DNA from: Bacillota bacterium
Lineage (GTDB): Bacteria; Bacillota_I; Bacilli_A; RF39; UBA660
Direction: 5' to 3'
Assembly: GCA_015059405.1 (NCBI GenBank)
Contig: SVAL01000005.1
Coordinates: 34,016-98,015 of the forward strand
Length of the DNA stretch: 64,000 nt
Shown: piece by piece, positions 1-64,000 of the stretch
How positions within the stretch are numbered: position 1 is the first letter of the stretch
Layout of the letters: every line of letters starts with the position of its first letter
The notes under the pieces: generated by a model
What the model was told of the DNA's origin: nothing
Database searches by the model: none
What the model saw: only the letters and a program-made list of their open reading frames with translations
Position numbers and translations under genes: made by a program

Positions 1-46
1 TTATTTATTAGATAATGAAAAAAGAATTAATTATATATATGATTAT

Positions 47-460
47 ATGTGTGATTATTTGGATCAAGAATTTATTAACTTTAATTTATGTGATTTTAAA
101 GATAATAAATGTGTATCTAGAAGAGATTTAGAATGTAGTGGATGTAAAAATCCTGTTACATATGGATGTTGTTATACTAAGGGAAGAGTTTGTCCAAATC
201 TTATTAATTCTAGATGTACAATTAAGAGTTTGCCATGTAAGTTTTTTACATGTAGGTATTTAGAAAAAAGAGGAATTAAATATAGACCTTGGGATTATTT
301 AATGATAAGACTATTTTTAAATTATAGGCAGATGTATATATTAGACCAAAGTTTATATACTCCTAAAGATATTATTATGAATAAGTTACTTAAGAAAAAT
401 TCTTTTGATTATTTATATAATGGTATAAAAAAGTTAGCTTATAATTTTAATTTGTTTTAG
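47..460 (+). CDS. Cys-rich small protein. The CxxC...GCC spacing resembles the YkgJ-type putative zinc/iron-chelating domain.
   Basis: 137-aa ORF with 14 Cys including CSGCKNPVTYGCC. It is bounded upstream by a stop at 17-19. No recognisable RBS, so coding status is uncertain. Confidence 0.35.
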   Translation: MCDYLDQEFINFNLCDFKDNKCVSRRDLECSGCKNPVTYGCCYTKGRVCPNLINSRCTIKSLPCKFFTCRYLEKRGIKYRPWDYLMIRLFLNYRQMYILDQSLYTPKDIIMNKLLKKNSFDYLYNGIKKLAYNFNLF

Positions 461-474
461 AAAAGAGGTTTTTT

Positions 475-1515
475 ATGAAGAATAAAAAGTTTAGTATATT
501 GTTAATGGTTTTGGGTGTTGTATTATTATTAGTTGGAGTTGTTTTAATGATTATTGGTGCAGATGAAAAAGAAAGTAAAACGGATAATAATGATACTAAT
601 AATGTTGTTAATAGTAATGAAGATAAATGTAAGTATGTATATTCAAAAGATGATAATTTTAGTTTTGAATTTAAATGTGATTCTGTAAAAATAGAATCTG
701 ATAATTTATTATTTAAGTTTGATAAAAATGAAGAAGGTACTTATAGTTTAGATATTTTATATAATGATCAATCTATTTTTAATACTAAAAATAATAATAT
801 GATTATGTATACGGAAGAACAAGCTGGTAATACAACAATTGCTAATATTAATGATTTATATTTTGTTCATTCATATGCTGCTGGTCAATGTGGAGATATG
901 GGACATTTGATAGTTATTTCCTCTTCAGGAGAATTATTAAAAACATTTAGTGGTATTTTTAAAATTGATAAAGATAATAATAATATTTATGTAAATGAAA
1001 TTACTAATGAAGAATGTGGAAATGTTTTAGGAAAAGAAAAATTATATGATTTATATAAAGTAGTAGAATCTAAGTTAGTTAAAGTTAGTAGTGGTTATGA
1101 ATTTAAAGAAGATACTGTTGTTAATGATGGTAATTTAAGTTTTGTTTATGGTAATGAAAATAATAATTTATATTTAAATATTTCATATAATGGTAATAAT
1201 ATTTTTTCATCTAAGACTAATGGAATAATGATATATGGTGATGAACATGCGGGACATACTAATATTCATAAGATAGATGATATTTATTTAGTGGATACAG
1301 CCGCAGCTCATCAATGTGGTTTAAAAGGATCTTTAATAGTTATTAATTCTAATGGTAATTTAATTGGTACATTTGATAGTTTAAATTTAAAGATAGATTA
1401 TGATAATAAAAAAGTTACTTTTATTGAAGATAAGAATAATGAATGTACTAATGTAGAAGGATCAAATTTAATCGAAGTTACTTATCAAATAAATGAGAAT
1501 ATGTTTAGTAAATAA
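475..1515 (+). CDS. Membrane-anchored protein of unknown function with an internal tandem duplication of a domain of about 110 aa.
   Basis: RBS aaaagaggt lies upstream. N-terminal hydrophobic helix (ILLMVLGVVLLLVGVVLMIIG). Two repeated modules align internally (NDQSIFNTKNNNMIMYTEEQAGNTTI...QCGDMGHLIVISSSG and NGNNIFSSKTNGIMIYGDEHAGHTNI...QCGLKGSLIVINSNG). A hairpin terminator follows at about 1518-1545. Confidence 0.6.
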   Translation: MKNKKFSILLMVLGVVLLLVGVVLMIIGADEKESKTDNNDTNNVVNSNEDKCKYVYSKDDNFSFEFKCDSVKIESDNLLFKFDKNEEGTYSLDILYNDQSIFNTKNNNMIMYTEEQAGNTTIANINDLYFVHSYAAGQCGDMGHLIVISSSGELLKTFSGIFKIDKDNNNIYVNEITNEECGNVLGKEKLYDLYKVVESKLVKVSSGYEFKEDTVVNDGNLSFVYGNENNNLYLNISYNGNNIFSSKTNGIMIYGDEHAGHTNIHKIDDIYLVDTAAAHQCGLKGSLIVINSNGNLIGTFDSLNLKIDYDNKKVTFIEDKNNECTNVEGSNLIEVTYQINENMFSK

Positions 1516-1641
1516 AAAGAAATCTTAGGATTTCTTTTTTTTATGTGTAAATATATTAGTAAAGATATATAAGAAAAAAGTAATGGTTTGTCGAAGTTAT
1601 TTTTTTCTTTTTCTTAATATTTTATATTTAGGTGGTGATAT

Positions 1642-1947
1642 ATGTTAAAGGTTAATTATGAATATAAAGGAGGTGTTTTATTTGTTAGGATGGAAGGGGA
1701 GTTAGATAGTAGGAATATATATTTACTTAGTAATTCTATTAAACAAATTTTAAAGATAGGAGGGATAAAATATACTGTTTTAAATGTAGAAAATGTATAT
1801 GCTTTAAATGATAGTTATATTAGATATTTACTAGATGATATAAAAAATAGTGATGTATATTTATGTGGATATAATAGTAGTAATTATAGTTATAATAATA
1901 TTTTATTAAGTAGAGAAAGTAATGTTTTTAAATATATTAATTTATAG
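1642..1947 (+). CDS. STAS-domain protein, anti-sigma-factor antagonist (SpoIIAA)-like.
   Basis: 101 aa with the size and alternating hydrophobic pattern of a STAS fold. A candidate phospho-Ser lies in ALNDSYIRYL. It overlaps the downstream sigma-factor gene. RBS taggtggtg upstream. Confidence 0.45.
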   Translation: MLKVNYEYKGGVLFVRMEGELDSRNIYLLSNSIKQILKIGGIKYTVLNVENVYALNDSYIRYLLDDIKNSDVYLCGYNSSNYSYNNILLSRESNVFKYINL

Positions 1948-1954
1948 GAGGAAT

Positions 1955-2611
1955 ATGAATAATACGATAGTAAAAGATTATGATAAGTTAATTTATAGTA
2001 TTATAAATAAATATAGTTTTTTTGGTGATATAGATGATTTATATCAAGTAGGGATGATGGGACTTTTAAAAGCTTGTGAGAACTATGATGGTAGTTTTAA
2101 TACAAAGTTTTCTACTTATGCACATACTTATATTTTAGGAGAGGTATTAAAGTATATTAGGGATAATAAAGTTGTAAGAATTAATAGAGATTTAATTAGG
2201 CTTTCTTCAAGAGTAGAGAAAGTGCGGGAGATGCTTAATCAAAAATTAATGCGAGAAGTAACTAATAGTGAGATTGCGAACTTTTTAGGTATAGATGAGA
2301 AGTTAGTTGATGAAGCTGTTGTTTCGAGTAATTTTGTTAAAAGTTTAGATTATGAATTAAATGATGAAGGAAGAGAATTAAATTTATATGATAGTATTAA
2401 GTATGAGGAAAAAGGTTTTGATGGAGAATTAATTGATTTAAGAGATAGTATTGAAAGTTTGAATGAGGAAGAGAAAAAAATTATTCAATATCGATATTTT
2501 GATGATAGAACTCAAAGTGATGTTTCTTTAGAGTTAGGAATGAGTCAGGTACAAGTATCTAGAAAAGAGTCAAAGATATTACAAAAATTAAAGAAAGATT
2601 TAGTTGGATAA
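1955..2611 (+). CDS. Sporulation-type sigma-70 family sigma factor (SigF/SigG-like).
   Basis: GGAGG RBS at 1946-1951, then ATG 1955. Region 2 (YQVGMMGLLKACENYD...FSTYAHTYILGEV) and a region 4.2 HTH (QSDVSLELGMSQVQVSRKESKILQKLK) are present. It sits directly upstream of spoVA genes as in spoIIA-spoVA loci. Confidence 0.7.
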   Translation: MNNTIVKDYDKLIYSIINKYSFFGDIDDLYQVGMMGLLKACENYDGSFNTKFSTYAHTYILGEVLKYIRDNKVVRINRDLIRLSSRVEKVREMLNQKLMREVTNSEIANFLGIDEKLVDEAVVSSNFVKSLDYELNDEGRELNLYDSIKYEEKGFDGELIDLRDSIESLNEEEKKIIQYRYFDDRTQSDVSLELGMSQVQVSRKESKILQKLKKDLVG

Positions 2612-2670
2612 ATCTTTTTTTTAATGTATGATAATAATGTAGATATATTTGATGTTTGGGAGATGTAAAT

Positions 2671-3111
2671 ATGGAAGATAGAGTAGATTTAGAAGGATTT
2701 ATGTATGAAGAGGATGGATCTTTTAAACCATTAACAGCTAGTTCTGGAAATATAGATGGGGCACTGGCACATTTAAGAAATACTTATATGGAAGCAGAAA
2801 GAAATTATTTTGAAAAGTTGCTTTCAAGAGATAAGGTTAGAGAAGCTTTTTTCCAATATATTGATTGTGATAGTGATGTGTTGTTTGATGAAGCAATGAA
2901 AATCCAAGAGAGACTGGAAACAGGACAATTAGAAACTGTTGAGGAATTAGAAAAAATGAAAATGATGAATGCGGAAGAAAGAGATAATTTTCATATGCAG
3001 AAACTAGAAAATGCTGAAGGATTAATGTGTTTGTTTTTAGCAGCTACAAGAGATAAAGTTTTAGTAAAGGAATTATCGTTAACTTATTCAGGAAGAGAAA
3101 GACGTCATTAA
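2671..3111 (+). CDS. Hypothetical acidic protein.
   Basis: ORF with GGGAG RBS at 2657-2661 and ATG at 2671. No recognisable domain. Confidence 0.5.
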   Translation: MEDRVDLEGFMYEEDGSFKPLTASSGNIDGALAHLRNTYMEAERNYFEKLLSRDKVREAFFQYIDCDSDVLFDEAMKIQERLETGQLETVEELEKMKMMNAEERDNFHMQKLENAEGLMCLFLAATRDKVLVKELSLTYSGRERRH

Positions 3112-3191
3112 AAAATAAAATTGATGAGTAAATCATCAATTTTTTTTGTATAAAAATAAATGTTTTGTTAATCATATAAAAAGGTGATGAT

Positions 3192-3635
3192 ATGGAAAAA
3201 CAAAATTATAAAAAAATAGTAGATAGACATAAGCCAACAGAAGATAGACTTATGAATGCGATAGTAGCATTTTTTATAGGGGGATTAATAGGAGCGATAG
3301 GTCAACTTTTAATAGAGTTTTATTCTTCTTGGTTACAGATTCCTACACAGGAAGCTAGTAGTTTTATGATAGTTACATTAATTTTTGTATCTTGTTTATT
3401 TACTGCGCTTGGTTTTTTTGATAAATGGGTAACTTTTGCGAAGTGTGGACTTATTATACCTATTACTGGATTTGCACATTCTATGATGAGTAGTGGTATG
3501 GAATATAAGCATGAGGGACCTATATTTGGAGTAGGAGCTAATTTATTTAAATTAGCTGGTTCAGTTATTTTATATGGTATTGTAGCTGCATGGTTTTTTG
3601 GAATGATAAGATACTTTTTTTTAGGAGGAGTGTAG
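3192..3635 (+). CDS. spoVAC: Stage V sporulation protein AC.
   Basis: 147-aa polytopic membrane protein with the SpoVAC pattern (KPTEDRLMNAIVAFFIGGLIGAIGQ...). The order AC-AD-AE is conserved. Confidence 0.8.
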   Translation: MEKQNYKKIVDRHKPTEDRLMNAIVAFFIGGLIGAIGQLLIEFYSSWLQIPTQEASSFMIVTLIFVSCLFTALGFFDKWVTFAKCGLIIPITGFAHSMMSSGMEYKHEGPIFGVGANLFKLAGSVILYGIVAAWFFGMIRYFFLGGV

Positions 3636-4631
3636 ATGACTTTTACATATGATGATGTATATATAAATTTTTATAGTACAGTAGGTGGTCCTTATGAAAA
3701 AGATGGACCGTTAGGTAAGAATTTAGATAAAGTTTATACTAATTTATATGCTGGAGAAAAGACTTGGGAACAAGCTGAAGTTAAGATGTTATCTGATAGT
3801 ATAGATGTAGTTTTAAAGAAAAGTAGAAAAGATAGTAGTGATATTGATTTATTAATAAGTGGAGATTTATTAAATCAAGTTACAGCTTCTAGTTATTCAG
3901 CTTTAAAATTTAATATACCTTTTTTTGGAATATATGGGGCTTGTTCTAGTAGTGTAGAGGGAATTATTTTAATGAGTTCTTTAATAGATGGTAAAAAGGT
4001 TAAGAATGGGATAGTATCAGTTTCTTCTCATAATATGTCTAGTGAAAAACAATTTAGAAATCCAACTGAATATGGTGCACCTAAACCTAAAACAGCAACT
4101 TTTACATCTACTGGGGGTGCTAGTGTTTTATTAAGTAATCAAAAGGGTAAAATAAGGGTTGAATCTTCAACGATAGGAAAAGTTGTAGATATGGATCAAA
4201 CAGATCCTTTTAATATGGGTGGTGCAATGGCTTGTAGTGCTGGTGATACTATTTATAAACATTTAAAAGATATGAAAAGAAGTATTAATGATTATGATTT
4301 AATTTTAACTGGTGATTTAGGTCGATATGGTAAAGAGATACTTATTGATTATATGAAGGAAGAATATAAAATAGAGTTAGGTAAAAATTATGATGATAGT
4401 GGAACTATGCTTTATGATTTAAATAAACAAGAAGAGGTTTTAGCAGGTGCTAGTGGACCTTTATGTATTGCTATGGTTAGTTATAGTGATATTTTACCTA
4501 AGTTAGAAAAAGGGGTATTTAAAAGAGTTTTATTAGTGGCAACAGGAGCACTTTTCTCACCAACTTTTGTATATCAACATAAACCTATATATTCGATTAG
4601 TCATGCAGTTAGTTTGGAGGTTAATAAATGA
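3636..4631 (+). CDS. spoVAD: Stage V sporulation protein AD (thiolase-fold DPA-binding subunit).
   Basis: 331 aa, with conserved motifs GIYGACSS and GGAMACSAG. It is translationally coupled to spoVAC and spoVAE. Confidence 0.85.
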   Translation: MTFTYDDVYINFYSTVGGPYEKDGPLGKNLDKVYTNLYAGEKTWEQAEVKMLSDSIDVVLKKSRKDSSDIDLLISGDLLNQVTASSYSALKFNIPFFGIYGACSSSVEGIILMSSLIDGKKVKNGIVSVSSHNMSSEKQFRNPTEYGAPKPKTATFTSTGGASVLLSNQKGKIRVESSTIGKVVDMDQTDPFNMGGAMACSAGDTIYKHLKDMKRSINDYDLILTGDLGRYGKEILIDYMKEEYKIELGKNYDDSGTMLYDLNKQEEVLAGASGPLCIAMVSYSDILPKLEKGVFKRVLLVATGALFSPTFVYQHKPIYSISHAVSLEVNK

Positions 4632-4978
4632 TTTATTTATATTCATTCTTATTTTGTGGATTTATTTGTTTACTTGGACAAATTATACTTGATAATACTA
4701 AATTAACAGCAGGACATATTACTAGTATATTTGTAGTAGTTGGTGCAGCACTTGATAGTTTTAGTTTTTATGATAAAATTATTTTACATGTAGGTGGTGG
4801 TGCTTTAGTACCAATTACATCATTTGGACATTCTTTAATACATGGAGCTTTAGCAAAAGCTGAGGAAATGGGATTTATAGGATTATTAACGGGTATGTTT
4901 GATTTAACAGCAACTGGTATTACTGCAGCTATATTATTCAGTTTTTTATTACTTCTTGTTTTTAAACCTAAAAATTAA
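4628..4978 (+). CDS. spoVAE: Stage V sporulation protein AE (membrane subunit).
   Basis: 116-aa membrane protein overlapping the spoVAD stop (ATGA). A terminator hairpin follows at about 4981-5010. Confidence 0.75.
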   Translation: MIYLYSFLFCGFICLLGQIILDNTKLTAGHITSIFVVVGAALDSFSFYDKIILHVGGGALVPITSFGHSLIHGALAKAEEMGFIGLLTGMFDLTATGITAAILFSFLLLLVFKPKN

Positions 4979-5011
4979 AAGAAATAGATTTCTCTATTTC
5001 TTTTTTTTATA

Positions 5012-6370
5012 TTATTCAGTTGGTTTTACGATATTTAAAAGATTATCTTCTACTGGCTCTACTACTTCTGTTTGTGGAGCATTTGGTGTAGTTGAAACAG
5101 GAGCTTCTACAGTTGGTGCTTGAGTTGCGATTTCAAGAGGATTTGGTGCAACAGGTGTTGGTGTATCAACAACTGGAGTGTTTGGTGTAATTGCAACTGG
5201 AGTTTCTGGAGCTTGAATTGCAGCTTCAAGTGGGTTTGGTACAGTAGGTGTTGGTGTATCAACAACTGGAGTGTTTGGTGTAATTGCAACTGGAGTTTCT
5301 GGAGCTTGAATTGCAGCTTCAAGTGGGTTTTGTGTAGTAGATGTCTCAGGTGTATTAGTAACTACAGGTTCACTACTAACCGCTGGTATTTGTGCTACTG
5401 TTTCTGCCTCTGTTAATCCGCCAATTGTAGGAATAATTGCTTCTGGTATTTCTTCTGGTTTAAATTGTTGGTTAACAACTTTTTCTCTTGGTGTATCTTC
5501 AACTACTGAAGGTGTCAACTCACCGATAGTAGGTGGTGGTAGAGGATTAGGCATTGCAACAGGTATTGGAACTGCCATACCTTGCATTGGTTGTTGTTGA
5601 ACAACATCTTTTTTATATTTATCACTTAAATTTTTGTATGGATCAGGTTGTGTATTTGCTTGGTATTTTGTTGCTGTATCATAAACATCATCTACTTCAT
5701 GTAATGCAACGTAATCTTTATCAATATAGTGTACTCTTAACATTGGATTGATTAAGAATGTACCAATTGATAAGAAAGTTAAAATAGTGTTTACTTTTTC
5801 TAATGTCTCAACATTATCTTTTTTACTTTGGTCTAAACCAAATTGATTAGTACTGTAAGATGTAAGTGAAGTAAGACCACTAAGACTACTGCTACTATCA
5901 AAATCTTTTAATCCAGTAACATATGGGAATATCGCAGTAATTGCTATTATAAAAGCAGTTATATTTTGAAATTTACCATGTGCTGTATTAGATTGTGGTA
6001 TTTCGTATACCATTACAATTAAGAATGAAAATATTGTTATGTGGGACATGAAGTTTGATATTTCATAAAGACTACTTGCATCTTCTAATATTAATTGTAA
6101 TGCTGTTAACAATAAATTGACTAATCCAACAAAAGTAGCAATATATCCAACAACCCTTGCATTTCTATTTGCAATTACGTTTGCTGATCTTGAAAATAGA
6201 AAAGTCATTCCTAAAATCTCAACAGCAATTGTAAGCATATATATTGATGTTTTATCAGTAATACTTATATCGATTGCTCCTAATACTATTAAAGCTATAT
6301 ATAGTAATGATAAAATAAACATAACTATAAGAGCATTATAAATTTTTTTAAACATATCCATATTAAACAA
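5012..6370 (-). CDS. Polytopic membrane protein with a C-terminal Pro/Thr-rich tandem-repeat tail.
   Basis: 452 aa. The N-terminal 250 aa contain 6 or more TM helices. The C-terminal half is PT-rich with 31-aa repeats (PNPLEAAIQAPETPVAITPNTPVVDTPTPTV). Confidence 0.6.
   Translation of the reverse strand: MFNMDMFKKIYNALIVMFILSLLYIALIVLGAIDISITDKTSIYMLTIAVEILGMTFLFSRSANVIANRNARVVGYIATFVGLVNLLLTALQLILEDASSLYEISNFMSHITIFSFLIVMVYEIPQSNTAHGKFQNITAFIIAITAIFPYVTGLKDFDSSSSLSGLTSLTSYSTNQFGLDQSKKDNVETLEKVNTILTFLSIGTFLINPMLRVHYIDKDYVALHEVDDVYDTATKYQANTQPDPYKNLSDKYKKDVVQQQPMQGMAVPIPVAMPNPLPPPTIGELTPSVVEDTPREKVVNQQFKPEEIPEAIIPTIGGLTEAETVAQIPAVSSEPVVTNTPETSTTQNPLEAAIQAPETPVAITPNTPVVDTPTPTVPNPLEAAIQAPETPVAITPNTPVVDTPTPVAPNPLEIATQAPTVEAPVSTTPNAPQTEVVEPVEDNLLNIVKPTE
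5107..5330. repeat. About 2.5 copies of a 93-nt tandem repeat encoding the Pro/Thr repeats of the 5012-6370 gene.
   Basis: A near-identical 93-nt unit is visible directly in the sequence (…ggagcttgaattgcagcttcaagtgggtttggt…). Confidence 0.8.
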
Positions 6371-6481
6371 CTCCTTTATTATATCTACTTATTATATTAA
6401 CATAAATTTCAACTTTTTTATATTTAAAATTATTAAAAAACTTATAAATATGTTATTATATTAATATATGGATGTGATAAT

Positions 6482-7204
6482 ATGGAATATGCATTAAATA
6501 TAGATAGTTTTCAAGGTCCTTTAGATTTATTACTTCATTTAATAAAAGAAGCTAAAATGGATATTTTTGATTTAAAAATAGAAGAAATTACAAATCAATA
6601 TTTAGCTTATATAAATAAAATGGAAGAAATGAATTTGGATATAGCTAGTAGTTATTTAGTTATGTCTGCGGAACTTTTAGAAATTAAATCAAAGATGCTT
6701 TTACCTAAACATAATAATGATGACGAAATAGAAGAAGAAGATCCAAGAGAAGAATTAGTTAATAAGTTAATTGAATATCAAAGATATAAAGATTTAACTT
6801 CTAGTTTTAAAGATTTAGAAGTAGAAAGACATATGATATATACTAAACTTCCTGAAAATATAAAAGAGTATGTAGATGAAAATCAAGTAGTTAATGGAGG
6901 AGAAGTTACTTTAGATGATTTAGTGGATGCATTTAAAAAGTTTTTAGAAAGACAAAAACTAAATCAACCATTAAATACAAAAGTTACTTCTAAAGAAATA
7001 ACTGTAGAACATAGAAGAAGAAGTATAAAAAAGATTTTATTAAGTAAGAAAAAAGTTAATTTTATGGAATTATTTGATATTATAAATAAAGAATATGTAG
7101 TAGTTACTTTTTTAGCAGTACTTGAAATGGCTAAAGCTAAAGAATTAATTATTAGACAAGAAAATAATTTTGATGAAATTGTTTGTGAGGTGGCACATGA
7201 ATAA
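6482..7204 (+). CDS. scpA: Segregation and condensation protein A (kleisin).
   Basis: N-terminus FQGPLDLLLHLIKEAKMDIFDLKIEEIT is canonical ScpA. It is followed by scpB with overlap. Confidence 0.85.
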   Translation: MEYALNIDSFQGPLDLLLHLIKEAKMDIFDLKIEEITNQYLAYINKMEEMNLDIASSYLVMSAELLEIKSKMLLPKHNNDDEIEEEDPREELVNKLIEYQRYKDLTSSFKDLEVERHMIYTKLPENIKEYVDENQVVNGGEVTLDDLVDAFKKFLERQKLNQPLNTKVTSKEITVEHRRRSIKKILLSKKKVNFMELFDIINKEYVVVTFLAVLEMAKAKELIIRQENNFDEIVCEVAHE

Positions 7205-7760
7205 ATTAGCAATACTAGAAGGATTATTATTTGTAGTTGGTGATGATGGTCTTACTCTAAAACAAATTTGTGAGATTATGGAATTATCTTTAGAAGAAGG
7301 AAAAGATTTAATAATTGAATTAAAAAGAGTATATGATGATGAAAGTCATGGAATAAAGATTAATATTTTAGGTGATAGATTTAAGCTAAGTACTAAAAAA
7401 GAACATCGTGAATATTATCAAAAATTAATAGAGACACCTGAAAATAGTGTTTTATCACAAGCTGCTTTAGAGACTTTAGCAATAGTTGCTTATAATGAAC
7501 CGTTAACTAGAATGGAAGTAGACGAAATAAGAGGAGTAAATTCTCGAGATATGTTAAGAAAGTTAGTTGCAAAAGGACTTATAAAAGAAGAAGGAAGAAG
7601 TGAACTTCCCGGAAGACCAATTTTATATGCAACAACTAATGAGTTTTTAGATTATTTTGGTTTAGCAAGTAAAGAAGAATTACCTAAATTTGAAAAGAAA
7701 GTAGAAGAAATAGTAGATGATACAGATTTGTATCATTCTAAATACGTGGAAGAAGAATAG
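7197..7760 (+). CDS. scpB: Segregation and condensation protein B.
   Basis: MNKLAILEGLLFVVGDDGLTLKQI, the ScpB winged-helix N-terminus. I prefer the start at 7197 overlapping the scpA stop. The ORF track start at 7170 is probably too early. Confidence 0.85.
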   Translation: MNKLAILEGLLFVVGDDGLTLKQICEIMELSLEEGKDLIIELKRVYDDESHGIKINILGDRFKLSTKKEHREYYQKLIETPENSVLSQAALETLAIVAYNEPLTRMEVDEIRGVNSRDMLRKLVAKGLIKEEGRSELPGRPILYATTNEFLDYFGLASKEELPKFEKKVEEIVDDTDLYHSKYVEEE

Positions 7761-7763
7761 AAA

Positions 7764-7795
7764 AAGAAAGATTATAGATAATCTTTCTTTTTTTA
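7764..7795 (+). terminator. Rho-independent terminator of scpB.
   Basis: Hairpin gaaagattat-agat-aatctttc followed by T7. Confidence 0.6.
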
Positions 7796-8139
7796 GGAAA
7801 AATAATACTTAGAATTAATAATATAATTGGATACATTTGATAATCAGATGCTTTTCCTTCTAAAACAGGGGATAAGGAAGGGTGGTGATAGTTATGACAA
7901 AAAGAGAAATATCTCTATTTATTATAATTATTTTCCAATACGTAATAATCTTTATATTATTATTAAAATAAAAAAAGCATCTGCTCACTAAAGTGAGTTC
8001 AGATGCAAACCAGAAAGAGAATGCATTTGATATTCCCAAATCAAATGTATCCTTTTTATTTTATGAAGTTACCTTCATCTACATACATAATAACATATAA
8101 AAATAGCAGTGTAAACGTAAAAAGTATAAATGTAAAACC

Positions 8140-8167
8140 TTGACAAAAGACCGGGGGGGGGTATGAT
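8140..8167 (+). promoter_or_regulatory. Sigma-A-like promoter TTGACA-N16-TATGAT. The spacer contains a G9 homopolymer (8153-8161).
   Basis: TTGACA at 8140-8145 and TATGAT at 8162-8167. The 16-nt spacer is aaagacc followed by nine Gs. It lies 29 nt upstream of the pilin-like gene's ATG at 8196, which has RBS agaggagtg. Confidence 0.5.
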
Positions 8168-8195
8168 TTTAGTAGATAATAGAGGAGTGTGTCAA

Positions 8196-10307
8196 ATGAA
8201 GAATAAAAAAGGTTTTACATTAATAGAATTATTAGCTGTAATAGTAATACTAGGACTTTTAATGGCAATTGCGATTCCAAGTGTAACAAAGTATATAACA
8301 GAATCAAGAAAGAAAACAGTAGTTAGTACAATAGGAAACTATATAACAGCAATGGTAAATGAGGTAAATGATTTAACATATACATTTACTGAAGCTAATA
8401 TAATTTATGCAGTACCGATAGAATGTATAGCACTTGAAAGAGGAGGAACAAATCCATTAGGGAAATGGATGCAAGCAAATAATAGTTATTGGGCATATGT
8501 ACTTGTACAATATGATGATGAAACATCTAGTTACAGATATGGTTTTACTTTCAAAGATAGTGCAGGATATGGACTATATCCAACAGCACAATCAAAACTA
8601 AATGAACAAGGTAAACAAATTCAAACGGGTTTAGAATTAACTAGACCTAAAAATGGAAAAGTAACTACTATAACAGCAGTAGATAAATGGAATGGATTTG
8701 ATGTGGATAGTGCAACAAATTTAGTAGTATTAGAATCTACATTAGAAGGTGAAGTAGGGGATGGTAAAAAAACTTGTACTTTGTGCCAAAAAGGAGATAA
8801 CTATAACCAAGTGGAAGAAGAGAAATTAGATAATATTGATACGCCTCTTCATTTCGGTATACCTTATGAAAATATTGAAAATGGAATTAGTGAAGCTTAT
8901 ATTTTTCATGAGGATGGTTCTGCAGATTATTATTATGATTGCGAGTTAAGTTATTCAGGAACGGCGGGTGATTATAGATATTACGAAGGTTATATTGAGG
9001 ATACTCTATTTTATGATATTGTCTTTCAAATTTCAGAGGATAAAAAAAGTATTACAGACTTTTGGGATTTTGATTTTGTTTATACACTTAATCGAAGTTC
9101 GACTTGGTGTGAAACTGAAAACTCAACACTTAGAAGTGCCAAAAACTCAGTGGCTTTTTGGCAGTATAAAGACAAAATTAAAACAATTACATTTCAAGAT
9201 AGCATAAATATTCCAAATGGTATTGATGACAAGTACAAATGGGATGTATCAAAAACACAAAGCGGTACAGTAATGGCGTATATTACACCAAATTCTAGTA
9301 ATTCAGATTTTTATGATTTATATATTCAAGGTGACGGAAAAATATATGCCCCGTCAAATAGTTCAAATTTATTTAAAGATTTTAAATATTTAGATAGTAT
9401 TAATAATATAGAAGTGTTGGATACAAGTAAAGTTATTACAATGTCTTATATGTTTTATAATGCCGGATATAATAGTACTGCATTTACATTAGACTTAGGA
9501 AATAATTTTGATACAAGCAAAGTTACTAATATGTCTTATATGTTTTATAATACCGGATATAATAGTACTGCATTTACATTAGACTTAGGAAATAATTTTG
9601 ATACAAGCAAAGTTACTAATATGTCTGCTATGTTTTATTGTGCAGGTCGTAGCAGCACTGCATTTACATTAGAATTAGGAAATAATTTTGATACAAGCAA
9701 AGTTACTGATATGTCTTCTATGTTTTATTGTACAGGTCGTAGCAGCACTGCGTTTGTATTGAATTTAGGAGATAAATTTGATACAAGCAATGTAACTACT
9801 ATGTATCAAATGTTCAGCGATACAGGATATAATAGTACCATATTTACATTAAACTTAGGAAATAAATTTGATACAAGTAATGTAACAACTATGTATAAAA
9901 TGTTTCATCAGGTAGGTACTAAAAATCCAAATTTCACATTGGATTTGGGAGATAAATTTGATACAAGTAATGTAAAGAATATGTATGGGATGTTTCATAG
10001 TGTTGGAAGTGCTAGTACTAAATTTACATTAGATTTAGGTGATAAGTTTGATACTAGCAAAGTTACTAATATGGGATTTATGTTTATGCAAACAGGGAAT
10101 AAAAATCCAAATTTCACATTGAATTTAGGAAATAAATTTAATACAAGTAATGTAACGGAGATGAGGCAGATGTTTTATCTGACGGGAAGAAATAGTTTAT
10201 TATTTAGCCTTGATTGTAGTACTTGGAATGTTGAGAAAGTAACTAGTTATAGTAATTTCAATTATGGTGTAGAAACTAAAGTAACTCCACCAATATGGAA
10301 ACATTAA
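8196..10307 (+). CDS. Modular type IV pilin. It has a class III signal peptide, a conserved pilin domain of about 205 aa, and C-terminal DUF285-type (BspA/Mycoplasma-like) 30-aa tandem repeats.
   Basis: MKNKKG|FTLIELLAVIVILGLLMAIAIP prepilin motif (Phe+1, Glu+5). The conserved Cys pair is C(IECIAL) and C(KTCTLC). About 9 repeats of LGNNFDTSKVTNMSYMFYNTGYNSTAFTLD follow. I prefer the start at 8196 over 8163. Confidence 0.8.
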   Translation: MKNKKGFTLIELLAVIVILGLLMAIAIPSVTKYITESRKKTVVSTIGNYITAMVNEVNDLTYTFTEANIIYAVPIECIALERGGTNPLGKWMQANNSYWAYVLVQYDDETSSYRYGFTFKDSAGYGLYPTAQSKLNEQGKQIQTGLELTRPKNGKVTTITAVDKWNGFDVDSATNLVVLESTLEGEVGDGKKTCTLCQKGDNYNQVEEEKLDNIDTPLHFGIPYENIENGISEAYIFHEDGSADYYYDCELSYSGTAGDYRYYEGYIEDTLFYDIVFQISEDKKSITDFWDFDFVYTLNRSSTWCETENSTLRSAKNSVAFWQYKDKIKTITFQDSINIPNGIDDKYKWDVSKTQSGTVMAYITPNSSNSDFYDLYIQGDGKIYAPSNSSNLFKDFKYLDSINNIEVLDTSKVITMSYMFYNAGYNSTAFTLDLGNNFDTSKVTNMSYMFYNTGYNSTAFTLDLGNNFDTSKVTNMSAMFYCAGRSSTAFTLELGNNFDTSKVTDMSSMFYCTGRSSTAFVLNLGDKFDTSNVTTMYQMFSDTGYNSTIFTLNLGNKFDTSNVTTMYKMFHQVGTKNPNFTLDLGDKFDTSNVKNMYGMFHSVGSASTKFTLDLGDKFDTSKVTNMGFMFMQTGNKNPNFTLNLGNKFNTSNVTEMRQMFYLTGRNSLLFSLDCSTWNVEKVTSYSNFNYGVETKVTPPIWKH
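9400..10210. repeat. About 9 copies of a 90-nt tandem repeat within the pilin-like gene. Three copies are near-identical at nucleotide level.
   Basis: The unit gacttaggaaataattttgatacaagcaaagttactaatatgtct... recurs with period 90 (9481, 9571, 9661 ...). Confidence 0.8.
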
Positions 10308-10308
10308 A

Positions 10309-10332
10309 ATATTTTAAGGAGACTTTAAGTCT
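10309..10332 (+). terminator. Rho-independent terminator.
   Basis: ggagactt-taa-agtctc followed by T6. Confidence 0.6.
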
Positions 10333-10382
10333 CTTTTTTGTATTTGTGTTTGTGATATGTTATAATTTTTTTGAGGTAGAGT

Positions 10383-11273
10383 ATGAAGAAAAAGATTATT
10401 ACATTTAGTGTTATTTTTATTATATTAATTATAATTGTTTTATCTTTTGTAGTGTCTTTTATTAATGATAGAAAGATTAAGGAAAGAAGAGAGGAAATAA
10501 AGCAATTTGTCATTAATTGTTTAGAAGATAAATATAATGAAAAGTTTGAGATAAAAGAATACTTAGTAGAAGGTGTTCCAGTAGATATTACAACTTTAAC
10601 GGATGAAGTAATAGAAAAATCTAATTTTCATAAGTTTATAGTTTCATCTTCAAGATTGGTAGAATTTGATGTTGTATATATTGAATATTTAGATAATGAT
10701 ATTTATTTGAAAAATAAAGAATCAGATATATTAGAACCTGGTATATACGATAATTATATTTATAATTATAAAATGCGTGATATTAGAAGTGAGATAAGAG
10801 AAGAAGTTAATACTATACTTGGAAATGTTAAAAATATAGATGTATCTTTTACTGATATAGGGAATTATTATATAGAGAATTTGTTGATTAAACAAAGTCT
10901 TGATAGTAAAGAAGAGTTAGAGTTATATAATAAATATTTTAATTTAAATAAAGATATATCAAATAAAGATTTTTATGATAAAACAATGGAAATTAGTAAT
11001 GGAGAATTAATTCTTGATATAGAAGTAAATGATTATATTGTAAATAGTAATCTTTCTAATTTTAAAAAGAAAGTAAAAAAACTTGTTAAATATATTCAAG
11101 GATTAGGATATAAGGAATATAATATTAATCTTACTTTTAATAAATATCAAAGTGCTAATATTGTTAAATATTTAGAAGAAGAAAAAGAACAAATATATTT
11201 AATATTTGATTATGATATTTATTCAAATGAAGATGCTAGTAATAAATTAGGAGCATATATAATTGATAAGTAA
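10383..11273 (+). CDS. Hypothetical protein with one N-terminal TM helix.
   Basis: 296-aa ORF. RBS gaggtagagt upstream. No recognisable domain. Confidence 0.5.
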   Translation: MKKKIITFSVIFIILIIIVLSFVVSFINDRKIKERREEIKQFVINCLEDKYNEKFEIKEYLVEGVPVDITTLTDEVIEKSNFHKFIVSSSRLVEFDVVYIEYLDNDIYLKNKESDILEPGIYDNYIYNYKMRDIRSEIREEVNTILGNVKNIDVSFTDIGNYYIENLLIKQSLDSKEELELYNKYFNLNKDISNKDFYDKTMEISNGELILDIEVNDYIVNSNLSNFKKKVKKLVKYIQGLGYKEYNINLTFNKYQSANIVKYLEEEKEQIYLIFDYDIYSNEDASNKLGAYIIDK

Positions 11274-11302
11274 AAGAAAAGACTACACGTTTGTGTAGTC
11301 TT

Positions 11303-12073
11303 TTAAAGTACATATAAAAGTATTGTGAAGAATTGGAAGATGCTTCCTCCTAATACAAAGAAGTGCCAAATAGAATGTAGATATTTAATTTTATCATCAC
11401 CAATTGCATAGATTACAGCACCTACTGTATAAACGATTCCTCCTACTAGTAGTAAAATAAATCCTGGAGTAGGTAATTTTTCCCATATATCTTTTATTGA
11501 AAAAATTATCATCCATCCCATAAGTAAGTATAATACAAATGATGGTTTATCATATTTTTCTAAATCAATACTATTAAATACAATACCTAGGATAGCTAAA
11601 GCCCACATTATGGTCATCATAATGATTCCTTTAGTACCACCAATAGTTATAAGTAAGAATGGAGTATAACTACCTGCGATAAGTAAGAATATGCTACAGT
11701 GGTCAAATACTCTAAATACTTTTTTAGCTCTATTCCTTGCTAGGGCATGGTATAAGCAACTCATTAAGTAAAGAATAATTAAACTCATTCCATATATGCA
11801 GCTTGATACTACAGCAAGTGCACTTCCTCCTTTAGCAGCACTTATAATACAAAGTATTAGAGCAACGATTGAAAGTAATGCTCCAACTCCATGTGATATA
11901 GAGCTAATTAATTCTTCCCCCAAAGTGTATTTTGGTAAAGTAATTTTTTCTTTTTTAATATTTTTAATAGCTTCTTTTGTTTCTTCAATAATATTTATTT
12001 TTTCTTCTTGTTTATCTATTTTTTTAATTTTATTATTATTTTTCTTTTTCGATGTTTTTTTCTTTTTGCTCAT
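11303..12073 (-). CDS. Hemolysin III / PAQR family channel protein with a Lys-rich N-terminal extension.
   Basis: Seven predicted TM helices. Motifs ISHGVGALLSIVALILCI and SIWHFFVLGGSIFQFF are typical of HlyIII/YqfA. Confidence 0.65.
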   Translation of the reverse strand: MSKKKKTSKKKNNNKIKKIDKQEEKINIIEETKEAIKNIKKEKITLPKYTLGEELISSISHGVGALLSIVALILCIISAAKGGSALAVVSSCIYGMSLIILYLMSCLYHALARNRAKKVFRVFDHCSIFLLIAGSYTPFLLITIGGTKGIIMMTIMWALAILGIVFNSIDLEKYDKPSFVLYLLMGWMIIFSIKDIWEKLPTPGFILLLVGGIVYTVGAVIYAIGDDKIKYLHSIWHFFVLGGSIFQFFTILLYVL

Positions 12074-12161
12074 AAAATCACCTAAGTAATATTATACAAT
12101 AAAATTGGTAAAAAAAGATACTTAATGTTATAATTTAAATATGTGAAAGTGTGGGAAGATT

Positions 12162-12827
12162 ATGCCTAAAAAAGATAGATTAGATATAATATATGAAGAT
12201 AAAGATATAATAGTAGTAAATAAGCCAAGTAAGTTATTAACTATATCAACAGATAATGAAAAAGAAAAGACTTTGTTTCATAAAGTTATTACATATGAAA
12301 AAAAGAAAAATAAAAATAATAAAATATTTATAGTTCATAGATTAGATAAAGATACTAGTGGGATTGTTTTATTTGCGAAAAGTGAAGAATTAAAAAGAAA
12401 GTTTCAAGATAATTGGGATAGTTTAGTTAAAATAAGAGAATATGTTGCGATAGTAGAGGGAGTTCCTCCTAAAGAAAAGGGGACTGTTAGAAGTTGGTTA
12501 AAAGAAACTAAGACTTTACTTGTTTATTCTTCTAATCGTATGGGAGATGGAAAAGAAGCTATTACGCATTATAGAAAAGTAATGGGAAATAAACAATTTA
12601 CTATGTTAGATATTTTAATTGATACCGGAAGAAAAAATCAAATAAGAGTACACATGAGTGATATAGGATGTCCAATAATTGGAGATAAAAAATATAATAG
12701 TAAATATAATACAATTAGAAGAATGGGATTACATGCAAATAAGTTAGTAATTACTCATCCAATAACTGGAAAGGAAATGACTTTTGAATGTGATATTCCT
12801 AATAATTTTATAAAGATAGTAGAATAG
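12162..12827 (+). CDS. RluA-family pseudouridine synthase.
   Basis: Catalytic motif HRLDKDTSGIVLFAK. KPSKLLT in the N-terminal part. 221 aa. Confidence 0.8.
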   Translation: MPKKDRLDIIYEDKDIIVVNKPSKLLTISTDNEKEKTLFHKVITYEKKKNKNNKIFIVHRLDKDTSGIVLFAKSEELKRKFQDNWDSLVKIREYVAIVEGVPPKEKGTVRSWLKETKTLLVYSSNRMGDGKEAITHYRKVMGNKQFTMLDILIDTGRKNQIRVHMSDIGCPIIGDKKYNSKYNTIRRMGLHANKLVITHPITGKEMTFECDIPNNFIKIVE

Positions 12828-12900
12828 GTTCATCTATTCTTTTTTCTTGTGTTTTTTAGTTTTTTGTGGTAAAATATACGCAATTAATGGGGTGTTTGGT

Positions 12901-14787
12901 ATGATAGGTGTTTTTGATTTAGAAGTTTTATTAAAGAGTTATGGAATCGATTATGAGAAAGTTCTTGAAAATAATGAGAAGATTTTGTCATTAGGAGAAT
13001 ATTCTGATATTAAGAAAGTACTTAATTATTTAATTTTAGAACTTGGTCTTCCTACTAAGAATATAGAAAAGTGTCCTAGTGTTTTATATTTTAATGTTAA
13101 TGCTGTACGTACTAATTATGAGTTTTTAAGTAGTACTGGTATTACTATGGATAATGTTAATAATTGTTTACATATTCTTAGTACTGATCCTAACGATTTA
13201 AGAGATTGTTATGAATATATTTTAAATAATTACGGATTTGAAATTTTAAATAAACAAACATCTATTTTAAAGTGGCCTCTTAGTAAGATTAAGAGATATG
13301 AAGAATTATTTGGAAGTTTTTTTGATAAAAAAGTTTTAATGTCAGCGATATTTTATCAAAATGATGAAGATGAAGTTTATAAGATTATTAATACTTGTCT
13401 TAAATATAATTTAGATTTTGAAGGTAATATGTTTAAAAGCACTGCTTCTGATATAGAGAAGATTGTTGTGATATGTCAGAAATATAATATTTTACCTAGT
13501 GGTAGTATTTTTAGAAAGACACCTTTAGAATTAGAAAAAATAATAGAAATATGTAATCGCGAAAAAATTAAAGTAACAGGTAGTGTTTTTCATAGAAATG
13601 CTGATGAGTTAGAAGATTTATTAATTGTTTGTAAAAAATATAAGATTAAACCAGAAGGATCTGTATTTTGTAAAAAGGCAAATGAATTAGAAGATATTGT
13701 TTTACTTTGTAAGAAACATGGTATTAAAGCAAAGGGTACTATACTTAATAAAAGTATTTCAGATATAGAAACTATAATAGATTTATGTAATAAGTATAAT
13801 GTTAAAATAAGTAGTTCTGTTTTTCAAATGAATGCTTTAGAAGTAGAAGATTTATTTATTACTTGTAAGAAATATGGTATTAAATTAGTTGGTACAGTTT
13901 TTAATCGTAATGCTAGTGAGATTGAAGGAATTGTTTCTTTGTGTAAGAAACATAATATAAAATTATCTGGAACTGTATTTAAACAAAGTGATAAGGAATT
14001 AGAAAGAGTAATAGATGTATGTTTAAAAAATAATATTAAGTTAGAAGGTATTGTTTTTGCTAAAAGTAGTTTTGAAATAGAAAGAATAGTAGATATTTGT
14101 AAAAAATACAATATAGAATTAAAGAAAAATGTCTTTTTAAGTAATTCTAAAGATTTAGAAAAAGTAATTAAAATATGTTTAAAACATAATATTAAACCAG
14201 AGGGGAATGTTTTTAGAAGAAAACCTAAAGAGTTAGAAAGAATCATTCTTCTTTGTAAGAAATATAATATTACTCCAAAAGGAACTGTTTTTAGTAAAAG
14301 TGCTGATGAGATAAAGAAAATTATAGATATATGTTTAAAATATGGTATTAAATTAGAAGGTGCTGTATTTAGAAAAAGTGCTAAAGAAGTAGAAAAGATA
14401 GTTAAAGTTTGTGAGAAGTACAATATTAGTTTAAATGGGGGAATATTTTATCGAAGTGCTGATGAAATTGAAAAGAGTAGTGAATACTTAATTAATAATT
14501 ATGGTACTTGTTATGTTAAAAATTTAATTGTATGTAAACCATTTGAACGAATAAAGGAAGTTTTTCCATACTTAGATAGTTTAGGTGTTTTACCAGTTGT
14601 TGTTAAAAGCCCTGGAATACTTGAAATAAAATTAGATGAAATTAAAGAAAGAGAAACAGTTATTAAAAATTTAAATATGCCAATAGTAGATAATCGTGGT
14701 ATGTTTAATACTTTGTTTTCTTTAAGTAGAAATAGATATTATAAAAGAATTGAAAAATTAGGATATCAAAAAGTATTAAGTAAATAG
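12901..14787 (+). CDS. Tandem-repeat protein. About 15 copies of a 26-aa repeat are flanked by mTERF-like helical motifs. Function unknown.
   Basis: The repeat is xGxVFxKxAxELExIVxLCKKYNIKx with period 78 nt, spanning 13420-14460. The N- and C-terminal regions contain Pro-anchored helical motifs resembling mTERF. The mTERF assignment is inferred. Confidence 0.55.
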   Translation: MIGVFDLEVLLKSYGIDYEKVLENNEKILSLGEYSDIKKVLNYLILELGLPTKNIEKCPSVLYFNVNAVRTNYEFLSSTGITMDNVNNCLHILSTDPNDLRDCYEYILNNYGFEILNKQTSILKWPLSKIKRYEELFGSFFDKKVLMSAIFYQNDEDEVYKIINTCLKYNLDFEGNMFKSTASDIEKIVVICQKYNILPSGSIFRKTPLELEKIIEICNREKIKVTGSVFHRNADELEDLLIVCKKYKIKPEGSVFCKKANELEDIVLLCKKHGIKAKGTILNKSISDIETIIDLCNKYNVKISSSVFQMNALEVEDLFITCKKYGIKLVGTVFNRNASEIEGIVSLCKKHNIKLSGTVFKQSDKELERVIDVCLKNNIKLEGIVFAKSSFEIERIVDICKKYNIELKKNVFLSNSKDLEKVIKICLKHNIKPEGNVFRRKPKELERIILLCKKYNITPKGTVFSKSADEIKKIIDICLKYGIKLEGAVFRKSAKEVEKIVKVCEKYNISLNGGIFYRSADEIEKSSEYLINNYGTCYVKNLIVCKPFERIKEVFPYLDSLGVLPVVVKSPGILEIKLDEIKERETVIKNLNMPIVDNRGMFNTLFSLSRNRYYKRIEKLGYQKVLSK

Positions 14788-14863
14788 ATGTTGTAAAGTA
14801 ATTGTTCCTTAATTTACTATTTAATATTATACATGTTATAATTAAATAGTATGAGGTGATAGA

Positions 14864-15514
14864 ATGAGAGTAAGTGATTATTCTTTTAGAGAACTTGATA
14901 AAAGATGGGTAGGAATAGAAGGTAAGAAGTATTGTAAGAAGATAGGTAAAAAGTTAAGGATAAAGAACTTAGCTCGTCCTGTTTTTGGATATTTTTATAT
15001 AGATAAGGAATTTGGTCTATCACTTAGAATTGTTGGTAATATAGAAAAAGATGGACGTAATAAACTTTATTTAGATGAAGAATTTCTTTTTGATAGTGAT
15101 TTGGTTTTGGATTATGATTTTGTTTCAAAATTTGAAATTGAATTATTAAATGAAGAAGTAGTTGAAGTTATTGAAGGTAGTTATGTTTTAGAAAATAAGT
15201 TAGATATTCATTATAAAAATGTTAATAATTTCTTAGATACTAGAAACTTAGAAGAATTAGATCCTTTTAGGAGTACTCAATTTCCTGATGATGTTCAAGT
15301 CTTACTTGTTAATAAGGGAGAAAATCCAGATGAGTTGTTATGGGCTAGAATTGAAGGGATTATGGATGTTAAACCTGATGTTTTAATTTGTAAGTTACTT
15401 GGTGCGTCTTACTATAATGAAGATTATGTTGAGGATGCGATGGTAGGAGTTAAATATTTTAAAGATGAAGAATCTTTAAAAATAGTAGGAATGTTAAGAA
15501 GAAGAGAGAAGTAG
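14864..15514 (+). CDS. Hypothetical protein.
   Basis: 216-aa ORF with RBS gaggtgat upstream. No recognisable domain. Confidence 0.5.
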   Translation: MRVSDYSFRELDKRWVGIEGKKYCKKIGKKLRIKNLARPVFGYFYIDKEFGLSLRIVGNIEKDGRNKLYLDEEFLFDSDLVLDYDFVSKFEIELLNEEVVEVIEGSYVLENKLDIHYKNVNNFLDTRNLEELDPFRSTQFPDDVQVLLVNKGENPDELLWARIEGIMDVKPDVLICKLLGASYYNEDYVEDAMVGVKYFKDEESLKIVGMLRRREK

Positions 15515-15603
15515 TTTTCTCTTTTTTTATGTAATTTGCTTTTTTATTTTAGGTATGCTAAAATTAATTTGCTTGGTTGAATATAAACGAGGTGAATTTA
15601 TAA

Positions 15604-16248
15604 GTGAAAATTAGTAGGATAAAAATCCTTTGTATAATGTTTTTATTGCTATTTGTTATGCTTATAACTGCTGTATTTGGTGATGGTATTAAGTTATATA
15701 TGACTAACAGTGTTAGTAATGTTAATGATGAAGTAATAGAAGAAGATATTAATATTAGTGATGTAGGTAGTAGTATTAGTGGAAAAGCTGATAAGGCAGA
15801 TATTAGTAATATTGCAGTAAAGATTGAAAGAGAAGAAGTTTATGCTGGTTTAACGATTGAAGAATTAACTTTAAAGTTAAATCGTTATTTAAAAGATAAA
15901 GGGGCTTTAGCTAATCAAGGTAGTTTGATAGCGACACAAAGTTTGGCAATGGGTGTTGATCCTTATGTTGCAGTTGCGATTATGATGCATGAAACTGGAT
16001 GTAATAATGAATGTAGTAGACTTGTTAAAAATAAAAATAATGTTGGTGGAATGCGTGGACGTAGTGGTAGATGGCAATCTTTTGCTACTTTAGAAGATGG
16101 AATAAATGGTTTTTTAAGTAATTTATCTAGAAATTATTATAAAAAAGGTTTAAATACTCCAGAAAAAATGGCTAAAAAGTATGCTGGTGGTTCAACTTCT
16201 TGGGCTGGAAAAATAAGAAATTATATGGCTGTAATAGAAAGAGTTTAG
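15604..16248 (+). CDS. Membrane-anchored glucosaminidase-domain (FlgJ-like N-acetylglucosaminidase) peptidoglycan hydrolase.
   Basis: GTG start with RBS gaggtg. N-terminal TM helix. Motif AVAIMMHETGCNNECSRLVKNKNNVGGM matches the glucosaminidase catalytic region. Confidence 0.6.
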   Translation: MKISRIKILCIMFLLLFVMLITAVFGDGIKLYMTNSVSNVNDEVIEEDINISDVGSSISGKADKADISNIAVKIEREEVYAGLTIEELTLKLNRYLKDKGALANQGSLIATQSLAMGVDPYVAVAIMMHETGCNNECSRLVKNKNNVGGMRGRSGRWQSFATLEDGINGFLSNLSRNYYKKGLNTPEKMAKKYAGGSTSWAGKIRNYMAVIERV

Positions 16249-16255
16249 TTACTTA

Positions 16256-16285
16256 AAAAGACGATTAAAAATCGTCTTTTTTTTG
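16256..16285 (+). terminator. Rho-independent terminator.
   Basis: aaagacgat-taaaa-atcgtcttt followed by T8. Confidence 0.65.
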
Positions 16286-16678
16286 TTCGACAAATGAAGT
16301 ATGTTAATCATTAGTAAACTGTTTTGTTTTTTGACATAGAATTAATAAAAATATAAAACCTTGATTTTTAAGGAAAAACAAAAAAATAAAAAAATGGAAA
16401 ATGTCAAATTTTAAAAAGTCAAGTTTTTTTTGAAAAAAGTTTTTTGTAAAAAATATGTTAATAAAGTGTTAAACCCTTGAAAATAAAGGAAAAATGATGT
16501 TTCACGACATTAAAACAGTTTTTGACAAAAAAAGAAAAAAATTAAAAATGTAAAAAATGTAAATTTTGAAAAAATTAATTTTTTTATAAAAATTGTTTTT
16601 TATCTTGATATATAAGGGAAATAGAAAAACGTACCAAACATAAGTTTGAAATTTGATAAAAAAAAGTGTTGAAATTTG

Positions 16679-16710
16679 TTGACTTGTTTTCAATATATAT
16701 ATTACAATTT
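16679..16710 (+). promoter_or_regulatory. Candidate sigma-A-like promoter of nrdD. TTGACT at 16679, then an AT-rich -10 (TACAAT) after about 18 nt.
   Basis: ttgacttgttttcaatatatatattacaat lies about 25 nt upstream of the RBS agaggtaat. Confidence 0.35.
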
Positions 16711-16731
16711 TTTTAAAGAGAAGAGGTAATA

Positions 16732-19056
16732 ATGGAAGGAGTAAAAGTTATGGAAGACGCATTAAGTAACTTAAAGGTAGTCAAAAGAAATGGTAAAAAA
16801 GTTGATTTTGACAGTATGAAGATTGCAGTAGCAATTAAAAAGGGTTTTGATAACCTAAAAACAGATAGATATGCTTATTTATCTTTAGGGGTAGAATATA
16901 CTGAAAAAGATAGTCAAAAAGTATTTCAAGCTGTAATGAAGAGAATTAATAAAGAATATAAAGACGCTGAAAAGATTAAGATTGAAGAAATTCAAGATTT
17001 AATAGAAGAAGAATTAAAGAAAAAAGGTTATACAGATGTATATGAATCTTTTGCAGATTATCGTGAAAAGAGAAGACAATCTCGTGAAATGTTTGTTGAT
17101 GATAAGAAAATGCATAAGTTCTTAAAGACAATTGAAGGACTTGGATTAAAATCATCAGTAGAAGATAATACAAAAAGAGAAAATGCTAATGTAAATGGTG
17201 ATACAGCAATGGGAACTATGCTTCAATATGGTTCTACAGTATCTAAAGAATTTGCAAAAGCTTATTTAATGAAAAAGAGATATGCAGATAGTCATGATAA
17301 TGGTGATATTCATATCCATGATATGGATTTTATGCCAATGGGTACTACTACATGTATGCAAATAGATTTAGAAAAGTTATTTAAAAATGGTTTTTCAACA
17401 GGACATGGTCATTTAAGAACTCCTAATGATATTATGAGTTATTCAGCTTTAGCTGCGATTGCTATTCAATCAAACCAAAATGATCAACATGGTGGTCAAA
17501 GTATTCCAGCTTTTGATTATTATTTAGCTCCTGGGGTATTAAAGACATTTAAAAAACAATTTAAGCAAACTATTGCTGATTTATTAGATTATTCAGATTT
17601 TAATAAATTTATTAATATGAGTAGTATTGCTAAAGATATAGATAAATTAGATAGTATAGATGTAGATCTTACTATGTTTGATAAATATGCTAAAGAAAGT
17701 GATCAATTAAAGAGATTATTCTCTATGGCTTATGATAAAGCTTTGGCTAAGAGTGATAGAATTACATTCCAAGCTATGGAAGCATTTGTACATAATTTAA
17801 ATACAATGCATTCAAGAGCTGGTGCACAAGTACCATTCTCATCAATTAACTTTGGAACAGATGTTAGTTTAGAAGGTAGAATGGTTACTAAAAACTATTT
17901 ACTTGCAGTAGATAAAGGTTTAGGACATGCTGAAACTCCAATTTTCCCTATATCAATATTTAAGGTAAAAGAAGGGGTTAACTATAATAAAGAAGATCCT
18001 AACTATGATTTATTTAAATTAGCTTGTAAAGTATCTGCGAAGAGATTGTTCCCTAACTTCTCATTTATAGATGCTCCATACAATTTACAATATTATGTAC
18101 CAGGAGACTTTAAGACAGAAGTAGGATACATGGGATGTCGTACAAGGGTACTTGCAAATGCAGTAGATCCTGATAAATCAGTTACTCCAGGTAGAGGTAA
18201 CTTATCATTTACTTCTATTAACTTACCAAGACTTGGTATTAAACATGGTATTGTTAGTGGTAAAGAAGAAGCTGATATGGATAGTTTCTATGCTGAACTT
18301 GATGATCTTCTTGAAATGGTAAAAGATCAATTATTAGAAAGATTTGAAATTCAATGTAGTAAACATATTTATAATTTCCCATTCTTGCTTGGACAAGGTG
18401 TTTGGTTAGATTCAGAAAAATTAAAAGATAATGATAGAATTAGAAGAGTATTAAAACATGGTACTTTAAGTATTGGTTTCATTGGTCTTGCTGAATGTTT
18501 AAAAGCATTAATTGGACAACATCATGGTGAAAGTGATGAAGCTCAAGAATTAGGATTAAAGATTGTTGGTCATATTCGTAAGAGATGTGATGAATTCTCA
18601 GAAAAATATAATCTTAACTTTACTTGTTTAGCAACTCCAGCTGAAGGTTTAAGTGGAAGATTTACTAGTATAGATAAAGCTATATATGGAAAAATTAAAG
18701 GTGTAACAGATAGAAATTATTACACAAATTCATTCCATATACCAGTTCATTATAATATTACAATTAAGAATAAGCTTCATAAAGAAGCACCATATCATGC
18801 ACTTACAAATGCTGGACATATTTCATATATTGAACTTGATGGAGATCCAAGTGAAAACTTAGATGCGTTTGAAAGAGTAGTTAGAATAATGAAAGAAGAA
18901 GGAATTGGTTATGGAGCTGTTAACCATCCTGTAGATAGAGATCCAGTTTGTGGATATGTTGGAGTAATCGGAGACGTTTGTCCTGGATGTGGAAGACGTG
19001 AAGGTGAAAGTGTTAGTTTAGAGAAAATAACTACATTAAATTGTGGTTGTAAATAA
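16732..19056 (+). CDS. nrdD: Anaerobic ribonucleoside-triphosphate reductase (class III). The body has an ATP cone and a Zn-ribbon, and stops right after a degenerate CG motif.
   Basis: N-terminal ATP cone (VVKRNGKKVDFDSMKIAVAIKKGF). Conserved class III core. C-terminal Cys cluster CGY...CPGCG...NCGCK*. Confidence 0.9.
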   Translation: MEGVKVMEDALSNLKVVKRNGKKVDFDSMKIAVAIKKGFDNLKTDRYAYLSLGVEYTEKDSQKVFQAVMKRINKEYKDAEKIKIEEIQDLIEEELKKKGYTDVYESFADYREKRRQSREMFVDDKKMHKFLKTIEGLGLKSSVEDNTKRENANVNGDTAMGTMLQYGSTVSKEFAKAYLMKKRYADSHDNGDIHIHDMDFMPMGTTTCMQIDLEKLFKNGFSTGHGHLRTPNDIMSYSALAAIAIQSNQNDQHGGQSIPAFDYYLAPGVLKTFKKQFKQTIADLLDYSDFNKFINMSSIAKDIDKLDSIDVDLTMFDKYAKESDQLKRLFSMAYDKALAKSDRITFQAMEAFVHNLNTMHSRAGAQVPFSSINFGTDVSLEGRMVTKNYLLAVDKGLGHAETPIFPISIFKVKEGVNYNKEDPNYDLFKLACKVSAKRLFPNFSFIDAPYNLQYYVPGDFKTEVGYMGCRTRVLANAVDPDKSVTPGRGNLSFTSINLPRLGIKHGIVSGKEEADMDSFYAELDDLLEMVKDQLLERFEIQCSKHIYNFPFLLGQGVWLDSEKLKDNDRIRRVLKHGTLSIGFIGLAECLKALIGQHHGESDEAQELGLKIVGHIRKRCDEFSEKYNLNFTCLATPAEGLSGRFTSIDKAIYGKIKGVTDRNYYTNSFHIPVHYNITIKNKLHKEAPYHALTNAGHISYIELDGDPSENLDAFERVVRIMKEEGIGYGAVNHPVDRDPVCGYVGVIGDVCPGCGRREGESVSLEKITTLNCGCK

Positions 19057-19079
19057 AAGAAGAGAGAGGTAAAAGTAGT

Positions 19080-19250
19080 ATGAAAGAAGAAAAAGAAAAA
19101 AATGTAAAAATGGTAGGAGAAGGGGTAGGATTCGAAAGAATCAGAAGAATTACTGGTTATCTAGTAGGTACAGTTGATCGTTTTAATGATGGTAAACGTG
19201 CTGAAGTAGAAGACAGAGTAAAACACGGTGGAAAAGAAGTTTATCTATAA
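19080..19250 (+). CDS. Small ORF encoding the NrdD glycyl-radical tail (RRITGYL ... RVKH), separate from the nrdD body.
   Basis: 57 aa (MKEEKEKNVKMVGEGVGFERIRRITGYLVGTVDRFNDGKRAEVEDRVKHGGKEVYL). It has its own RBS agagaggt. It lies 23 nt after the nrdD stop and in a different frame. Confidence 0.6.
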   Translation: MKEEKEKNVKMVGEGVGFERIRRITGYLVGTVDRFNDGKRAEVEDRVKHGGKEVYL

Positions 19251-19252
19251 TA

Positions 19253-19816
19253 ATGGAAATTAGATTAGCTGCACCATTACAAAGAGATAGTATTGTGGAT
19301 GGTGAGGGAATCAGAGCAGTAATATGGACTCAGGGATGTATCCATAACTGCTTTGGTTGTCATAATCCAGAGACGCATGATGTTAATGGTGGTTTTGTAG
19401 TTGATACAAAGGAGTTGAAAAAAGAGATAAAATCTTTAAATGAAGAGACTGGTGTAACATTTAGTGGTGGTGATCCTTTTTGTCAAATCGATGCTTGTCT
19501 AGAACTTGCAAAGTTTTGTCATGAATGTGGATTAAATGTTTGGTGTTATACAGGTTATACTTTTGAAAAATTAATGATTCTTGCTGAAACACAAAAAAAT
19601 ATTTTAGAGTTTTTAAATGAAATAGATGTACTAATAGATGGACCATTTATTTTATCTAAGAAGAGTTTTGATGTAATGTTTCGTGGGTCTAAAAATCAAA
19701 GGGTTATTGATGTTAAAAAAAGTTTAAAGAAAAAATCTGTGGTTGAAATTAAAAAGTATCAATATAAGGAAAATAAAACCCCCGACAAAGAAAAAAAAGA
19801 AGAAATATATATTTGA
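19253..19816 (+). CDS. nrdG: Anaerobic ribonucleotide reductase activating protein (radical SAM).
   Basis: WTQGCIHNCFGCHNPETHD, the NrdG-type CxxxCxxC radical-SAM motif. Confidence 0.85.
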   Translation: MEIRLAAPLQRDSIVDGEGIRAVIWTQGCIHNCFGCHNPETHDVNGGFVVDTKELKKEIKSLNEETGVTFSGGDPFCQIDACLELAKFCHECGLNVWCYTGYTFEKLMILAETQKNILEFLNEIDVLIDGPFILSKKSFDVMFRGSKNQRVIDVKKSLKKKSVVEIKKYQYKENKTPDKEKKEEIYI

Positions 19817-19831
19817 TATATTTCTTTTTTA
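19799..19831 (+). terminator. Rho-independent terminator of nrdDG.
   Basis: agaaatatat-atttg-atatatttct followed by a T-run. Confidence 0.6.
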
Positions 19832-19946
19832 TTATAATAATTGCTTATAATTTATATAATTAATAAATATTATATTAATTAATATTTTTGGATTATAATT
19901 AATATGTAATAATTAAACATGTTATAATACATATGAGTTGGTGGAT

Positions 19947-20144
19947 ATGGATAGAAAAGAGATAATAAAAAATAGTATAAAAAAAGAAATAAAAGACAAC
20001 GTTATTTCTAAGAAAGATGCTTCTTATATAAAAAGAAAAGCTAAATATAATGATGAAGGGCAAGAAGCAATAGCGGATTTTACATATGATATGATGTTTG
20101 GAAAAGAAAGTTATAAAGATATGTATAAAGATTATAGGGATTAG
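19947..20144 (+). CDS. Small hypothetical Lys-rich protein.
   Basis: ORF directly upstream of the PHP gene. Its coding status versus the antisense ORF 19899-20180 is uncertain. Confidence 0.35.
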   Translation: MDRKEIIKNSIKKEIKDNVISKKDASYIKRKAKYNDEGQEAIADFTYDMMFGKESYKDMYKDYRD

Positions 20145-20152
20145 GTGATTAT

Positions 20153-20974
20153 ATGAAGGCAGATTTACATAGTCATACAATTTATTCTGATGGTATTTAT
20201 TCTGTATATGATTTAGTAGTAATGGCTAAAGAGAAAGAAATGGATATTATTGGGATAACGGATCATGATAATTTAGATAGTTATAATGCTTATTTAGAAG
20301 TTAAAGATAAGTTACCTATTAAGGTATTAATAGGAGTAGAATTATCAACTTGGTATATGGGTGAAAATGTTCATATACTTGGATATTTTTATAATAATTG
20401 TAATCCTGGTAGTGAATTAATTACATTTTTAAAAGATATGAAAAATAAAAGAATTATTCGTGCAAAGAAAATGATTGCTAATTTAAAAGAATGTTTTGAT
20501 ATTGAAGTTGATTATGATGATATTTCTTCTAAATATAAGGAAATTATTGCAAGACCACACATAGCTAGAGAAATATCAGAAAAATACAATATGCCTTTGA
20601 ATGAAGTTTTTAATAAGTATTTATCTAATAAATCTCCGGCGTTTGTTGCAACTTCTAATACGAGTGTTAAAGAGGCTATTGATTTACTTCATCGTAATAA
20701 TGCAATTGCTGTATGGGCACATCCAGTGCATAATAAAGGTAAATTTAATGATTTAGATATTATTAATATGGGAATAGATGGGTTAGAAGCTAATTATCCA
20801 GATAATACTAAAGAAGATACAATTTATTATAAAGATTTATGTAAGAAGTATAATCTTTTATGTACTGGTGGTAGTGATTTTCATGATCATATTTCACATA
20901 GTGAAGTAGGTACATCTTTTATTGAAGATGAAGATATAGATAAATTATTAAATAAATTAAATATAGAAAAATAA
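20153..20974 (+). CDS. PHP-domain metal-dependent phosphoesterase.
   Basis: N-terminal ADLHSHTIYSDG...GITDHD metal-binding motif, typical of the PHP/TrpH/YcdX family. Confidence 0.75.
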   Translation: MKADLHSHTIYSDGIYSVYDLVVMAKEKEMDIIGITDHDNLDSYNAYLEVKDKLPIKVLIGVELSTWYMGENVHILGYFYNNCNPGSELITFLKDMKNKRIIRAKKMIANLKECFDIEVDYDDISSKYKEIIARPHIAREISEKYNMPLNEVFNKYLSNKSPAFVATSNTSVKEAIDLLHRNNAIAVWAHPVHNKGKFNDLDIINMGIDGLEANYPDNTKEDTIYYKDLCKKYNLLCTGGSDFHDHISHSEVGTSFIEDEDIDKLLNKLNIEK

Positions 20975-20994
20975 AAAAGTCTTTTAAGACTTTT

Positions 20995-22026
20995 TTATTT
21001 ACTATTATTAAGAATAGAAACTATTTCAAATAATTTAGATAAATCACTATAAATATTATATATACTATCCATTTCTTTATTTTTATTTCTTTTATTAGAT
21101 AAATATTTATTTAATATATTTTCAAAAGTAAAATTTTCAATAAAAACACTATATCTACCATCATTTTTAAATATTATATATTTTTTATTATCTAAAATAT
21201 TTTCTAGTTCATTAATACTTTCCATCATAGTTAAAGTTAAAACCATTCTAGCTTTTATTTCATCATTACTATATACTGAATATCTTTTAGAAAAATCTAA
21301 ATTTTCTAGTTTTAGTTCTATTGGACAAAAGTTATAGTAGTTGTTTATTTTTTTATTAATAATATTATTTATATTTTTGGGTACTATTTGAATTAGACTA
21401 TCATTTTTTCTATTCATATTAGAACCAATATAACAACCTACAAATATATCTTTTTTCTTTTTGGTTTTGTATGTTCTTTTAAATCTTCTAGATCCAATAT
21501 AAAAATATTCTTCTTTTGTTACGTCTACGTAAGTATAAATATTCATATCTCCTAATACGATAGGAATAGAGTCTAGTGATGTTTGAATATAATTTGATCC
21601 TGTATAATGAACATTGTTTAAATTAAATAGATTAGTTCTTTCAAAAGATGTTTGACTGATTCTGTTGTTTGGCATAATTTCTGAATCTTGTTCATTTGTA
21701 ATTAGAGTAATCATATCGTCTAGTATTTTATATTTAATTTGATTTAGTATTTCATTACGATCATCTTTATGAGAACTTTTTATAAATAGTATTACTGATA
21801 TATTATATATGATAGTTATTATTATAAATGCGATTAGGTATTCTTTATTAAAAAATATAATCCAAAATAAGATAGTTGGTATTATTGAAAATAATACACA
21901 AGTAAAAGTTAAAGATTTCTTGCTTTTTTTATGAATATTATCTATTTCTAAATAATATTCATCTAATATTTCTTTATATAAATCATTATAGAAATTTTTA
22001 AATAAATCTTTATTATTCATTTTCAT
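20995..22026 (-). CDS. Membrane protein, probably a DUF3137-type partner of LemA.
   Basis: 343 aa with an N-terminal TM hairpin. It is translationally coupled downstream of lemA with a 14-nt overlap. The DUF3137 assignment rests on architecture and synteny. Confidence 0.45.
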   Translation of the reverse strand: MKMNNKDLFKNFYNDLYKEILDEYYLEIDNIHKKSKKSLTFTCVLFSIIPTILFWIIFFNKEYLIAFIIITIIYNISVILFIKSSHKDDRNEILNQIKYKILDDMITLITNEQDSEIMPNNRISQTSFERTNLFNLNNVHYTGSNYIQTSLDSIPIVLGDMNIYTYVDVTKEEYFYIGSRRFKRTYKTKKKKDIFVGCYIGSNMNRKNDSLIQIVPKNINNIINKKINNYYNFCPIELKLENLDFSKRYSVYSNDEIKARMVLTLTMMESINELENILDNKKYIIFKNDGRYSVFIENFTFENILNKYLSNKRNKNKEMDSIYNIYSDLSKLFEIVSILNNSK

Positions 22027-22567
22027 TCATCCAATTTTTTAATTTTTTTTCTTCTTCTTTAGCTTCAAATAATGGATATTTTTTATAACCTAAAATGAAT
22101 GTTATTATATTAATTGGAATTATTTTGATAAAAATATTATAGTCAGTAACATGTGCATTATATGTTCTTCTAGCGGCAGATATTTGATCTTCAATATCAT
22201 TTAGAATAGTTTGTAGTTGAATAAAGTGAATATTACTTTTTAATTCGGGATAATTTTCTGATAACATAAAGATACTATTTAATTCATTATTAATCATATT
22301 ATTAATATTAAACTTTTCTTCATTAGTTTGTGAGTTTATTCCTTTTTCTCTTAGTTCAGTAATATTTTTAAAAGTTTCTTGTTCATGTTTAATATATGCT
22401 TTAATTGTTTTAACTAAATTAGGGATTAAATCATATCTTTTCTTTAGCATTATATCCATACTACTATAAGCATTTTCAATATTATTTCTTTTAATTGTTG
22501 CTTTATTAACTATTACAAATATTATTATTATAAAAACTATTATTAAACTAAACCATAAATATATCAT
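22013..22567 (-). CDS. lemA: LemA family membrane protein.
   Basis: N-terminal TM helix. Motifs RYDLIPNLV and RRTYNAHVTDYNIFIKIIPINI match LemA (PF04011). Confidence 0.75.
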   Translation of the reverse strand: MIYLWFSLIIVFIIIIFVIVNKATIKRNNIENAYSSMDIMLKKRYDLIPNLVKTIKAYIKHEQETFKNITELREKGINSQTNEEKFNINNMINNELNSIFMLSENYPELKSNIHFIQLQTILNDIEDQISAARRTYNAHVTDYNIFIKIIPINIITFILGYKKYPLFEAKEEEKKLKNWMNENE

Positions 22568-22707
22568 ATATAAATCACCAATATTATTATATCATTAGTA
22601 CTAATATTAGTAAATTAAGATATTTATATAAAAGTTTATTTTATATTTGGGGTATTTTGTTGAAAAAAGAGTCTTATTATATTATAATTTTTGTAGGGTG
22701 AAAGAGT

Positions 22708-23424
22708 ATGAAGAAGAATTATAAATTTATTATATTAATTATATCGGCTTTAGTACTTATAGGATTTGTTGCTTTTACTTTTGATGATGTAAAAGAAGAA
22801 TTTGTAAAAATGACTGAAACTGATGGTGAAAGATTTAAAAGGGAATATGAAGCAATAAATGGTAAAGAAGCATATGGTATGAAATATCCTTCTTTAGAAA
22901 TAGATAAAGAAAATCCAATCAAATATAGTAATGCTGAAGAAATAGAAAGTATTTTAAGTGGACGTAGTGGAATTATTTATTTAGGATATCCTAATTGTCC
23001 ATGGTGTCGTACTGCTGTTCCTGTTTTGTTACATGCAGCAAGTGATGCAGGTGTTGATAAAATTTATTATATTGATATGGGTGAAGAAAGATCTAGTTAT
23101 AAAGTAGAAGAAGGTAAATTAGTTTTAGAGAAAAAAGGAACTGATCAATATTATAAATTGCTTGAATTATTTCATGATTATTTAGAAGAATATTTTGTTC
23201 AAGATGAAGAAGGATATGATTATTTTACAGGGGAAAGAAGAATTTATGTACCAATAGTATTCTTTGTAAAAGAGGGGGAAATAATTGGATTACATTTAGA
23301 TACTGTTGAATCTCAAAAGAATCCTTTCCAAGCTTTAAATGAAGAACAATATGAAGAATTATATGGAATATATACTGATTATATTCATGATATGTTAGGG
23401 GATTTATGTGATGAAAGATGCTAA
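22708..23424 (+). CDS. Membrane-anchored thioredoxin-fold protein with an unusual CPWC active site.
   Basis: N-terminal TM helix. GYPNCPWCRTAVPVLL thioredoxin-like motif. A hairpin terminator at 23415-23437 overlaps the stop codon. Confidence 0.55.
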   Translation: MKKNYKFIILIISALVLIGFVAFTFDDVKEEFVKMTETDGERFKREYEAINGKEAYGMKYPSLEIDKENPIKYSNAEEIESILSGRSGIIYLGYPNCPWCRTAVPVLLHAASDAGVDKIYYIDMGEERSSYKVEEGKLVLEKKGTDQYYKLLELFHDYLEEYFVQDEEGYDYFTGERRIYVPIVFFVKEGEIIGLHLDTVESQKNPFQALNEEQYEELYGIYTDYIHDMLGDLCDERC

Positions 23425-23517
23425 GGCATCTTTTTTATATGATAAAGTTGTCTTTATTTTATTGATTAAGATATTCGTTAATGTTAAAATAGATTTATAT
23501 AGTAGAGGAGTGAATTT

Positions 23518-24492
23518 ATGAAGAATAAAAAAGGTTTTACACTTATTGAATTACTTGCGGTAATAGTAATACTAGGACTATTAATGGCAATAGCAATACC
23601 AAGTGTAACAAAGTATATTACACAATCAAGAAAGAAAACAGTAGTATCAACTATTGGTAATTACATATCAGCTGCAGTAAACGAAGTAAATGATTTAACA
23701 TACACATTTACTGGAAATAATACAGTTTATGCAGTGCCAATTGAATGTATTGCTCTAGAAAGAGGTGGGACAAATCCGTTTGGACACTGGTTACATGCAA
23801 ATGATGCATACTGGGCATATGTGCTTGTACAATATGACGATGAAACATCATCATATACATATGGATATACATTCAAAGATAGTGCAGGATATGGACTATA
23901 TCCGACTTCTCAAGCAAAATTAAATGAACAAGGAAAACAAATACAAACAGGTCTTTCTTTAACAAGACCAGCAAATGGAAAAGTTACAACAATAACATCA
24001 ACAACTAACTGGAGTGGATTTAGTGTAGATTCATCAACTGATTTAGTAGTACTTGCGGCAATGAAAGAAGGAGAAGTTGGAAATGGTAAAACTACATGTA
24101 CACTTCTACAAAAAGATGATAATTATGCTTCTATAGAACAAGATAGAATTAATGATCCAAACTATGGCGGAAACATAGGTGGAGGAAGTAATAATAATAA
24201 CGATGGTTCTAGTGGTAGTGATGATGATAATGTAGTTGTTACACCATTATTAACATTTAAAATTGATGGAAAAAGTTATAGTTATGAAGATGGCATGACT
24301 TTAACACAATGGATAAATAGTAGTTATAATACTGATAATTTTATTGTAGAAGATGACACTGTTTATACTTCTGACAAATCAAAAAAAATATCAGGTAAAA
24401 ATGGTTCTAGTAAGATTGAAAAAGATGGTAGTTATACTTTAACTAATGTATATACTGGTGGTGGCGTTTCTCATGTTGGTGGAAGTAACTAA
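23518..24492 (+). CDS. Modular type IV pilin, paralog 2. Conserved pilin domain, a Gly/Asn/Ser-rich linker and a short beta-rich C-terminal domain.
   Basis: Same prepilin motif. About 85% identical to the 8196 gene over roughly 205 aa. It diverges after GDNY (GGNIGGGSNNNNDGSSGSDDDN...). Confidence 0.8.
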   Translation: MKNKKGFTLIELLAVIVILGLLMAIAIPSVTKYITQSRKKTVVSTIGNYISAAVNEVNDLTYTFTGNNTVYAVPIECIALERGGTNPFGHWLHANDAYWAYVLVQYDDETSSYTYGYTFKDSAGYGLYPTSQAKLNEQGKQIQTGLSLTRPANGKVTTITSTTNWSGFSVDSSTDLVVLAAMKEGEVGNGKTTCTLLQKDDNYASIEQDRINDPNYGGNIGGGSNNNNDGSSGSDDDNVVVTPLLTFKIDGKSYSYEDGMTLTQWINSSYNTDNFIVEDDTVYTSDKSKKISGKNGSSKIEKDGSYTLTNVYTGGGVSHVGGSN

Positions 24493-24552
24493 AATTAATT
24501 TATAAAACGAAATGGTTAGAGATAACCATTTTTATTTAATATAGGTGATAAT

Positions 24553-25461
24553 ATGTTTAAATTATTTAAAAAGAATAAACCTAAAGTATCTTTAGTAATA
24601 ATTATTTATAATAAAGAAGATTATATAGAAGAATGTTTGGATTCTATAGTTTCTCAAAAAATAGAGAAAGAAATTATTTGTGTTGATGATTGCTCGACTG
24701 ATAGAACTAATGAGATTTTAAAAAGTTATACCAAAAAGTATCCGGAAATAAAAATAGTTAGAAATTATGAAAACTGTGGTACTATTCTTTCTAGATATAA
24801 TGGTTTGAAGAAATGTACTGGTGAATATGCTTATTTAGTTGATGGTGATGATAAATTAATGCCTGATACTTTAGCTACTTTGTATGATATTGCAGTTGAA
24901 AGAAAATGTGATATTTTAGAGTTTTCTATGATTGCATCTTCTAAAAAATCTTTTGAACTGAGAAAATTTGGTGATTATCATGGTAATTTACTCGAGTATT
25001 TTGCTGATAAAAAAATTAAAAATACTTTAGCTAATAAATTAATATCTAAAAAGGTTTATAAAAAGACAATTCCATTATTAAATCCAGATGTAAAGCATGA
25101 TAATTTTTCTGAAGCTATATTTTATTCTTATCATTTTCTTAGTAATGCTTCTAGTTTATCGCAAGTCGATATAAAAGGATATTATTATTATGATGATAGA
25201 GGGATGACTACTAATTCTAATAACATTGAGAGATTAAACCATTTTTGTAATTTTTATATTACTTATAATGAATTATGTTGTGTTTATGGTGAATCTAAAG
25301 AATTATTTTATTGGAAAAATATAGTTTGTAATCAAGCAATTGATGTATTTTTAAAATTAAATAAAAAAGATCAAGATAAGTATAGATTTGAACTTAAGAA
25401 GTTGATGACTGAAGAGGAAATAGATTTTTTAATAAATGAAAAGTTAAATGTAGAGGAGTAA
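24553..25461 (+). CDS. Family 2 glycosyltransferase.
   Basis: VSLVIIIYNKEDYIEECLDSIVSQ...ICVDDCSTD...DGDD motifs of GT2. Confidence 0.8.
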   Translation: MFKLFKKNKPKVSLVIIIYNKEDYIEECLDSIVSQKIEKEIICVDDCSTDRTNEILKSYTKKYPEIKIVRNYENCGTILSRYNGLKKCTGEYAYLVDGDDKLMPDTLATLYDIAVERKCDILEFSMIASSKKSFELRKFGDYHGNLLEYFADKKIKNTLANKLISKKVYKKTIPLLNPDVKHDNFSEAIFYSYHFLSNASSLSQVDIKGYYYYDDRGMTTNSNNIERLNHFCNFYITYNELCCVYGESKELFYWKNIVCNQAIDVFLKLNKKDQDKYRFELKKLMTEEEIDFLINEKLNVEE

Positions 25462-25525
25462 TCCTCTTTTTCTTTACTTTTTTTGTTTTTTATGGTATAA
25501 TCTAGTCGTTTTATGGGGGTATTAT

Positions 25526-26737
25526 ATGGAGATTAGTGATAGAGAGTTTGAGCGTATTAAAATATCAGTTAGTTTATCTAATTTTATTTATGATTATACC
25601 AATTTACATTTAGAAGATAATTCTAAAAGAAAGTTTTTTACAAGTGCACTTGAAGCAAATAATGGTTTAAAAACTCTTTTAAAAGATATGTATGATAATG
25701 AAGATAATAGATTTATTGATAAATATAAAGAGTGTTTTTCTAGTACTTTTGGATTTCATAGAAGAAAGATTTTGCCAGATAAATATATTAATACTTTTAA
25801 TATTTTATATATGTTTTTAGAAGTTTATCGTTATCATAAAGATGATTTTGATACTTTTAATATAATTATTAATGATATTTTATCTAATTCATATTCTAAA
25901 GATTTTTTATTTAATAGTAATAGACTTGATTTAATAGAAAAAATTATTAGTAATAAAAATTATAAAGATTTACCAGAATTAAGAGATTTATTTAAATATA
26001 TATTAACTTGTAGTGATGATGAGGTAAATGATTCTTATTTATATTATCAAAGTATGTTTATACTTTTAGATAGAGATATGGATGGTAAACTTACTTCTTC
26101 AATTATTAAATATTCTATGGATAACTTTGATAAAGAAGAAAGAAGTGTAGTAGTAGATTTATTTAATAGTGATATTCTAAGTACTTATGATAGATTTTGG
26201 TATGTAAATAATAAATTAAAAGAAGTTGAAGATAATGTTTTAATTCGTAAAGAGATATTTTCTAAAATAAAAACATTTAATATATATATGTTTGATGAGT
26301 TAAGTAAAGATGAAGATTATTTTATTAAAGCAATAAATATTATTTTAGATAGTGATAGTTATACTGAATTAACAAGTAAATTAGATATAGTAAAAGTTTC
26401 TAGTGATTTGTATACATCAGGTAAATATAGTGAAGGATTAAATATGTTAAGATTACTTGATAGTTATTATCATAAAGAGATAGTTAATGGTAGAGTAATT
26501 AGTTGTTCTTTAGAAAAACCTAAGACAATTGTTTCTAGAATGGCATCTTTATATAGTAGTATTGATTCATCAAAATCAAAAGAATTTATTTTGGATGTTC
26601 ATAAAAATGCTACTAGTATTAGTTCTATCCATGTAGGAATAGGTAATATAAGTAGTGATGATGTTTTAGAATGTGAGTGTGAAAAACCAAAGGTAAAAAG
26701 TTTCTTAGAAAGATTAATATTTAGAAGAGATAATTAA
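25526..26737 (+). CDS. Hypothetical protein.
   Basis: 403-aa ORF. No recognisable domain. Confidence 0.5.
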   Translation: MEISDREFERIKISVSLSNFIYDYTNLHLEDNSKRKFFTSALEANNGLKTLLKDMYDNEDNRFIDKYKECFSSTFGFHRRKILPDKYINTFNILYMFLEVYRYHKDDFDTFNIIINDILSNSYSKDFLFNSNRLDLIEKIISNKNYKDLPELRDLFKYILTCSDDEVNDSYLYYQSMFILLDRDMDGKLTSSIIKYSMDNFDKEERSVVVDLFNSDILSTYDRFWYVNNKLKEVEDNVLIRKEIFSKIKTFNIYMFDELSKDEDYFIKAINIILDSDSYTELTSKLDIVKVSSDLYTSGKYSEGLNMLRLLDSYYHKEIVNGRVISCSLEKPKTIVSRMASLYSSIDSSKSKEFILDVHKNATSISSIHVGIGNISSDDVLECECEKPKVKSFLERLIFRRDN

Positions 26738-26819
26738 TTAACAATTATCTTTTTTGTTGTTTGACATAATCATATTAAATTGATATATTTAGTTAGAATA
26801 GGATGTTTAGGAGGAGTAT

Positions 26820-27449
26820 ATGAAGGATTTAGACAAAAGGAATATGCCTCTATATATAATTGTTTTATCGTTAATACTTATATTTCCTTTAGGAGTATAT
26901 TATATTGTTTTAAAAACAGAAGAAAATTTACGTAATATTAAGAAAGTAGCAACTAATTTCAAGATAGTTGGTTTTTTAGGAATATTAGTTGGTGTTATAT
27001 ATTTTTTAGCTAATTATTCTGTATATGTTTCTTTAATAGATAGTCATATGAATTTAGATATGTATTCTTTTAATTTTATATATATTTATGTATATATAAT
27101 TATGGTTGTAATTAGTTCTTTTATTGGATCTTCATATTTAAATAAAATATGTGAAAGATTTATGATTTATACTGAGTTTATTAATATTAGACATATTAAA
27201 GATATTACTATTATTCAAGATGAGACTTTAGAAAATATAGAAGATGTAAAAAATAATATTAATAAGTTAATAAAACTTGGATATTTAGTTAATGTTAAAG
27301 TTTCTAATGATAATATAATTTCCACAAAAACTGTGGATAAAAAGAAATTAGTCAAATGTAAGACATGTGGAAATATTGAAATTTTAGATAAAGATAAAGT
27401 TAGATGTACTTTTTGTATGAGAAAATTAACTAAGAAAGATCGTATGTAG
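26820..27449 (+). CDS. Membrane protein with a C-terminal zinc-ribbon (CKTCG...CTFC).
   Basis: 3-4 TM helices and a C-terminal CxxC-x13-CxxC. RBS aggaggagt. Confidence 0.5.
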   Translation: MKDLDKRNMPLYIIVLSLILIFPLGVYYIVLKTEENLRNIKKVATNFKIVGFLGILVGVIYFLANYSVYVSLIDSHMNLDMYSFNFIYIYVYIIMVVISSFIGSSYLNKICERFMIYTEFINIRHIKDITIIQDETLENIEDVKNNINKLIKLGYLVNVKVSNDNIISTKTVDKKKLVKCKTCGNIEILDKDKVRCTFCMRKLTKKDRM

Positions 27450-27460
27450 TAGGTATTAAT

Positions 27461-28549
27461 ATGGATGAAAATAATTTTAATAACAATATTAATAATAATG
27501 TAAATAATCTAAGTAATAATACCAATATAAATAGTAGTGTGATGCCTAGTAGTAATATGTATGGTGGTGTTAGTAGTTATACAAATACTGAACCTGTTAT
27601 GACTGAAGAAAGAAGATTATATTTACTTGAAAAAGAACAAAAGATAAATCAAAGAAATAAGAAGAGAAAGATTTTTGGTATATCTATATTAGTAATAGCT
27701 TTATCTATTATAGTGATATTTTTATATAAGAATTATTTTAGACCTGTAGAAATTGATAGTAGAATAGATAAAGATTCTATTCATTATGTTACGGATTTAT
27801 ATTATAGTGATGGTAGATATTATAATGAATATTTAGATGTTAAAGAAAAGAAAATTTATATAGAATTTTTAAATGATTTAAAGAATGTTGAAAAAGAAAC
27901 TGTACTTGATTGTAGAGATTTTGGTTATAGTGATGAACATGTATGTGCTGGTTCTATTTCTAAAATTGTTGATATTGTTTTAATGGAACATCCTGATTTG
28001 TTTTGGTATCGAACATCTAGTTATTCATATGGTACTGGAATTGGTGTTGTAATAAAACATCATTATGTAACTCAAAATAAATTAAGTTTATATTTTGTTG
28101 AAAGAAGACTGCTTAGAAAAATAGATGAACTTGCTTCTAAGTTTGAGAAATTAAGTGAAGAGGAACAAGTTAAAGCAGTTTATACTTGGCTTGGTGAGAC
28201 TACAACTTATAGTACCATTATGACTAGAAAAAGTGGTACGGCTTGGAGTGCTTTATTAAGTGATGATAGTGTATGTGCTGGTTTTGCAGCGGCTAGTCAG
28301 TTATTATTTCAAAGACTAGGAATAGATTCTATTTTAGTAGTAGGTAATTATGATGGAGAAGGTCATGCTTGGAATTTTGTTGAGTTAGATGGTGTTTATT
28401 ATTGGTATGACTCAACTGTTGCTGGTAGTGTCTCTAAGAATAGTGATTATTTCTATAGTGGATTATTTTTTAGTGATAATAGTAGATATGAACCTGCTGT
28501 TTTAGATATGAAAAATTTTAAATTTGGAAGTAAAGAAAAAGAGAGTTAG
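27461..28549 (+). CDS. Transglutaminase-like cysteine-protease-fold protein with an Asn-rich N-terminal low-complexity region and one TM helix.
   Basis: DSVCAGFAAASQLLFQRLGI...GEGHAWNFVELDGVYYWYDST, the transglutaminase-core Cys/His/Asp pattern. Confidence 0.6.
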   Translation: MDENNFNNNINNNVNNLSNNTNINSSVMPSSNMYGGVSSYTNTEPVMTEERRLYLLEKEQKINQRNKKRKIFGISILVIALSIIVIFLYKNYFRPVEIDSRIDKDSIHYVTDLYYSDGRYYNEYLDVKEKKIYIEFLNDLKNVEKETVLDCRDFGYSDEHVCAGSISKIVDIVLMEHPDLFWYRTSSYSYGTGIGVVIKHHYVTQNKLSLYFVERRLLRKIDELASKFEKLSEEEQVKAVYTWLGETTTYSTIMTRKSGTAWSALLSDDSVCAGFAAASQLLFQRLGIDSILVVGNYDGEGHAWNFVELDGVYYWYDSTVAGSVSKNSDYFYSGLFFSDNSRYEPAVLDMKNFKFGSKEKES

Positions 28550-28593
28550 AACTCTCTTTTTTTATTTACATATATTATTCTAGGGGTGGTGCA

Positions 28594-28833
28594 GTGATAG
28601 ATTTATCTTTAGATAAGTGTTTGGTAGGAGAAAAGGTTTATGTTGAAAGAGTAGAATCTTTATTCGATATAAAAAGACGACTTTTAGATATTGGTCTTAG
28701 TTATGGTACTGAAGTAGTAGTTTTATATGATAGTATTTGTGGAGGAATTAGAGCGTATAAGATTAGGAATACTTTGATTGGTATTAGAGATAATGATGCG
28801 AAAAATATTATTGTGAGGCGAAGAAATGCATAA
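28594..28833 (+). CDS. feoA: Ferrous iron transport protein A.
   Basis: 79-aa SH3-like FeoA (LVGEKVYVERVES...LLDIGLSYGTEVVV). It overlaps feoB. Confidence 0.8.
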   Translation: MIDLSLDKCLVGEKVYVERVESLFDIKRRLLDIGLSYGTEVVVLYDSICGGIRAYKIRNTLIGIRDNDAKNIIVRRRNA

Positions 28834-30826
28834 TAAAAAAATTGCTTTAGCAGGTAATCCTAATGTAGGTAAAAGTACGATTTTTAATTCTTTAACTCAT
28901 TCAAGAGAGCATACAGGAAATTGGGCTGGTAAGACAGTTGGAACTACAGAAGGAATAATGAAATATAAAGATACAAAACATTATGTTTATGATTTACCTG
29001 GAATTTATTCTTTACTTCCACATTCAGAAGAAGAAAGAATAGCAAGAGATTTTTTAATATTTGACGATTATGATTTTATAATTGTTGTATGTGATGCTTC
29101 ATCTTTACTTAGAAATCTTAATTTAGTATTACAGTTAAAAGAAATAAATAAAGATTTAGTTTTATGTTTAAATTTAATTGATGAAGCAAAAAAGAAAAAT
29201 ATAAGTATAAATAAAGTTTTATTAGAAAAATTATTAGATATTAAAGTTATTGAAACTTGTGGTTTTGAAAAGAATAGTTTAAATAAATTAAAAGAGTTTA
29301 TATATAATTATAAAGGTAGAAAGAGTAGTTCTTTTAAGTTAAAATATTCTTCTTTTATAGAAGATAAAATTTCTTATATAAGTTCTTTTTTAGATAAATA
29401 TGATTTATCTATTGATAAGAGATGGTTAAGTTTAAATATTTTAAGAAGAGATGAAATGGTTGTTAGTTATATTAATAATCTTTTAAATATAGATATTTTA
29501 TCAGAGTTAGAAATAGGTGTTTATGATATAGATGATGAAATGGTTGAATGTATTAATAATAAAGCTAGTGATATATATAATAAGACAGTTTCTTTTGATA
29601 AAGATTATTCTAAAGATAGAGTTCTTGATAAAATATTTACTAGTAAGTCATTAGGTATACCAATAATGTTATTGTTTTTAGGATTAATATTTTTACTTAC
29701 GATAAAGATTAGTAATTATCCTTCTAGTATGTTATTTAGTTTTTTTTCTTATTTAGAAGATATTTTATTTAATAGTTTAATTGATTTAGGTATTTCTAAA
29801 GTTTTAGTAGATTTATTTGTTAATGGGGTATATAAAGTTACTACATGGGTTATTAGTGTAATGTTACCACCAATGATGATATTTTTTCCATTATTTACTC
29901 TTTTAGAAGATTTTGGTTATTTACCAAGAATAGCATTTAATTTAGATGGAATGTTTAGTAAATGTTCTTCTTGTGGTAAACAAGCTTTAACTATGGCTAT
30001 GGGGTTTGGTTGTAATTGTGTAGGGGTTACTGGGTGTCGAATTATTGATTCTAAGAGAGAAAGGTTAATTGCGATACTTACTAATGTATTTATTCCTTGT
30101 AATGGTAAGTTTCCAACGATAATCGCACTTATTTCGATGTTTTTTGTAGGAATAAATAGTAGTTTATCATCACTATTTTTATCAACAGGAATATTATTGT
30201 TAATAATTTTATTTTGTGTATTGATGACTTTTTTAGTTTCTAAGATATTATCTATGACAATATTATCAGGTTACTCTTCATCTTTTGTTTTAGAACTTAC
30301 GCCTTATCGTAGACCTAGAATTATGAAAACAATTATAACTTCTATTTTTGAGAGAACTTTATTTGTTCTTGGTAGAGCAGTAATAGTAGCAATTCCATGT
30401 GGTTTTATAATTTGGTGTTTAGCAAATATTAATATTTCAGGTATTAGTATATTAAATCATTTAATTAGTTTTTTTAATCCTTTTGGTAATTTACTAGGAT
30501 TAGATGGTGTAATTATTTTATCTTTTCTTTTAGGATTTCCTGCTAATGAAATAATTATGCCAATTATGCTTATGTGTTATTTGAATAGTGGTTCATTGGT
30601 TGAATATAGTAGTTTATTTGAATTAAGAAATTTACTTATAGATAATGGATGGACTATTTTAACGGCAGTATCAGTAATTATATTATTTTTATTTCATTAT
30701 CCATGTTCAACGGCTTGTCTTACAATAAAAAAAGAAACTGATTCATGGTATTATACTTTTTTATCAATTGTTATACCAACTTTTATAGGGGTATTCCTAT
30801 GTTTTATAATTAATTTATTATTTTGA
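28826..30826 (+). CDS. feoB: Ferrous iron transport protein B.
   Basis: N-terminal G-domain IALAGNPNVGKSTIFNSLT, and a polytopic membrane C-terminal domain. Confidence 0.9.
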   Translation: MHNKKIALAGNPNVGKSTIFNSLTHSREHTGNWAGKTVGTTEGIMKYKDTKHYVYDLPGIYSLLPHSEEERIARDFLIFDDYDFIIVVCDASSLLRNLNLVLQLKEINKDLVLCLNLIDEAKKKNISINKVLLEKLLDIKVIETCGFEKNSLNKLKEFIYNYKGRKSSSFKLKYSSFIEDKISYISSFLDKYDLSIDKRWLSLNILRRDEMVVSYINNLLNIDILSELEIGVYDIDDEMVECINNKASDIYNKTVSFDKDYSKDRVLDKIFTSKSLGIPIMLLFLGLIFLLTIKISNYPSSMLFSFFSYLEDILFNSLIDLGISKVLVDLFVNGVYKVTTWVISVMLPPMMIFFPLFTLLEDFGYLPRIAFNLDGMFSKCSSCGKQALTMAMGFGCNCVGVTGCRIIDSKRERLIAILTNVFIPCNGKFPTIIALISMFFVGINSSLSSLFLSTGILLLIILFCVLMTFLVSKILSMTILSGYSSSFVLELTPYRRPRIMKTIITSIFERTLFVLGRAVIVAIPCGFIIWCLANINISGISILNHLISFFNPFGNLLGLDGVIILSFLLGFPANEIIMPIMLMCYLNSGSLVEYSSLFELRNLLIDNGWTILTAVSVIILFLFHYPCSTACLTIKKETDSWYYTFLSIVIPTFIGVFLCFIINLLF

Positions 30827-30858
30827 TATGTTACAATTAATTTAAGGACTTGATGTAT

Positions 30859-31491
30859 ATGATAGATTTAGATATTAATGCTTTTTATTTTCATTCAATT
30901 ATTTTAGGAAAAGATGAATCTTTAGAGGTTTTAGATCGAATTTTTAAAAGTGGTAAGATACTTTCTTTAAATAAAGGAGGATATGATTCAAAAACTTTGA
31001 GGATGAATTATCGAGATGAAGTTTGTCTTAGTAGAAGAAGTGTTTCAAATTTATCAGTAGGTGCTTATGATTTGTTTGCGAAGAAAAAATTAAGTCTAAT
31101 TGTTAAAGGTACTTTACCAGGTATTTATAAACCATCTATTATTTCGGAAAGAGACTCTTTTAAATATGTAGAAATGGGGAAAACGGATTTAGAAGGTGAG
31201 TACCGAGTAAAAGATGAGATACCACTTGATTATGTAGTTGGGTTAAATTTACCAGTTGGTTTTATTTTAGATAGTATGTTTGGATATAAATATTTTTTTA
31301 GTAGTAGTGAAGAGTTTAGAAAGATGAAGTTTGTTAGTGGTAAGAACAGATTAAAAGATGTTGTTAGCTATTATGAAGAATTAAATGAAATTATGAGAAA
31401 AAATAATATATTTTTACCTATTTACGATATAGAGTCTAATATGATGATAGAAAGTTCATTAGATATAGAAAAAATTAAGAAAAAGATATAA
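30859..31491 (+). CDS. Hypothetical protein.
   Basis: ORF. I prefer the start at ATG 30859, 10 nt after AAGGA. Confidence 0.45.
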   Translation: MIDLDINAFYFHSIILGKDESLEVLDRIFKSGKILSLNKGGYDSKTLRMNYRDEVCLSRRSVSNLSVGAYDLFAKKKLSLIVKGTLPGIYKPSIISERDSFKYVEMGKTDLEGEYRVKDEIPLDYVVGLNLPVGFILDSMFGYKYFFSSSEEFRKMKFVSGKNRLKDVVSYYEELNEIMRKNNIFLPIYDIESNMMIESSLDIEKIKKKI

Positions 31492-31556
31492 GTTGCTTTA
31501 TTAGTGACTTTTTTCTTTTTATATGATAGAATTATAGGCAGTTTTGAGGTGATAAA

Positions 31557-33155
31557 ATGATTCAAGTTAATAATGTTACTTTAAAGTTTGGAAAGCGTAC
31601 TTTATTTGAAGATGTTAATATTAAATTTACTCCAGGGAATTGTTATGGGTTAATTGGAGCTAATGGAAGTGGAAAAAGTACTTTTTTAAAGATTTTATCA
31701 GGGGAAATTGATACTACTCATGGTGAAGTTATTATTGATAAAGGTGAAAGACTTGCTGTACTTCGTCAAAATCATTATGAATATGATGAAGAAAGAGTTA
31801 TTGATACTGTTATTATGGGGAATAGTCGTTTATATGCGATTATGAAAGAAAAAGAAGAATTATATTCTCATACTGAGTTTACAGATGAAGATGGAATGAG
31901 ACTAGGTGAACTAGAAGCTGAATTTATGGAACTTAATGGATGGGAAGCAGAAAGTGAAGCAGCAGAACTTTTAAATAATTTAGGAGTAGAAGTAGATCTT
32001 CATTATTTACAAATGAAAGAACTTCCTAATAACAAAAAAGTTAAAGTATTACTTGCGCAAGCTTTATTTGGTAATCCAGATATTCTTTTACTAGATGAAC
32101 CTACTAATAACCTAGATATTGAAGCTATTAATTGGTTAGAAGAATTTTTAATTAATTTTAATAATACAGTTATTGTTGTATCACATGATAGACATTTCTT
32201 AAATAAAGTTTGTACGCATATAGCAGATATAGATTATAGTAAGATTAAATTATATATTGGTAACTATGATTTCTGGTATGAATCTAGTCAACTAGCATTA
32301 AAACAAATGAAAGAACAAAATAAGAAGAAAGAAGAAAAGATAAAAGAATTACAATCTTTTATTGCAAGATTCTCTGCGAATGCATCTAAAAGTAAGCAAG
32401 CTACTAGTAGAAAGAAAATGTTAGATAAGATAGTTTTAGATGAAATAGTTCCATCATCTAGAAAATATCCTTTTATTGATTTTAAACCAGAAAGAGAAAC
32501 TGGTAAGGAAGTATTAACTGTTAAAAATATTAGTAAAACAATAGATGGTAAGAAAGTATTAAATAATGTTAGTTTTATTATGCAAAAGGGAGATAAGATT
32601 GCTTTTGTAGGGACTAATAATATTGCTAAGACTGCTTTGTTTAGAATATTAATGGGTGAAGATATGCCTGATAGTGGTACAGTGGAATGGGGAAAAACTG
32701 TTAAGTGTAGTTATATGCCTCAAGATAATGCTGAATATTTTAATAAAGATCAAGACATTACTGAATGGATGGGTAATTATTATCATGTAGATGATGTTAC
32801 TGTATTACGTGGATTTTTAGGTAGAATGTTATTTTCTGGAGAAGAAGTATTTAAAAAAGTAGGAGTTTTATCTGGAGGAGAAAAGGCTAGATGTATGTTA
32901 TCTAAAATTATGTTAGAAGCAGGTAATGTTATTATTTTAGATGAACCTACAAACCACTTGGATCTTGAAAGTATTACGTCTTTAAATAATGGATTAATGA
33001 AGTTTAATGGAGAATTATTATTTTCTTCTCATGACCATCAATTTGTTCAAACAACAGCTAATAGAATTATTGAACTTACTGATGATGGTTTAATAGATAG
33101 AATGACTGATTACGATACTTATTTAGAAGAAAAAATGAAAAGAGAAAATAAATAA
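31557..33155 (+). CDS. ABC-F family ATPase (tandem ABC domains, no TMD). Translation factor or ARE type.
   Basis: Two Walker A motifs (GANGSGKST, GTNNIAKTAL) and signature motifs, separated by a charged linker of about 60 aa. Confidence 0.85.
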   Translation: MIQVNNVTLKFGKRTLFEDVNIKFTPGNCYGLIGANGSGKSTFLKILSGEIDTTHGEVIIDKGERLAVLRQNHYEYDEERVIDTVIMGNSRLYAIMKEKEELYSHTEFTDEDGMRLGELEAEFMELNGWEAESEAAELLNNLGVEVDLHYLQMKELPNNKKVKVLLAQALFGNPDILLLDEPTNNLDIEAINWLEEFLINFNNTVIVVSHDRHFLNKVCTHIADIDYSKIKLYIGNYDFWYESSQLALKQMKEQNKKKEEKIKELQSFIARFSANASKSKQATSRKKMLDKIVLDEIVPSSRKYPFIDFKPERETGKEVLTVKNISKTIDGKKVLNNVSFIMQKGDKIAFVGTNNIAKTALFRILMGEDMPDSGTVEWGKTVKCSYMPQDNAEYFNKDQDITEWMGNYYHVDDVTVLRGFLGRMLFSGEEVFKKVGVLSGGEKARCMLSKIMLEAGNVIILDEPTNHLDLESITSLNNGLMKFNGELLFSSHDHQFVQTTANRIIELTDDGLIDRMTDYDTYLEEKMKRENK

Positions 33156-33217
33156 AATATAGACTAATAAAATTTATTGATATCTATATTTTTCATAATA
33201 TACTATGGGAGGTATTT

Positions 33218-33505
33218 ATGAAGAGTATAGATATTTTTAATTTAATGAATATATCTAATCCTAGAATTGTTGATATTAGAGATAATTATAAGTATAGTTT
33301 AGGTACCATTCCCGGTTCTATTAATGTTCCATATCTTTTTTTGGTTACTAATCCTAGTAATTATTTAAATAAGAATGAAATTTATTATTTATTATGTGAT
33401 AGTGGTAATACTAGTCTTAGATGTTGTTTAGAACTTATGGGAATAGGGTATAATGTTATTAATATAGATGGTGGATATAATAGTTATTTAAAATATAAAA
33501 AATAA
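33218..33505 (+). CDS. Single-domain rhodanese-like sulfurtransferase.
   Basis: 95 aa, with IVDIRDNYKYSLGTIPGSINVP and an active-site CDSG. Confidence 0.65.
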   Translation: MKSIDIFNLMNISNPRIVDIRDNYKYSLGTIPGSINVPYLFLVTNPSNYLNKNEIYYLLCDSGNTSLRCCLELMGIGYNVINIDGGYNSYLKYKK

Positions 33506-33535
33506 AAAGTATAAAAAAATAAAGGCTTAATGCCT

Positions 33536-34042
33536 TTATTTTATGTATCCATTTTGAACTAGTTTTGTTTCTGTTATGATAATAAATGCTTGTTTATCTA
33601 ATTTTTTAATTATATTTTTTACATCACCAATATTTTTATTATTTACTTCTATTAGTAACATATATTTTTTAGCATCATTATATCCTTTAGCGTCAATAAC
33701 TGTTACTCCATAACCACTACCACTAATAACGTCAATTATTTTTTTGTTTTTAGTAATTACTTGTAGAGAAGAATTTCCACTTATAAACTTTTGAGATAAT
33801 TTACCACCTAGAAAAGTTCCAGTAGCAAAACCACCAGCGTATGCTATTGCTACAAAGATACTATTAGAGTCAGTATTAAGGGCTTCTTTAACAACTAAGA
33901 ACCATATTAATACTTCAATAAAACCAATCATACTAGCTTGAATTGGTTTTGCTTTAACAGTAAGAATAGTTCTAAAAGTTCCCATAGTTACATCTGTAAT
34001 TCTTACAAAGAATACTTTTATACATAAAAATAATAATTCCAT
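33536..34042 (-). CDS. UPF0316/DUF2179 family membrane protein (YebE-like).
   Basis: TM segments, then GYGVTVIDAKGY...LIEVNNKN, which parallels B. subtilis YebE GFGVTVFEGEG. Confidence 0.65.
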   Translation of the reverse strand: MELLFLCIKVFFVRITDVTMGTFRTILTVKAKPIQASMIGFIEVLIWFLVVKEALNTDSNSIFVAIAYAGGFATGTFLGGKLSQKFISGNSSLQVITKNKKIIDVISGSGYGVTVIDAKGYNDAKKYMLLIEVNNKNIGDVKNIIKKLDKQAFIIITETKLVQNGYIK

Positions 34043-34179
34043 ATATTCACCTTACCTTATCAAATTGAGTATAAGAAAAATAGTAAACTTTGTCAATTAT
34101 TTAAAAATACCAATTTATTATATTTATTATTTATATTATAATTAGAAATGTAAAATATATAATATAAAGAAGGTGAAGT

Positions 34180-34767
34180 ATGGATATTATTATTAATGAT
34201 ATAGTTAATAATTTAGTTAATTATGTTCAGTTATATGGAATATGGTTAGGATTTTTAATAATTATATTAGAATCAATATTACCATTTTTACCTTTATTTG
34301 TTTTTATAGCATTAAATGTAGAAGCATTTGGATTTATAATAGGTTTTTTATTATCTTGGTCAGCAACAATAGTAGGTTGTTTAATATCTTATTTCTTTTT
34401 TAAATATTTAGTAGGAAATAGAATAGATAAATATATTAATAAGAGTAAGAAGAAAAAAGAAAAATTAAGAAAAGTAGTTAATGCAATTAAAAATGTTAAA
34501 TTTTCAACTTTGGTAGTATTAATGGCTTTACCTTTTTCACCTGCATTTATGTTTAATATAGCTTGTGGAATAACTAAAGTAAATTTTAGAAAGTTCTTTT
34601 TATCTTTATTAATATCTAAATTATCTATAATATATTTTTGGGGATTTATAGGTACTAGTTTATTTGATAGTATTATGGATGTTACAATATTAATAAGAGT
34701 TGTTATAATGTTGTTAGTGGCTTTTATGATATCTAAGTTCGTTATGAAAAAATATAATATAGAATAG
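34180..34767 (+). CDS. TVP38/TMEM64 (DedA-like, SNARE-associated) family membrane protein.
   Basis: Hydrophobic pattern and the LESILPFLPLFVFIALNVEAFGFIIGFLLSW motif region. Confidence 0.6.
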   Translation: MDIIINDIVNNLVNYVQLYGIWLGFLIIILESILPFLPLFVFIALNVEAFGFIIGFLLSWSATIVGCLISYFFFKYLVGNRIDKYINKSKKKKEKLRKVVNAIKNVKFSTLVVLMALPFSPAFMFNIACGITKVNFRKFFLSLLISKLSIIYFWGFIGTSLFDSIMDVTILIRVVIMLLVAFMISKFVMKKYNIE

Positions 34768-34777
34768 GAGTAATTTT

Positions 34778-35863
34778 ATGGAAATAGCAATTATCGTTTT
34801 ATTAAGTATATTAGTTTTATTAGTACTTATATTAATTATATTAGTGCTTAAAAACAAAAAAGATGAAACTAGAATAGTAGAAAAGTTAGGTAGATTTGAA
34901 TTCAATATAACTAAAGAGATTAATTATTTTAAGAATGATTTTGATAAAGAAATAAATGGTAATTTTGATAAGATGAATGAAAAGATTGAAAGAAAATTAA
35001 ATCTTATTAATGATAGAGTTAATGAAAGACTTGATCAAAATTTTGAAAAGACTAATAAGACTTTCTCTAATATATTAGAAAGATTATCTAAAATAGATGA
35101 AGCTCAAAAGAAGATTGAGACTTTATCAGGAGATATAGTATCTTTACAAAGTGTATTAACTGATAAGAAGAGTAGAGGTATATTTGGAGAAGTAAATCTT
35201 AAACATATTTTAAGTAATGTGTTTGGAGAAAAAAATGATAAGATTTATAGACTTCAACATACTTTATCTAATGGTACAATAGCAGATTCGATTTTATTTG
35301 CACCTGAACCTTTAGGAACAATTGCGATTGATTCTAAATTTCCACTTGAAAACTATCAAATGATGGTAGATAAGAAGAATTCTTTAGAAGTTAGAGAAAA
35401 GTGTGAAAAGTTATTTAAAGCAGATATGAAGAAACATATAGATGCGATTAGTAGTAAATACATTATTCCAGATGAAACTAGTGATCAAGCAATTATGTTT
35501 TTACCAGCAGAAGCAATTTTTGCGGAAGTTAATGCATATCATCAAGACGTTATTGATTATGCATATAAGAAACATGTATGGGTAACATCACCAACTACTT
35601 TAATTTCGACTTTAACTGTTGTTCAAATGATTATTAAGAATATGGAAAGAGATAAGTACACATCTATTATTCATAATGAATTAAATAAATTAGGACAAGA
35701 ATTCTCTAGATATAAAGAAAGATGGGATCATTTGGCTAAGAGTATTCAAAGTGTTAATAAAGATGTAGAAAATGTACATATTACTACTGAAAAGATAACT
35801 AAAAGATTTAATGAAATTAGTGGAGTAGAAGTAGATAAATTAGAGTTAGAAGATAAAGATTAG
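34778..35863 (+). CDS. rmuC: DNA recombination protein RmuC.
   Basis: N-terminal TM, long coiled coil, then the RmuC nuclease-like core (SRGIFGEVNLKHIL...FLPAEAIFAE). Confidence 0.75.
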   Translation: MEIAIIVLLSILVLLVLILIILVLKNKKDETRIVEKLGRFEFNITKEINYFKNDFDKEINGNFDKMNEKIERKLNLINDRVNERLDQNFEKTNKTFSNILERLSKIDEAQKKIETLSGDIVSLQSVLTDKKSRGIFGEVNLKHILSNVFGEKNDKIYRLQHTLSNGTIADSILFAPEPLGTIAIDSKFPLENYQMMVDKKNSLEVREKCEKLFKADMKKHIDAISSKYIIPDETSDQAIMFLPAEAIFAEVNAYHQDVIDYAYKKHVWVTSPTTLISTLTVVQMIIKNMERDKYTSIIHNELNKLGQEFSRYKERWDHLAKSIQSVNKDVENVHITTEKITKRFNEISGVEVDKLELEDKD

Positions 35864-35926
35864 TCTTTATCTTTTTTATTTGAATATAAATATCTTTATT
35901 TTTACATAATATAAAGTAGGTGGTTT

Positions 35927-36151
35927 ATGTTAAAGAGAATAATTTTATTTTTAATTGGATTTATTTTAACAGTAATTGGATTTACTTTTATAATTATTTA
36001 TTTAAATTTAACTACTATGGGATATAGTTTTTTAGAATATTTAAAATATATTTTTCAAAGAATAGAATGTTTATTTGGACTTGTTGGAATTATTTTAATT
36101 ATTATTTCTTTATATGAAAAAGGAGGAAAAAGTCTTGATATATATTTATGA
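35927..36151 (+). CDS. Small two-TM membrane protein.
   Basis: 74-aa hydrophobic ORF with RBS aagtaggtgg. Confidence 0.4.
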   Translation: MLKRIILFLIGFILTVIGFTFIIIYLNLTTMGYSFLEYLKYIFQRIECLFGLVGIILIIISLYEKGGKSLDIYL

Positions 36152-36779
36152 TTTAATATTAAATTGGTGTCGCGATAAAAAGTATGAGTTTTTTGAATGG
36201 AAAGAAAATGATGAAATAGAATATATAAAAAAGATTCCTATTTTTAAAGTTAAAAATTTTGATAGTTTATTTAATAATGATATCAAGGTAAGTAAAGATT
36301 TTTTAAATAGAATTTATAATAAGACAGAAGTATATGGTAATAAAAAAATAGATAAAGTAGAATATGCTTGTGTTTTTTGTGATGAAGAATTGAATAAAAC
36401 TTTTGCGATAGAATTTAATGATGAAGGAGAAAATTTGTTTAAAAGTATAATTTATATTTATGATATAGAAGATGTATTTATTTTAGGCAGAAGAATTGAT
36501 TTATTAGATTTGGAGTTTATTATATTAGAAAAGAAAGAAGAAAAAGATATTTATTTAACAAGGGAAGAAATTAAGAAAAAGAAATTATTAGTTAATGAAA
36601 TAAAAAGTTCTTATACTAATAATAATTTAGATAAATTAAAATATTTTTATTATGAAATTTTTGGGATAGAAATAGATGATATAGATATGATTTATGATAA
36701 GTTGATTGATAGTTTAAATAATAATTTTAATTATAAGCATAATGTTATATATGATGTTGTTAATATACCTAATTTTTAA
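36114..36779 (+). CDS. Hypothetical protein.
   Basis: The true start may be TTG at 36135, 8 nt after GGAGG at 36122-36126. Terminator ctaatc-ttt-gattag-T7 at 36778-36801. Confidence 0.5.
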   Translation: MKKEEKVLIYIYDLILNWCRDKKYEFFEWKENDEIEYIKKIPIFKVKNFDSLFNNDIKVSKDFLNRIYNKTEVYGNKKIDKVEYACVFCDEELNKTFAIEFNDEGENLFKSIIYIYDIEDVFILGRRIDLLDLEFIILEKKEEKDIYLTREEIKKKKLLVNEIKSSYTNNNLDKLKYFYYEIFGIEIDDIDMIYDKLIDSLNNNFNYKHNVIYDVVNIPNF

Positions 36780-36795
36780 CTAATCTTTGATTAGT

Positions 36796-36872
36796 TTTTT
36801 TGTGGTATAAAGTAAAATCTTGATATATGCGAATACGAATGATAAAATTATATCTAGAATAGGAATGGTGTT
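36796..36872 (+). promoter_or_regulatory. Conserved promoter and leader of pilin-like paralog 3 (TTGATA-N17-TAAAAT). It is duplicated almost exactly at 39192-39268.
   Basis: A 77-nt block is identical to the block upstream of the next paralog except for 3 mismatches. ttgata-tatgcgaatacgaatga-taaaat. Confidence 0.5.
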
Positions 36873-39134
36873 ATGAAGGAAAATAAAGGTTTTACATTAA
36901 TAGAATTACTGGCTGTAATAGTAATACTTGGTTTACTTATGGCAATAGCAATACCAAGTGTTACAAAATATATTACTGAATCTAGAAAAAAGACTTTAAC
37001 TACAACGGTAGGTAATTATATAAGTGCACTTGTTAATGAAGTTAACGATCTTTCTTATATATTTACTGATGCTAATACAATTTACGCAGTACCAATAGAG
37101 TGTATATCACTTGAAAGGGGTGGAACAGATCCTTTTGGATATTGGTATCAAGCAAATGATGCATATTTTGCATATGTACTTGTACAATATGATGATGTTA
37201 ATTCTAAGTACATTTATGGATTTACATTTAAAGATAGTGCTGGTTATGGATTGTATCCAACTATACAAGGAAATATAGATGAAAATGGTAAGCAAGTTAA
37301 AACAGGATATGATTTAAATAGACCAAAGACAGGGGAACTTACTTCTTTAACTGGTTTAGCTAAATGGCAAGAGTCAGGGTTTAAAGTAGATTCTTCGACT
37401 TATTTACAAGTTTTAGAAGCAACTAGTGAAGGCACTATAGGAGATGGAATATCAACCTGTACTTTATGTCAAAAAGGTGATAATTATGCTAAAGTAGAAG
37501 AAGACAAAATTACATGTAACTCGAATAAAGATCCTAGTTGTGATAGTACTCCTGGGATTTTAACAGGGAATGGTAAGCAAAACGACCCTTATTTGATAGA
37601 ATCTATGGAAGATTTAGTAGCTTTTGCTAATATTATTAATAATAAAAAATACGAGACTGGTTTTTATACTCCTATTATTTTTGAAGGTAGAAAAGTTTGG
37701 TGTAATTTTTATGTGGAATTAGCTAAAAACTTGGATTTTAAAGATCCGTCTTCATATGTTAATTCTAATACAAAAGAATTTGGGGATGTTAATAATAATG
37801 GAATTGTTGAACCTTTGATTGTAGAATTGAATTCAGGGGATGGATTCCCAACAATTAATTCAAATAACGATAATGAATTGAGGTTAGTCTTTGATGGAAA
37901 AAATCATTATTTAAAGAATTATAATTATAATATTGTTAATACTGATGCATCTAAGGTTGTTAACTTATCGTTATTTGGTGAGTTTGATGGAAGTTTTTAT
38001 AGTACTAATATAGCTAATTTAGCTTTGAAAGATGTTAACTTTTTTGTAGATACTGCAGGAGATGCTTATATAAGCCCTGTTATTAAAGAGATTAAGTCTT
38101 ATTATACATATCAATTATCTAATATAAGTGTTACAGGAAAAATTCAAGCTAAGTGTGGAGGGGCTTGTAATGTAGGAGGAATGGCTTATTCAATATTTAC
38201 TTATGGTAATGGTGCTGATGATGCTGTAAATAAAATAAATGTAAATTTAGATATAGATGTTTCTGGTAATAATGTTGTTGTTGGTGGTATTGCTAGTAGG
38301 TCTTCTAATTTAGGATATTATATTTTAGATTCTAATTTTACTGGTGATATTAATGTAAAAGCAACTAATGAGGCTTATGTTGGTGGTATTAATGCTACTT
38401 CTATTTATTTTAAATCAGTAAATTCATCTGTTAGTTCTGATATTCATGTGGAAACTAAATCGGGTGAAGTTTATGGGATTGGTAAAGGTACTATTTATAA
38501 TAGTTTTTATAAGGGTGATATGTATGTAAAATCATATACGCCTCTTAATATGGCTGGTTTAGGTAGAGATAATGTATATAATTCGTATGCAATTGGGGAT
38601 ATAATTGTTGATGCTGAATATAGATATAATTTTCCAAAAATAGGAGGTTTAACATCTTCTGGTCAAGTATTTGATTCATATTATATTGGAAATGTTTCTT
38701 ATAATACTAATACAAGTTATGGTGGTGGGGGACCGACTGTTTTATTAGGTTTATTAAGTGGTGGAAATTCTACTTTTAATTCTTTTTCAAGAGGAAAGAT
38801 TACTAATACTCAACAAACAACGTATAGAACTTTTTTTGGAATTTTAAGTCCTCATGATACGGATAGAGCAGCACCTGAAATTGTTAATAGTTATTATGGA
38901 GAAGATAGCTCATATACTGGAAATGCTCCTTGTTATTATGGTGGAGAGAAAGTAACAATTAATAATTTGAAAAATTCTAATTGGTATATAAACAGTTTGA
39001 AACTAGATAATAATTGGGTGTTAAAAGATGGTTATTATCCATTGATTAATAGATGTAATTTTGATTCTAGTACTTCTACTTGTGTTGCTACTACTGAACT
39101 TTTACCTAAACAAGATTGGGTTAAGGTGAATTGA
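36873..39134 (+). CDS. Modular type IV pilin, paralog 3, with a C-terminal GLUG-motif domain.
   Basis: Same prepilin and pilin domain. After GDNY comes ...GNGKQNDPYLIESMEDLVAFANI, then repeated VGGI/GGIAS GLUG-like motifs. Confidence 0.8.
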   Translation: MKENKGFTLIELLAVIVILGLLMAIAIPSVTKYITESRKKTLTTTVGNYISALVNEVNDLSYIFTDANTIYAVPIECISLERGGTDPFGYWYQANDAYFAYVLVQYDDVNSKYIYGFTFKDSAGYGLYPTIQGNIDENGKQVKTGYDLNRPKTGELTSLTGLAKWQESGFKVDSSTYLQVLEATSEGTIGDGISTCTLCQKGDNYAKVEEDKITCNSNKDPSCDSTPGILTGNGKQNDPYLIESMEDLVAFANIINNKKYETGFYTPIIFEGRKVWCNFYVELAKNLDFKDPSSYVNSNTKEFGDVNNNGIVEPLIVELNSGDGFPTINSNNDNELRLVFDGKNHYLKNYNYNIVNTDASKVVNLSLFGEFDGSFYSTNIANLALKDVNFFVDTAGDAYISPVIKEIKSYYTYQLSNISVTGKIQAKCGGACNVGGMAYSIFTYGNGADDAVNKINVNLDIDVSGNNVVVGGIASRSSNLGYYILDSNFTGDINVKATNEAYVGGINATSIYFKSVNSSVSSDIHVETKSGEVYGIGKGTIYNSFYKGDMYVKSYTPLNMAGLGRDNVYNSYAIGDIIVDAEYRYNFPKIGGLTSSGQVFDSYYIGNVSYNTNTSYGGGGPTVLLGLLSGGNSTFNSFSRGKITNTQQTTYRTFFGILSPHDTDRAAPEIVNSYYGEDSSYTGNAPCYYGGEKVTINNLKNSNWYINSLKLDNNWVLKDGYYPLINRCNFDSSTSTCVATTELLPKQDWVKVN

Positions 39135-39191
39135 GTTGTTAAAAAAAGAATTGTTTATCAGTTCTTTTTTTATTTGGGTATAAATAATTGT

Positions 39192-39268
39192 TTTTTTGTG
39201 GTACAAAGTAAAATCTTGATATATGTGAATACGAATGATAAAATTATATCTAGAATAGGAATGGTATT
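39192..39268 (+). promoter_or_regulatory. Second copy of the conserved promoter and leader, for paralog 4.
   Basis: See 36796-36872. Confidence 0.5.
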
Positions 39269-40549
39269 ATGAAGAAAAATAAAGGTTTTACATTAATAGA
39301 ATTACTAGCTGTAATAGTAATACTTGGTTTACTTATGGCAATAGCAATACCAAGTGTTACAAAATATATTACTGAATCTAGAAAAAAGACTGTTACATCA
39401 ACAATAGGTAATTATATAACAGCCATGGTAAATGAAGTAAATGATTTAACTTATACATTTACTGATGCGAATACTATTTATGCAGTACCAATTGAGTGTA
39501 TTGCGTTAGAACGAGGTGGTACTAATCCATTTGGTGCATGGTATCAAGCCAATGATAGTTACTGGGCATATGTTTTAGTTCAATATGATGATGAAACTTC
39601 ATCATATAGATATGGATATACCTTTAAGGATAGTGCTGGATATGGATTATATCCAACAGCGCAGTCTAAGTTAAATGAAAGTGGAAAACAAATCCAAACT
39701 GGACTTAATTTAAAGAGACCAGAAACTGGTAAAGTAACAACTATAACAGCAGTAGATAACTGGAATGGATTTGGAGTAAATAGTTCTACTGATTTAGTAG
39801 TATTAGTTGCTGAAAGTGAAGGAAATATTGGAGATGGAATAAATACATGTACATTACACCAAAAAGGAGATAATTATTCACAGGTAGAAGAAAATGTTCT
39901 TCCTCCTAAAAATGAACCAGACGAACCAACTCCTCCTATAGAAGAAATACCTGATGATATTCCAGAAGAAACTCCTCCTCAAGATGATTCTACTATTATT
40001 TTATCTAGTTGTACTGGAACTGGTACAAAAGTTGGCAATATGATATCTTGTGGTAATGAAAAATTTTATATAATTGAAAGTAACGAAGAAACAATTACTA
40101 TGTTATCTAGGTATATGATTACTAAAGATTTAAATAATCCTGTGCAAACGACTACTTTTAGTACAATTAAATTTGCTAATTCTAATTATTGGAGTTATAA
40201 TGTATCGAAGTATCCTGCATATGTTTATAATGAAAAATCAAATTTATATCCTTATGTTGAAGCATATGAAAATTATTTAAAAATTAATTTTAATCTGAAT
40301 ACTGCTTCTGCTAGTTTAATTAGTTATGAGCAACTAGTTGCTTTAGGTTGTAAAAAAACAGGTTTTACTTGTAATGGCTCTTCTTATAGTAGTTGGTTAA
40401 GACCTATTTCTGGATATTATTGGACTGGAAGTGCTGACACTAAATCTACCTTGTTTTATGTAAATGAGGGTGGAGGATTTTTGAGCCATAGTACAGCAAG
40501 TGGTATAAGACCGATAGTGACAGTTAATAAAGAACAAATAAAATTTTAA
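39269..40549 (+). CDS. Modular type IV pilin, paralog 4, with a Pro/Glu-rich linker and an uncharacterised C-terminal domain.
   Basis: Same prepilin and pilin domain. Linker PPKNEPDEPTPPIEEIPDDIPEETPPQDD, then a globular domain of about 190 aa with 4 Cys. Confidence 0.8.
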   Translation: MKKNKGFTLIELLAVIVILGLLMAIAIPSVTKYITESRKKTVTSTIGNYITAMVNEVNDLTYTFTDANTIYAVPIECIALERGGTNPFGAWYQANDSYWAYVLVQYDDETSSYRYGYTFKDSAGYGLYPTAQSKLNESGKQIQTGLNLKRPETGKVTTITAVDNWNGFGVNSSTDLVVLVAESEGNIGDGINTCTLHQKGDNYSQVEENVLPPKNEPDEPTPPIEEIPDDIPEETPPQDDSTIILSSCTGTGTKVGNMISCGNEKFYIIESNEETITMLSRYMITKDLNNPVQTTTFSTIKFANSNYWSYNVSKYPAYVYNEKSNLYPYVEAYENYLKINFNLNTASASLISYEQLVALGCKKTGFTCNGSSYSSWLRPISGYYWTGSADTKSTLFYVNEGGGFLSHSTASGIRPIVTVNKEQIKF

Positions 40550-40629
40550 TTTAAATATCAAAAACTATATTTTGAATATAGTTTTTTCTTTTTCTATGTT
40601 ACAATTATAGAGCGTAGGAGGATTACAAT

Positions 40630-42789
40630 ATGAATGAAAATATAATTAAAGAGATAAGTAAAAATTTAAATATAAGAGAAAAGCAAGTAGAAGTAGTTTT
40701 ATCTTTACTTAGTGAAGGTAATACTATTCCTTTTATTGCTAGATATAGAAAAGAAGCAACAGGTGCTTTAGATGAAGAAGTTATTCGCAGTATTAATGAA
40801 GTATATGAATATGAAGTAAATCTTTTAAAGAGAAAAGAAGATGTTATTCGTTTAATAGATGAAAAGGGTATGCTTACTGAAGAATTAAAAAATGAGATTC
40901 TTGCATGTAGTAAATTAGTTGAAGTAGAAGATTTATATCGACCATATAAAGAAAAGAAAAAGACTAAGGCAACAGAAGCTATTGCTAATGGATTAGAACC
41001 TTTATCTAAAATGATTTTAGAGTTTAAAAATAGAGATTATAATGTTGAGGCGAAAGCATTTATTAATGATAAGGTTAAGTCTATTGATGAAGCTCTTATT
41101 GGTGCTAAATATATAATTGCTGAGATTGTTAGTGATAATGCTGAATATCGTAAATATATTCGTGAAAATATTACTAAGTTTGGAACTATTTCTTCTAAAT
41201 TAAAGAAGAAAGTGGAAGATCCAGGAAAAGTATATGAAATGTACTATGATTATAGTGAAGCAGTATCTAGAATTAAACCTCATAGAGTTTTAGCAATTAA
41301 TCGTGGAGAAAAAGAAGGGATTTTATCTGTATCTATTGATGTAGATGAATCATATATTTTAAATTATTTATATAAAAAGAATATTAAAAAAAGTGGAGTT
41401 AGTGAGGAAGAATTAGTTAAAGAAGCAATAGATGATAGTTTTAAGAGATTAATTTTTCCTAGTGTTGAAAGAGAAATTCGTAGTGATTTAAAATTAGTTG
41501 GAGAAGATTGTGCGATTGATAATTTTTCTAAGAATGTAGAAAACTTACTTCTTACTCCACCAATGAAAGAAAAGGTAGTTTTAGGATATGACCCTGCATT
41601 TAGAACTGGTTGTAAGTTAGCTGTTTTAGATGTTACTGGTAAACCTTTAGAAATAGCAGTTATTTATCCAACTGAACCTCATAATAAAATTGAAGAAAGT
41701 AAAAAGATTGTACTTGATTTAATTGATAAGTATAATATTGATATTATCGCAATAGGTAATGGGACAGCATCACGTGAAAGTGAAGCATTTATAGTTGAAG
41801 TTATTAAAGAGTGTAAAAGAAAAGTTGAATACATTATCGTTAATGAAGCAGGGGCATCAGTTTATTCTGCATCAAAACTTGCGATAGATGAATTTCCTGA
41901 TTTAACAGTTGAAAAAAGAAGTGCGATATCTATTGGTAGACGATTACAAGACTCATTAAGTGAACTTGTTAAGATTGATCCTAAAAGTATTGGAGTAGGT
42001 TTATATCAACATGATGTAACTCCTAAGAAGTTAGATGATTCTTTAGACTTTGTAGTTACTAAAGTAGTTAACCAAGTAGGTGTAAATATTAATACTGCAT
42101 CAACATCTTTACTTAAATATGTTTCTGGTTTAAATAAAAAAGCAATTGAAGGTATAATTGCTTATCGTGATGAAAAGGGTAAATTTTTATCACGTAATGA
42201 ACTTAAAAAAGTAAAAGGAATTAGTGATAAAGTATTTGAACAATCAATTGGATTTATGAGAATTATTGATGGTACTAATCCTCTTGATAAAACTTCTATT
42301 CATCCAGAAAGTTATGAAGCATGTGAAAAATTATTATCTAGTCTTGGTTTAGATAAGTCTATGATTGGTACTGATACTTTAGTTAATAAGTTAAAAGATT
42401 TTGATTGTGAAAAGATGAGTGAATCTTTAGAAATAGATAAATATACATTAAAAGATATAGTAGATGATTTATGTAAACCTAATAGGGATCCAAGAGATAA
42501 TATGCCTAAGCCTCTTTTAAAGAGTGATGTCTTACACTTAGAACAATTACATGTAGGAGATAAATTACAAGGAACTGTCCGTAATGTAGTAGATTTTGGT
42601 GTATTTATAGATATTGGTGTTCATAATGATGGGCTTGCACATATTTCTAAATTAACTAGTAAATATATTAAACATCCTAGTGAAGTAGTTAGTGTTGGGG
42701 ATATTGTTGATTGTTATGTACTTAGTGTTGATTTAGAAAAACAAAAAGTATCTTTAAGTTTACTTCCTATTGAACAAGTAGGTGAATAA
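40630..42789 (+). CDS. tex: Transcription accessory protein Tex (YqgF/HhH/S1 domains).
   Basis: 719 aa. N-terminus RYRKEATGALDEEVIR. C-terminal S1 domain (GDKLQGTVRNVVDFGVFIDIG). Confidence 0.85.
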   Translation: MNENIIKEISKNLNIREKQVEVVLSLLSEGNTIPFIARYRKEATGALDEEVIRSINEVYEYEVNLLKRKEDVIRLIDEKGMLTEELKNEILACSKLVEVEDLYRPYKEKKKTKATEAIANGLEPLSKMILEFKNRDYNVEAKAFINDKVKSIDEALIGAKYIIAEIVSDNAEYRKYIRENITKFGTISSKLKKKVEDPGKVYEMYYDYSEAVSRIKPHRVLAINRGEKEGILSVSIDVDESYILNYLYKKNIKKSGVSEEELVKEAIDDSFKRLIFPSVEREIRSDLKLVGEDCAIDNFSKNVENLLLTPPMKEKVVLGYDPAFRTGCKLAVLDVTGKPLEIAVIYPTEPHNKIEESKKIVLDLIDKYNIDIIAIGNGTASRESEAFIVEVIKECKRKVEYIIVNEAGASVYSASKLAIDEFPDLTVEKRSAISIGRRLQDSLSELVKIDPKSIGVGLYQHDVTPKKLDDSLDFVVTKVVNQVGVNINTASTSLLKYVSGLNKKAIEGIIAYRDEKGKFLSRNELKKVKGISDKVFEQSIGFMRIIDGTNPLDKTSIHPESYEACEKLLSSLGLDKSMIGTDTLVNKLKDFDCEKMSESLEIDKYTLKDIVDDLCKPNRDPRDNMPKPLLKSDVLHLEQLHVGDKLQGTVRNVVDFGVFIDIGVHNDGLAHISKLTSKYIKHPSEVVSVGDIVDCYVLSVDLEKQKVSLSLLPIEQVGE

Positions 42790-43120
42790 TATGAAAAAGA
42801 TGATAAATGAATATATTAATTTTATTGAAGAAAAGATTAATACTAAAAAGATAGATAAGTCTTTAGTAGAAGATTTGCTTGTAAAAATATCTTTTTTTCA
42901 GCATGAAAGAATTGTTCATTTTCTAGTTACTATGCTAGTTGGATTAATTACAGTTATATTATTAGTAGTTAATTTATTTATAGAAAATATATTTATATTA
43001 ATTTTACTTTTTATATTTATATGTTTATTAATTCCTTATATGTTTCATTATTATTTTTTAGAAAATAAAGTTCAATATTTATATAAGTTATATGACAAAA
43101 TAAAAGATAGAAGAAATTGA
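42782..43120 (+). CDS. Small membrane protein.
   Basis: 112-aa ORF overlapping the tex stop, with two hydrophobic segments. Confidence 0.45.
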   Translation: MNNMKKMINEYINFIEEKINTKKIDKSLVEDLLVKISFFQHERIVHFLVTMLVGLITVILLVVNLFIENIFILILLFIFICLLIPYMFHYYFLENKVQYLYKLYDKIKDRRN

Positions 43121-43134
43121 TTCTTCTATCTTTT

Positions 43135-44145
43135 TTATTCAAAGTAATTTATGTTGATAGCTTCTTTAACTTTTTTCATAGTTTCTTCGGCTTTTTCTTT
43201 AGCTTTTTTTGTACCATTTTTTAAAATATTATCTACTTCTTCTGGATTGTTTTCATAATACTTTATTTTTTCATGAATTGGTTTTAAGAAATTCATCATG
43301 TTTTCAATAAGTTCTTTTTTACATTGAACGCATCCACGTTCTCCTTTTTTACATTCACTACATAAAGTTTCTATGTTATCATTACCAATTAATTTATGAT
43401 AATAATTAACCATACAAATATCTGGATTTGCGGGATCATCTTTTTTGATTTTATTTGGATCGGTAACTGCAGACATTACTTTTTTTCTAATTGTTTCTTC
43501 ATCATCGCATAGGTAAATAGCATTACCTAAACTTTTTCCCATTTTATCATTTCCATCTAATCCTTTAATTCTTTTATTTTCAGATAGATATGCTTCTGGT
43601 TCAGAAAGTGTTTCTCCATATATATTATTAAATTTTCTAACTATTTCACGACATTGTTCTAGAAGAGGAAGTTGATCTTCTCCAACTGGAACTAATTGTC
43701 CATTGAAAGCAGTTATATCAGCAGCTTGACTTACAGGATATCCTAAAAATCCATAAGTAATACCTTCGCCATTATTTCCAAATAATTCTTTCTTTTGTTT
43801 TATTTCTGTTTTTACAGTTGGATTTCTTTCTAATCTTGCGATTGTTACTAGGTTAGAATAATAAACTGTAAGCTCAGCTATTTCTGGAATCATTGATTGA
43901 ATAAATAATGTTGTTTTTTCTGGATCAATTCCTACTGCTAATAAATCTATTGCTAATTCTTTAACACTTTTTCTAACTTTTTCTGGGTTATCAAAATTAT
44001 CTGTTAAAGCTTGAACGTCAGCTATTTCAACATATGTATTATATTTATCTTGAAGTGCTACCCAGTTTCTAGTTGCTCCAAAATAATGTCCTAAATGTAA
44101 TCTACCTGTTGGTCTAATTCCTGTTAATATGTTTTTCTTTTCCAT
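43135..44145 (-). CDS. trpS: Tryptophanyl-tRNA synthetase.
   Basis: 336 aa. TGIRPTGRLHLGHYFGA (HIGH-type) and KMGKSLGN (KMSKS). The size is typical of class Ic TrpS. Confidence 0.8.
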   Translation of the reverse strand: MEKKNILTGIRPTGRLHLGHYFGATRNWVALQDKYNTYVEIADVQALTDNFDNPEKVRKSVKELAIDLLAVGIDPEKTTLFIQSMIPEIAELTVYYSNLVTIARLERNPTVKTEIKQKKELFGNNGEGITYGFLGYPVSQAADITAFNGQLVPVGEDQLPLLEQCREIVRKFNNIYGETLSEPEAYLSENKRIKGLDGNDKMGKSLGNAIYLCDDEETIRKKVMSAVTDPNKIKKDDPANPDICMVNYYHKLIGNDNIETLCSECKKGERGCVQCKKELIENMMNFLKPIHEKIKYYENNPEEVDNILKNGTKKAKEKAEETMKKVKEAININYFE

Positions 44146-44314
44146 GGTTTTTCTCCCTTAAATAATTCATATGCTTATTTTATCACTTATAATTGTATTT
44201 TACAATAATAGTAAAATTTACTTTTTTAATTTGTAAATAAATACATAAAATAATATTAATATATATGAAATTTATTTTTTTATGATATAATTTTTTTAGA
44301 ATAGTGGTGATAGT

Positions 44315-44935
44315 ATGAGTGAAGAAATTAAAAAGAAAAAGAAAAACACTAAAAAAACTAGTGTAAAAAATAAATCTACAAATAAACCTAAAACAGTTAA
44401 AAAAGAAAAATTAAAAGAAAGTAAAGTAAAAGAAGAAAAAGTAGTTGAAAAAGAAAATATTGAAGTAAAAGAGCCTGTAAAAAAGAAAAGAAAGAAAAAG
44501 AGTTATGTTCTTTTAGGTATTTTGGGTTGTGTTATTTTGTTTTTAATTTTTGCTAGTGTAATTGTATTTAAATGGTATTTACCATCTGAAAAATATACTT
44601 TTGATTATTTTAGTTTAAGAACAATCAATTATTCTATTTCTAAAGAACAAGATAACAAATTAGTTAGTGATAATGGTAAATGTATGATTGTTGTTGCAAA
44701 TGAAATAAAGAAAAGCAAAGATGATGATATTAGTAAATTAGGTGAAGTTGTAACTATTAAACATCATGAGTGGGCTAAACAAGAGTTTTCTACTGGTTAT
44801 ACTTGGATTTCATATTATAAGAATATGACTTATATAATTCAAATGTATGCTAATGATGAAGAAACATTTAACGATGTATGTAAAAAAGATTTTGATCAAA
44901 TAAAAAAATCATTTTCATTTCTAAAAGATGAATAA
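44315..44935 (+). CDS. Hypothetical protein with a Lys-rich N-terminus and one TM helix.
   Basis: 206-aa ORF with RBS agtggtgat. Confidence 0.5.
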   Translation: MSEEIKKKKKNTKKTSVKNKSTNKPKTVKKEKLKESKVKEEKVVEKENIEVKEPVKKKRKKKSYVLLGILGCVILFLIFASVIVFKWYLPSEKYTFDYFSLRTINYSISKEQDNKLVSDNGKCMIVVANEIKKSKDDDISKLGEVVTIKHHEWAKQEFSTGYTWISYYKNMTYIIQMYANDEETFNDVCKKDFDQIKKSFSFLKDE

Positions 44936-44976
44936 AAATTTAAATAGTGATAATAATACTACTGAGGAGGAATTTT

Positions 44977-45522
44977 ATGAAAAAAAGAGTAGTGTTTATT
45001 ATTGCTATTTTATTTTTATTAGTAGGATGTGGAGCTGAGTTTAATACTCCTACAAAAGAAGTAGAAATGTTTTTGAATAAATATCAAAAAAATGATAGTG
45101 AAGTTGTTAATCAATTTGATACTAGTTTATTAGATGAGGGTAATTTAAGTGATGAACAAAAAGAAAAATATAAAGAGATTATGTTAGGTCAATATAAGGA
45201 TTTAACATACGAAATTAAAGAAGAAAAGATAGATGGAAATAAAGCTAAAGTTGAAGTAGAGATTGAAGTATATGATTATACTACAGCTTTAAATAATGCT
45301 TATATGCATTTAGAAGAAAATCAAGATCAGTTTTATGTAGATGATGTTTTAGATGTAGTTAAGTTTGTTGATTATAAATTAGATCAATTATTTAATTATA
45401 AAAATAGAATAACTTATACTATTGTATTTAATCTTGAAAGAGAAAATACAGAATCAGAATGGGTTTTAAAAGATTTAAGTGAAGCTGATTTGAAAAAAAT
45501 TCATGGAATATATTCTAACTAG
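44977..45522 (+). CDS. Lipoprotein (lipobox LLVGC).
   Basis: GAGGAGG RBS at 44962-44968. MKKRVVFIIAILFLLVGCGAE signal with a lipobox. Confidence 0.6.
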   Translation: MKKRVVFIIAILFLLVGCGAEFNTPTKEVEMFLNKYQKNDSEVVNQFDTSLLDEGNLSDEQKEKYKEIMLGQYKDLTYEIKEEKIDGNKAKVEVEIEVYDYTTALNNAYMHLEENQDQFYVDDVLDVVKFVDYKLDQLFNYKNRITYTIVFNLERENTESEWVLKDLSEADLKKIHGIYSN

Positions 45523-45570
45523 ACTAATTAATTAGTCTTTTTTAATTTTATAAATCATTTATTAAAATAG

Positions 45571-46665
45571 GTGATGTTTTTGAAAAAGGTTTTTCTTTTA
45601 CTGATTTTGTTTGTGCTTATTTCTTTTGATTTTACTTATGCTTTATGTAGTAGTAGTCATAGTTGTATTTTAATAGATAATGAAAGTGCGCGAATTCTTT
45701 ATTCTAAAAATATAAATAGTAAACAGTTAATTGCATCAACAACAAAATTAATGACTTTTTTAATAGCGTATGAAAATGGTAATTTAGATGATTATTATAT
45801 AGTTTCAGAAGAAGTATTAAAAATGTATGGTACTAGTATTTATTTAAGCATTGGTGAAAAAGTTAGTTTAAGAGATTTGTTATATGGTCTTATTTTAAGA
45901 AGTGGTAATGATGCGAGTGTAGTTATTGCGAATAATGTAGGTAAAAGTTATGATCATTTTATTGAACTTATGAATAAGAAAGCTAAAGAAATAGGGATGC
46001 GTAATACTATTTTTAAGAATCCACATGGTTTAGATGAAGAAAGTGAGAATTATTCTACTAGTTATGATATGGCTCTTTTATCTAGATATTTACATAAGAT
46101 TCCTTTTTATTTAGAGGTTTCTTCAACAAAACATTATATGATGAAGTCGGATTTAAAAACTTATGATTGGTATAATAGAAATAAATTATTATCATTATAT
46201 AAAAATACTATTAGTGGAAAGAATGGATATACACCAAGAGCAGGTAAAACTTTAGTTAGTGGGGCTATGAAAAATAATTTATCGTTAAGTGCTGTTTCTT
46301 TAGATGATGGAGATATTTATAATACACATATTAAGTTATATGATTATGGATTTAATACTTTTAGTAGATATATGGTCGTAAATAAAGATGAATTCTTTTA
46401 TGAAGATAAGTACTATGGTGGGAGATTATATGTAGAAGAATCTTTTTATTATCCAGTTAAAGAAAATGAAGTAGATAAATTAAATATATTAGTACAGATT
46501 ATAAAAGATGTTGATTTAAATGTTAGTAATAAAGTAGGTAATTTGATTGTATATTTAGATAATGAAGAAATATATAGAGAAGATTTGTTTATAGAAAAAG
46601 AAGAGGTTAAAAAAGATAAAGGTTTTTTTGATAAAATATTAGATTTCTTTAGGAAAATATTTTAG
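45571..46665 (+). CDS. D-alanyl-D-alanine carboxypeptidase (peptidase S11, DacB/PBP5-like).
   Basis: SxxK (ASTTKLMT) and SGN (RSGNDAS) motifs, plus an N-terminal signal. Confidence 0.8.
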   Translation: MMFLKKVFLLLILFVLISFDFTYALCSSSHSCILIDNESARILYSKNINSKQLIASTTKLMTFLIAYENGNLDDYYIVSEEVLKMYGTSIYLSIGEKVSLRDLLYGLILRSGNDASVVIANNVGKSYDHFIELMNKKAKEIGMRNTIFKNPHGLDEESENYSTSYDMALLSRYLHKIPFYLEVSSTKHYMMKSDLKTYDWYNRNKLLSLYKNTISGKNGYTPRAGKTLVSGAMKNNLSLSAVSLDDGDIYNTHIKLYDYGFNTFSRYMVVNKDEFFYEDKYYGGRLYVEESFYYPVKENEVDKLNILVQIIKDVDLNVSNKVGNLIVYLDNEEIYREDLFIEKEEVKKDKGFFDKILDFFRKIF

Positions 46666-46711
46666 TTGATAAATTAAGGCGAATAGTGTATAATATGCTA
46701 TGGTGATTTTT

Positions 46712-47425
46712 ATGGAACGTTTACAAAAGGTTATTGCAGCTAGTGGAGTGGCATCTAGAAGAAAGGCAGAAGAGTTAATTTTAGCTAAGAAAGTTATGGT
46801 TAATGGAGAAGTTGTTTCTGAATTAGGTGTTAAGGTTAGTGAAAAAGATGAAGTTGTAGTAAATGGTGTAAAGATAAATAGAGAAGAAAAGGTTTATTAT
46901 TTATTAAATAAGCCTCGTGGTGTAATTACTTCTACTAATGATGAAAAGGGTAGAAGTACTGTTGTATCTTTAATAAATGATGAAAAACGTATTTATCCAG
47001 TAGGTAGACTTGATTATGATACTACTGGTGCACTTATTTTAACTAATGATGGTGAGTTTGCTAATATGATGATGCATCCTAGTAATAATATTGATAAAGT
47101 ATATGTTGCAAAAATTAAGGGTATTTTATTACCAAGTGAAATCATGGCTTTAAAAAATGGTGTTTTACTTGATGGAGTTAAAACATCTAAGGCAAAAGTA
47201 AAAGTAAAAAAAGTTGATAAAGAAAGTAATACTTCTATTGTAGAAATTACTATTCATGAAGGAAAGAATCACCAAGTAAAGAGAATGTTTGAGGCTGTAG
47301 ATAAAGAAGTTCTTAAATTAAAAAGAGAAAGAATTGCATTTTTAGATTTAAGAGGTTTAAATTCAGGTGAATATAGAAAATTAAGTCATAAAGAAGTATC
47401 AAAACTTTATGTCTTAGCAAAGTAG
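46712..47425 (+). CDS. rluB: Pseudouridine synthase of the RsuA/RluB family (S4 domain plus catalytic GRLDYDTTG).
   Basis: MERLQKVIAASGVASRRKAEELI S4 N-terminus, then GRLDYDTTGALIL. Confidence 0.85.
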   Translation: MERLQKVIAASGVASRRKAEELILAKKVMVNGEVVSELGVKVSEKDEVVVNGVKINREEKVYYLLNKPRGVITSTNDEKGRSTVVSLINDEKRIYPVGRLDYDTTGALILTNDGEFANMMMHPSNNIDKVYVAKIKGILLPSEIMALKNGVLLDGVKTSKAKVKVKKVDKESNTSIVEITIHEGKNHQVKRMFEAVDKEVLKLKRERIAFLDLRGLNSGEYRKLSHKEVSKLYVLAK

Positions 47426-47429
47426 GGGA

Positions 47430-48026
47430 TTGAACGTGAAAACTATTTTAGTTTATGAAGATGGTAGTGTTAATGAGTATGAATTAGACTATGATCAAGA
47501 ATATATGAATATATGTTTAGAAGAATATAGAAAAACTTTTTCTTTATTAAGAAAAGGAAGATGCATTATAAATAAAAATGCTTCTGAAGTTAATTTGAAA
47601 AAGATTGCGGGATGTATGGATGAGTTTGTATCCATGAAAGTTTCTAGTAGTGATTGTGATGATGATTACTTCGTTAGTTTTGTTGGTGCGATTAATCCAA
47701 CTGTTTATAATATTTTAAATAGTAAAGAAGGATTTAAGTTAGATAATTCAAGAATTCATGCGTTATATGCGTGGTATCAAGCTATTAAAGATAATTCTTC
47801 AAATGAAAAAAGAGATTTATCACTAGCAAATTTTGATTATTATAATTTAGATGAAAAAGTTGATTTACATACTAATATTGCATCTTTATTATCAGATGTT
47901 TCATTGGAATATGTTGGTAGTGTTGATACTACTTTAGATGATGATTTAATTAAAGCAAGAAGAAATGCTCTTTTTATAGAAGAGTTTTCTATTAGAAGAA
48001 ATGGTGTAAAGAAATTGAAAAAGTAA
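47430..48026 (+). CDS. Hypothetical protein, first gene of a coupled 5-gene unit.
   Basis: TTG 47430 or GTG 47436 start, 4-10 nt after the rluB stop. No domain recognised. Confidence 0.5.
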   Translation: MNVKTILVYEDGSVNEYELDYDQEYMNICLEEYRKTFSLLRKGRCIINKNASEVNLKKIAGCMDEFVSMKVSSSDCDDDYFVSFVGAINPTVYNILNSKEGFKLDNSRIHALYAWYQAIKDNSSNEKRDLSLANFDYYNLDEKVDLHTNIASLLSDVSLEYVGSVDTTLDDDLIKARRNALFIEEFSIRRNGVKKLKK

Positions 48027-48112
48027 ATTTTATTTACTTTTTTATTTTGTCTTAATATTGAATTGAAACTTATAATTATGGTATGATAATTGTGAATAAT
48101 ACGGAGGTATTT

Positions 48113-49540
48113 ATGGACTTTGATATACTAACAAATTTATTAAATAATAAGATGGTTTCTTTAGAAGAAGAATTAGCAAAAGAAGAAAAGAAGATAAGAG
48201 AAATTGGTAAGTTTCAAGAGATAATTAGAAGAATTAAAGAAGATCCATTTATTTTATATACTCCTAGTGGTGAAGGTTTTATCAAGTTACTTGGACTTGA
48301 CGAAAAGAAAATGTTATCATTAAGAACTATTTATGATGGGTATTTAAAATATGGAAGAGAAGCAATTCCTCAAATATCAGTTGTTGAAGAAAATACTGAA
48401 GGTATAAAGAAAGATTTAGAAAGTAAGATTTTCTTTTTATCAGATGTAGTTGCGAAACATCAAGGAAATGTTTTGGTGCTTGAAGGTTATAGAAAGTTAA
48501 ATGAAGAAGTTTCTAGTGAAGATAGTTATATTTCACAAATAGATACTTTAGTTGATTTATTAAATACTTCTGAATTGAGTATAGAAGAAAGAGTTAGACT
48601 TTTAAGTTTAGTTAATGCTAGAAATGTAATAATTCAAACTAAGAAAAAAGAAGAAGTATTAAAAGAGTCTTTAGTTGAAAGTGAAAAAGAAAGTAATTAT
48701 GCGACAGCTATTTCAGCAATGAGAAATGAACTTGAAAATAATTATGGAGAAGATTCTTTAAAACATCTTGAAGTTGTTTCAAATCTTTTAAATAATTGTA
48801 GTAGTTCTTTAGAAGTAGAGGAAATATTATCAGGATGGGATTATTCTTTAGGTATTTCTTATTCTAAGATAATAGATGGTGTAATTATGCTTAAGAATAT
48901 TGAAATTCTTGAGTTAAAAGAAACTTTTGGGGAAGAAGATTTAGATGCTAAAGAAGAGATTAATTCTATTAATGAACAAATAGCGGTTTTATCTAGTTAC
49001 AAAGATAGTATTGAAATGGATAGAGAAGCAGTAGTTGTTGATACTACTAGTAATATGAATGAATATGAAAAAGCAATATATGAATATAATCCTGATCCTT
49101 TAAGTTATCCTAATCGTGTGTTCTTTTTAAATAATGCTGTAGGTAGAGATATTGATAGTATTAGGGATAAAGAAACTTTACAAGATTTATTTGTGCTTAT
49201 GGAAAATTTAAAGAAGGGAAATGTGCAACCTAAGACTTTATCTGATACTTCTGCAAAAGAGATTAAACCTTTTAAAAGAGGAAGACAAGCAAGAATTAGA
49301 TATGATGTCCTTGATGATAATGTTTGTGTAATAGTACAAATTATTGAAAGAAAGTCTGATAAATGTCGTGGGGAACAACAAACTTTAAAGCTTAGACAAA
49401 AAGAAGTTCCTGCTTTAGAAGAAAGAATGAAAGATCCTGAATTTGTTTCAGAATTAGTTAATGTTACAAAGGTTCATTCTGAAAAATTATTATCTTTGAT
49501 TACAAAGAGTTCCACTAATAAAGTAGGAGGTGTTTCTTAA
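48113..49540 (+). CDS. Hypothetical protein.
   Basis: GGAGG at 48101-48105, then ATG 48113. The C-terminal segment IKPFKRGRQARIRYDVLDDNVCVIVQIIERK is faintly RelE/ParE-like. That is inference only. Confidence 0.5.
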   Translation: MDFDILTNLLNNKMVSLEEELAKEEKKIREIGKFQEIIRRIKEDPFILYTPSGEGFIKLLGLDEKKMLSLRTIYDGYLKYGREAIPQISVVEENTEGIKKDLESKIFFLSDVVAKHQGNVLVLEGYRKLNEEVSSEDSYISQIDTLVDLLNTSELSIEERVRLLSLVNARNVIIQTKKKEEVLKESLVESEKESNYATAISAMRNELENNYGEDSLKHLEVVSNLLNNCSSSLEVEEILSGWDYSLGISYSKIIDGVIMLKNIEILELKETFGEEDLDAKEEINSINEQIAVLSSYKDSIEMDREAVVVDTTSNMNEYEKAIYEYNPDPLSYPNRVFFLNNAVGRDIDSIRDKETLQDLFVLMENLKKGNVQPKTLSDTSAKEIKPFKRGRQARIRYDVLDDNVCVIVQIIERKSDKCRGEQQTLKLRQKEVPALEERMKDPEFVSELVNVTKVHSEKLLSLITKSSTNKVGGVS

Positions 49541-49758
49541 TGAGTGTTGTTAATGAACAAATGAAAAAACAAGGAAATGACATTTTTAAAGATGTTATTT
49601 TAAAAAAGAATAGATTAAATATTAGTACTTATAGAATATGTTTAGACTTAGATTTAGAAGAAGAATTAGTTGCTGATTATTTCTTAGGTAATTGTAAAGA
49701 TAATTTGTTTCTTGGAATAGAGATATTAAATTATTTAGAAAGATATGAGAATAATTAG
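49540..49758 (+). CDS. Small hypothetical protein.
   Basis: 72-aa ORF with start-stop overlap (TAATG). RBS ggaggtg. Confidence 0.45.
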   Translation: MSVVNEQMKKQGNDIFKDVILKKNRLNISTYRICLDLDLEEELVADYFLGNCKDNLFLGIEILNYLERYENN

Positions 49759-49769
49759 TGGGGGTATTT

Positions 49770-51560
49770 ATGAGAAAGAAGAGATCAATATTAGATAGAA
49801 CGATTGCTTTAGTTGATAAGAGAAAAACTAAAGCTGAAGAAGATTTTTGTAATTTTGATGATGTTAGTGATGATTTATCTTTAATAGATAGAACTTTTAA
49901 AAATGATGGTTTAGATAGTTTGAAATCTTTAAGCGAAGATGATTTTAAATCTTTAGTAAGCAAAGTTTATAGTGATAAAGAATTAGATCTTGTTAATGGA
50001 TTAGAAGGTGCTTATTTCCTTTTTAAAAATGATATAGATCTTGTAGATAGTCAAACTAAAAAATTAAATGATTTTGTTGGAAGAGTTAGATCTTTAAAGA
50101 AGAAGTTAACTAATTCTCAAGATAAGTTTTCTGTACTTGTTGAAAAAATAAAAGATTATGAAGAATTAGAAAAAGAGCTTGCCATTGCTAAGAAAGATGG
50201 AGTTATTTCTAATGATTTAGTGGATAAAGTTGCTTTAGTGCTTGGTTTTGACGATAAGACTAAGTTTGAATATTATGTTGATGTTTTAAAGTTTAATAAT
50301 GATAGTTATAATGCTTTACAAGTATTAGTTTTAACACCACAAGAAGAGACTAAAGATTTAATAGATATAGATGATTTAAGAAAAGTATTTTCTAAGTATG
50401 GATATGATTTATCTAGTTTAGATTCTAAATATATTAAGGCATTACAAGAAGAAGGTAATTTAGAAAACATAGATGGTGTTTTTAAAGCAATTACTGATAA
50501 TAGAATGAGTTTTTTACAAGAGAAAAGAAAGACTAATTTATTAACTCAGTTTTTGTTAAATTCTAATGAAAAAATTATAAATGAAGTATGTAGTGTATTT
50601 AAAGATAATTATGTAAGTAGTAGTTTCTTTACTAGTTATTTACCTGTATTTTTCCCATCTGAAGATAGAAGAAGTATTAAGTCTAGAAAAAGAAAGAAAA
50701 CAGGAGAAAAAAGGGAAAAGAAAGAAAATGTTGATGGTGAAGATGATTTAACTGTTAAGGGATTACATAGGGATTTTATTAAGAATTTAGAATATATGAA
50801 GAGTAATTTTGATGTTGAAGAAAAGACGTTGTTAGAAAGAGGTATTAGACTTTTAACTCTTACTCATGATGCTTTACTTCGTCATATTGAAGAACTTGAA
50901 TTATATGGTTATGATGTTCATGATTCTAAGTTTCCTTTATCAGCTATTGGGGCGAGTAGAATAATGGATTCAACTGATTGTTTTATTGAAGTTGGTGAAG
51001 AAAATTATATTAAAAGATTTGCGTCTAGATTATTGTTTACTTGTGAAGATATTGTAAAAAGAATATATGCTTATCAAGAAAGTGGTCTTGAATATCATTC
51101 TGAAGGTAGACAGGGTGCGATTAAAACGAATGTTATTAATTTATGTAGTGATTGTGAATTGTCACAAATGACAATTGATAGTTTAGTTCCTGATTGTGTA
51201 TCTGGATTATTAAAAGAAAATAAATATAAGGAATTATTAGATTCGTACTCACCTAGAAAAATATCTGAAAAGACTTTAAGTGATCCAGTTATTGTATCAT
51301 TAGAAGAAAGATTTAAAGTAAGTGATTCTGTTTATAAATTTAATGATGTTATGATTTCTAGAAGAAAAGTACTTCGTAATTATGAATTTTTAATGAATAC
51401 TGATTTAATCGATTCAAATGAAAAGGATCCACATAGAATGCTTTTAGTTTCTACTATAAATAATTCTTTATTAACAGAAGTAGAAGTTGAAGAAATTGAT
51501 AGGAGAATAAGTGAAGTATTAGGAATTAAGGGAGGTAAAAATGGACTTTCTAAAAAATAA
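49770..51560 (+). CDS. Hypothetical protein.
   Basis: RBS gtggggg, then ATG 49770. About 596 aa. No domain recognised. Confidence 0.5.
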   Translation: MRKKRSILDRTIALVDKRKTKAEEDFCNFDDVSDDLSLIDRTFKNDGLDSLKSLSEDDFKSLVSKVYSDKELDLVNGLEGAYFLFKNDIDLVDSQTKKLNDFVGRVRSLKKKLTNSQDKFSVLVEKIKDYEELEKELAIAKKDGVISNDLVDKVALVLGFDDKTKFEYYVDVLKFNNDSYNALQVLVLTPQEETKDLIDIDDLRKVFSKYGYDLSSLDSKYIKALQEEGNLENIDGVFKAITDNRMSFLQEKRKTNLLTQFLLNSNEKIINEVCSVFKDNYVSSSFFTSYLPVFFPSEDRRSIKSRKRKKTGEKREKKENVDGEDDLTVKGLHRDFIKNLEYMKSNFDVEEKTLLERGIRLLTLTHDALLRHIEELELYGYDVHDSKFPLSAIGASRIMDSTDCFIEVGEENYIKRFASRLLFTCEDIVKRIYAYQESGLEYHSEGRQGAIKTNVINLCSDCELSQMTIDSLVPDCVSGLLKENKYKELLDSYSPRKISEKTLSDPVIVSLEERFKVSDSVYKFNDVMISRRKVLRNYEFLMNTDLIDSNEKDPHRMLLVSTINNSLLTEVEVEEIDRRISEVLGIKGGKNGLSKK

Positions 51561-51828
51561 AGGTTTTACTGAAGATGAAATTAATAAGATTATTAATAAA
51601 TATGATGGTTCTTTAGATAGTTTTATGTTTATTTCTGATAATGTTGAAGATGTTATTGATTATTTAGATAGTTATGGAATAAAAAATGTAGCAGAATTGA
51701 TGCTTCAAAAGATTGATATATTTTATCTTCCGGTAGATAAGATAATGGAATTATTTTCGCATTATAATAGAGAATATATTATTGAATCTTTAGAGGAAGA
51801 TCCAGCTATCTTTGATGAATTAAAATAA
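51541..51828 (+). CDS. Small hypothetical protein.
   Basis: 95-aa ORF overlapping the previous gene by 20 nt. RBS gggaggtaaaa. Confidence 0.5.
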   Translation: MDFLKNKGFTEDEINKIINKYDGSLDSFMFISDNVEDVIDYLDSYGIKNVAELMLQKIDIFYLPVDKIMELFSHYNREYIIESLEEDPAIFDELK

Positions 51829-51851
51829 AAAAGACTCGAATGAGTCTTTTT

Positions 51852-52046
51852 TTAGTCTTTCTTTTCTACGATTGCACCTGTTGGGCAACTTTCTAAAGCA
51901 TCGTTAAAGTCTTCAGCATCACTTTCAGATACTTCTTCCATAATTACTTTAGATAATCCTTCATCATCAATTTCAAAAATACTAGGCGCGATTGCTTGAC
52001 AAGCTCCGCATCCAATACAATTTTCTCTTATTACTTTTGCTTTCAT
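51852..52046 (-). CDS. Small [4Fe-4S] ferredoxin.
   Basis: CIGCGACQAIAP...ESCPTGAIV, the classic single-cluster ferredoxin motif. GGAGG RBS (minus strand) precedes the ATG at 52046. Confidence 0.8.
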   Translation of the reverse strand: MKAKVIRENCIGCGACQAIAPSIFEIDDEGLSKVIMEEVSESDAEDFNDALESCPTGAIVEKKD

Positions 52047-52160
52047 ATTTATTCCTCCATAAAACATTATAATATAAATAAAGAGTATATACAATTTAAA
52101 ATTTTATTTACTGAATGTAAAGAGATATGATAGAATAAGGTTATGATAGGAGGTATAGAT

Positions 52161-53000
52161 ATGGAAACTAGATCTTCAAGATATGTTGATGAGACAGTAA
52201 CAGCTAAACCTAAGATGAGTCGTGCTAATAAAAATAAATATTTATATGATGAGGTTAATAATAAGATTGGATATGAGGAAATAGATAGTTTTTCTCATTA
52301 CAATGGTTTTGAACTTGATAGTACTACTCCAATAAAAACTAGGGAAGAGTATCAAAAGACAAAGGATTATTCTTTTATTTATGATGATGAAAAAACTATA
52401 AAAAAAGAAGAAAGAGAAATAGAAGAAGAACGTGTATATGATATAAATTCTGTATTAGAAGAAGCAAGAAAAAATAGAGTTGTTTCTGAAGATATGGAAA
52501 AGAAAAGAAAATTACAAAATGCGGAATATAGTATTTTGGCTGATTTAAATAAAAAGTATGTTTCTAAGAAAGAAAGACTTGGAGAAGATCTTGAAAAAGA
52601 AGGAATACAAGAACTTATTGATACGATTACTTCAAAGACTTTAGCAAATGATATAGAAGAAGAGGATGATGGAAAAGACTTGATGAGTGATTTGATGGCT
52701 ACTAATACTTTAACTGAACTTCATCTTTCTGAATTGGAAGAAGAGATTGCTAAAGAGATTTTGAATGAAAAAATAGAAGAGGAAGTCGAAAGTGATGAAG
52801 TGGTTGAAGAGGATGGTAAGTTAGTTAATTCTTTTTATACTAAGAGTATGGATTTATCTGAACAAGACTTTGAATTTAAAGAAGAGATAATAGAAGAAAA
52901 TAAAGAAAAGAGAAAGATACTTATATTAGTAGTATTAATAGTTTTAGTATTAATAGCAATTGGTAGTGTCTTTATATTAAAAAAGATAAATATTATTTAA
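52161..53000 (+). CDS. Glu-rich coiled-coil protein with a C-terminal TM anchor.
   Basis: GGAGG at 52150-52154, then ATG 52161. Acidic repeat-like region, then ILILVVLIVLVLIAIGSVFIL. Confidence 0.5.
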   Translation: METRSSRYVDETVTAKPKMSRANKNKYLYDEVNNKIGYEEIDSFSHYNGFELDSTTPIKTREEYQKTKDYSFIYDDEKTIKKEEREIEEERVYDINSVLEEARKNRVVSEDMEKKRKLQNAEYSILADLNKKYVSKKERLGEDLEKEGIQELIDTITSKTLANDIEEEDDGKDLMSDLMATNTLTELHLSELEEEIAKEILNEKIEEEVESDEVVEEDGKLVNSFYTKSMDLSEQDFEFKEEIIEENKEKRKILILVVLIVLVLIAIGSVFILKKINII

Positions 53001-53040
53001 GAGATGAAATAGATTCATCTCTTTTTTCATATTATGTAAT

Positions 53041-53727
53041 ATGTTTATAAAAAGATTTGTTTTAGTACTTTGTTTGGTTAGTCTTTGTGTAGGGTTATCA
53101 GTTACTTTTGTTGGTAGGGTTGTTGAAAAGAAGATGACTAAATATGTTTATGATGAAGTTAATAAGACATCTAAGATGTTAATTAGGGATATTTTGGATG
53201 AAAAATTTATTAGTAAGTTGGATTTGGATAATTTATTTATTATTATGAAGAATTCTTATGATGAAATTGAGTTAATAGATTTTGATATTACTAAACTTAA
53301 TACTATTTTAGGGATAGTTAGTGATGAGGTTTCTCATAAATTTAAAGAATTTAATAGTGGTAAAGGCTTTGATAGTTATTATAGTTCTAATTTAATAAGA
53401 CGTTATGATAATGGAATTATGCTTAGTGTTCCTTTAGGAGTTATTTTAGGTAATCCGTTATTTAATAATATTGGTCCCAGAATTCCAATTAAGTTGAAAT
53501 TTAGTGGTCAAGTTGATTCGGATGTTGTTACTTCTATTAAGCAATATGGTATTAATAGTGTTTTACTTGAAATGAGTATAGAGATAGTGGTTAGACAAAA
53601 GGTATCTTTTTCTCTTAATAGTGAATATATAGAGGTTTCTTTGTCTTTACCGCTGGTTATTGAATTAATTTCTGGAAAAGTACCAGAAAACTATTTAAAT
53701 GGAGAAAAGTTTGGTATAATAGAATAA
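53041..53727 (+). CDS. Sporulation protein YunB-like.
   Basis: N-terminal TM. ...GVILGNPLFNNIGPRIPIKLKFSGQVDSDVVTSIKQYGINSVLLEMSIEI parallels YunB (GPKIPVRF...EYGINNVL). Confidence 0.5.
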   Translation: MFIKRFVLVLCLVSLCVGLSVTFVGRVVEKKMTKYVYDEVNKTSKMLIRDILDEKFISKLDLDNLFIIMKNSYDEIELIDFDITKLNTILGIVSDEVSHKFKEFNSGKGFDSYYSSNLIRRYDNGIMLSVPLGVILGNPLFNNIGPRIPIKLKFSGQVDSDVVTSIKQYGINSVLLEMSIEIVVRQKVSFSLNSEYIEVSLSLPLVIELISGKVPENYLNGEKFGIIE

Positions 53728-53802
53728 GTTTGTATTTACAAATGAATATATGTATGTTATATTACTTCCCTTACATGTATGGGATGTAAGAAAGAGGTCT
53801 AG

Positions 53803-54087
53803 ATGAAGAATTTTAAATTTAATGAAATTGAGTATAGTCTTGAAAAAAACTATAAAGATGCTTTTAATTATGAAGAAGTAGCTAGTTTATGTACTGATTA
53901 TTTTGAAGGTTTTGATTATATTTTTGGAGATTATTCTTACTCTAAATTAAGACTTAAAGGTTTTTACGATAGTACAAATAAAAAGGCAAAAGATATTAAT
54001 GATATTAAGGGATTAGATGATTATATTAAGAATTATTGCTCCTTTGATTGCAAATATTTTTTGTTAAGAAAAGAAAAAGATAAATAA
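53803..54087 (+). CDS. DUF1027/YutD-like protein.
   Basis: 94 aa, with FDYIFGDYSYSKLRLKGFYD like YutD. A hairpin cttacat-gtatggg-atgtaag lies just 5' of the RBS. Confidence 0.45.
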   Translation: MKNFKFNEIEYSLEKNYKDAFNYEEVASLCTDYFEGFDYIFGDYSYSKLRLKGFYDSTNKKAKDINDIKGLDDYIKNYCSFDCKYFLLRKEKDK

Positions 54088-54154
54088 TTGTTGAAATATA
54101 TTGTAAAATCGTGTTAAAATTATAAGTAGTAGAGAATTAGAGGGAGGCAATTAT

Positions 54155-54433
54155 ATGTCAGAAGAAAAGAAAGTGATGTCTATAGTTTTAGAAGATGGTT
54201 CAATTGATGAAGTTGAAGTTCTTTTATCTTTTGAATTTACTGATACTAAAAAAGAGTACATTGTGTATACTAAGAATGAAACAGATGATAATGGTAATGT
54301 AACTATTTATGTTGCATCATTAGTTAGAAAAGATGATAGCGAACCTGTATTAGGTAGTGTTGAATCTGACGAAGAGTGGACTAGAATTAAGAGTGTTTTA
54401 AAAGAATTATCTAAACCTGATACTGAAGAATAA
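54155..54433 (+). CDS. DUF1292 (UPF0473) family small acidic protein.
   Basis: 92 aa. Pattern IVLEDGSIDEVEVLLSFEF...KEYIVYT...EEWTRIKSVLKEL matches DUF1292. Confidence 0.5.
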   Translation: MSEEKKVMSIVLEDGSIDEVEVLLSFEFTDTKKEYIVYTKNETDDNGNVTIYVASLVRKDDSEPVLGSVESDEEWTRIKSVLKELSKPDTEE

Positions 54434-54458
54434 ACAATAATAAAAGGAGGTTTTTATT

Positions 54459-57400
54459 ATGTCAGAAGAATATGGTAGTGCTGGTCTTGTAAGAAAGACT
54501 GAGGCTCCAGAACGTGCGGTCAAAGGAAGTAATCCTAAGAAAGCTAGATATACTGGTTTATCAATTGCTAGTTTAAGGGAAAATATTGCTCGTGGTCGTA
54601 TTGATAGTAAGATTGAAAAATATAATAGAGAATTTGAAAAATTAAAAGAACTTGCTAGTGAAGTAAATCAAGGTCGTAAAGACATCGAAGGAAAAGATGG
54701 TGAAGAACTTGGAAGTACTTACAGTGATGTAATGGTTAATATTGAAAGATATAATGCACAAGCTAAGAAACTTGCTAAATTAGGTGTGCAAATTTTAGCG
54801 TTTGATGAAGATATTCAAAAAATTACATTAGCTGGTAATAGTGCTGCTAAGGCTATTAGAGTTCCTGGATTCTTAATTGGACCTTTAAGAATGCTTACAA
54901 AAGCAGGTCGTGAAAAGGCAAGACTTGAAAAAGAAGCTAAAGCTGAAAAGAAAGTATTAGAAGAGCAAATGTTTGATGCTATTGTTAATACTGCTCAAGA
55001 AGCTATTGGTCAAGAAGTAGAGGGAAATATTGATGTTGCTAAGTTCGATAGTATTTCTACTATTGGGGACGCTAAGGATGTTGCATTAGGTGCAATTAGT
55101 AGTGAAGGAGAAGTTGCTCCTCCGACTGTAGATGTTGAAGACACTGAAGTAGTAGCACCTCCAACAGTTGAAGGTACAGTTGAAAAAGTAGTTATCAATG
55201 ATGAATTATTTAAAGAAGCAAAAGCTAAATGGGAAAAAGGTATCCATAACGTGTTATCAGAACTTGTAAATACTAGATTACAAGAAGTTAATTCTGCTGC
55301 TACTGAAATAGAAGGATTAGAAAAATTAGGAAGATATACTAATAGTGATCGTTTCTATGTTAAAAAAGCAGGGGATGATATGTTAGTTGGTTATGTACAT
55401 GGTAACCAAAGACCTGATTCTATAACTAAAGATGTTTTTGCTGAAGCTTTAGGTATTGAAAACGAAGAAGAACAAACTAGATTGTTTAATAGTTTCATGG
55501 ATTTATGCTTAATGCGTGATGCATGGGAAAAGGCTGCTTCTAAAGGTGATATCGCTAAAACAATTCCTGAAAAAAGAGAAGTTGTTGATGGTGTAGAAGT
55601 TGTTACTCCTGAAATTAAACCTTTACCTGGTGCATTACATGGTGAAGAAGGAATCTATGATGAAGATAGAGTTGTTGTATTTAATTATGTAATTAGTTCT
55701 GTTAGAGATGGTAAGTCTCAAGAAGAAATAGTTGCTGGTATTCCTGATGCGTTTGATGAAGAACAAAGAAAAGTAGTTGAATCTTTTGTTTCTAATTATG
55801 AAGTATTAACAAAAGGAGTTGCAGCTTTAGATGAATTTGTTGCTGCTAAGACTGCTACTTTAGTAGAAGAACCAGTAGAAAAAACAGAAGAAACTGGAAT
55901 GTTTGCATTCTTAAAAACTAATTTTGGACAATATGGTGTTGGAAAAGGTAAGTTAAAAGGTGCTGAAATTGATGTTCTTTACATTAAAGGTGAAAAGGGA
56001 GAAGCAAAAGAAGTTGTTAATCCTGCTAAATTCGCTGAAATATTTAATGTAGGTCCTGAAATGAGTAGGGAAGATATATTAAATTTATATGGTGCTTTCA
56101 CTAAAACAGTTAAGTTTGCTAATGTGTGGGCAGAAGTTGCTAACAAGAGAGTAGATGAAACTATTTATGAAGGAACTATTGAAAATGAATATAAAGAATC
56201 AGCTTATGATTATGATAGAAAACCAGTATTTGACTTTATAGTTAATAGTGTTAGAAGTGGTATGAGTGCTGAAGAAATTATTGAAAAAGCAAAAGAAACA
56301 GAAATTTTCAATGAAAATCATATTGAAATAGTTACTACAATGGTTACTGATCATTATGATTTAGTAAAAGATGCTGCTAGTATCTATTATGGAGATAAAC
56401 CAATTAAGAAAGAAGATGCTGACTTAGTTGATATGGAAAAAGCAGCTGTTAAAGAAGTAATTGCTGAACTTGTTGAAAAGAAATATGGTAAACCAAAGAA
56501 AGCTACTGAAGATGAAGACGAAAATGTTGTTACTGGTGGAGAAACTGGTGATGATGAATTTGTTGATGAAGAAGTTGTTGGTGGAGGTTCAACAGGAAGC
56601 GATGATGAAGTAGTAGATGAAGAAATCGCTGTTGATGAAGATAGTTATGTAGCTAAGATTGGAAAATTAGTTAATGAAATTTCTGAACTTGCTAGACATA
56701 GAGATGCATTAGAAGCTGCTTTAGGTAGTGAAGAAGCACAAAGACAATTAGATGCATTAAATAATCTTATTAATGAAAAATTAGCACAAATCGATGAGTT
56801 AACTAATAATAATGTTGTTGGTTTAGCTAGAAATGATGATGAAGATGAAAAAAATAATACTACAGGAGTTGGAACTGCTACAGGTAGTGAAGGTGAAGTA
56901 GTAGACGAAGAGGAAGTTCTTGATACTGATGATGAATTTGCTCAAGTACTAGATGAAGAAGCTGGTCTAAGTAATGAAGAGTTAGATGAGTTATTTGAAG
57001 GTTATGAATTTGTAGATGGTGTTCATAATTTTAGAGTACATGTAGAAAATTTTGATGATGCACAACGTTATGTTTGTGCTGTAGGACAATTATTATTTGA
57101 TCATGAAAGATCTAATATTCAAATTGAAGTTGGTCCTAGAGTATTAGTAGAAGAAGAAGAAGTTCTTGATACTGATGATGAATTTGCTCAAGTATTAGAT
57201 GAAGCTGCAGGTACTGGTGCTGCTGTTGTTGATGCAGATGAAGATGAAGTAGTTGTTGCTGGTGGTGCAACTGGAGTAGATACAGTTGTTGAAGATGAAG
57301 TTCTTGATACAGACGATGAATTTGCTCAAGTATTAGATGAAGCTGCAGGTACTGGTACTACTGTTGTTGATGCAGATGAAAACGAAGTAGTTGTTGCTGG

Positions 57401-57956
57401 TGGTGCAACTAGAGTAGATACAGTTGTTGAAGATGAAGTTCTTGATACAGATGATGAATTTGCTCATGTATTAGATGAAGCTGCTAATGAAGGTATCGGT
57501 ATGGATGCTGTAGTTGAAGAAGAGGAAGATTTAGAACATAAAGATGCAATTCAATGGTGGACTGAAATGGCTCCTATCTTAGATGATCCAGATCAAGCGT
57601 TACTTTCAAGAGTGCATATTGCTGAAATAGAAAGAGAAAGAGCTGCTGAAGCTGCACATAGGGCTGTGGAAGCAAGAAATTTTGAAGAACGTAGAGCAGA
57701 ACTTATTGCTGCTGACAAAGAAAGAAGAGTTGCGCTTGAAGCAGATCCAGAAAGAAGAGAAAGAAGAGCACGTGCTATTTTAGATGCTAATGGTCTAGAA
57801 GACACTGATACATCTTTCTTAGAAGAAGTTAGAGCATTAAATCCTGAACTTTATGAAAAATTATGCGAAACTTATCGTGACGTAAAAAGAAATGAATTAA
57901 GAGAACTTTCTGCAAATCTTGCTAATGAAAATAGTGCAGGTTCTGCTAAAAAGTAA
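54459..57956 (+). CDS. Large (1165 aa) highly acidic protein with C-terminal 46-aa tandem repeats. Function unknown.
   Basis: RBS aaaggaggt. Repeats EVLDTDDEFAQVLDEAAGTG..VVDADEDEVVVAGGATGVDTVVED x3-4, with units near-identical at nucleotide level. Terminator hairpin at 57960-57990. Confidence 0.6.
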   Translation: MSEEYGSAGLVRKTEAPERAVKGSNPKKARYTGLSIASLRENIARGRIDSKIEKYNREFEKLKELASEVNQGRKDIEGKDGEELGSTYSDVMVNIERYNAQAKKLAKLGVQILAFDEDIQKITLAGNSAAKAIRVPGFLIGPLRMLTKAGREKARLEKEAKAEKKVLEEQMFDAIVNTAQEAIGQEVEGNIDVAKFDSISTIGDAKDVALGAISSEGEVAPPTVDVEDTEVVAPPTVEGTVEKVVINDELFKEAKAKWEKGIHNVLSELVNTRLQEVNSAATEIEGLEKLGRYTNSDRFYVKKAGDDMLVGYVHGNQRPDSITKDVFAEALGIENEEEQTRLFNSFMDLCLMRDAWEKAASKGDIAKTIPEKREVVDGVEVVTPEIKPLPGALHGEEGIYDEDRVVVFNYVISSVRDGKSQEEIVAGIPDAFDEEQRKVVESFVSNYEVLTKGVAALDEFVAAKTATLVEEPVEKTEETGMFAFLKTNFGQYGVGKGKLKGAEIDVLYIKGEKGEAKEVVNPAKFAEIFNVGPEMSREDILNLYGAFTKTVKFANVWAEVANKRVDETIYEGTIENEYKESAYDYDRKPVFDFIVNSVRSGMSAEEIIEKAKETEIFNENHIEIVTTMVTDHYDLVKDAASIYYGDKPIKKEDADLVDMEKAAVKEVIAELVEKKYGKPKKATEDEDENVVTGGETGDDEFVDEEVVGGGSTGSDDEVVDEEIAVDEDSYVAKIGKLVNEISELARHRDALEAALGSEEAQRQLDALNNLINEKLAQIDELTNNNVVGLARNDDEDEKNNTTGVGTATGSEGEVVDEEEVLDTDDEFAQVLDEEAGLSNEELDELFEGYEFVDGVHNFRVHVENFDDAQRYVCAVGQLLFDHERSNIQIEVGPRVLVEEEEVLDTDDEFAQVLDEAAGTGAAVVDADEDEVVVAGGATGVDTVVEDEVLDTDDEFAQVLDEAAGTGTTVVDADENEVVVAGGATRVDTVVEDEVLDTDDEFAHVLDEAANEGIGMDAVVEEEEDLEHKDAIQWWTEMAPILDDPDQALLSRVHIAEIERERAAEAAHRAVEARNFEERRAELIAADKERRVALEADPERRERRARAILDANGLEDTDTSFLEEVRALNPELYEKLCETYRDVKRNELRELSANLANENSAGSAKK
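57160..57490. repeat. 138-nt tandem repeats (about 2.5 copies, plus a diverged copy at about 56908).
   Basis: Near-identical units starting at about 57160, 57298 and 57436. Confidence 0.75.
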
Positions 57957-58018
57957 TAAATAAATCCTAGTTTATACTAGGATTTTTTTTTATTCATATA
58001 ATTTAGTATGGTGATTTA

Positions 58019-58846
58019 ATGCTTACTAATCTTATTTATTATTTATATAATATAAAAACGGATTATATTCGTAAGAATAAAGATAGTTATATATTTATAT
58101 ATAAAGATATCTTTTATATATTTAAACCTACTACTTTAAATGAAGAATATATATTTTATATTACTAAATATTTTGTTTATAATGATTTTTTTCATATCTT
58201 AATAAAGAATAAAAATAATAAATATATAAGTAAGTATGAGAATAAAGATTATGTTTTAATGAAAGTTAGACTTAAATCAAATAGGTTATTAACTGTTAAT
58301 GATATTATAGATAATAATTTTGTTATAAGTATAAATAATATTAATTGGGTTGATTTATGGAAAAGGAAAATTGATCAAGTTGAAATGTATCTATATAATA
58401 ATGAGATAAGTATTTATAATTTAACAATTATTAATTATTATTTAGAACTAGGGGAGTGTGCGATTAATTATTATATAAATAATGTAAAAAATGATTTTTT
58501 CCCTATTACTTTTTGTCATAAGAGAATAAATAAAGATTTCGACTTATATGATTATTTTAGTATTACTGATATTGTTTTTGATCATCAGGTGCGTGATATA
58601 GCTGAATATATTAAATGTGATATATATAATGATAAAGAGATAGTTTTAGATAAATATAAGAGTCTAATTAATTATAAAGATAAAGAATTATTAGTATCTC
58701 GTTTATTATTTCCTTGTTATTTTTTTGATATTATAGATGATTTTATTATTAATAATAGAGATTTTAATGAATTTAGTTCTTTTTTTACAAATATGGAAGT
58801 ATATGAGACTAATTTATTAAAGATAGTAAATTATATAACAAAATAA
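58019..58846 (+). CDS. Hypothetical protein. Possibly a CotS/YutH-like spore-coat kinase-fold protein, judged by synteny.
   Basis: 275-aa Tyr/Asn-rich ORF between DUF1292 and nifU-like genes, as in the B. subtilis yut region. Sequence evidence is weak. Confidence 0.3.
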   Translation: MLTNLIYYLYNIKTDYIRKNKDSYIFIYKDIFYIFKPTTLNEEYIFYITKYFVYNDFFHILIKNKNNKYISKYENKDYVLMKVRLKSNRLLTVNDIIDNNFVISINNINWVDLWKRKIDQVEMYLYNNEISIYNLTIINYYLELGECAINYYINNVKNDFFPITFCHKRINKDFDLYDYFSITDIVFDHQVRDIAEYIKCDIYNDKEIVLDKYKSLINYKDKELLVSRLLFPCYFFDIIDDFIINNRDFNEFSSFFTNMEVYETNLLKIVNYITK

Positions 58847-58853
58847 AAAGAGT

Positions 58854-59096
58854 TTATTCAACTCTTGTTACTCCTAATACTTCTGGGATTTCATCCATAA
58901 GCATAGCTTCTATACCATCTTTTAAAGTAATATCAATCATACTACAACCAGCACATGCACCTAGAAGTTTAATATAGACTATTCCTTCTTCAAATTTAAT
59001 ATATTCTAGATTACCACCATCATTTTCAAGATAGGGTCTAATTCTATCTAAAACTTCAATAATTTTCTTTTCAATATCGTTGTTTTCTTTTTTCAT
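58854..59096 (-). CDS. NifU-like (Nfu-type) Fe-S cluster scaffold domain protein.
   Basis: LLGACAGCSMIDITLKDGIE C-terminal Nfu motif. I prefer the start at 59096 (GGTGA RBS). Confidence 0.75.
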   Translation of the reverse strand: MKKENNDIEKKIIEVLDRIRPYLENDGGNLEYIKFEEGIVYIKLLGACAGCSMIDITLKDGIEAMLMDEIPEVLGVTRVE

Positions 59097-59193
59097 ATAA
59101 ATCACCAATAAAAGTATACTACTTATTAAATAATAATGTAAAGTGTTTGCGTAAATATTAAATGAGTGATATAATATGCAAGTAGGTGGTATT

Positions 59194-59559
59194 ATGTCTA
59201 AATATGAATGTGGAAAAATTGTTACTGGGTGTGTTACTGGTGTTGAAAATTATGGAATATTTGTTAGTTTAGACGAATATTATAGTGGACTTATTCATAT
59301 TTCAGAAATTTCTACTAAATTTGTTAAAGATATAAATGATTATGTTAATATTGGAGAAACTATTAGAGTTAAGATAGTTGAAAAAGATGATGAAACATGC
59401 CACTTAAAATTAAGTATTAAAGATATAGACTATAGAGTTAATAGTAAAAGACGTAATAAAATAGTAGAAACTGAAAAGGGTTTTGAGACTTTATCAATAA
59501 AATTAGAGGATTGGATAGAAGAAAAATATTCTGAAATAGAAAAGAATGAAAATAATTAA
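59194..59559 (+). CDS. S1-domain RNA-binding protein (general stress protein 13 / YugI-like).
   Basis: GKIVTGCVTGVENYGIFVSLDEYYSGLIHISEIS S1 fold. GGTGG RBS, then ATG 59194. Confidence 0.7.
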   Translation: MSKYECGKIVTGCVTGVENYGIFVSLDEYYSGLIHISEISTKFVKDINDYVNIGETIRVKIVEKDDETCHLKLSIKDIDYRVNSKRRNKIVETEKGFETLSIKLEDWIEEKYSEIEKNENN

Positions 59560-59578
59560 AAAAAATAGAAATTATTTG

Positions 59579-59607
59579 TTGACAAAGAAAATCTAAAATG
59601 ATATATT
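59579..59607 (+). promoter_or_regulatory. Sigma-A promoter of the tRNA array (TTGACA-N17-TATATT).
   Basis: ttgaca at 59579-59584, a 17-nt spacer, tatatt at 59602-59607. A perfect 13-bp palindrome TTGTCAaTGACAA at 59614-59626 lies between the -10 and tRNA-Val. Confidence 0.55.
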
Positions 59608-59641
59608 ATTAATTGTCAATGACAAATTTTATATTGTTGTT

Positions 59642-59718
59642 GGGCGATTAGCTCAGTTGGTTAGAGCACCTGCCTTACAAGCAGGGGGTCATAGGTTCGA
59701 GTCCTATATCGCCCACCA
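59642..59718 (+). tRNA. tRNA-Val (anticodon TAC).
   Basis: Hand-folded cloverleaf. Acceptor gggcgat/atcgccc, anticodon loop cttacaa, TPsiC ggttcgagtcc, encoded CCA. Confidence 0.85.
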
Positions 59719-59724
59719 TTAAGT

Positions 59725-59800
59725 GCCGAAATAGCTCAATTGGTAGAGCAATTGATTTGTAATCAATAGGTTACGGGTTCAAGTCCTGTTTTCGGCACCA
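59725..59800 (+). tRNA. tRNA-Thr (anticodon TGT).
   Basis: Acceptor gccgaaa/tttcggc, anticodon stem attga/tcaat with loop tttgtaa, CCA encoded. Confidence 0.8.
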
Positions 59801-59807
59801 TTTATTT

Positions 59808-59891
59808 GGAGAGGTAGCGAAGTGGCTAAACGCGGCAGACTGTAAATCTGTTCCTTCGGGTTCGATGGTTCGAATCCATCTCTCTCCACCA
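59808..59891 (+). tRNA. tRNA-Tyr (anticodon GTA), long variable arm.
   Basis: Acceptor ggagagg/tctctcc, anticodon loop ctgtaaa, long variable arm, CCA encoded. Confidence 0.85.
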
Positions 59892-59897
59892 CTTGAT

Positions 59898-59972
59898 TGC
59901 CTCGTAGCCAAGCGGTAAGGCATCAGACTTTGACTCTGACATGCGCTAGTTCGAATCTAGCCGAGGCAGCCA
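59898..59972 (+). tRNA. tRNA-Gln (anticodon TTG).
   Basis: U1:A72 acceptor (tgcctcg/cgaggca), anticodon loop ctttgac, CCA encoded. Confidence 0.8.
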
Positions 59973-59979
59973 TATATAT

Positions 59980-60055
59980 GTTCCGTTAGCTCAGCAGGTA
60001 GAGCATTTGACTTTTAATCAAAGGGTCTGGAGTTCGAATCTCCAACGGGACACCA
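59980..60055 (+). tRNA. tRNA-Lys (anticodon TTT).
   Basis: Acceptor gttccgt/acgggac, anticodon loop cttttaa, CCA encoded. Confidence 0.85.
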
Positions 60056-60142
60056 TTTTTTGTGAAAAAACTCATTGAGTTTTTGATATAGATGTCTGAA
60101 AAGACTTGATTGTTAAGTTAAAATACGATACAATCTAAATAT

Positions 60143-60231
60143 GCCTGAGTGGCGGAATAGGTAGACGCACAGGACTTAAAATCCTGCGAGATTCAACCCT
60201 CGTGCCGGTTCAAGTCCGGCCTTAGGCACCA
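60143..60231 (+). tRNA. tRNA-Leu (anticodon TAA), long variable arm.
   Basis: Acceptor gcctgag/cttaggc, anticodon loop cttaaaa, long variable arm, CCA encoded. Confidence 0.85.
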
Positions 60232-60239
60232 ATTATTAT

Positions 60240-60332
60240 GGAGGAATACCCAAGTCTGGTTGAAGGGACCGGTCTTGAAAACCGGGAGGTCGTGAGAGCG
60301 GCGCAGGGGTTCGAATCCCTTTTCCTCCGCCA
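60240..60332 (+). tRNA. tRNA-Ser (anticodon TGA), long variable arm.
   Basis: Acceptor ggaggaa/ttcctcc, anticodon loop cttgaaa, long variable arm, CCA encoded. Confidence 0.85.
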
Positions 60333-60340
60333 TTAGATAT

Positions 60341-60417
<77 letters not shown>

Positions 60418-60425
60418 ATTAATGT

Positions 60426-60501
60426 GGTCTCGTAGTGCAGGGGTTAACACGTCTGCCTGTCACGCAGAAGATCGCGGGTTCAATTCCCGTCGAGACCGCC
60501 A
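60426..60501 (+). tRNA. tRNA-Asp (anticodon GTC).
   Basis: Acceptor ggtctcg/cgagacc, anticodon loop ctgtcac, CCA encoded. Confidence 0.85.
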
Positions 60502-60504
60502 TAT

Positions 60505-60580
<76 letters not shown>

Positions 60581-60620
60581 TTTTTTTAATAAGTAATAAC
60601 GATCATCTGGTCGTAATCAT

Positions 60621-60697
60621 GCGCTCGTAGCTCAGCTGGATAGAGTGTTTGGCTACGAACCAAAAGGTCAGGGGTTCGAATCCCTTCGAGCGCACCA
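60621..60697 (+). tRNA. tRNA-Arg (anticodon ACG).
   Basis: Acceptor gcgctcg/cgagcgc, anticodon loop ctacgaa, CCA encoded. Confidence 0.85.
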
Positions 60698-60701
60698 TAA
60701 T

Positions 60702-60778
60702 CGAGAAGTGGCTCAATTTGGTAGAGCACCTGGTTTGGGACCAGGTGGTTGCAGGTTCAAATCCTGTCTTCTCGACCA
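60702..60778 (+). tRNA. tRNA-Pro (anticodon TGG).
   Basis: C1:G72 acceptor (cgagaag/cttctcg) typical of bacterial tRNA-Pro. Anticodon loop tttggga, CCA encoded. Confidence 0.8.
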
Positions 60779-60786
60779 TTTAGTAT

Positions 60787-60813
60787 TAACTCTTGGAAAC
60801 AAGAGTTTTTTTA
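60787..60813 (+). terminator. Rho-independent terminator of the tRNA operon.
   Basis: aactcttg-gaaa-caagagtt followed by T7. Confidence 0.7.
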
Positions 60814-60842
60814 TTGTTTATTTTATATAAAAAAAGAAGACT

Positions 60843-61136
60843 CTATTTAGAGTCTTCTTCTGGTATTGGTTTGAAAAATTCAGTAATATCAGTATTAGTT
60901 GCAATACATATTCTTCTTAGTGTTTCTAAAGAAGGATATCTTTCTAATAATGTCATACTTTCCATATCAGCTAGTGATTGAAATTGTAAGTCAATCTTAA
61001 TAGATAATTCATTTACACTCATACCGCTTGCTTTTGTTATTCTTCTTAAATTATACTTTATTGTTCTAATAAATTCTGGTTTATCATAAAAATTATTAGT
61101 TTTAGTCATTGCCATCACCAATATTATTATGTTCAA
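60843..61136 (-). CDS. XRE-family (Cro/C1-type HTH) transcriptional regulator.
   Basis: The HTH_3 pattern, about 55 aa at the C-terminus of the 97-aa ORF. The start could be the internal MAMTKT. Confidence 0.55.
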   Translation of the reverse strand: MNIIILVMAMTKTNNFYDKPEFIRTIKYNLRRITKASGMSVNELSIKIDLQFQSLADMESMTLLERYPSLETLRRICIATNTDITEFFKPIPEEDSK

Positions 61137-61181
61137 AAATAAGATTTAATTATATCGTAAAGAATACGAAATATATGATAA

Positions 61182-61670
61182 TTATAAATATTTTTTTATT
61201 TCATCTAAACATTTTTCTTGGAATTTTAATACTTGTTTTGCTAGTTTTATTATTTCTTTATCAACTTCATCTTCATATTCTTTTATTTTCTTTTCCATTT
61301 CTATTATACCCATCGTTAGGCCTTGGATTATTATTTCAGCAACTTTTGAATCACTATTATCCATCATTACATTCATATTTACTCCCATTTTATTCATCAT
61401 TTCAATAAATGGACCTTTATCTTTTGGTTTCATATTGTTTTCTTTTAGTAAGTTTTTAGTTTTCTTTTGAAGTTCTTCATATCCTTCTAGTTGTTTTTCT
61501 ATATCTTTTTTTATTTTATTATCTTTATCTTCTAAAGCTTGTAGTAGGTGAATTAAACCTTTTTTTCCTAAATCTGTTGTTTGGTATATATATTCTAATA
61601 ATTCATTTTTATCATTCATATAATCATTCCTTTCATCTTTATTATGTTTGTTTTTTAGGTATTTATACAT
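61182..61670 (-). CDS. Hypothetical coiled-coil protein.
   Basis: 162-aa charged, helical ORF upstream of the XRE regulator on the same strand. Confidence 0.5.
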   Translation of the reverse strand: MYKYLKNKHNKDERNDYMNDKNELLEYIYQTTDLGKKGLIHLLQALEDKDNKIKKDIEKQLEGYEELQKKTKNLLKENNMKPKDKGPFIEMMNKMGVNMNVMMDNSDSKVAEIIIQGLTMGIIEMEKKIKEYEDEVDKEIIKLAKQVLKFQEKCLDEIKKYL

Positions 61671-61700
61671 CTATATGTTATAATTATCTTAGGTGATAAT

Positions 61701-62315
61701 ATGAAGAATATTTTAAAAAAATTATTGATTATATTATTTATATTAGTTTTAACTGGATGTGGAAAAAAAGGTGAAGAAAAGGAAATATCTTTATTAGGAA
61801 AAGATGATGAATACTATAATTGGGTATATTCTATTGAAGATGATTCTATTGTTAGGGTTTCTAATGAAGAGTATTATGGTGAAGAAAATAGTGATGAAGA
61901 ATATTTATTAGGTGGTAAATATATTTTTACTTTTCAAGCTTTAAAAACAGGAAAAACTAGAGTTAAGTTTTCTTATGTTAAATCTTGGGATAAAGATGAT
62001 GAAGTATTTAATTATTATGTTGATATAGAAGTTGATAAAGACTTAAATATAGATATTACTAAGGAATTAGGTAATTACTTATACTTATTAAAATTTATTA
62101 AATTAGATTTAAAGACTTTAGGATTAGATAAAGATTTTTATGAATATCATTATTATTTTTCTGATGATCCTGTTGAATTTGATGATTATGAGTGTATGAG
62201 GTTATCTGTATATGATTACAGTAATAATCCAGTTGGTTATTATGCAATATCAGGCTCAAATGATTATGTTTTTAAGGTAATAGATGATGAATATGTATTA
62301 TTAAATAAAGATTGA
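61701..62315 (+). CDS. Lipoprotein (lipobox LTGC).
   Basis: MKNILKKLLIILFILVLTGCGKK signal with a lipobox. Confidence 0.55.
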   Translation: MKNILKKLLIILFILVLTGCGKKGEEKEISLLGKDDEYYNWVYSIEDDSIVRVSNEEYYGEENSDEEYLLGGKYIFTFQALKTGKTRVKFSYVKSWDKDDEVFNYYVDIEVDKDLNIDITKELGNYLYLLKFIKLDLKTLGLDKDFYEYHYYFSDDPVEFDDYECMRLSVYDYSNNPVGYYAISGSNDYVFKVIDDEYVLLNKD

Positions 62316-62369
62316 TTTTATCAATCTTTTTATTTTGAATATATTGTATATTTTTTCATATATTTTAAT

Positions 62370-63152
62370 ATGAAAAAATATTTTATTTATATTATATTAT
62401 TTTTTATATTAGTATTGTTTTTGGTAATTAAGATTTTTTTATCTTCTAATTTGTCTAATTTTGTTTTTTCCACAGTTAATGGGTTTGAGGTAAAAGATGA
62501 TGAGATCATAGGATGTAGTTTGAAAGGAGGAAATATTGTTATTCCGAAGATGATAGATGGTGTTTTAATTACTAGAATAGGAGATAATGCTTTTAAGGGA
62601 TTAGAAATTGAAAATGTTTATATTCCTGATTCAATTACAAGTATTGGTTCTTATGCTTTTGCGGATAATAATATTACTACTTTAAATATTCCATCTAGCG
62701 TAAAAGAGATTGGAGAAGGAGCTTTTATTCATAATGAGATTATGGATTTAAATATTTCTAAAGGTACTATTATTGGTGATGCTTGTTTTAATGATAATAA
62801 ATTAGATAGTTCTAGTGCTTTTTTTTATAGAGATAATGTCTTAGTTAGTTATGGTGGTAGTATAAAGGGTAATGTAGTAGTACCTAATATTAAAAGTATT
62901 GGTACTAAGGCTTTTTTTGAGAGTGGTATTATTTCCGTTACTATTCCTAACAGTGTTGAAAGAATTGAAGATGATGCTTTTAAAAGTAATTATTTAATTG
63001 AAGTGTATTTATCTAATAATATAGATTTTGTATCAGAAACAGCTTTTTCTAATAATATATATTTAAGTGAAATTGTAATTGATAATAATAAAGATAAGTT
63101 ATCTAATTATCCTTGGGGTGCATATAGTTCTAATCTTTTTTGGTTAAAATAA
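62370..63152 (+). CDS. BspA-type leucine-rich-repeat (LRR_5) surface protein with an N-terminal TM or signal anchor.
   Basis: Repeated IxxIGxxAFxxxxIxxVxIPxSV units (ITSIGSYAFADNNITTLNIPSSVKEIGEGAF...). Confidence 0.65.
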   Translation: MKKYFIYIILFFILVLFLVIKIFLSSNLSNFVFSTVNGFEVKDDEIIGCSLKGGNIVIPKMIDGVLITRIGDNAFKGLEIENVYIPDSITSIGSYAFADNNITTLNIPSSVKEIGEGAFIHNEIMDLNISKGTIIGDACFNDNKLDSSSAFFYRDNVLVSYGGSIKGNVVVPNIKSIGTKAFFESGIISVTIPNSVERIEDDAFKSNYLIEVYLSNNIDFVSETAFSNNIYLSEIVIDNNKDKLSNYPWGAYSSNLFWLK

Positions 63153-63169
63153 AAAATAGGAATTAATTC

Positions 63170-63778
63170 CTATTTTTCTTTTTCATTAAATATTATTTTT
63201 ACATTGGCAAGTTGTGCAGCTTCTAATTTTTTAGTAGCTAGATCACTTCCATCTAAGAAAATTAAATCTAAGTATTCCCATAAGAAGAACCATAATCCAA
63301 TTGCTATGATTTCAGAAATTGTTGGGATAACATTTATTAAATTAAGCAACATAAATAGAAGAGTACTAATAGCGCCAAATATTAATAATGTATATGATTT
63401 TCTTTTCATAATATTAATATCTATAATAGCGTCTCCAAATTTTAAACCAAAGTATTGAGTTAAGACTCTTTTAATTAGATTTTGTTCTTTTTCATTAAAT
63501 TTATGTCCACATATTTCTATAACTATTGATTCTTCAACAGGAATATAATAAGCCATAGTTTCTATATATTCTATAAATGTGGGATTAACCCATTCATAAT
63601 CTTCTATAGAGTGTTTAGAAATGATATCGTATAAAGATGTTACTTTAGCGGAAATATAAGCTTTTCCGTCATCGTCTATATAATATTCACTTATAAAGTT
63701 TTCATAGTTGAATTTAGTTTTTCTATACTTTCTTAGATTTCTTTTTACTTTTTCATTTCTCTTAGTAATTAATGCCAT
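63170..63778 (-). CDS. Hypothetical membrane protein.
   Basis: 202 aa with two central TM helices. No domain recognised. Confidence 0.5.
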   Translation of the reverse strand: MALITKRNEKVKRNLRKYRKTKFNYENFISEYYIDDDGKAYISAKVTSLYDIISKHSIEDYEWVNPTFIEYIETMAYYIPVEESIVIEICGHKFNEKEQNLIKRVLTQYFGLKFGDAIIDINIMKRKSYTLLIFGAISTLLFMLLNLINVIPTISEIIAIGLWFFLWEYLDLIFLDGSDLATKKLEAAQLANVKIIFNEKEK

Positions 63779-63870
63779 AAATAATTATCACATCCTTTTA
63801 ACATTTTATCATTTTTTTGATTACTTGTAAAATCATCTTATTAAATTTATAATAGTTATGGGTGTGGTAA

Positions 63871-64000
63871 TATGAAGTATTCTTGGGATTTAAAAAGATT
63901 ATATATGAAGATAGAGGATTTTTATTTAGATATGACTTTAATTAGGGATAAAATAAAAGTTCTTTGTAGTCATAGGGAAATAAAAATAGATGGGAATAGT
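63871..64000 (+). CDS. 5' end of an ORF running off the window.
   Basis: ATG at 63871 preceded by ggtgtggt. Open to the end of the window. Confidence 0.3.

Follow-up and report, generated by a model that had tools for sequence, protein, structure and literature searches.

Modular type IV-class pilins with a common carrier module and differing payloads in an uncultured gut Bacilli lineage

Four genes, here called A to D, in a 64-kb stretch of DNA ("the window," by which the whole stretch analyzed is meant) are supported as bona fide modular type IV-class pilin genes that join a common carrier module to unrelated payloads. The explanation proposed here is that they belong to a modular pilin family of at least eight copies, assembled by a Tad-type machine into one filament that displays the payloads, a subset being switched or tuned by poly-G tracts in promoters. 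Taken as a whole, this explanation appears moderately probable.

The carrier module and its payloads

All four open reading frames picked out in the earlier note are present on the + strand (Table 1), and a six-frame motif scan of the window gives exactly these four. Their N termini conform to MK(N/E/K)(K/N)KG|FTLIELLAVIVILGLLMAIAIPSV, and the class III prepilin signal that had been recognized earlier, MKxxKG|FTLIELLAVIVILGLLMAIAIP, is found in 4/4 genes: Gly closes a short polar leader and is followed by a hydrophobic stretch with Glu at +5. Every gene matches both PF07963 N_methyl (E 5e-9 to 9e-8, with 4.9e-9 for gene A) and TIGR02532 (E ~1e-7) above cutoff. Across 71 family members, G6 (-1), F7 (+1), and E11 (+5) are invariant, as are the two cysteines previously noted as conserved, Cys77 and Cys194, which are probably joined by a disulfide in the head. 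The common module, ~205 aa long as had been estimated, ends in ...TCTL.QK(G/D)DNY, and the sequences beyond that point are unalignable. Its identity among the copies had been overstated at 80-90%; the measured values are 71-85% for protein and 72-78% for DNA.

When the family profile was compared with the PDB, solved type IV pilins were the sole matches, by way of the N-terminal helix. AF2 predicts a helix at residues 9-58 and an antiparallel sheet (pLDDT 86.7 and pTM 0.85 for a model of the gene D module alone), and the head finds its best structural match in a minor pilin from Streptococcus sanguinis. By their best partial NCBIfam matches, the leader and helix (KKG|FTLIELL...) belong to the N_methyl type that ComGC, PilA, and GspG typically have; the NCBIfam Com models match residues 1-50 only, with scores far under their cutoffs.

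Table 1. Features of the pilin genes and their flanking DNA in the window
Feature	Coordinates	Strand	Description
Gene A promoter-like site	8140..8167	+	TTGACA, 16-nt spacer, TATGAT
G9 homopolymer	8153..8161	+	In gene A promoter spacer; candidate phase-variation tract
Gene A	8196..10307	+	703 aa; pilin module aa 1-205 (nt 8196-8810), middle region, DUF285/PARCEL LRR-type repeats aa ~390-700
Terminator-like hairpin	10316..10336	+	3' of gene A
Gene B promoter-like site	23462..23490	+	TTGATT, 17-nt spacer, TAAAAT, TG upstream
Gene B	23518..24492	+	324 aa; pilin module nt 23518-24132, G/N/S-rich linker, small beta-rich domain
Gene C promoter-like site	36820..36848	+	TTGATA, 17-nt spacer, TAAAAT; near-identical to gene D site
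Gene C	36873..39134	+	753 aa; pilin module nt 36873-37493, 540-aa tail with GG(I/L)-type repeats, remotely GLUG-like
Gene D promoter-like site	39216..39244	+	TTGATA, 17-nt spacer, TAAAAT
Gene D	39269..40549	+	426 aa; pilin module nt 39269-39886, Pro/Glu-rich linker, 190-aa Cys-containing globular domain

Past the module, each gene follows its own course. Gene A carries tandem repeats of ~26-30 aa with the pattern FDTS.VT.M..MF, which match DUF285, as suggested earlier, in 4 stretches (PF03382, E 7.1e-55) and the PARCEL repeat in 10 (TIGR02167, E 3.8e-27). Gene callers start this gene at 8163; the class III leader and an AGGAG ribosome-binding site fit a start at 8196. With a terminator-like hairpin behind it, gene A looks monocistronic. 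In gene B, identical to public protein P0028, the G/N/S-rich linker and small beta domain described before correspond to a predicted disordered segment (aa 214-242, pLDDT <50) followed by a separately folded domain (aa 244-310, pLDDT ~82-91), a tail type that is the commonest in the family (47 among clustered tails). The GLUG domain ascribed to gene C was not borne out, for PF07581 has no match in it even at E<=10 and appears (E ~1e-10) only in remote homologues (E ~1e-5) of its tail. Gene C is identical to P0241, named [quoted passage not shown] by NCBI; an exact-protein look-up found no protein identical to gene D. The Pro/Glu linker and Cys-containing domain reported for gene D are visible in its sequence, the domain being without a family match. 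The tails of C and D are long and show no pilin similarity; a sequence search of the PDB with the tails of A, C, and D gave nothing significant, and isolated tails gave nothing credible against Pfam at E<=10.

Copies, divergence and promoters

The window's four genes are part of a larger set than the four-member one first described, at least eight copies being attributable to its organism when further copies from the window's samples are included (two at locus L093, others at L001/L002 and L182/L187); the extra paralogues and the Tad-type contigs discussed below are tied to the window's genome by common samples, a GC content of 0.25-0.26, and assembly breaks, not by a closed genome. A search with the module gave 2,839 matches, and a search with the head only gave 226 representative clusters worldwide, in proteins of 195-1464 aa in which the head always lies at ~46-206. 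The best 120 matches include at least 13 tail types. Payloads of relatives include dockerin and BspA-type LRR domains, and some members consist of the module only (206-217 aa), ending just past the second Cys. Among GTDB representatives, a scan with the gene D module found 46-52% identity at best. Scans of genomes and metagenome contigs with this module returned mostly unrelated pilins matching in the N-terminal helix only, and peptide patterns proved too specific.

The neighborhoods of family loci L001, L090, L092-L095, L007, and L008 contain housekeeping genes only, without machinery, and a search for a conserved partner gene beside the window copies found adjoining ORFs that are mutually unrelated. 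The host is an uncultured, spore-forming gut Bacilli lineage of ~25% GC, in whose DNA sporulation and peptidoglycan genes were found. Mollicutes code 4, considered given the GC content and the DUF285 domain, was dropped because these genes and long uninterrupted table-11 ORFs are present.

The copies are old and under purifying selection, as had been argued from the sequence alone: Nei-Gojobori dS is 0.79-1.18 and dN/dS 0.10-0.22 in all six pairs, and recent duplication of the module is ruled out by these dS values. The exception to the high dS is the start of genes C and D, where codons 1-45 have a dS of 0.12 and 95% nucleotide identity; ~75 nt of upstream DNA are likewise near-identical, and together these features indicate homogenization of the C/D 5' ends.

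Each gene is preceded by a promoter-like site (Table 1). That of gene A, the best sigma-70-like match (11/12) on the + strand between 7900 and 10500, aligns in position with those of B, C, and D. Its spacer holds the only run of six or more G or C in the window, and the same promoter with poly-G lies upstream of paralogues at L093 (G9), L092 (G8), and L099 (G9). The tract occurs in gene A and two other paralogues, a subset of the family. Over 17.6 kb, just 4 sites separate L092 from L093, the poly-G tract being one of them, although this G8/G9 difference is between two near-identical assemblies at one orthologous locus and homopolymer assembly error is possible. As read from the sequence, poly-G in a promoter spacer suggests phase variation. 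The tract, absent from the earlier note, is the sole direct hint of the "surface variation" raised there.

Phase variation through homopolymers or repeats in promoter spacers is known from the poly-A tracts of Mycoplasma hyorhinis vlp, the poly-C/G tracts of Neisseria opc and porA, and the TA repeats of Haemophilus hif. As in such surface-protein genes, the G8/G9 run lies between -35 and -10 and its length differs in near-identical assemblies, with switching here putative. Unlike those systems, this one has the tract in some paralogues only, an uncultured spore-forming Firmicute as host, and pilins as the genes that would be regulated.

A Tad-type operon and competing explanations

Precomputed Pfam matches on near-identical contigs and direct scans agree with the earlier statement that the window has no pilus assembly genes. 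Type IV filament machinery occurs on contigs from the window's own sample and from three others, contrary to the absence that would have refuted the earlier reading, but what is linked to the family is of the Tad/CpaF type instead of the expected pilB/pilC/pilD or comG. In three related lineages, family members lie directly upstream of a Tad-type operon (two tadE-like genes, tadZ, cpaF/tadA, tadB, and tadC). At L101, a 470-aa member is 142 nt upstream of tadE-like, tadE/G-like, tadZ-like, and cpaF genes; at L181, at least four tandem dockerin-tailed members precede an operon including tadB and tadC by 113 nt; and at L182, a 592-aa N_methyl+DUF285 member precedes one by 124 nt. The arrangement at L182 recurs at L187, whose contig belongs to the window's own sample, JGI 3300018475. 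Genes for cpaF/tadA, tadB, and tadC adjoin a family pilin in this sample and in three others with window-identical proteins (L182, L184, L187, L189), and we infer that an assembly ATPase and a platform protein are encoded in the same genome as the window's pilins.

The components at the related loci outside the window (L074, L101, L176-L189) match PF00437 (1e-63), PF07811 (5e-10), PF00482 twice, and ParA/AAA_31. The ATPase scores 312 bits to the TadA-family model TIGR03819, below its cutoff of 373, with 72 for ComGA and 54 for PilB. The TadE-like proteins (RKG|QALIEF) have the same G-1/E+5 layout as the family pilins. A search for Flp-like ORFs in the tad loci of this lineage found none, and the sole true Flp observed came from a more distant MAG (L054). 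The pilin slot holds N_methyl-type proteins of 280-600 aa, and non-pilin genes occupy the position upstream of tadE in one related lineage (L176). As the Flp pilin is absent, the system is not filed as a canonical Tad pilus. HMM and motif searches of ~230 kb of lineage DNA found no A24 prepilin peptidase, which the Tad model of Denise et al. 2019 permits to be encoded elsewhere.

In the proposed mechanism, each protein starts with a short class III leader whose last residue is Gly, followed by a near-identical hydrophobic N-terminal helix, a lineage-specific beta-sheet head, and, past ...QKGDNY and a flexible linker, a payload that differs by copy. Prepilin peptidase would remove the leader, and the common helix and head would let all paralogues enter one filament. 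This filament would most likely be built by a Tad-type machine comprising TadE-like pseudopilins, TadZ, CpaF/TadA, TadB, and TadC, on the ground that the operon starts directly downstream of a family member in three related lineages without an Flp pilin of its own. Payloads would then be exposed at the cell surface, where they would serve in adhesion or in binding partners. Each gene would be expressed from its own promoter, and changes in the length of the G8-G9 tract would alter the -35/-10 spacing and thereby may switch or tune expression, resulting in a variable payload repertoire.

It would be unusual for a CpaF machine to assemble large N_methyl-type pilins, and gene adjacency is the sole basis for it here. 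The proteins might be genuine modular pilins served by another machine, encoded at some other place in the genome, for instance that of a ComG competence pilus or of a PilB/PilC type IVa system, with the Tad adjacency incidental or regulatory. The N_methyl type of leader and helix, as in ComGC, PilA, and GspG, is consistent with this, as are the distance of most paralogues, including the window's four, from the tad operon, the occurrence of both tad and comG loci in related Erysipelotrichales (PMC12786226), and the lack of a globular head in canonical Tad pilins. However, regex and HMM searches of the low-GC Bacilli loci examined found no PilB/ComGA-type ATPase, only CpaF-type ones; in three lineages, the 5' end of the tad operon, where a pilin gene would be expected, is taken by family members in the same orientation, with gaps of 113-142 nt; and the Flp-less operons and the G-1/E+5 layout of the TadE-like proteins likewise favor the Tad-type machine. 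Another machine is judged unlikely.

Also improbable, in our estimate, is that nothing polymerizes and that the pilin-like N terminus is a signal-anchor, cleaved or not, tethering surface domains in a monoderm with the head as a stalk. Although the lack of a peptidase in the ~230 kb searched, the scattering of orphan genes amid housekeeping genes, and payloads typical of cell-surface adhesins (DUF285, BspA-LRR, dockerin) would fit such a role, a plain anchor needs no invariant Gly-1, Phe+1, and Glu+5, and the 205-aa head is held at a dN/dS of ~0.1-0.2 despite near-saturated synonymous sites between paralogues. Moreover, the module-only members resemble classical pilins with nothing to anchor, and linkage to a filament-assembly operon is repeated. 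Finally, the similarity of the copies could be ascribed to recent duplication, ongoing gene conversion, or assembly artefact instead of a selected multigene system, in keeping with the near-identical C/D 5' ends, the poly-G promoter region common to gene A and the second L093 gene, and the frequency with which metagenome contigs end at these genes (L004, L005, L184, L187). Yet module dS is 0.8-1.2 in every pair, with DNA identity just 72-78%, identical genes are recovered from many independent assemblies, and conversion is confined to short 5' tracts; because of the dS values, this last explanation is effectively refuted and deserves very little credence.

Known systems and implications

Modular pilins are not, as the earlier note had it, rare and only lately known from S. 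sanguinis: more than 1,200 in 264 architectures have been catalogued (Raynaud et al. 2021, PMC8179133). Dataset S1 of that study joins IPR012902 with IPR005046 (DUF285), IPR011493 (GLUG), IPR026906 (BspA LRR), and IPR002105 (dockerin), so that these pilin architectures were already known in 2021. What is new is the position of family members immediately upstream of a Tad-type operon without an Flp pilin, the poly-G promoter tracts, and the homogenized 5' ends of C and D. In S. sanguinis, where PilB bears a vWA module and PilC a lectin module, each modular pilin has a small pilin module of its own and is a minor pilin present in one copy, within a PilB/PilT-type pil locus. In contrast, the window's family has one large (~205 aa), lineage-restricted carrier module in at least eight paralogues of one genome, dispersed as single genes that have promoters of their own, and its linked machinery is of the CpaF/Tad type.

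With the Com pilins of monoderms (ComGC and the minor ones), the family shares an N_methyl-type leader and the first ~40 residues; unlike it, ComGC is a small-headed protein of ~100 aa, and the com pilins lie within the comG operon. Like the Tad/Flp (type IVc) systems of Aggregatibacter, Caulobacter, Bifidobacterium breve, and Bulleidia extructa, the linked operon encodes TadE-like pseudopilins, a ParA-like TadZ, a CpaF/TadA ATPase, and two single-domain T2SSF proteins (TadB and TadC). Known Tad pilins, however, are small proteins of the Flp family that lack a globular head (PMC12786226). Canonical ones are ~50-70 aa long with a G|xxxxEY motif, whereas the locus here has N_methyl-type pilins with a globular head and payload instead. 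A tentative and rather doubtful extension is that the clade's CpaF machine swapped the tiny Flp for a large globular N_methyl-type pilin that has since radiated into a "one carrier, many payloads" family. The filament would then be a mosaic of at least eight co-polymerizing paralogues whose payloads are LRR adhesins, dockerins, and GLUG-like or unknown domains, and poly-G phase variation and 5' gene conversion would reshuffle its composition.

Modular pilins are thought to explain many functions of simple type IV filaments and have so far been known as single minor subunits in pil loci. If the proposed explanation is true, reuse of one carrier for at least eight independently transcribed payloads, some behind slippery promoters, would constitute a natural surface-display platform and a tractable model of filament-composition variation in a gut commensal. 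Dockerin-tailed relatives hint, speculatively, at pilus-cellulosome-like interactions in bacteria of the herbivore gut. The apparent pairing of globular N_methyl-type pilins with an Flp-less Tad/CpaF motor bears on how strictly, within the type IV filament superfamily, the class of a pilin goes with the class of its machine.

A conserved pilin module and its variable tails

The window is unremarkable chromosomal DNA from a spore-forming Firmicute, with a GC content of ~25% and nearly all genes on the + strand. Scattered along it are four pilin genes (A to D), whose class III prepilin starts had been recognised in an earlier note on this DNA and are borne out here, as a six-frame motif scan of the window returns these four genes only and all four score above the Pfam N_methyl (PF07963) and TIGR02532 cutoffs. 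Their products can be aligned up to ...TCTL.QK(G/D)DNY (~residue 205), with no alignment beyond.

Positions of features in the window and on related metagenome contigs (L-numbers)
Feature	Sequence	Position	Strand	Remarks
Gene A	window	8196-10307		N-terminus MKxxKG|FTLIELLAVIVILGLLMAIAIPSV
Gene B	window	23518-24492		N-terminus MKxxKG|FTLIELLAVIVILGLLMAIAIPSV
Gene C	window	36873-39134		N-terminus MKxxKG|FTLIELLAVIVILGLLMAIAIPSV
Gene D	window	39269-40549		N-terminus MKxxKG|FTLIELLAVIVILGLLMAIAIPSV
Upstream regions and first 45 codons of C and D	window	36798-37007; 39194-39403		~75 nt upstream almost identical; codons 1-45 nearly so
12-tRNA cluster	window	59642-60778	+	Val, Thr, Tyr, Gln, Lys, Leu, Ser, Met, Asp, Phe, Arg, Pro
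Sporulation genes	window			STAS-domain protein + sigma factor (spoIIA-like), spoVAC/AD/AEB, YunB, YutH
Housekeeping genes	window			ScpA/B, NrdD/G, FeoAB, Tex, class-Ib aminoacyl-tRNA synthetase (PF00579), PBP-type carboxypeptidase, RmuC
Repeat ORF	window	12847-14787		646 aa, ~14 tandem ~34-aa repeats (…KKYNIK(L/P)EG(S/T)VF.K.A.E(L/I)E.I(I/V).(I/L)C…); no Pfam match
Large ORF	window	54459-57956		1165 aa, no Pfam family; between YutD/DUF1292 and YutH-like spore-coat gene; exactly conserved in several metagenome samples
LRR_5 (BspA-type) gene	window (L088)	62370-63152 (17912-18694)		Separate 260-aa protein near window end, no pilin N-terminus; adjoins Inhibitor_I42 (chagasin-like) gene
Poly-G, gene A	window	8153-8161		G9
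Poly-G, paralogues	L093; L099; L092	7781-7789; 284-292; 7799-7806		G9; G9; G8
NAPRTase gene	L093; L092	9623-11205; 9640-11223		Single-A indel
Tandem short pilins	L094; L007	1938-3410; 8453-9685		
Tandem dockerin-tailed pilins	L181 (ERZ28436075 NODE_1254)	42-3323		
Flp-type pilin	L054	1247-1450		64 aa, MNKVGNKG|QALVEYVLIIALV…

Sequence likeness to known pilins is confined to residues 1-50 of the module, which give partial matches to GspG, PpdD, ComGC and PilA, and in the PDB only the N-terminal helices of geopilin, PilA and PilE1 are matched. AlphaFold2, with an alignment of 67-71 sequences, predicts an N-terminal helix of 50 residues and, after it, an antiparallel sheet (module-only model: pLDDT 86.7, pTM 0.85), and we take this prediction to show a pilin architecture whose head is specific to the lineage. 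Searched by itself, this head (residues 46-206) recovers just 226 of 1.84 billion representative clusters, and it always occupies residues ~46-206, in proteins 195-1464 aa long. Cys77 and Cys194 are invariant, and module-only members of the family (206-217 aa) stop right after the second of these, as classical pilins do.

Between genes A to D the module is 71-85% identical as protein and 72-78% as DNA, less than the 80-90% protein identity first reported. The accompanying proposal of old copies held under purifying selection stands, and the selection is strong: Nei-Gojobori estimates over the module give, for every pair, a dS of 0.79-1.18 and a dN/dS of 0.10-0.22. That the family likeness should instead reflect recent duplication or artefact is thus scarcely credible, and the closest resemblance is local: in the adjacent genes C and D, dS is 0.12 over codons 1-45 versus ~1.2 over the remaining module, which, with the nearly identical DNA upstream of both, points to 5' gene conversion or to the leftover of a tandem duplication.

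The tail of gene A contains DUF285 (PF03382, E 7e-55), which corresponds to the PARCEL repeats (TIGR02167). Gene B, whose tail type is the commonest in the family, has a disordered linker of G/N/S and, beyond it, a small beta-rich domain predicted with confidence. In gene D a Pro/Glu linker leads to a Cys-containing domain of 190 aa for which Pfam and PDB sequence searches detected no family and no solved relative. The GLUG domain that the note assigned to gene C was not recovered, its 540-aa tail having no Pfam match to GLUG (PF07581) even at E<=10. The only non-pilin relatives of this tail (E ~1e-5) do have PF07581, and "GLUG-like" would here denote a remote relationship and not a domain match.

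Database relatives of the module number 2,839, nearly all from "Firmicutes/Bacilli bacterium" MAGs, with public proteins identical to B (P0028) and C (P0241), and at least 13 unrelated tail types, including dockerin and BspA-type LRR_5, occur among the best 120 of these matches. The supposed four-member set grows to at least 8 copies when those in samples with window-identical proteins are added: two tandem genes on L093 (JGI 3300018475, from which the window's contig also comes), one on L001/L002 and one adjacent to a tad operon. We infer that the contigs cited all derive from a single genome. Every copy except the tad-adjacent one is an orphan amid housekeeping genes. Metagenome contigs repeatedly start or end inside family pilin genes (L004/L005, L184 and L187, each at position 1); evidently short-read assembly fails at the conserved module, and copy numbers in MAGs are therefore probably too low. 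A conserved locus, common to two different Bacilli MAG lineages (L094, L007), has two tandem short pilins and, after them, genes for an AP_endonuc_2 protein and a PBP2-type transpeptidase; those of L094 are module-only family members, and the tandem short pilins may be major subunits.

Recurrent adjacency to a tad operon

Nothing pilus-related lies in the window, as had been noted, and six other family loci have housekeeping neighbours only, with no machinery. An HMM made from PilB/PilT sequences of unrelated loci gave weak T2SSE matches in two low-GC loci, which led to a tad operon. Contig L101 encodes a 470-aa family member and, 142 nt downstream of it, a TadE-like protein (PF07811); next come genes for another protein, TadE/G-like, for TadZ (ParA-like) and for an ATPase of the CpaF/TadA type (PF00437, E 1e-63). 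Homologues of this ATPase occur at 75-96% identity across many "Bacilli bacterium" MAGs, in loci whose full set is tadE, tadE/G, tadZ, cpaF, tadB, tadC and then yebC. Directly upstream of the operon on L181 stand at least four tandem family pilins whose C-terminal modules are dockerin-like (one matches Pfam Dockerin_1), a hint of cohesin-dockerin type interactions on a pilus. On L182 the operon is preceded by a 592-aa N_methyl+DUF285 pilin, an arrangement repeated on L187, L189 and L184 (from the samples of the window, JGI 3300018475, of L088 and of L092, respectively), all with a GC of 0.25-0.26 and contig ends that break within the pilin module. In the L176 lineage the slot ahead of the operon is filled by non-pilin genes. 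The operon recurs in L074, a less closely related Erysipelotrichaceae MAG, where a 118-aa GFTLVELL pilin is encoded two genes downstream. A true Flp-type pilin is encoded ~8.5 kb from an N_methyl-type pilin on L054, from a more distant uncultured Bacilli MAG, so that both pilin classes exist in the wider clade.

Since tad operons lie next to family pilins, filament machinery is present, and the lack of it that the earlier note had thought fatal to its proposal is not found; the machinery is, however, of Tad type where a pil/com type was expected. The linked ATPase scores 312 bits against the TadA family versus 72 against ComGA and 54 against PilB. The matches of the N-terminal residues to ComGC and PilA would also suit a Com or type IVa machine, unseen so far, and ~230 kb of lineage DNA holds no PilB/ComGA-type ATPase; assembly by such a machine is considered unlikely. 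The same DNA holds no Flp-like ORF and no A24 prepilin peptidase. The proteins might also serve by membrane anchoring alone, with no polymerisation, and this, set beside the pilin-like ends of the module-only members and the tad linkage, is judged a little less likely still. The linked Tad-type machine is the most likely builder of the filament.

Promoters and poly-G tracts

The upstream regions of genes A to D align at a promoter-like site, TTGA(C/T)(A/T), a 16-17 nt spacer and TA(A/T)(A/G)AT, and at a ribosome-binding site, AGGA(G/A)TG; a terminator-like hairpin follows gene A, and the four genes look independently transcribed. Within the promoter spacer of gene A lies the sole G/C run of at least 6 in the 64-kb window, where ~0.01 would be expected by chance at its base composition (our own estimate), and poly-G with the same promoter precedes two other paralogues. 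L092 and L093 are near-identical 17.6-kb contigs with four differing positions, one of them the poly-G tract; the spacer is 16 nt with G9 and 15 nt with G8, so a change in tract length would alter promoter geometry. Promoter-spacer phase variation is known from Mycoplasma, Neisseria and Haemophilus, and the layout here, by analogy, makes these tracts candidates for that classical design. The G8/G9 difference may also be a homopolymer assembly error. Between the same two contigs a single-A indel, which may be a true frameshift or an error in a homopolymer, splits the NAPRTase gene into two ORFs in one assembly, and this calls for caution in reading the difference.

A carrier module shared by many pilins

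Modular pilins, which had been thought rare and only recently described, are an established concept, with >1,200 already catalogued in 264 architectures (Raynaud et al. 2021, PMC8179133). The architectures found here are not new, as Dataset S1 of that study includes pilin-DUF285, pilin-GLUG, pilin-BspA-LRR and pilin-dockerin, and the family's genes are already annotated publicly as [quoted passage not shown] or "type II secretion system protein". A literature search found no description of a genome in which many dispersed paralogues draw on one conserved carrier module, of such a module linked to a Tad-type operon that is Flp-less, or of pilins of this kind with homopolymer tracts in their promoters. 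A globular head is normally absent from Tad pilins (PMC12786226), whereas the Flp-less operon here is linked to modular pilins that have one.

We conclude with good confidence that the proteins are genuine pilins and that a type IV filament machine of some kind handles them. The fuller statement, which adds the Tad step, is favoured somewhat beyond an even chance: modular type IV-class pilins, encoded by a family of many genes, would be cleaved at the leader and polymerised, the common carrier module letting all members enter one Tad-built filament. Such a filament would show differing, possibly adhesive payloads at the cell surface, with poly-G tracts tuning, and perhaps switching, the expression of some members.

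Follow-up and report, generated by a model that had tools for sequence, protein, structure and literature searches.

RESULTS

A G tract in a promoter spacer differs in length between assemblies

Upstream of the gene at positions 8196 to 10307 (plus strand) of the window, the whole 64-kb stretch of DNA that was analyzed here, a run of nine G's separates a -35 from a -10 hexamer. The run belongs to a promoter cassette that is conserved at several loci, and its length differs between assemblies. We consider it probable that the G tract is a slipped-strand promoter-spacer switch on a surface protein gene. This reading, first put forward from the window alone, gains support in silico from the conservation of the cassette, from the 17-nt spacers of paralogues without a tract, and from the occurrence of 8, 9, or 10 G's in otherwise identical DNA.

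The -35 hexamer TTGACA lies at 8140 to 8145 on the plus strand and the -10 hexamer TATGAT at 8162 to 8167, and the 16-nt spacer between them is made up of aaagacc (8146 to 8152) followed by the nine G's (8153 to 8161). An exact re-reading returned every one of these coordinates as the first-pass annotation had given them. That annotation had also judged a run of nine G's to be unlikely by chance at about 26% GC, which agrees with the numbers: the GC content of the 64-kb window is 26.3%, and the expected number of runs of nine or more G's in it is 0.008 under an i.i.d. model and 0.009 under a first-order Markov model. No other G or C run of 6 nt or more occurs in the window, the runners-up being a G5 and a C5, and the A or T runs of 8 nt or more are all ordinary and mostly terminator tails. 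The hexamer pair scored 11 out of 12 in a consensus scan. By itself this match is not significant and proves nothing, as 9 such matches were observed in the window versus 6.4 ± 2.7 in Markov simulations. Because hexamer matches of this kind are not rare in AT-rich DNA, the promoter call rests on position and conservation.

The arrangement around the hexamers is compact. The -10 hexamer ends 29 nt upstream of the ATG at 8196, and transcription would start near position 8174. The leader and 5′ untranslated region (8168 to 8195), which include the ribosome-binding site AGGAG (8183 to 8187), are nearly invariant between loci. On the other side, a TGTAAAAcc box (8131 to 8139, plus strand) abuts the -35 hexamer; it is kept in all type-A copies and is common to the tract-less type-B paralogue promoters as GTAAAA[T/C]C. 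A more distal TGTAAA box (8110 to 8115, plus strand), located 30 to 31 nt upstream of the -35 hexamer, marks the point where homology between the paralogous cassettes starts. It is invariant in all aligned copies and could be a regulator site, an UP-like site, or the -35 element of a minus-strand promoter. Farther upstream, a terminator-like hairpin followed by a T run (8015 to 8065, plus strand; -13.4 kcal/mol) is a predicted terminator that would insulate the cassette from upstream transcription. A second terminator-like hairpin with a T run was found by sequence scan 3′ of the gene (10316 to 10336, plus strand).

Start codon and product of the gene

The longest open reading frame opens at an ATG at 8163, directly after the G tract, which raises the question of whether the G run serves translation instead, as a ribosome-binding site or as coding context for a protein beginning MILVDNRGVCQMKNKK. 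Many gene callers use this start, and the databases contain several proteins annotated from it; the resulting mis-called prefix MILVDN[RK]GVCQM is present in at least nine protein clusters (90% identity). However, paralogous locus B keeps the cassette and has TAAGAT at the -10 position, hence no ATG, and the ATG at 8163 was rejected as a start for this reason. Moreover, the extension is conserved as nucleotides and not as codons, a canonical AGGAG stands 8 nt before the ATG at 8196, and all paralogues start with MK.NKGFTL. A translational role of this kind is hardly conceivable, and sequence comparison places the true start at the ATG at 8196 with the AGGAG at 8183 to 8187.

Translation from this start gives a 703-amino-acid protein with a prepilin-type signal, a long α1 helix, a β-rich region with a lipocalin-like barrel, and DUF285/PARCEL repeats. 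In the N terminus MKNKKG|FTLIELL, a short basic leader ends in G and is followed by F at +1 and E at +5 (GFxxxE motif). Matches to PF07963 (N_methyl; 4.9e-9, 35.8 bits versus a cutoff of 21.2) and TIGR02532 (32 bits versus a cutoff of 16.3) cover the signal, and the repeats match PF03382 (DUF285; 7.1e-55, 184 bits versus a cutoff of 25) and TIGR02167 (PARCEL repeat; 93.6 bits versus a cutoff of 30). Residues 1 to 62 align with the α1 helix of solved pilins, and the predicted model of the protein has a helix at residues 9 to 58. Fold searches with the protein for a pilin head found none, and the window ORFs that were scanned included no prepilin peptidase or pilus assembly machinery; TadE-like and ParA/CpaE-like genes adjoin locus F in contig L098. 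The product had been described as a surface-exposed, adhesin-like DUF285 pilin. The prepilin-type signal, the α1 helix, and the DUF285/PARCEL repeats of that description stand, all of the domain matches being above their cutoffs, whereas the pilin head fold was not confirmed. The NCBI label for the protein is BspA-like, and it can be classed as a putative surface or host-interaction protein only by family assignment. A literature search found nothing linking DUF285 proteins to prepilin-type signals.

The repeat region itself is variable. A 90-bp (30-amino-acid) PARCEL/DUF285 repeat array of 7.3 copies (9420 to 10073, plus strand) differs in copy number between assemblies. For instance, contig L005 is missing exactly one 90-bp unit compared to the window and is otherwise identical, with ORF products of 684 and 714 amino acids, respectively; such a one-unit difference amounts to predicted variation in protein size.

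Three further genes in the window (23518 to 24492, 36873 to 39134, and 39269 to 40549, all plus strand) have nearly the same N-terminal ∼45 residues, followed by C-terminal parts that are different and have no Pfam domain. The prepilin-type signal seems to serve a large and dispersed family as a general tag for export or display.

The cassette is shared by a family of scattered genes

Copies of the cassette were obtained by exact-protein look-ups in public assemblies (JGI, ENA, and NCBI metagenome assemblies; contigs are designated here by L numbers). The pattern tgtaaaa[c/t]cTTGACAaaagacc-Gn-TA[T/A]GAT...AGGAG...ATG was found upstream of distinct genes in different contexts, and this one cassette stands in front of seven or more dispersed paralogous genes of uncultured gut Firmicutes. 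The first-pass annotation had described the tract as part of the promoter of one pilin gene; the tract was confirmed, but it is one copy of a family-wide cassette rather than a feature of a single gene.

The seven loci differ in gene order and in the length of the tract. Locus A (scpA-scpB, the gene, 296 amino acids, HlyIII) has G9 in the window, L003, and L005 and G8 in L004. Locus A′, which has the same downstream genes as locus A and comes from another MAG, has G9 (L100). Locus B (ruvB-queA, 484 amino acids, GHL10) has G9 in L090, L092, and L093, G10 in L091, and G8 in L094. The tract is G9 at locus C (cotE, 555 amino acids, rpsP; L088 and L089), G8 at locus D (queH, 740 amino acids, metallo-beta-lactamase-fold protein [Lactamase_B]; L006), G8 at locus E (Fic, 495 amino acids; L095 to L097), and G9 at locus F (564 amino acids, TadE, ParA-like; L098). 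The tally covers the contigs named here; about 28 others with similar places were reported, ∼15 for locus A and ∼13 for locus B. Loci A′ and F are both in one MAG, GCA_052843105.1, and loci A, B, C, and E were found together in the same samples.

Scans for the cassette pattern gave no match in the GTDB species representatives and none in viral contigs. The JGI metagenome collection gave none and then one chance match in a high-GC contig. Evidently, the GTDB, JGI, and viral collections that were scanned do not include the samples carrying the locus. The GTDB species representatives also provided 80 pilin-like loci that are more distant; a single one of them had a G or C run of 7 nt or more near the gene, in another arrangement, from which it follows that the G-tract device is lineage restricted. 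In GTDB, the window organism is closest to MAGs of uncultured Bacilli and Erysipelotrichaceae recovered from goat, sheep, and other guts. The organism is a spore-former: the window encodes SpoVAD and a sigma factor, and CotE is encoded at a related locus.

The one locus with a comparable run among these 80 is in contig L060 (positions 2257 to 2510; CAKPHO010000004.1, an uncultured Bacilli MAG), where a G9 tract lies upstream of a pilin-like gene in an unrelated arrangement. The order there is a promoter, a 19-codon leader ORF (MVKDVNINLAQNLIWGGVI) with the G9 inside it, a strong terminator hairpin, and then the ribosome-binding site and the gene. This arrangement may be a frameshift-sensitive attenuator.

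Conservation and tract-less paralogues identify the promoter

Homology between loci runs from the distal TGTAAA box through the ATG. Within it, the 56 noncoding bases of the cassette, tract excluded, show 0.029 differences per site between loci, compared to 0.305 differences per site at third codon positions of the adjacent 210 nt, about tenfold more. Such a pattern is one of purifying selection on noncoding DNA and not of recent gene conversion. The -35 hexamer TTGACA is invariant in 15 of the 15 copies listed, and the aaagacc segment of the spacer is invariant across all copies. At all seven loci, a terminator-like hairpin with a T run lies 35 to 125 nt upstream of the -35 hexamer, so that the cassette must supply the promoter. 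We infer that the gene is transcribed from it.

The assignment of the hexamers is fixed by homology to paralogues that have no G tract. These type-B promoters (window 36820 to 36848 and 39216 to 39244, L007, L099, and the gene at 23518) have GTAAAA[T/C]CTTGA[T/C]A, a fixed 17-nt spacer, a -10 hexamer TAAAAT or TAGAAT, and a homologous leader, and they correspond to the tract-bearing promoters in the context of the -35 hexamer (homologous type-B paralogues have TTGATA), with the 17-nt spacer at the homologous position. In the window, the genes at 36873 and 39269 have in common a conserved cassette of this kind, TTGATA-17-TGaTAAAAT (36820 to 36848 and 39216 to 39244). Comparison of the two promoter types indicates that the normal spacing in the family is 17 nt, equal to the spacing given by G10.

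Tract length varies in otherwise identical DNA

Across the copies, the tract is G8, G9, or G10, corresponding to spacers of 15, 16, and 17 nt, respectively. Comparison between assemblies (the first-pass annotation had named a comparison of strains as a check) found differences in tract length with identical flanks in three pairs of 3.0 to 4.5 kb. The cleanest of these is a pair from the paralogous locus B: one extra G in L091 (G10) compared to L090 (G9) is the sole difference in 4,455 bp, and the tract lies mid-contig in both (∼27 kb and ∼49 kb, respectively), with locus-specific flanks. Also at locus B, one G fewer in L094 (G8) is the sole difference from L090 in 3,010 bp. At locus A, one G fewer in L004 (G8) is the sole difference from the window in 3,671 bp. 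The two G8 calls are less secure because they lie at contig tips within sequence that is repeated in the genome, the contig start being 16 nt from the tract in L004 and 12 nt in L094. In the locus A assemblies where the tract is mid-contig, it is always G9; of the G8 variants, the one in L004 is 16 nt and the one in L001 78 nt away from the end of the contig. L003 is identical to the window over 5,145 bp, but its 64.9-kb contig may be the same contig as the window and is therefore not independent. The solid data for locus A are thus G9 in two assemblies, and length polymorphism is best supported at the paralogous copy.

Could the tract, or its differences in length, be an artifact of sequencing or assembly? 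Contigs often break at the cassette (L001, L004, and L094), some 10 substitutions cluster around the tract in L001, and in L002 and L099 the gene body is attached to other 5′ ends. However, independent assemblies from JGI, ENA, and NCBI have the tract at the homologous position, and it is present at seven loci; the G9 and G10 of locus B differ in mid-contig with unique flanks; and the contigs break because the paralogues have the cassette and the N-terminal coding region in common, so that both are repeated in the genome. An artifact is excluded for the tract itself, though not for every length call, and as an overall explanation it is extremely improbable.

In L001, 10 of 11 differences from the window over 5,233 bp fall at positions 63 to 115 (window 8138 to 8190), around the tract, whose length is unchanged. 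G9 becomes G8A, all five C's at 8138 to 8152 are replaced, and the -10 hexamer and ribosome-binding site are weakened, all near the contig end. An A-directed mutagenesis like that of diversity-generating retroelements was considered for this cluster and rejected, since the changes also affect bases other than A, the region is noncoding, and a template repeat was not observed; the cluster more likely comes from an error at the contig tip or from a patch of another paralogue's sequence. In L002 (1 to 205) and L099 (1 to 1660), the locus A gene body is joined to another 5′ end with a tract-less promoter, and L099 also has a different upstream gene, a glycosyltransferase. The switch-over points fall in the N-terminal coding sequence that is common to the paralogues. 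These mosaics reflect either promoter swapping by recombination or chimeric assembly.

The variation in length also bears on whether the tract is a fixed functional element, for example part of a regulator site or of a sequence-specific spacer, in which changes of one G would be mildly deleterious or neutral slippage noise. Such an element would fit with G9 in most copies. It would also fit with an unchanging aaagacc, TGTAAA boxes, and leader, whose conservation is not required by a switch that acts through spacing alone. The invariance of aaagacc and the leader exceeds what a simple spacing switch would require and hints at an additional constraint. On the other hand, the lengths of 8 to 10 straddle exactly the functional spacings of 15 to 17 nt, nothing but length is polymorphic over several kilobases of DNA, three samples have G8 as their consensus at locus E, and the tract-less paralogues have ordinary 17-nt spacers. 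Given this evidence, a fixed element is unlikely.

A conserved element upstream of the cassette

A conserved element (window 7840 to 8090) precedes the cassette, but only at loci A, A′, D, and F. It contains a small ORF (7894 to 7971, plus strand) for a 25-amino-acid hydrophobic peptide, MTKREISLFIIIIFQYVIIFILLLK, which in other copies has hydrophobic-for-hydrophobic substitutions. The ORF is followed by a hairpin (7977 to 8006) that reads as a minus-strand terminator with a T7 tail, and next by the plus-strand hairpin at 8015 to 8065. A conserved minus-strand promoter-like site, TTTACA-17-TGnTATTAT, lies at 8115 to 8087. In its layout, the element resembles a type I toxin-antitoxin pair, with a putative small membrane peptide and a convergent antisense RNA. 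It has no match in Rfam or NCBIfam, and covariation support is absent.

A rival reading makes the G run the start region of a minus-strand transcript. A minus-strand TTGACA (8195 to 8190) and TAAAAT (8171 to 8166), 18 nt apart, would place the start in the C9 run, and the transcript would extend across the conserved upstream region as far as the terminator (hairpin 7977 to 8006, then T7), as an antisense RNA to the hydrophobic ORF at 7894 to 7971. The promoter at 8195 to 8166 is an 11/12 match, the inner stem of the terminator hairpin varies between copies with pairing kept, and the small ORF and hairpins are conserved at four loci. Yet locus B has a degenerate form of the -10 element (TTAAAT), the cassette occurs without the small ORF and the minus-strand terminator at loci B, C, and E, and the extended -10 promoter at 8115 to 8087 is better placed and could serve such an RNA without the tract; the RNA also has neither covariation support nor an Rfam family. 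That the tract exists for a minus-strand transcript is very unlikely, and we retain the promoter-spacer switch as the preferred reading of the G tract.

Some other features of the window were recorded. At the gathering threshold, Rfam detected only tRNAs in the window and nothing credible at 7700 to 8300; 12 tRNA genes are clustered at 59642 to 60775 (plus strand). A 646-amino-acid ORF at 12847 to 14787 (plus strand) consists of ∼35-amino-acid repeats (...KYNIKL.G.VF...E.E.I...C.K...), for which the Pfam matches were spurious and subthreshold only. A 452-amino-acid membrane protein encoded at 5012 to 6370 (minus strand) has a Pro/Thr-rich C-terminal tandem repeat, NPLEAAIQAPETPVAITPNTPVVDTPTP, present twice, and does not belong to a Pfam family.

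DISCUSSION

The switch proposed here would work as follows. The G tract would be the length-variable part of the spacer of a σA-type promoter, and the promoter of the cassette alone would drive a monocistronic gene for a PARCEL/DUF285 surface protein with a prepilin-type signal. Slipped-strand mispairing during replication would add or remove one G, setting the distance between the -35 and -10 hexamers to 15 nt (G8), 16 nt (G9), or 17 nt (G10). These 1-nt steps would span the range in which σA promoters go from poor to optimal. Since the tract-less paralogues use 17 nt, full activity is expected with G10, reduced activity with G9, and little or none with G8, and the G9 state of the window would be one of reduced activity. 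That tract length alters transcription is purely an inference from spacing. Switching would presumably be frequent and reversible, and the product would be exposed at the cell surface. With seven or more scattered paralogues carrying the cassette, switching would be independent from gene to gene, and populations would contain mixed surface repertoires. Changes in repeat number inside the gene would add variation in protein size.

Several known systems share parts of this design. In porA of Neisseria meningitidis, a poly-G tract lies between the -35 and -10 elements, and the gain or loss of one G changes the transcript level (PMC3899988, PMC2562373). The likeness is a G homopolymer in the promoter spacer of a surface protein gene. 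However, porA is a single gene of a Gram-negative pathogen with experimental proof, whereas the tract described here belongs to a gene family of a low-GC, spore-forming Firmicute known from metagenomes and is read from sequence alone. A parallel in pilus-type genes is fim2 and fim3 of Bordetella pertussis, where the C tract sits between the site for the activator BvgA and the -10 element. Small insertions or deletions in these poly-C promoter tracts shift expression between high and low (PMC2562373). As in the present case, subunit genes of pilus type at separate chromosomal sites each have their own promoter homopolymer, although the pilus class differs.

The surface families of Mollicutes provide a second group. 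In Mycoplasma hyorhinis, each vlp gene has a poly-A tract in its promoter, and internal repeats vary the size of the Vlp proteins (PMC10502178). Vmm of M. mycoides, an established promoter-repeat switch, has a TA repeat in the promoter spacer (PMC3899988, PMC2562373, PMC10502178). Both are comparable in that a multigene surface family has per-gene slippage in a promoter repeat, as is proposed here, and the 90-bp unit of the present gene varies between assemblies. In contrast, vlp and Vmm encode lipoproteins of wall-less Mollicutes and have A or TA repeats, whereas the genes described here are scattered and have a prepilin-type signal and a G repeat. In Mycoplasma agalactiae, G tracts of up to G13 precede each spma gene, which the authors call unusual (PMC2824730). 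That system has in common with ours poly-G upstream of surface family members in a low-GC genome and a ruminant host, but the protein family is unrelated, and the position of the spma tract relative to the -35 and -10 elements is undefined, whereas the tract here is placed by homology to tract-less paralogues.

Like spma, "Candidatus Mycoplasma girerdii" is a thematically close parallel. It has a large BspA-like family whose repeat-length variants were seen directly in metagenomic reads (PMC5476646). Unlike the present case, switching there is by dinucleotide repeats in or near genes, leading to frameshift and truncation, and not by promoter spacing. The fimbrial genes hifA and hifB of Haemophilus influenzae have a repeat in the spacers of overlapping divergent promoters (PMC3899988). 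In the window, too, a divergent minus-strand promoter-like site overlaps the -10 hexamer, but the hif repeat is a TA repeat within both spacers, whereas the window tract is downstream of the putative minus-strand -10 element. By analogy with porA, hifA/hifB, fim2/fim3, vlp, and Vmm, the mechanism itself would be one already established elsewhere, and its host here appears to be a little-studied bacterial group.

Most documented cases of repeat-driven phase variation come from Gram-negative mucosal pathogens and Mollicutes, and the known switches of gut commensals and clostridia are mostly invertible DNA segments. Our literature search found no homopolymer promoter-spacer switch in Clostridia. 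Loci with the cassette break assemblies and mislead gene callers, often to the ATG right after the tract. The signature TTGACAAAAGACC-Gn-TA[T/A]GAT would let switching be read straight from metagenomic reads.

A broader interpretation is possible, and we hold it only tentatively, at somewhat less than even chances: that the family amounts to a contingency system spanning the genome of a commensal, spore-forming gut Firmicute. Scattered PARCEL genes with prepilin signals, each with its own G-tract promoter under purifying selection, would switch independently and give rise to combinatorial surface repertoires, possibly under a common regulator acting on the TGTAAA boxes or leader, with promoter swapping (L002 and L099) and changes in repeat number as further layers. 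If the promoter-spacer switch is real, then an uncultured, spore-forming, low-GC Firmicute would be using the same contingency-locus strategy on an adhesin-like family.

Follow-up and report, generated by a model that had tools for sequence, protein, structure and literature searches.

A putative two-piece class III ribonucleotide reductase with a separate radical-glycine protein in a Bacillota bacterium and many related anaerobes

Class III ribonucleotide reductase (RNR) is the archetypal glycyl radical enzyme and, for many strict anaerobes, the sole route to deoxynucleotides. Canonical NrdD is a single chain ending in the glycyl loop and the C-terminal tail and, to our knowledge, the radical glycine is carried by the catalytic chain in every described class III RNR. 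Glycyl-radical proteins are cleaved at the glycine by oxygen and, with this residue on the catalytic chain, the whole protein of ~80 kDa is thus destroyed. Small stand-alone glycyl-radical proteins are also known. GrcA/YfiD of E. coli and Y06I of phage T4 are autonomous "spare parts" for pyruvate formate-lyase (PFL), in which the glycyl-radical loop comes after an N-terminus that is variable and probably disordered. As stated in a 2026 review, only formate lyases are known to have spare-part proteins (PMC13450708, PMC8683613), and spare-part repair beyond PFL is a standing speculation (PMC8683613).

Several RNRs are encoded in more than one piece. The class II RNR NrdJa/NrdJb (Pseudomonas, Thermus phage phiYS40) and the NrdA of Aeromonas phage Aeh1 each come from two ORFs in a row, separated by a short spacer, and are active as two chains, the Aeh1 split having been caused by the insertion of a homing endonuclease (PMC9669993, PMC3653736). 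Phage nrdD genes are found in several ORFs as a result of group I introns, inteins and homing endonucleases (T4 I-TevII intron, phiAS4, Jug phages; PMC3653736, PMC12880540). Searches of the open-access literature, in which absence is not proof, retrieved no description of a split NrdD or of an NrdD spare part.

Here, the analysis of a 64-kb stretch of DNA from a gut bacterium of the Bacillota (hereafter the window) identified a locus in which the coding sequence of the class III RNR is divided between a large catalytic body and a small radical-glycine protein, followed by the activase gene nrdG. Its features are as follows:

16255-16281, terminator-like hairpin of the preceding gene
16679-16708, + strand, promoter-like site (TTGACT-18-TACAAT) upstream of the operon, from a consensus scan only
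16732-19056, + strand, nrdD body, class III RNR catalytic subunit of 774 aa without the glycyl-radical loop and the C-terminal tail
16774-17076, + strand, ATP-cone, the allosteric activity domain (body residues ~15-115; Pfam PF03477, E = 1.4e-14)
18130-18138, + strand, finger-loop M467-G468-C469 in YMGCRTRV, aligned to TMGCRTRV of P. copri NrdD
18934-18996, + strand, zinc-ribbon region D735-R755, VDRDPVCGYVGVIGDVCPGCGR, aligned to NRCLDCGY...CPKCG of P. copri NrdD (8p23_A)
18997-19056, + strand, body tail REGESVSLEKITTLNCGCK with the stop codon, a degenerate "pseudo-Gly-loop" ending in a conserved Cys-x-Cys
19057-19079, + strand, 23-nt spacer carrying AGAGAGAGGT, with a Shine-Dalgarno (SD)-like GAGG at 19066-19069, 10 nt 5' of the ATG
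19080-19250, + strand, putative 56-aa stand-alone glycyl-radical subunit MKEEKEKNVKMVGEGVGFERIRRITGYLVGTVDRFNDGKRAEVEDRVKHGGKEVYL, with the predicted radical Gly26 (codon 19155-19157)
19253-19816, + strand, nrdG, radical-SAM activase of 187 aa, starting 2 nt after the stop of the small ORF (TIGR02491, 147.7 bits; cutoff 126.1)

Taken as a whole, the locus shares with the canonical class III RNRs of P. copri (NrdD, 8P23) and phage T4 (NrdD, 1H78/1H79) the ATP-cone, the barrel, the finger-loop MGC, a zinc-ribbon region, the RxxGY loop, the C-terminal tail and an adjacent nrdG. The body matched curated class III NrdD profiles well above their cutoffs (NCBIfam NF005497, 1017.5 bits, cutoff 764; TIGR02487, 558.6 bits, cutoff 326), and its residues 150-757 matched Pfam NRDD (E = 5.5e-185). 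Two cysteines, C469 of the finger-loop and C208 on the bottom face (in TTTCMQ), were both invariant in alignment A2 and, by homology, C469 is the predicted thiyl-radical cysteine that would receive the radical of the glycine. The MGC motif is presumably of the formate-dependent type, as in E. coli and T4 NrdD. The zinc-ribbon region of the body contains three Cys (C740, C750, and C753), with Asp737 at the first canonical Cys ligand position, where P. copri and T4 NrdD align a Cys. Since RDPVCG is common to split and fused relatives, this Asp-for-Cys substitution is a zinc-ribbon feature unrelated to the split.

Unlike canonical NrdD, the enzyme of the window is interrupted after the zinc ribbon and before the Gly loop, and its radical part is a separate product. 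The body has no RxxGY motif and ends in ...NCGCK; its C-terminus reads ...CPGCGRREGESVSLEKITTLNCGCK*, with Gly772 followed by two residues and the stop. The motif is provided in trans by the small ORF, which contains the class III RNR glycyl-radical loop (RRITG26Y) and the C-terminal tail. On three references, the break falls exactly at this boundary: body and small ORF cover positions 3-714 and 711-744 of the 746 positions of NF005497, positions 1-531 and 533-562 of the 562 positions of Pfam NRDD, and residues 9-708 and 707-742 of 8p23_A, the latter including the radical Gly loop, so that the two products jointly span the whole P. copri chain. No ORF was found between them, and a consensus scan detected no terminator-like site between nrdD, the small ORF and nrdG. 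The original prediction, made by reading the window alone, had placed the end of a 774-aa NrdD after the zinc ribbon, with the stop two residues past a Gly, and had described, after a 23-nt gap, a small ORF in another frame with its own ribosome-binding site that would encode a class III glycyl-radical tail. All of this was borne out, the last point by formal alignment, except that the ORF announced as 57 aa encodes 56 residues, or 57 codons with the stop.

The two-ORF arrangement is not peculiar to the window. The identical 56-aa protein is indexed in 121 blocks of assemblies and occurs, as an exact protein, on 83 contigs; the layout of 774, 56 and 187 aa is identical in independent JGI, ENA and Logan assemblies, and the NCBI deposit lists the small protein as MBE6150845.1, adjoining MBE6150844.1. 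In the comparison with other genomes that had been suggested, the arrangement recurred among species-representative genomes: of 77 small-ORF loci, 63 are closely preceded by a truncated NrdD body, and 52 of the 77 have nrdG no more than ~100 nt downstream. A profile search for NrdD returned, among its best 120 matches, 106 truncated bodies and 14 fused proteins. Fused relatives are 71-76% identical and have the same catalytic core, and split and fused forms were interleaved in a neighbour-joining tree, which could mean that the split is easily gained or lost and nearly neutral.

Across split loci, the spacer ranges from -1 (ATG/stop overlap) to 298 nt, and all three frame relations between body and small ORF occur, with an offset of 0 in 16 loci, of 1 in 26 and of 2 in 22, the window having an offset of +2. 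Of 58 split loci, 57 have an SD-like motif before the ATG of the small ORF, compared with a rate of 11% at random ATGs. Varied spacers, the use of all three frames and the presence of their own SD all argue for small ORFs being translated independently. Both parts are under purifying selection, the small ORF with a dN/dS of 0.02-0.13 and the body with one of 0.03-0.20. The best 120 relatives of the small protein are all short (53-64 aa), and the best 150 cluster representatives at 50% identity range from 52 to 193 aa, each starting with Met. The small protein is thus a family of its own, widespread as proteins of 52-80 aa, for which PHROGs, Pfam and NCBIfam contain no dedicated entry. A 132-aa protein with the exact tail of the window (P0122) was set aside, being encoded on a 513-nt contig that is probably a chimera.

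The body tail may hold the trace of how the split arose. Its last ~19 residues resemble the VGEGVGFERIRRITGY segment of the small ORF (z = 4.0 in the window) and, when body tails were compared with the pre-Gly segment of their own small ORF in 58 loci, the median z against shuffles was 3.7, with values above 3 in 40 loci. MAFFT, unprompted, placed GVGFERIRRIT of the fused and small proteins on SVSLEKITTLN of the body. Block alignment A3 was discarded for this reason, the real loops having landed on the pseudo-loop of the body, a behaviour that is itself evidence of paralogy. This agrees with the original view of the body end as a degenerate copy of the radical motif, and suggests that the tail, an addition relative to canonical NrdD, is the relic of a duplicated Gly-loop start. 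Because this relic is retained in the body, the split probably originated from a short tandem duplication of the loop start. Of the duplicated tail once considered as an explanation, then, the degenerate relic stands, while the window contains a single intact Gly tail. With a dN/dS of 0.01-0.35, the pseudo-loop is under purifying selection and is thus not a decaying leftover; a CxC or CC pair occurs in 104 of the 106 tails in the clade of the window.

With this anatomy, its conservation, the translation signals specific to each part, the selection acting on both and the autonomous occurrence of the small gene (see below), the locus very probably encodes a functional two-polypeptide class III (anaerobic) RNR. 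A genuinely split enzyme, one of the options initially raised, is strongly supported by the comparative evidence from selection, SD motifs, gene order and catalytic residues. The ATP-cone, the zinc ribbon and the ten-stranded barrel, in which Cys208, Met467 and Cys469 are the catalytic residues, would belong to the body, and the 56-aa protein would bring the buried loop of the glycyl radical and the C-terminal tail running along the surface. Body, small subunit and nrdG would be co-transcribed. With S-adenosylmethionine, NrdG would remove a hydrogen at Gly26 of the small protein, whose loop would dock in the barrel beside Cys469 and hand over the radical at each turnover, as in single-chain NrdD. 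An oxygen hit would then cost only the 56-residue peptide, which could be cheaply swapped for a fresh copy as a built-in spare part, a repair advantage that we suggest by analogy with GrcA. AlphaFold2 predictions of the concatenated body and small protein had a pLDDT of 34 without an alignment and a mean pLDDT of 64 with alignment A4 (bodies trimmed at CPxCGR); in the latter, residues 731-830 were all below 50 and the C-terminal region was not confidently placed, so that the predictions lend no support to the model.

Occurring naturally and widely among gut and rumen bacteria, such a split enzyme would demonstrate that the radical domain can work in trans. It would also lend itself to studies of the access of the activase to the glycine, the substrate being a free peptide of 56 residues and not a domain that has to swing out of the barrel, and would make the speculation on spare-part repair beyond PFL testable.

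Likeness to described systems is partial in each case. As with GrcA and Y06I, the small protein of the window is a short stand-alone radical-glycine-loop protein with its own SD and ATG and a variable, probably disordered N-terminus, presumably activated by its cognate radical-SAM activase and inserted into a large partner. In contrast to GrcA, it derives from NrdD and not from PFL and, in the window, provides the only glycine instead of standing in for a full-length enzyme that has been cleaved. Membership in the GrcA family was rejected: the small protein matched Pfam NRDD and not Gly_radical, and a profile of 43 small proteins retrieved only NrdD chains from the PDB, with no GrcA or PFL chain even at E <= 10. 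The GrcA/YfiD parallel that had been drawn for this locus thus holds as a functional analogy; there is no sequence relationship, and the body of this locus lacks a glycine that could be replaced. NrdJa/NrdJb and Aeh1 NrdA belong to other RNR classes and their split leaves the radical-carrying element unseparated; the homing endonuclease of Aeh1 is also absent from the window locus. Fragmented phage nrdD genes carry introns, inteins or endonuclease genes, many of which are spliced out, whereas the window has a 23-nt spacer, no Rfam family other than tRNA, and translation signals for each piece. A conceptual parallel is class I RNR (NrdA/NrdB), in which a stable radical on a polypeptide other than the catalytic subunit is delivered to the active-site cysteine. 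In that class, however, a metallo- or tyrosyl radical is held by a ferritin-like protein and transferred over a long range, whereas the window would have a backbone glycyl radical on a 6-kDa peptide, presumably inserted directly into the barrel.

The small gene is also found on its own. On viral contigs, 66 of 80 loci had neither nrdD nor nrdG within 3 kb, a situation that recalls Y06I of T4 and suggests an overlooked auxiliary metabolic gene. In one case, a phage or prophage copy closely matched an nrdD-linked copy of the same Succinatimonas lineage. Among bacterial orphan copies, one (L011) adjoins rubrerythrin and another (L074) lies between rubredoxin, a flavodiiron protein and cytochrome bd, a suggestive proximity to oxygen-defence genes observed at two loci. 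A broader reading can be advanced tentatively, as a real possibility that falls short of being the expected one: in a large clade of gut and rumen anaerobes, the RNR glycine loop might have become a disposable and independently expressed 6-kDa cartridge, replaced and reactivated by NrdG after damage by oxygen or nitric oxide; cartridges encoded by phages and prophages might sustain deoxynucleotide synthesis in the host; and the conserved pseudo-loop, in which a Cys takes the place of the radical glycine, might plug or protect the active site while it is empty between cartridges. If true, this would be the first spare-part system outside PFL among glycyl radical enzymes, and would parallel, in class III, the separate radical subunit of class I RNR.

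Several other explanations have to be weighed against a two-polypeptide enzyme with an exchangeable radical subunit. The one that survives best, although we regard it as rather unlikely, is neutral gene fission, by which the two pieces would simply reassemble and work with no gain in repair or regulation and no exchange of the small protein. The interleaved tree, which suggests easy transitions, the conserved catalytic core of the fused relatives and the tolerance of splits in other RNR classes (phage Aeh1 NrdA, NrdJa/NrdJb) are all compatible with it. Yet the stand-alone copies on viral contigs and beside bacterial oxygen-defence genes are hard to explain unless the free small protein is useful by itself, and the purifying selection on the pseudo-loop also speaks against neutrality. 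Much less probable is a role of the small protein as a GrcA-style rescue factor for another, full-length NrdD, with a truncated body that is inactive or otherwise employed. Orphan copies exist, and some Ruminococcus MAGs do carry a stand-alone tail protein together with a fused NrdD (L065 with L075, L069 with L082). The small gene of the window, however, is wedged between the body and nrdG, and a truncated body likewise precedes most of its relatives; the body keeps all catalytic residues and is under strong purifying selection, and neither a second NrdD nor a second Gly tail occurs in the 64-kb window.

Programmed frameshifting, stop-codon readthrough or bypass, any of which would yield one canonical NrdD chain, is very improbable. 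In the window, AAA stands before the stop codon and the sequence after it is A-rich, and the +2 offset is common to the window and locus L004, but split loci elsewhere use all three frame relations, with spacers from an overlap to 298 nt, and an SD and an ATG of its own are present at almost every small ORF. Moreover, a TAA in the frame of the small ORF (19050-19052) confines any shift to an interval of 1-2 codons, in which no canonical slippery site was found. An assembly or sequencing artefact, or a recent pseudogene in which a single indel broke a continuous nrdD, has a negligible probability despite the A-rich, low-complexity, indel-prone region (GC 26%), given the identical arrangement in independent assemblies, the split kept in more than 60 species-level genomes with differing spacers and frames, dN/dS well below 1 in both parts, and a fused frame that more than one indel would be needed to restore, because the body tail and the N-terminus of the small ORF add ~30 residues absent from fused relatives. 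An intron or intein was ruled out by the length of the spacer, and an Rfam scan of the window at gathering thresholds retrieved only tRNAs.

The two-piece organization is also concealed by current annotation: in databases, the small protein is labelled as a "hypothetical protein" or an NrdD fragment, and the body as a complete NrdD. Consequently, RNR surveys, as well as glycyl-radical censuses requiring the glycine motif, misclassify these genomes.

The ORF listing and a direct reading of the window bore out the layout of the original prediction, a 774-aa nrdD followed by a separate small ORF in another frame:

16732-19056, + strand: nrdD body (NrdD without the glycyl-radical loop and C-terminal tail), 774 aa, C-terminus ...DPVCGYVGVIGDVCPGCGRREGESVSLEKITTLNCGCK*
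23 nt, + strand: spacer from nrdD to the small ORF, containing AGAGAGAGGT
19080-19250, + strand: small ORF, ATG at 19080, frame +2 relative to nrdD, encoding a 56-aa glycyl-radical piece, MKEEKEKNVKMVGEGVGFERIRRITGYLVGTVDRFNDGKRAEVEDRVKHGGKEVYL
19253-19816, + strand: nrdG, starting 2 bases past the small-ORF stop

Scanning the window revealed a promoter-like site 5' of nrdD and no terminator-like sites between nrdD, the small ORF and nrdG. The window matches a JGI metagenome contig (64.9 kb) and an NCBI Bacillota MAG, whose annotation gives NrdD for the body (MBE6150844.1) and a hypothetical protein for the small ORF (MBE6150845.1). The window, AT-rich at 26% GC, is bacterial chromosome and encodes FeoB, Tex, an ABC-F protein, DUF285/pilin-like proteins and 12 tRNA genes arranged as an array (59642-60775, + strand). 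An N-terminal prepilin-type methylation motif is present in two large proteins (8163-10307 and 36873-39134); the first of them also contains DUF285 repeats, a typical feature of Mollicutes-like Bacilli. Directly 3' of the nrd operon are a PHP-domain protein (20153-20974) and a DUF3137 and LemA gene pair (20995-22567, - strand), and these neighbours recur beside the nrd operon in the closest assemblies.

The body and the small ORF matched complementary parts of NrdD, namely positions 3-714 (1017 bits, over the curated cutoff) and 711-744 of NCBIfam NF005497 (746 positions), 1-531 and 533-562 of Pfam NRDD (562 positions), and 9-708 and 707-742 in the alignment with the cryo-EM structure of Prevotella copri NrdD (8p23_A), respectively. 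These C-terminal matches agree with the earlier proposal that the small ORF encodes an intact class III RNR glycyl-radical tail. In P. copri NrdD, the glycyl-radical domain is ordered as a zinc site, a buried loop with the radical Gly, and a tail running over the protein surface (PMC11226230). Given this order and the alignments, the break in the window falls exactly at the boundary of zinc ribbon and buried loop, and the small protein corresponds to the buried loop (RRITG26Y) and surface tail of canonical NrdD. The body retains C208 and a finger-loop, M467-G468-C469, aligned with TMGCRTRV of P. copri, both being invariant in the aligned relatives. The MGC motif is a mark of the formate-dependent NrdD type, as in E. 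coli and T4. In the zinc ribbon (18934-18996), Asp737 (18940-18942) replaces the first Cys of canonical NrdD (RCLDCGY in P. copri); this Asp occurs throughout the window's clade (RDPVCGY/H/F), in members with a split or a fused (one-chain) NrdD alike, and CPVC is retained in Succinatimonas (L087).

The split arrangement is widespread and not peculiar to one genome. In a collection of 5.8 billion proteins, the 120 closest to the small ORF were all 53-64 aa long, and the best 150 representatives of 50%-identity clusters (52-193 aa, Met start in all) shared a common core, (V/I)GEGVGFERIRRITGYLVGTxDRFNxxKRAExxDRVKH, with variable ends. Also listed in the 90%-identity cluster of the 56-aa protein are 690-aa JGI proteins under the name 'N-acetylated-alpha-linked acidic dipeptidase', in all likelihood an oddity of clustering or bookkeeping in the collection. 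Loci were classified from a scan of one genome per GTDB species (best 80 of >593 relatives), loci fetched earlier and the window, with near-duplicates removed. This comparison of nrdD loci recovered the two-ORF arrangement in related genomes: a truncated body lies immediately upstream in 63 of the 77 loci with a short tail-bearing ORF, and nrdG follows within about 100 nt in 52 of the 77. Six classified loci had a fused NrdD. The taxa are gut and rumen anaerobes, including Bacilli MAGs (the window's clade), Oscillospiraceae, Lachnospiraceae, Mogibacterium/Anaerovoracaceae and Peptococcaceae, as well as Fibrobacter, Muribaculaceae, Desulfovibrio and Succinatimonas; one cultured isolate, bacterium 1XD42-1, is represented. 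Among the best 120 hits of a concatenated-family profile, 106 were truncated bodies and 14 were fused proteins (71-76% identity) reading ...CPGCGRTEADGVKFERIRRITGY....

Both pieces carry the marks of genes translated separately and kept by selection. In 57 of 58 loci, the small-ORF ATG has a Shine-Dalgarno-like motif in front of it, compared with 11% of random ATGs. A conserved frameshift or readthrough joining the two ORFs is excluded because spacers vary across split loci, from a 1-base ATG/stop overlap to 298 nt, and the small ORF lies in each of the three possible frames relative to the body (16, 26 and 22 loci). Nei-Gojobori estimates for nine pairs gave dN/dS of 0.02-0.13 for the small-ORF core, 0.03-0.20 for the body and 0.01-0.35 for its last 20 codons, values that are qualitative since synonymous sites are almost saturated. 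These low ratios in both ORFs, and the conservation of the family across genomes, argue against a pseudogene. An assembly artefact, another option of the original prediction, is refuted by the same 774 + 56 + 187 layout in independent JGI, ENA and Logan assemblies; among public assemblies, 121 indexed blocks contain the identical 56-aa protein. In one otherwise identical ENA assembly (ERZ28654305; L002, 4174-4908), the gene called after the small ORF encodes 244 aa, has no recorded Pfam hit and stands in place of the 187-aa NrdG; an indel or a gene-calling difference may be the cause.

The segment GV(G/K)FERIRRITGY occurs once in fused relatives and twice in split loci. Its intact copy starts the small protein (VGEGVGFERIRRITGY), and a degenerate copy, or pseudo-loop, ends the body: the window has GESVSLEKITTLNCGCK, many Clostridia have GEAISVEKLKELRRKYPNMP, and body tails of some lineages retain GY in register (e.g., EVLKKLNGYKKD in L030). 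Body tails aligned with their own small ORF better than with shuffled controls (median z 3.7; above 3 in 40 of 58), and MAFFT, unprompted, placed the real loop of fused and small proteins on the pseudo-loop. The early remark on a degenerate motif copy was apt because the body tail resembles the start of the small-ORF loop. Most simply, the split would have arisen by tandem duplication of a short stretch at the loop start, after which a stop and a new start were acquired. The pseudo-loop is under constraint: a terminal CxC or CC is present in 104 of the 106 bodies of the window's clade (C771-G772-C773 in the window, 19042-19050), the first Cys being aligned with the radical glycine of the real loop. 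A C-terminal Cys pair is found in the body in 31 of 57 diverse split loci; other lineages have it at the C-terminus of the small or the fused protein. Fused and split forms are interleaved in neighbour-joining trees (no support values), and several transitions between them are therefore likely.

The whole locus is a class III RNR, whose defining feature, a glycine on the same chain, is missing from the body alone. It very probably forms a functional two-piece enzyme, and comparative genomics strongly supports the first option of the original prediction, a truly split enzyme whose radical domain can detach. By homology with single-chain NrdD, the two pieces would associate, be activated and catalyse the reaction together: the operon would provide the body, the small subunit and NrdG, Gly26 would receive its radical from NrdG, and the loop would lie beside Cys469 in the barrel with the tail wrapped over the surface. 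An AlphaFold2 model of the concatenated pieces had pLDDT below 50 over its C-terminal 100 residues.

The likeness to GrcA/YfiD suggested originally stands for the way of working, which would resemble that of GrcA/YfiD and T4 Y06I, but not for family membership: Pfam Gly_radical does not match the small protein, and a PDB search with a profile built from 43 small proteins hit NrdD chains alone, even at E <= 10. Neither Pfam, NCBIfam nor PHROG holds a dedicated family for it. Other RNR splits are of a different kind, including the class II NrdJa/NrdJb and the homing endonuclease-split Aeh1 NrdA (PMC9669993, PMC3653736), as is the fragmentation of phage nrdD by introns or inteins, Jug phages included (PMC3653736, PMC12880540). 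Spare-part proteins for other glycyl radical enzymes were speculated on in 2021 (PMC8683613), and a June 2026 review names formate lyases as the only ones with identified spare parts (PMC13450708). A search of open-access literature found no description of a class III RNR with a separate glycyl-radical protein. Since O2 cleaves glycyl-radical proteins at the glycine (PMC13450708, PMC8683613), a separate 6-kDa radical subunit would make repair cheap; that the small protein is advantageous as a replaceable cartridge is a tentative idea, somewhat short of an even chance.

Spread of the small gene on its own, seen in loci outside the window, implies that it is useful alone and thus bears on mechanism. 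The NrdD body is absent from 14 of the 77 genomic small-ORF loci, and at least eight of these (L011, L055, L056, L058, L059, L064, L067, L074) lack nrdD and nrdG within about 3.5 kb. Such orphans lie between a Crp/Fnr-type regulator and rubrerythrin in a Crickella MAG (L011, 2778-4240), among rubredoxin, a flavodiiron protein and cytochrome bd subunit I in a Mailhella MAG (L074, 336-3810), and next to a phage integrase in L067. Proximity to oxygen-defence genes fits the repair idea, as do phage orphans, both anecdotally and the former at two loci. A split locus (L087) and an orphan copy (L059) coexist in Succinatimonas UBA6849. Longer stand-alone proteins and viral examples are:

L065 about 3357-3665, L066, L069, L076 2936-3268, also L068, L097, L117: Gly-tail proteins of about 100-110 aa, Ruminococcus and phages
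L109, L121 and L104, each 3001-3117: viral small ORFs

The 100-110-aa proteins join a novel, unannotated N-terminal segment (EIDIYVAQLKxANPDKYIKTIDFTVDGEYVDVKY) to the Gly tail, the NRDD C-terminus being their sole Pfam match; the gene adjoins metK in L065 and L076. Ruminococcus MAGs with fused NrdD (L075, L082) also encode such a protein of about 100 aa (L065, L069), the closest thing to a true GrcA-like backup.

Among the best 80 IMG/VR viral-contig loci (L089-L168), 66 have the small ORF without NrdD body or NrdG within 3 kb, and only three are split. Phage context was checked for L121, where an HNH endonuclease and an anti-repressor flank the small ORF, and L104, with two PHROG families. 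One common phage version (MYTRLHAVNGIVGEGVKFERIRRVTGY...) exactly matches the Succinatimonas orphan and closely resembles the nrdD-linked copy of that lineage. By analogy with T4 Y06I for PFL, these viral ORFs may represent an unrecognised phage auxiliary gene. In the cultured Eggerthella phage EL753P1 (OP172808.1; L169, 70-3087), nrdD has an intein-like insertion in its finger loop (MGC...CRTRV) and ends split-style (...CPQCHRKEFEAVPEEYRDMVDEIRKSGMR*), followed by a 102-aa ORF and a small, only partially annotated Gly-tail ORF that is frameshifted at RRI|TGY (2873-3001, 2998-3087).
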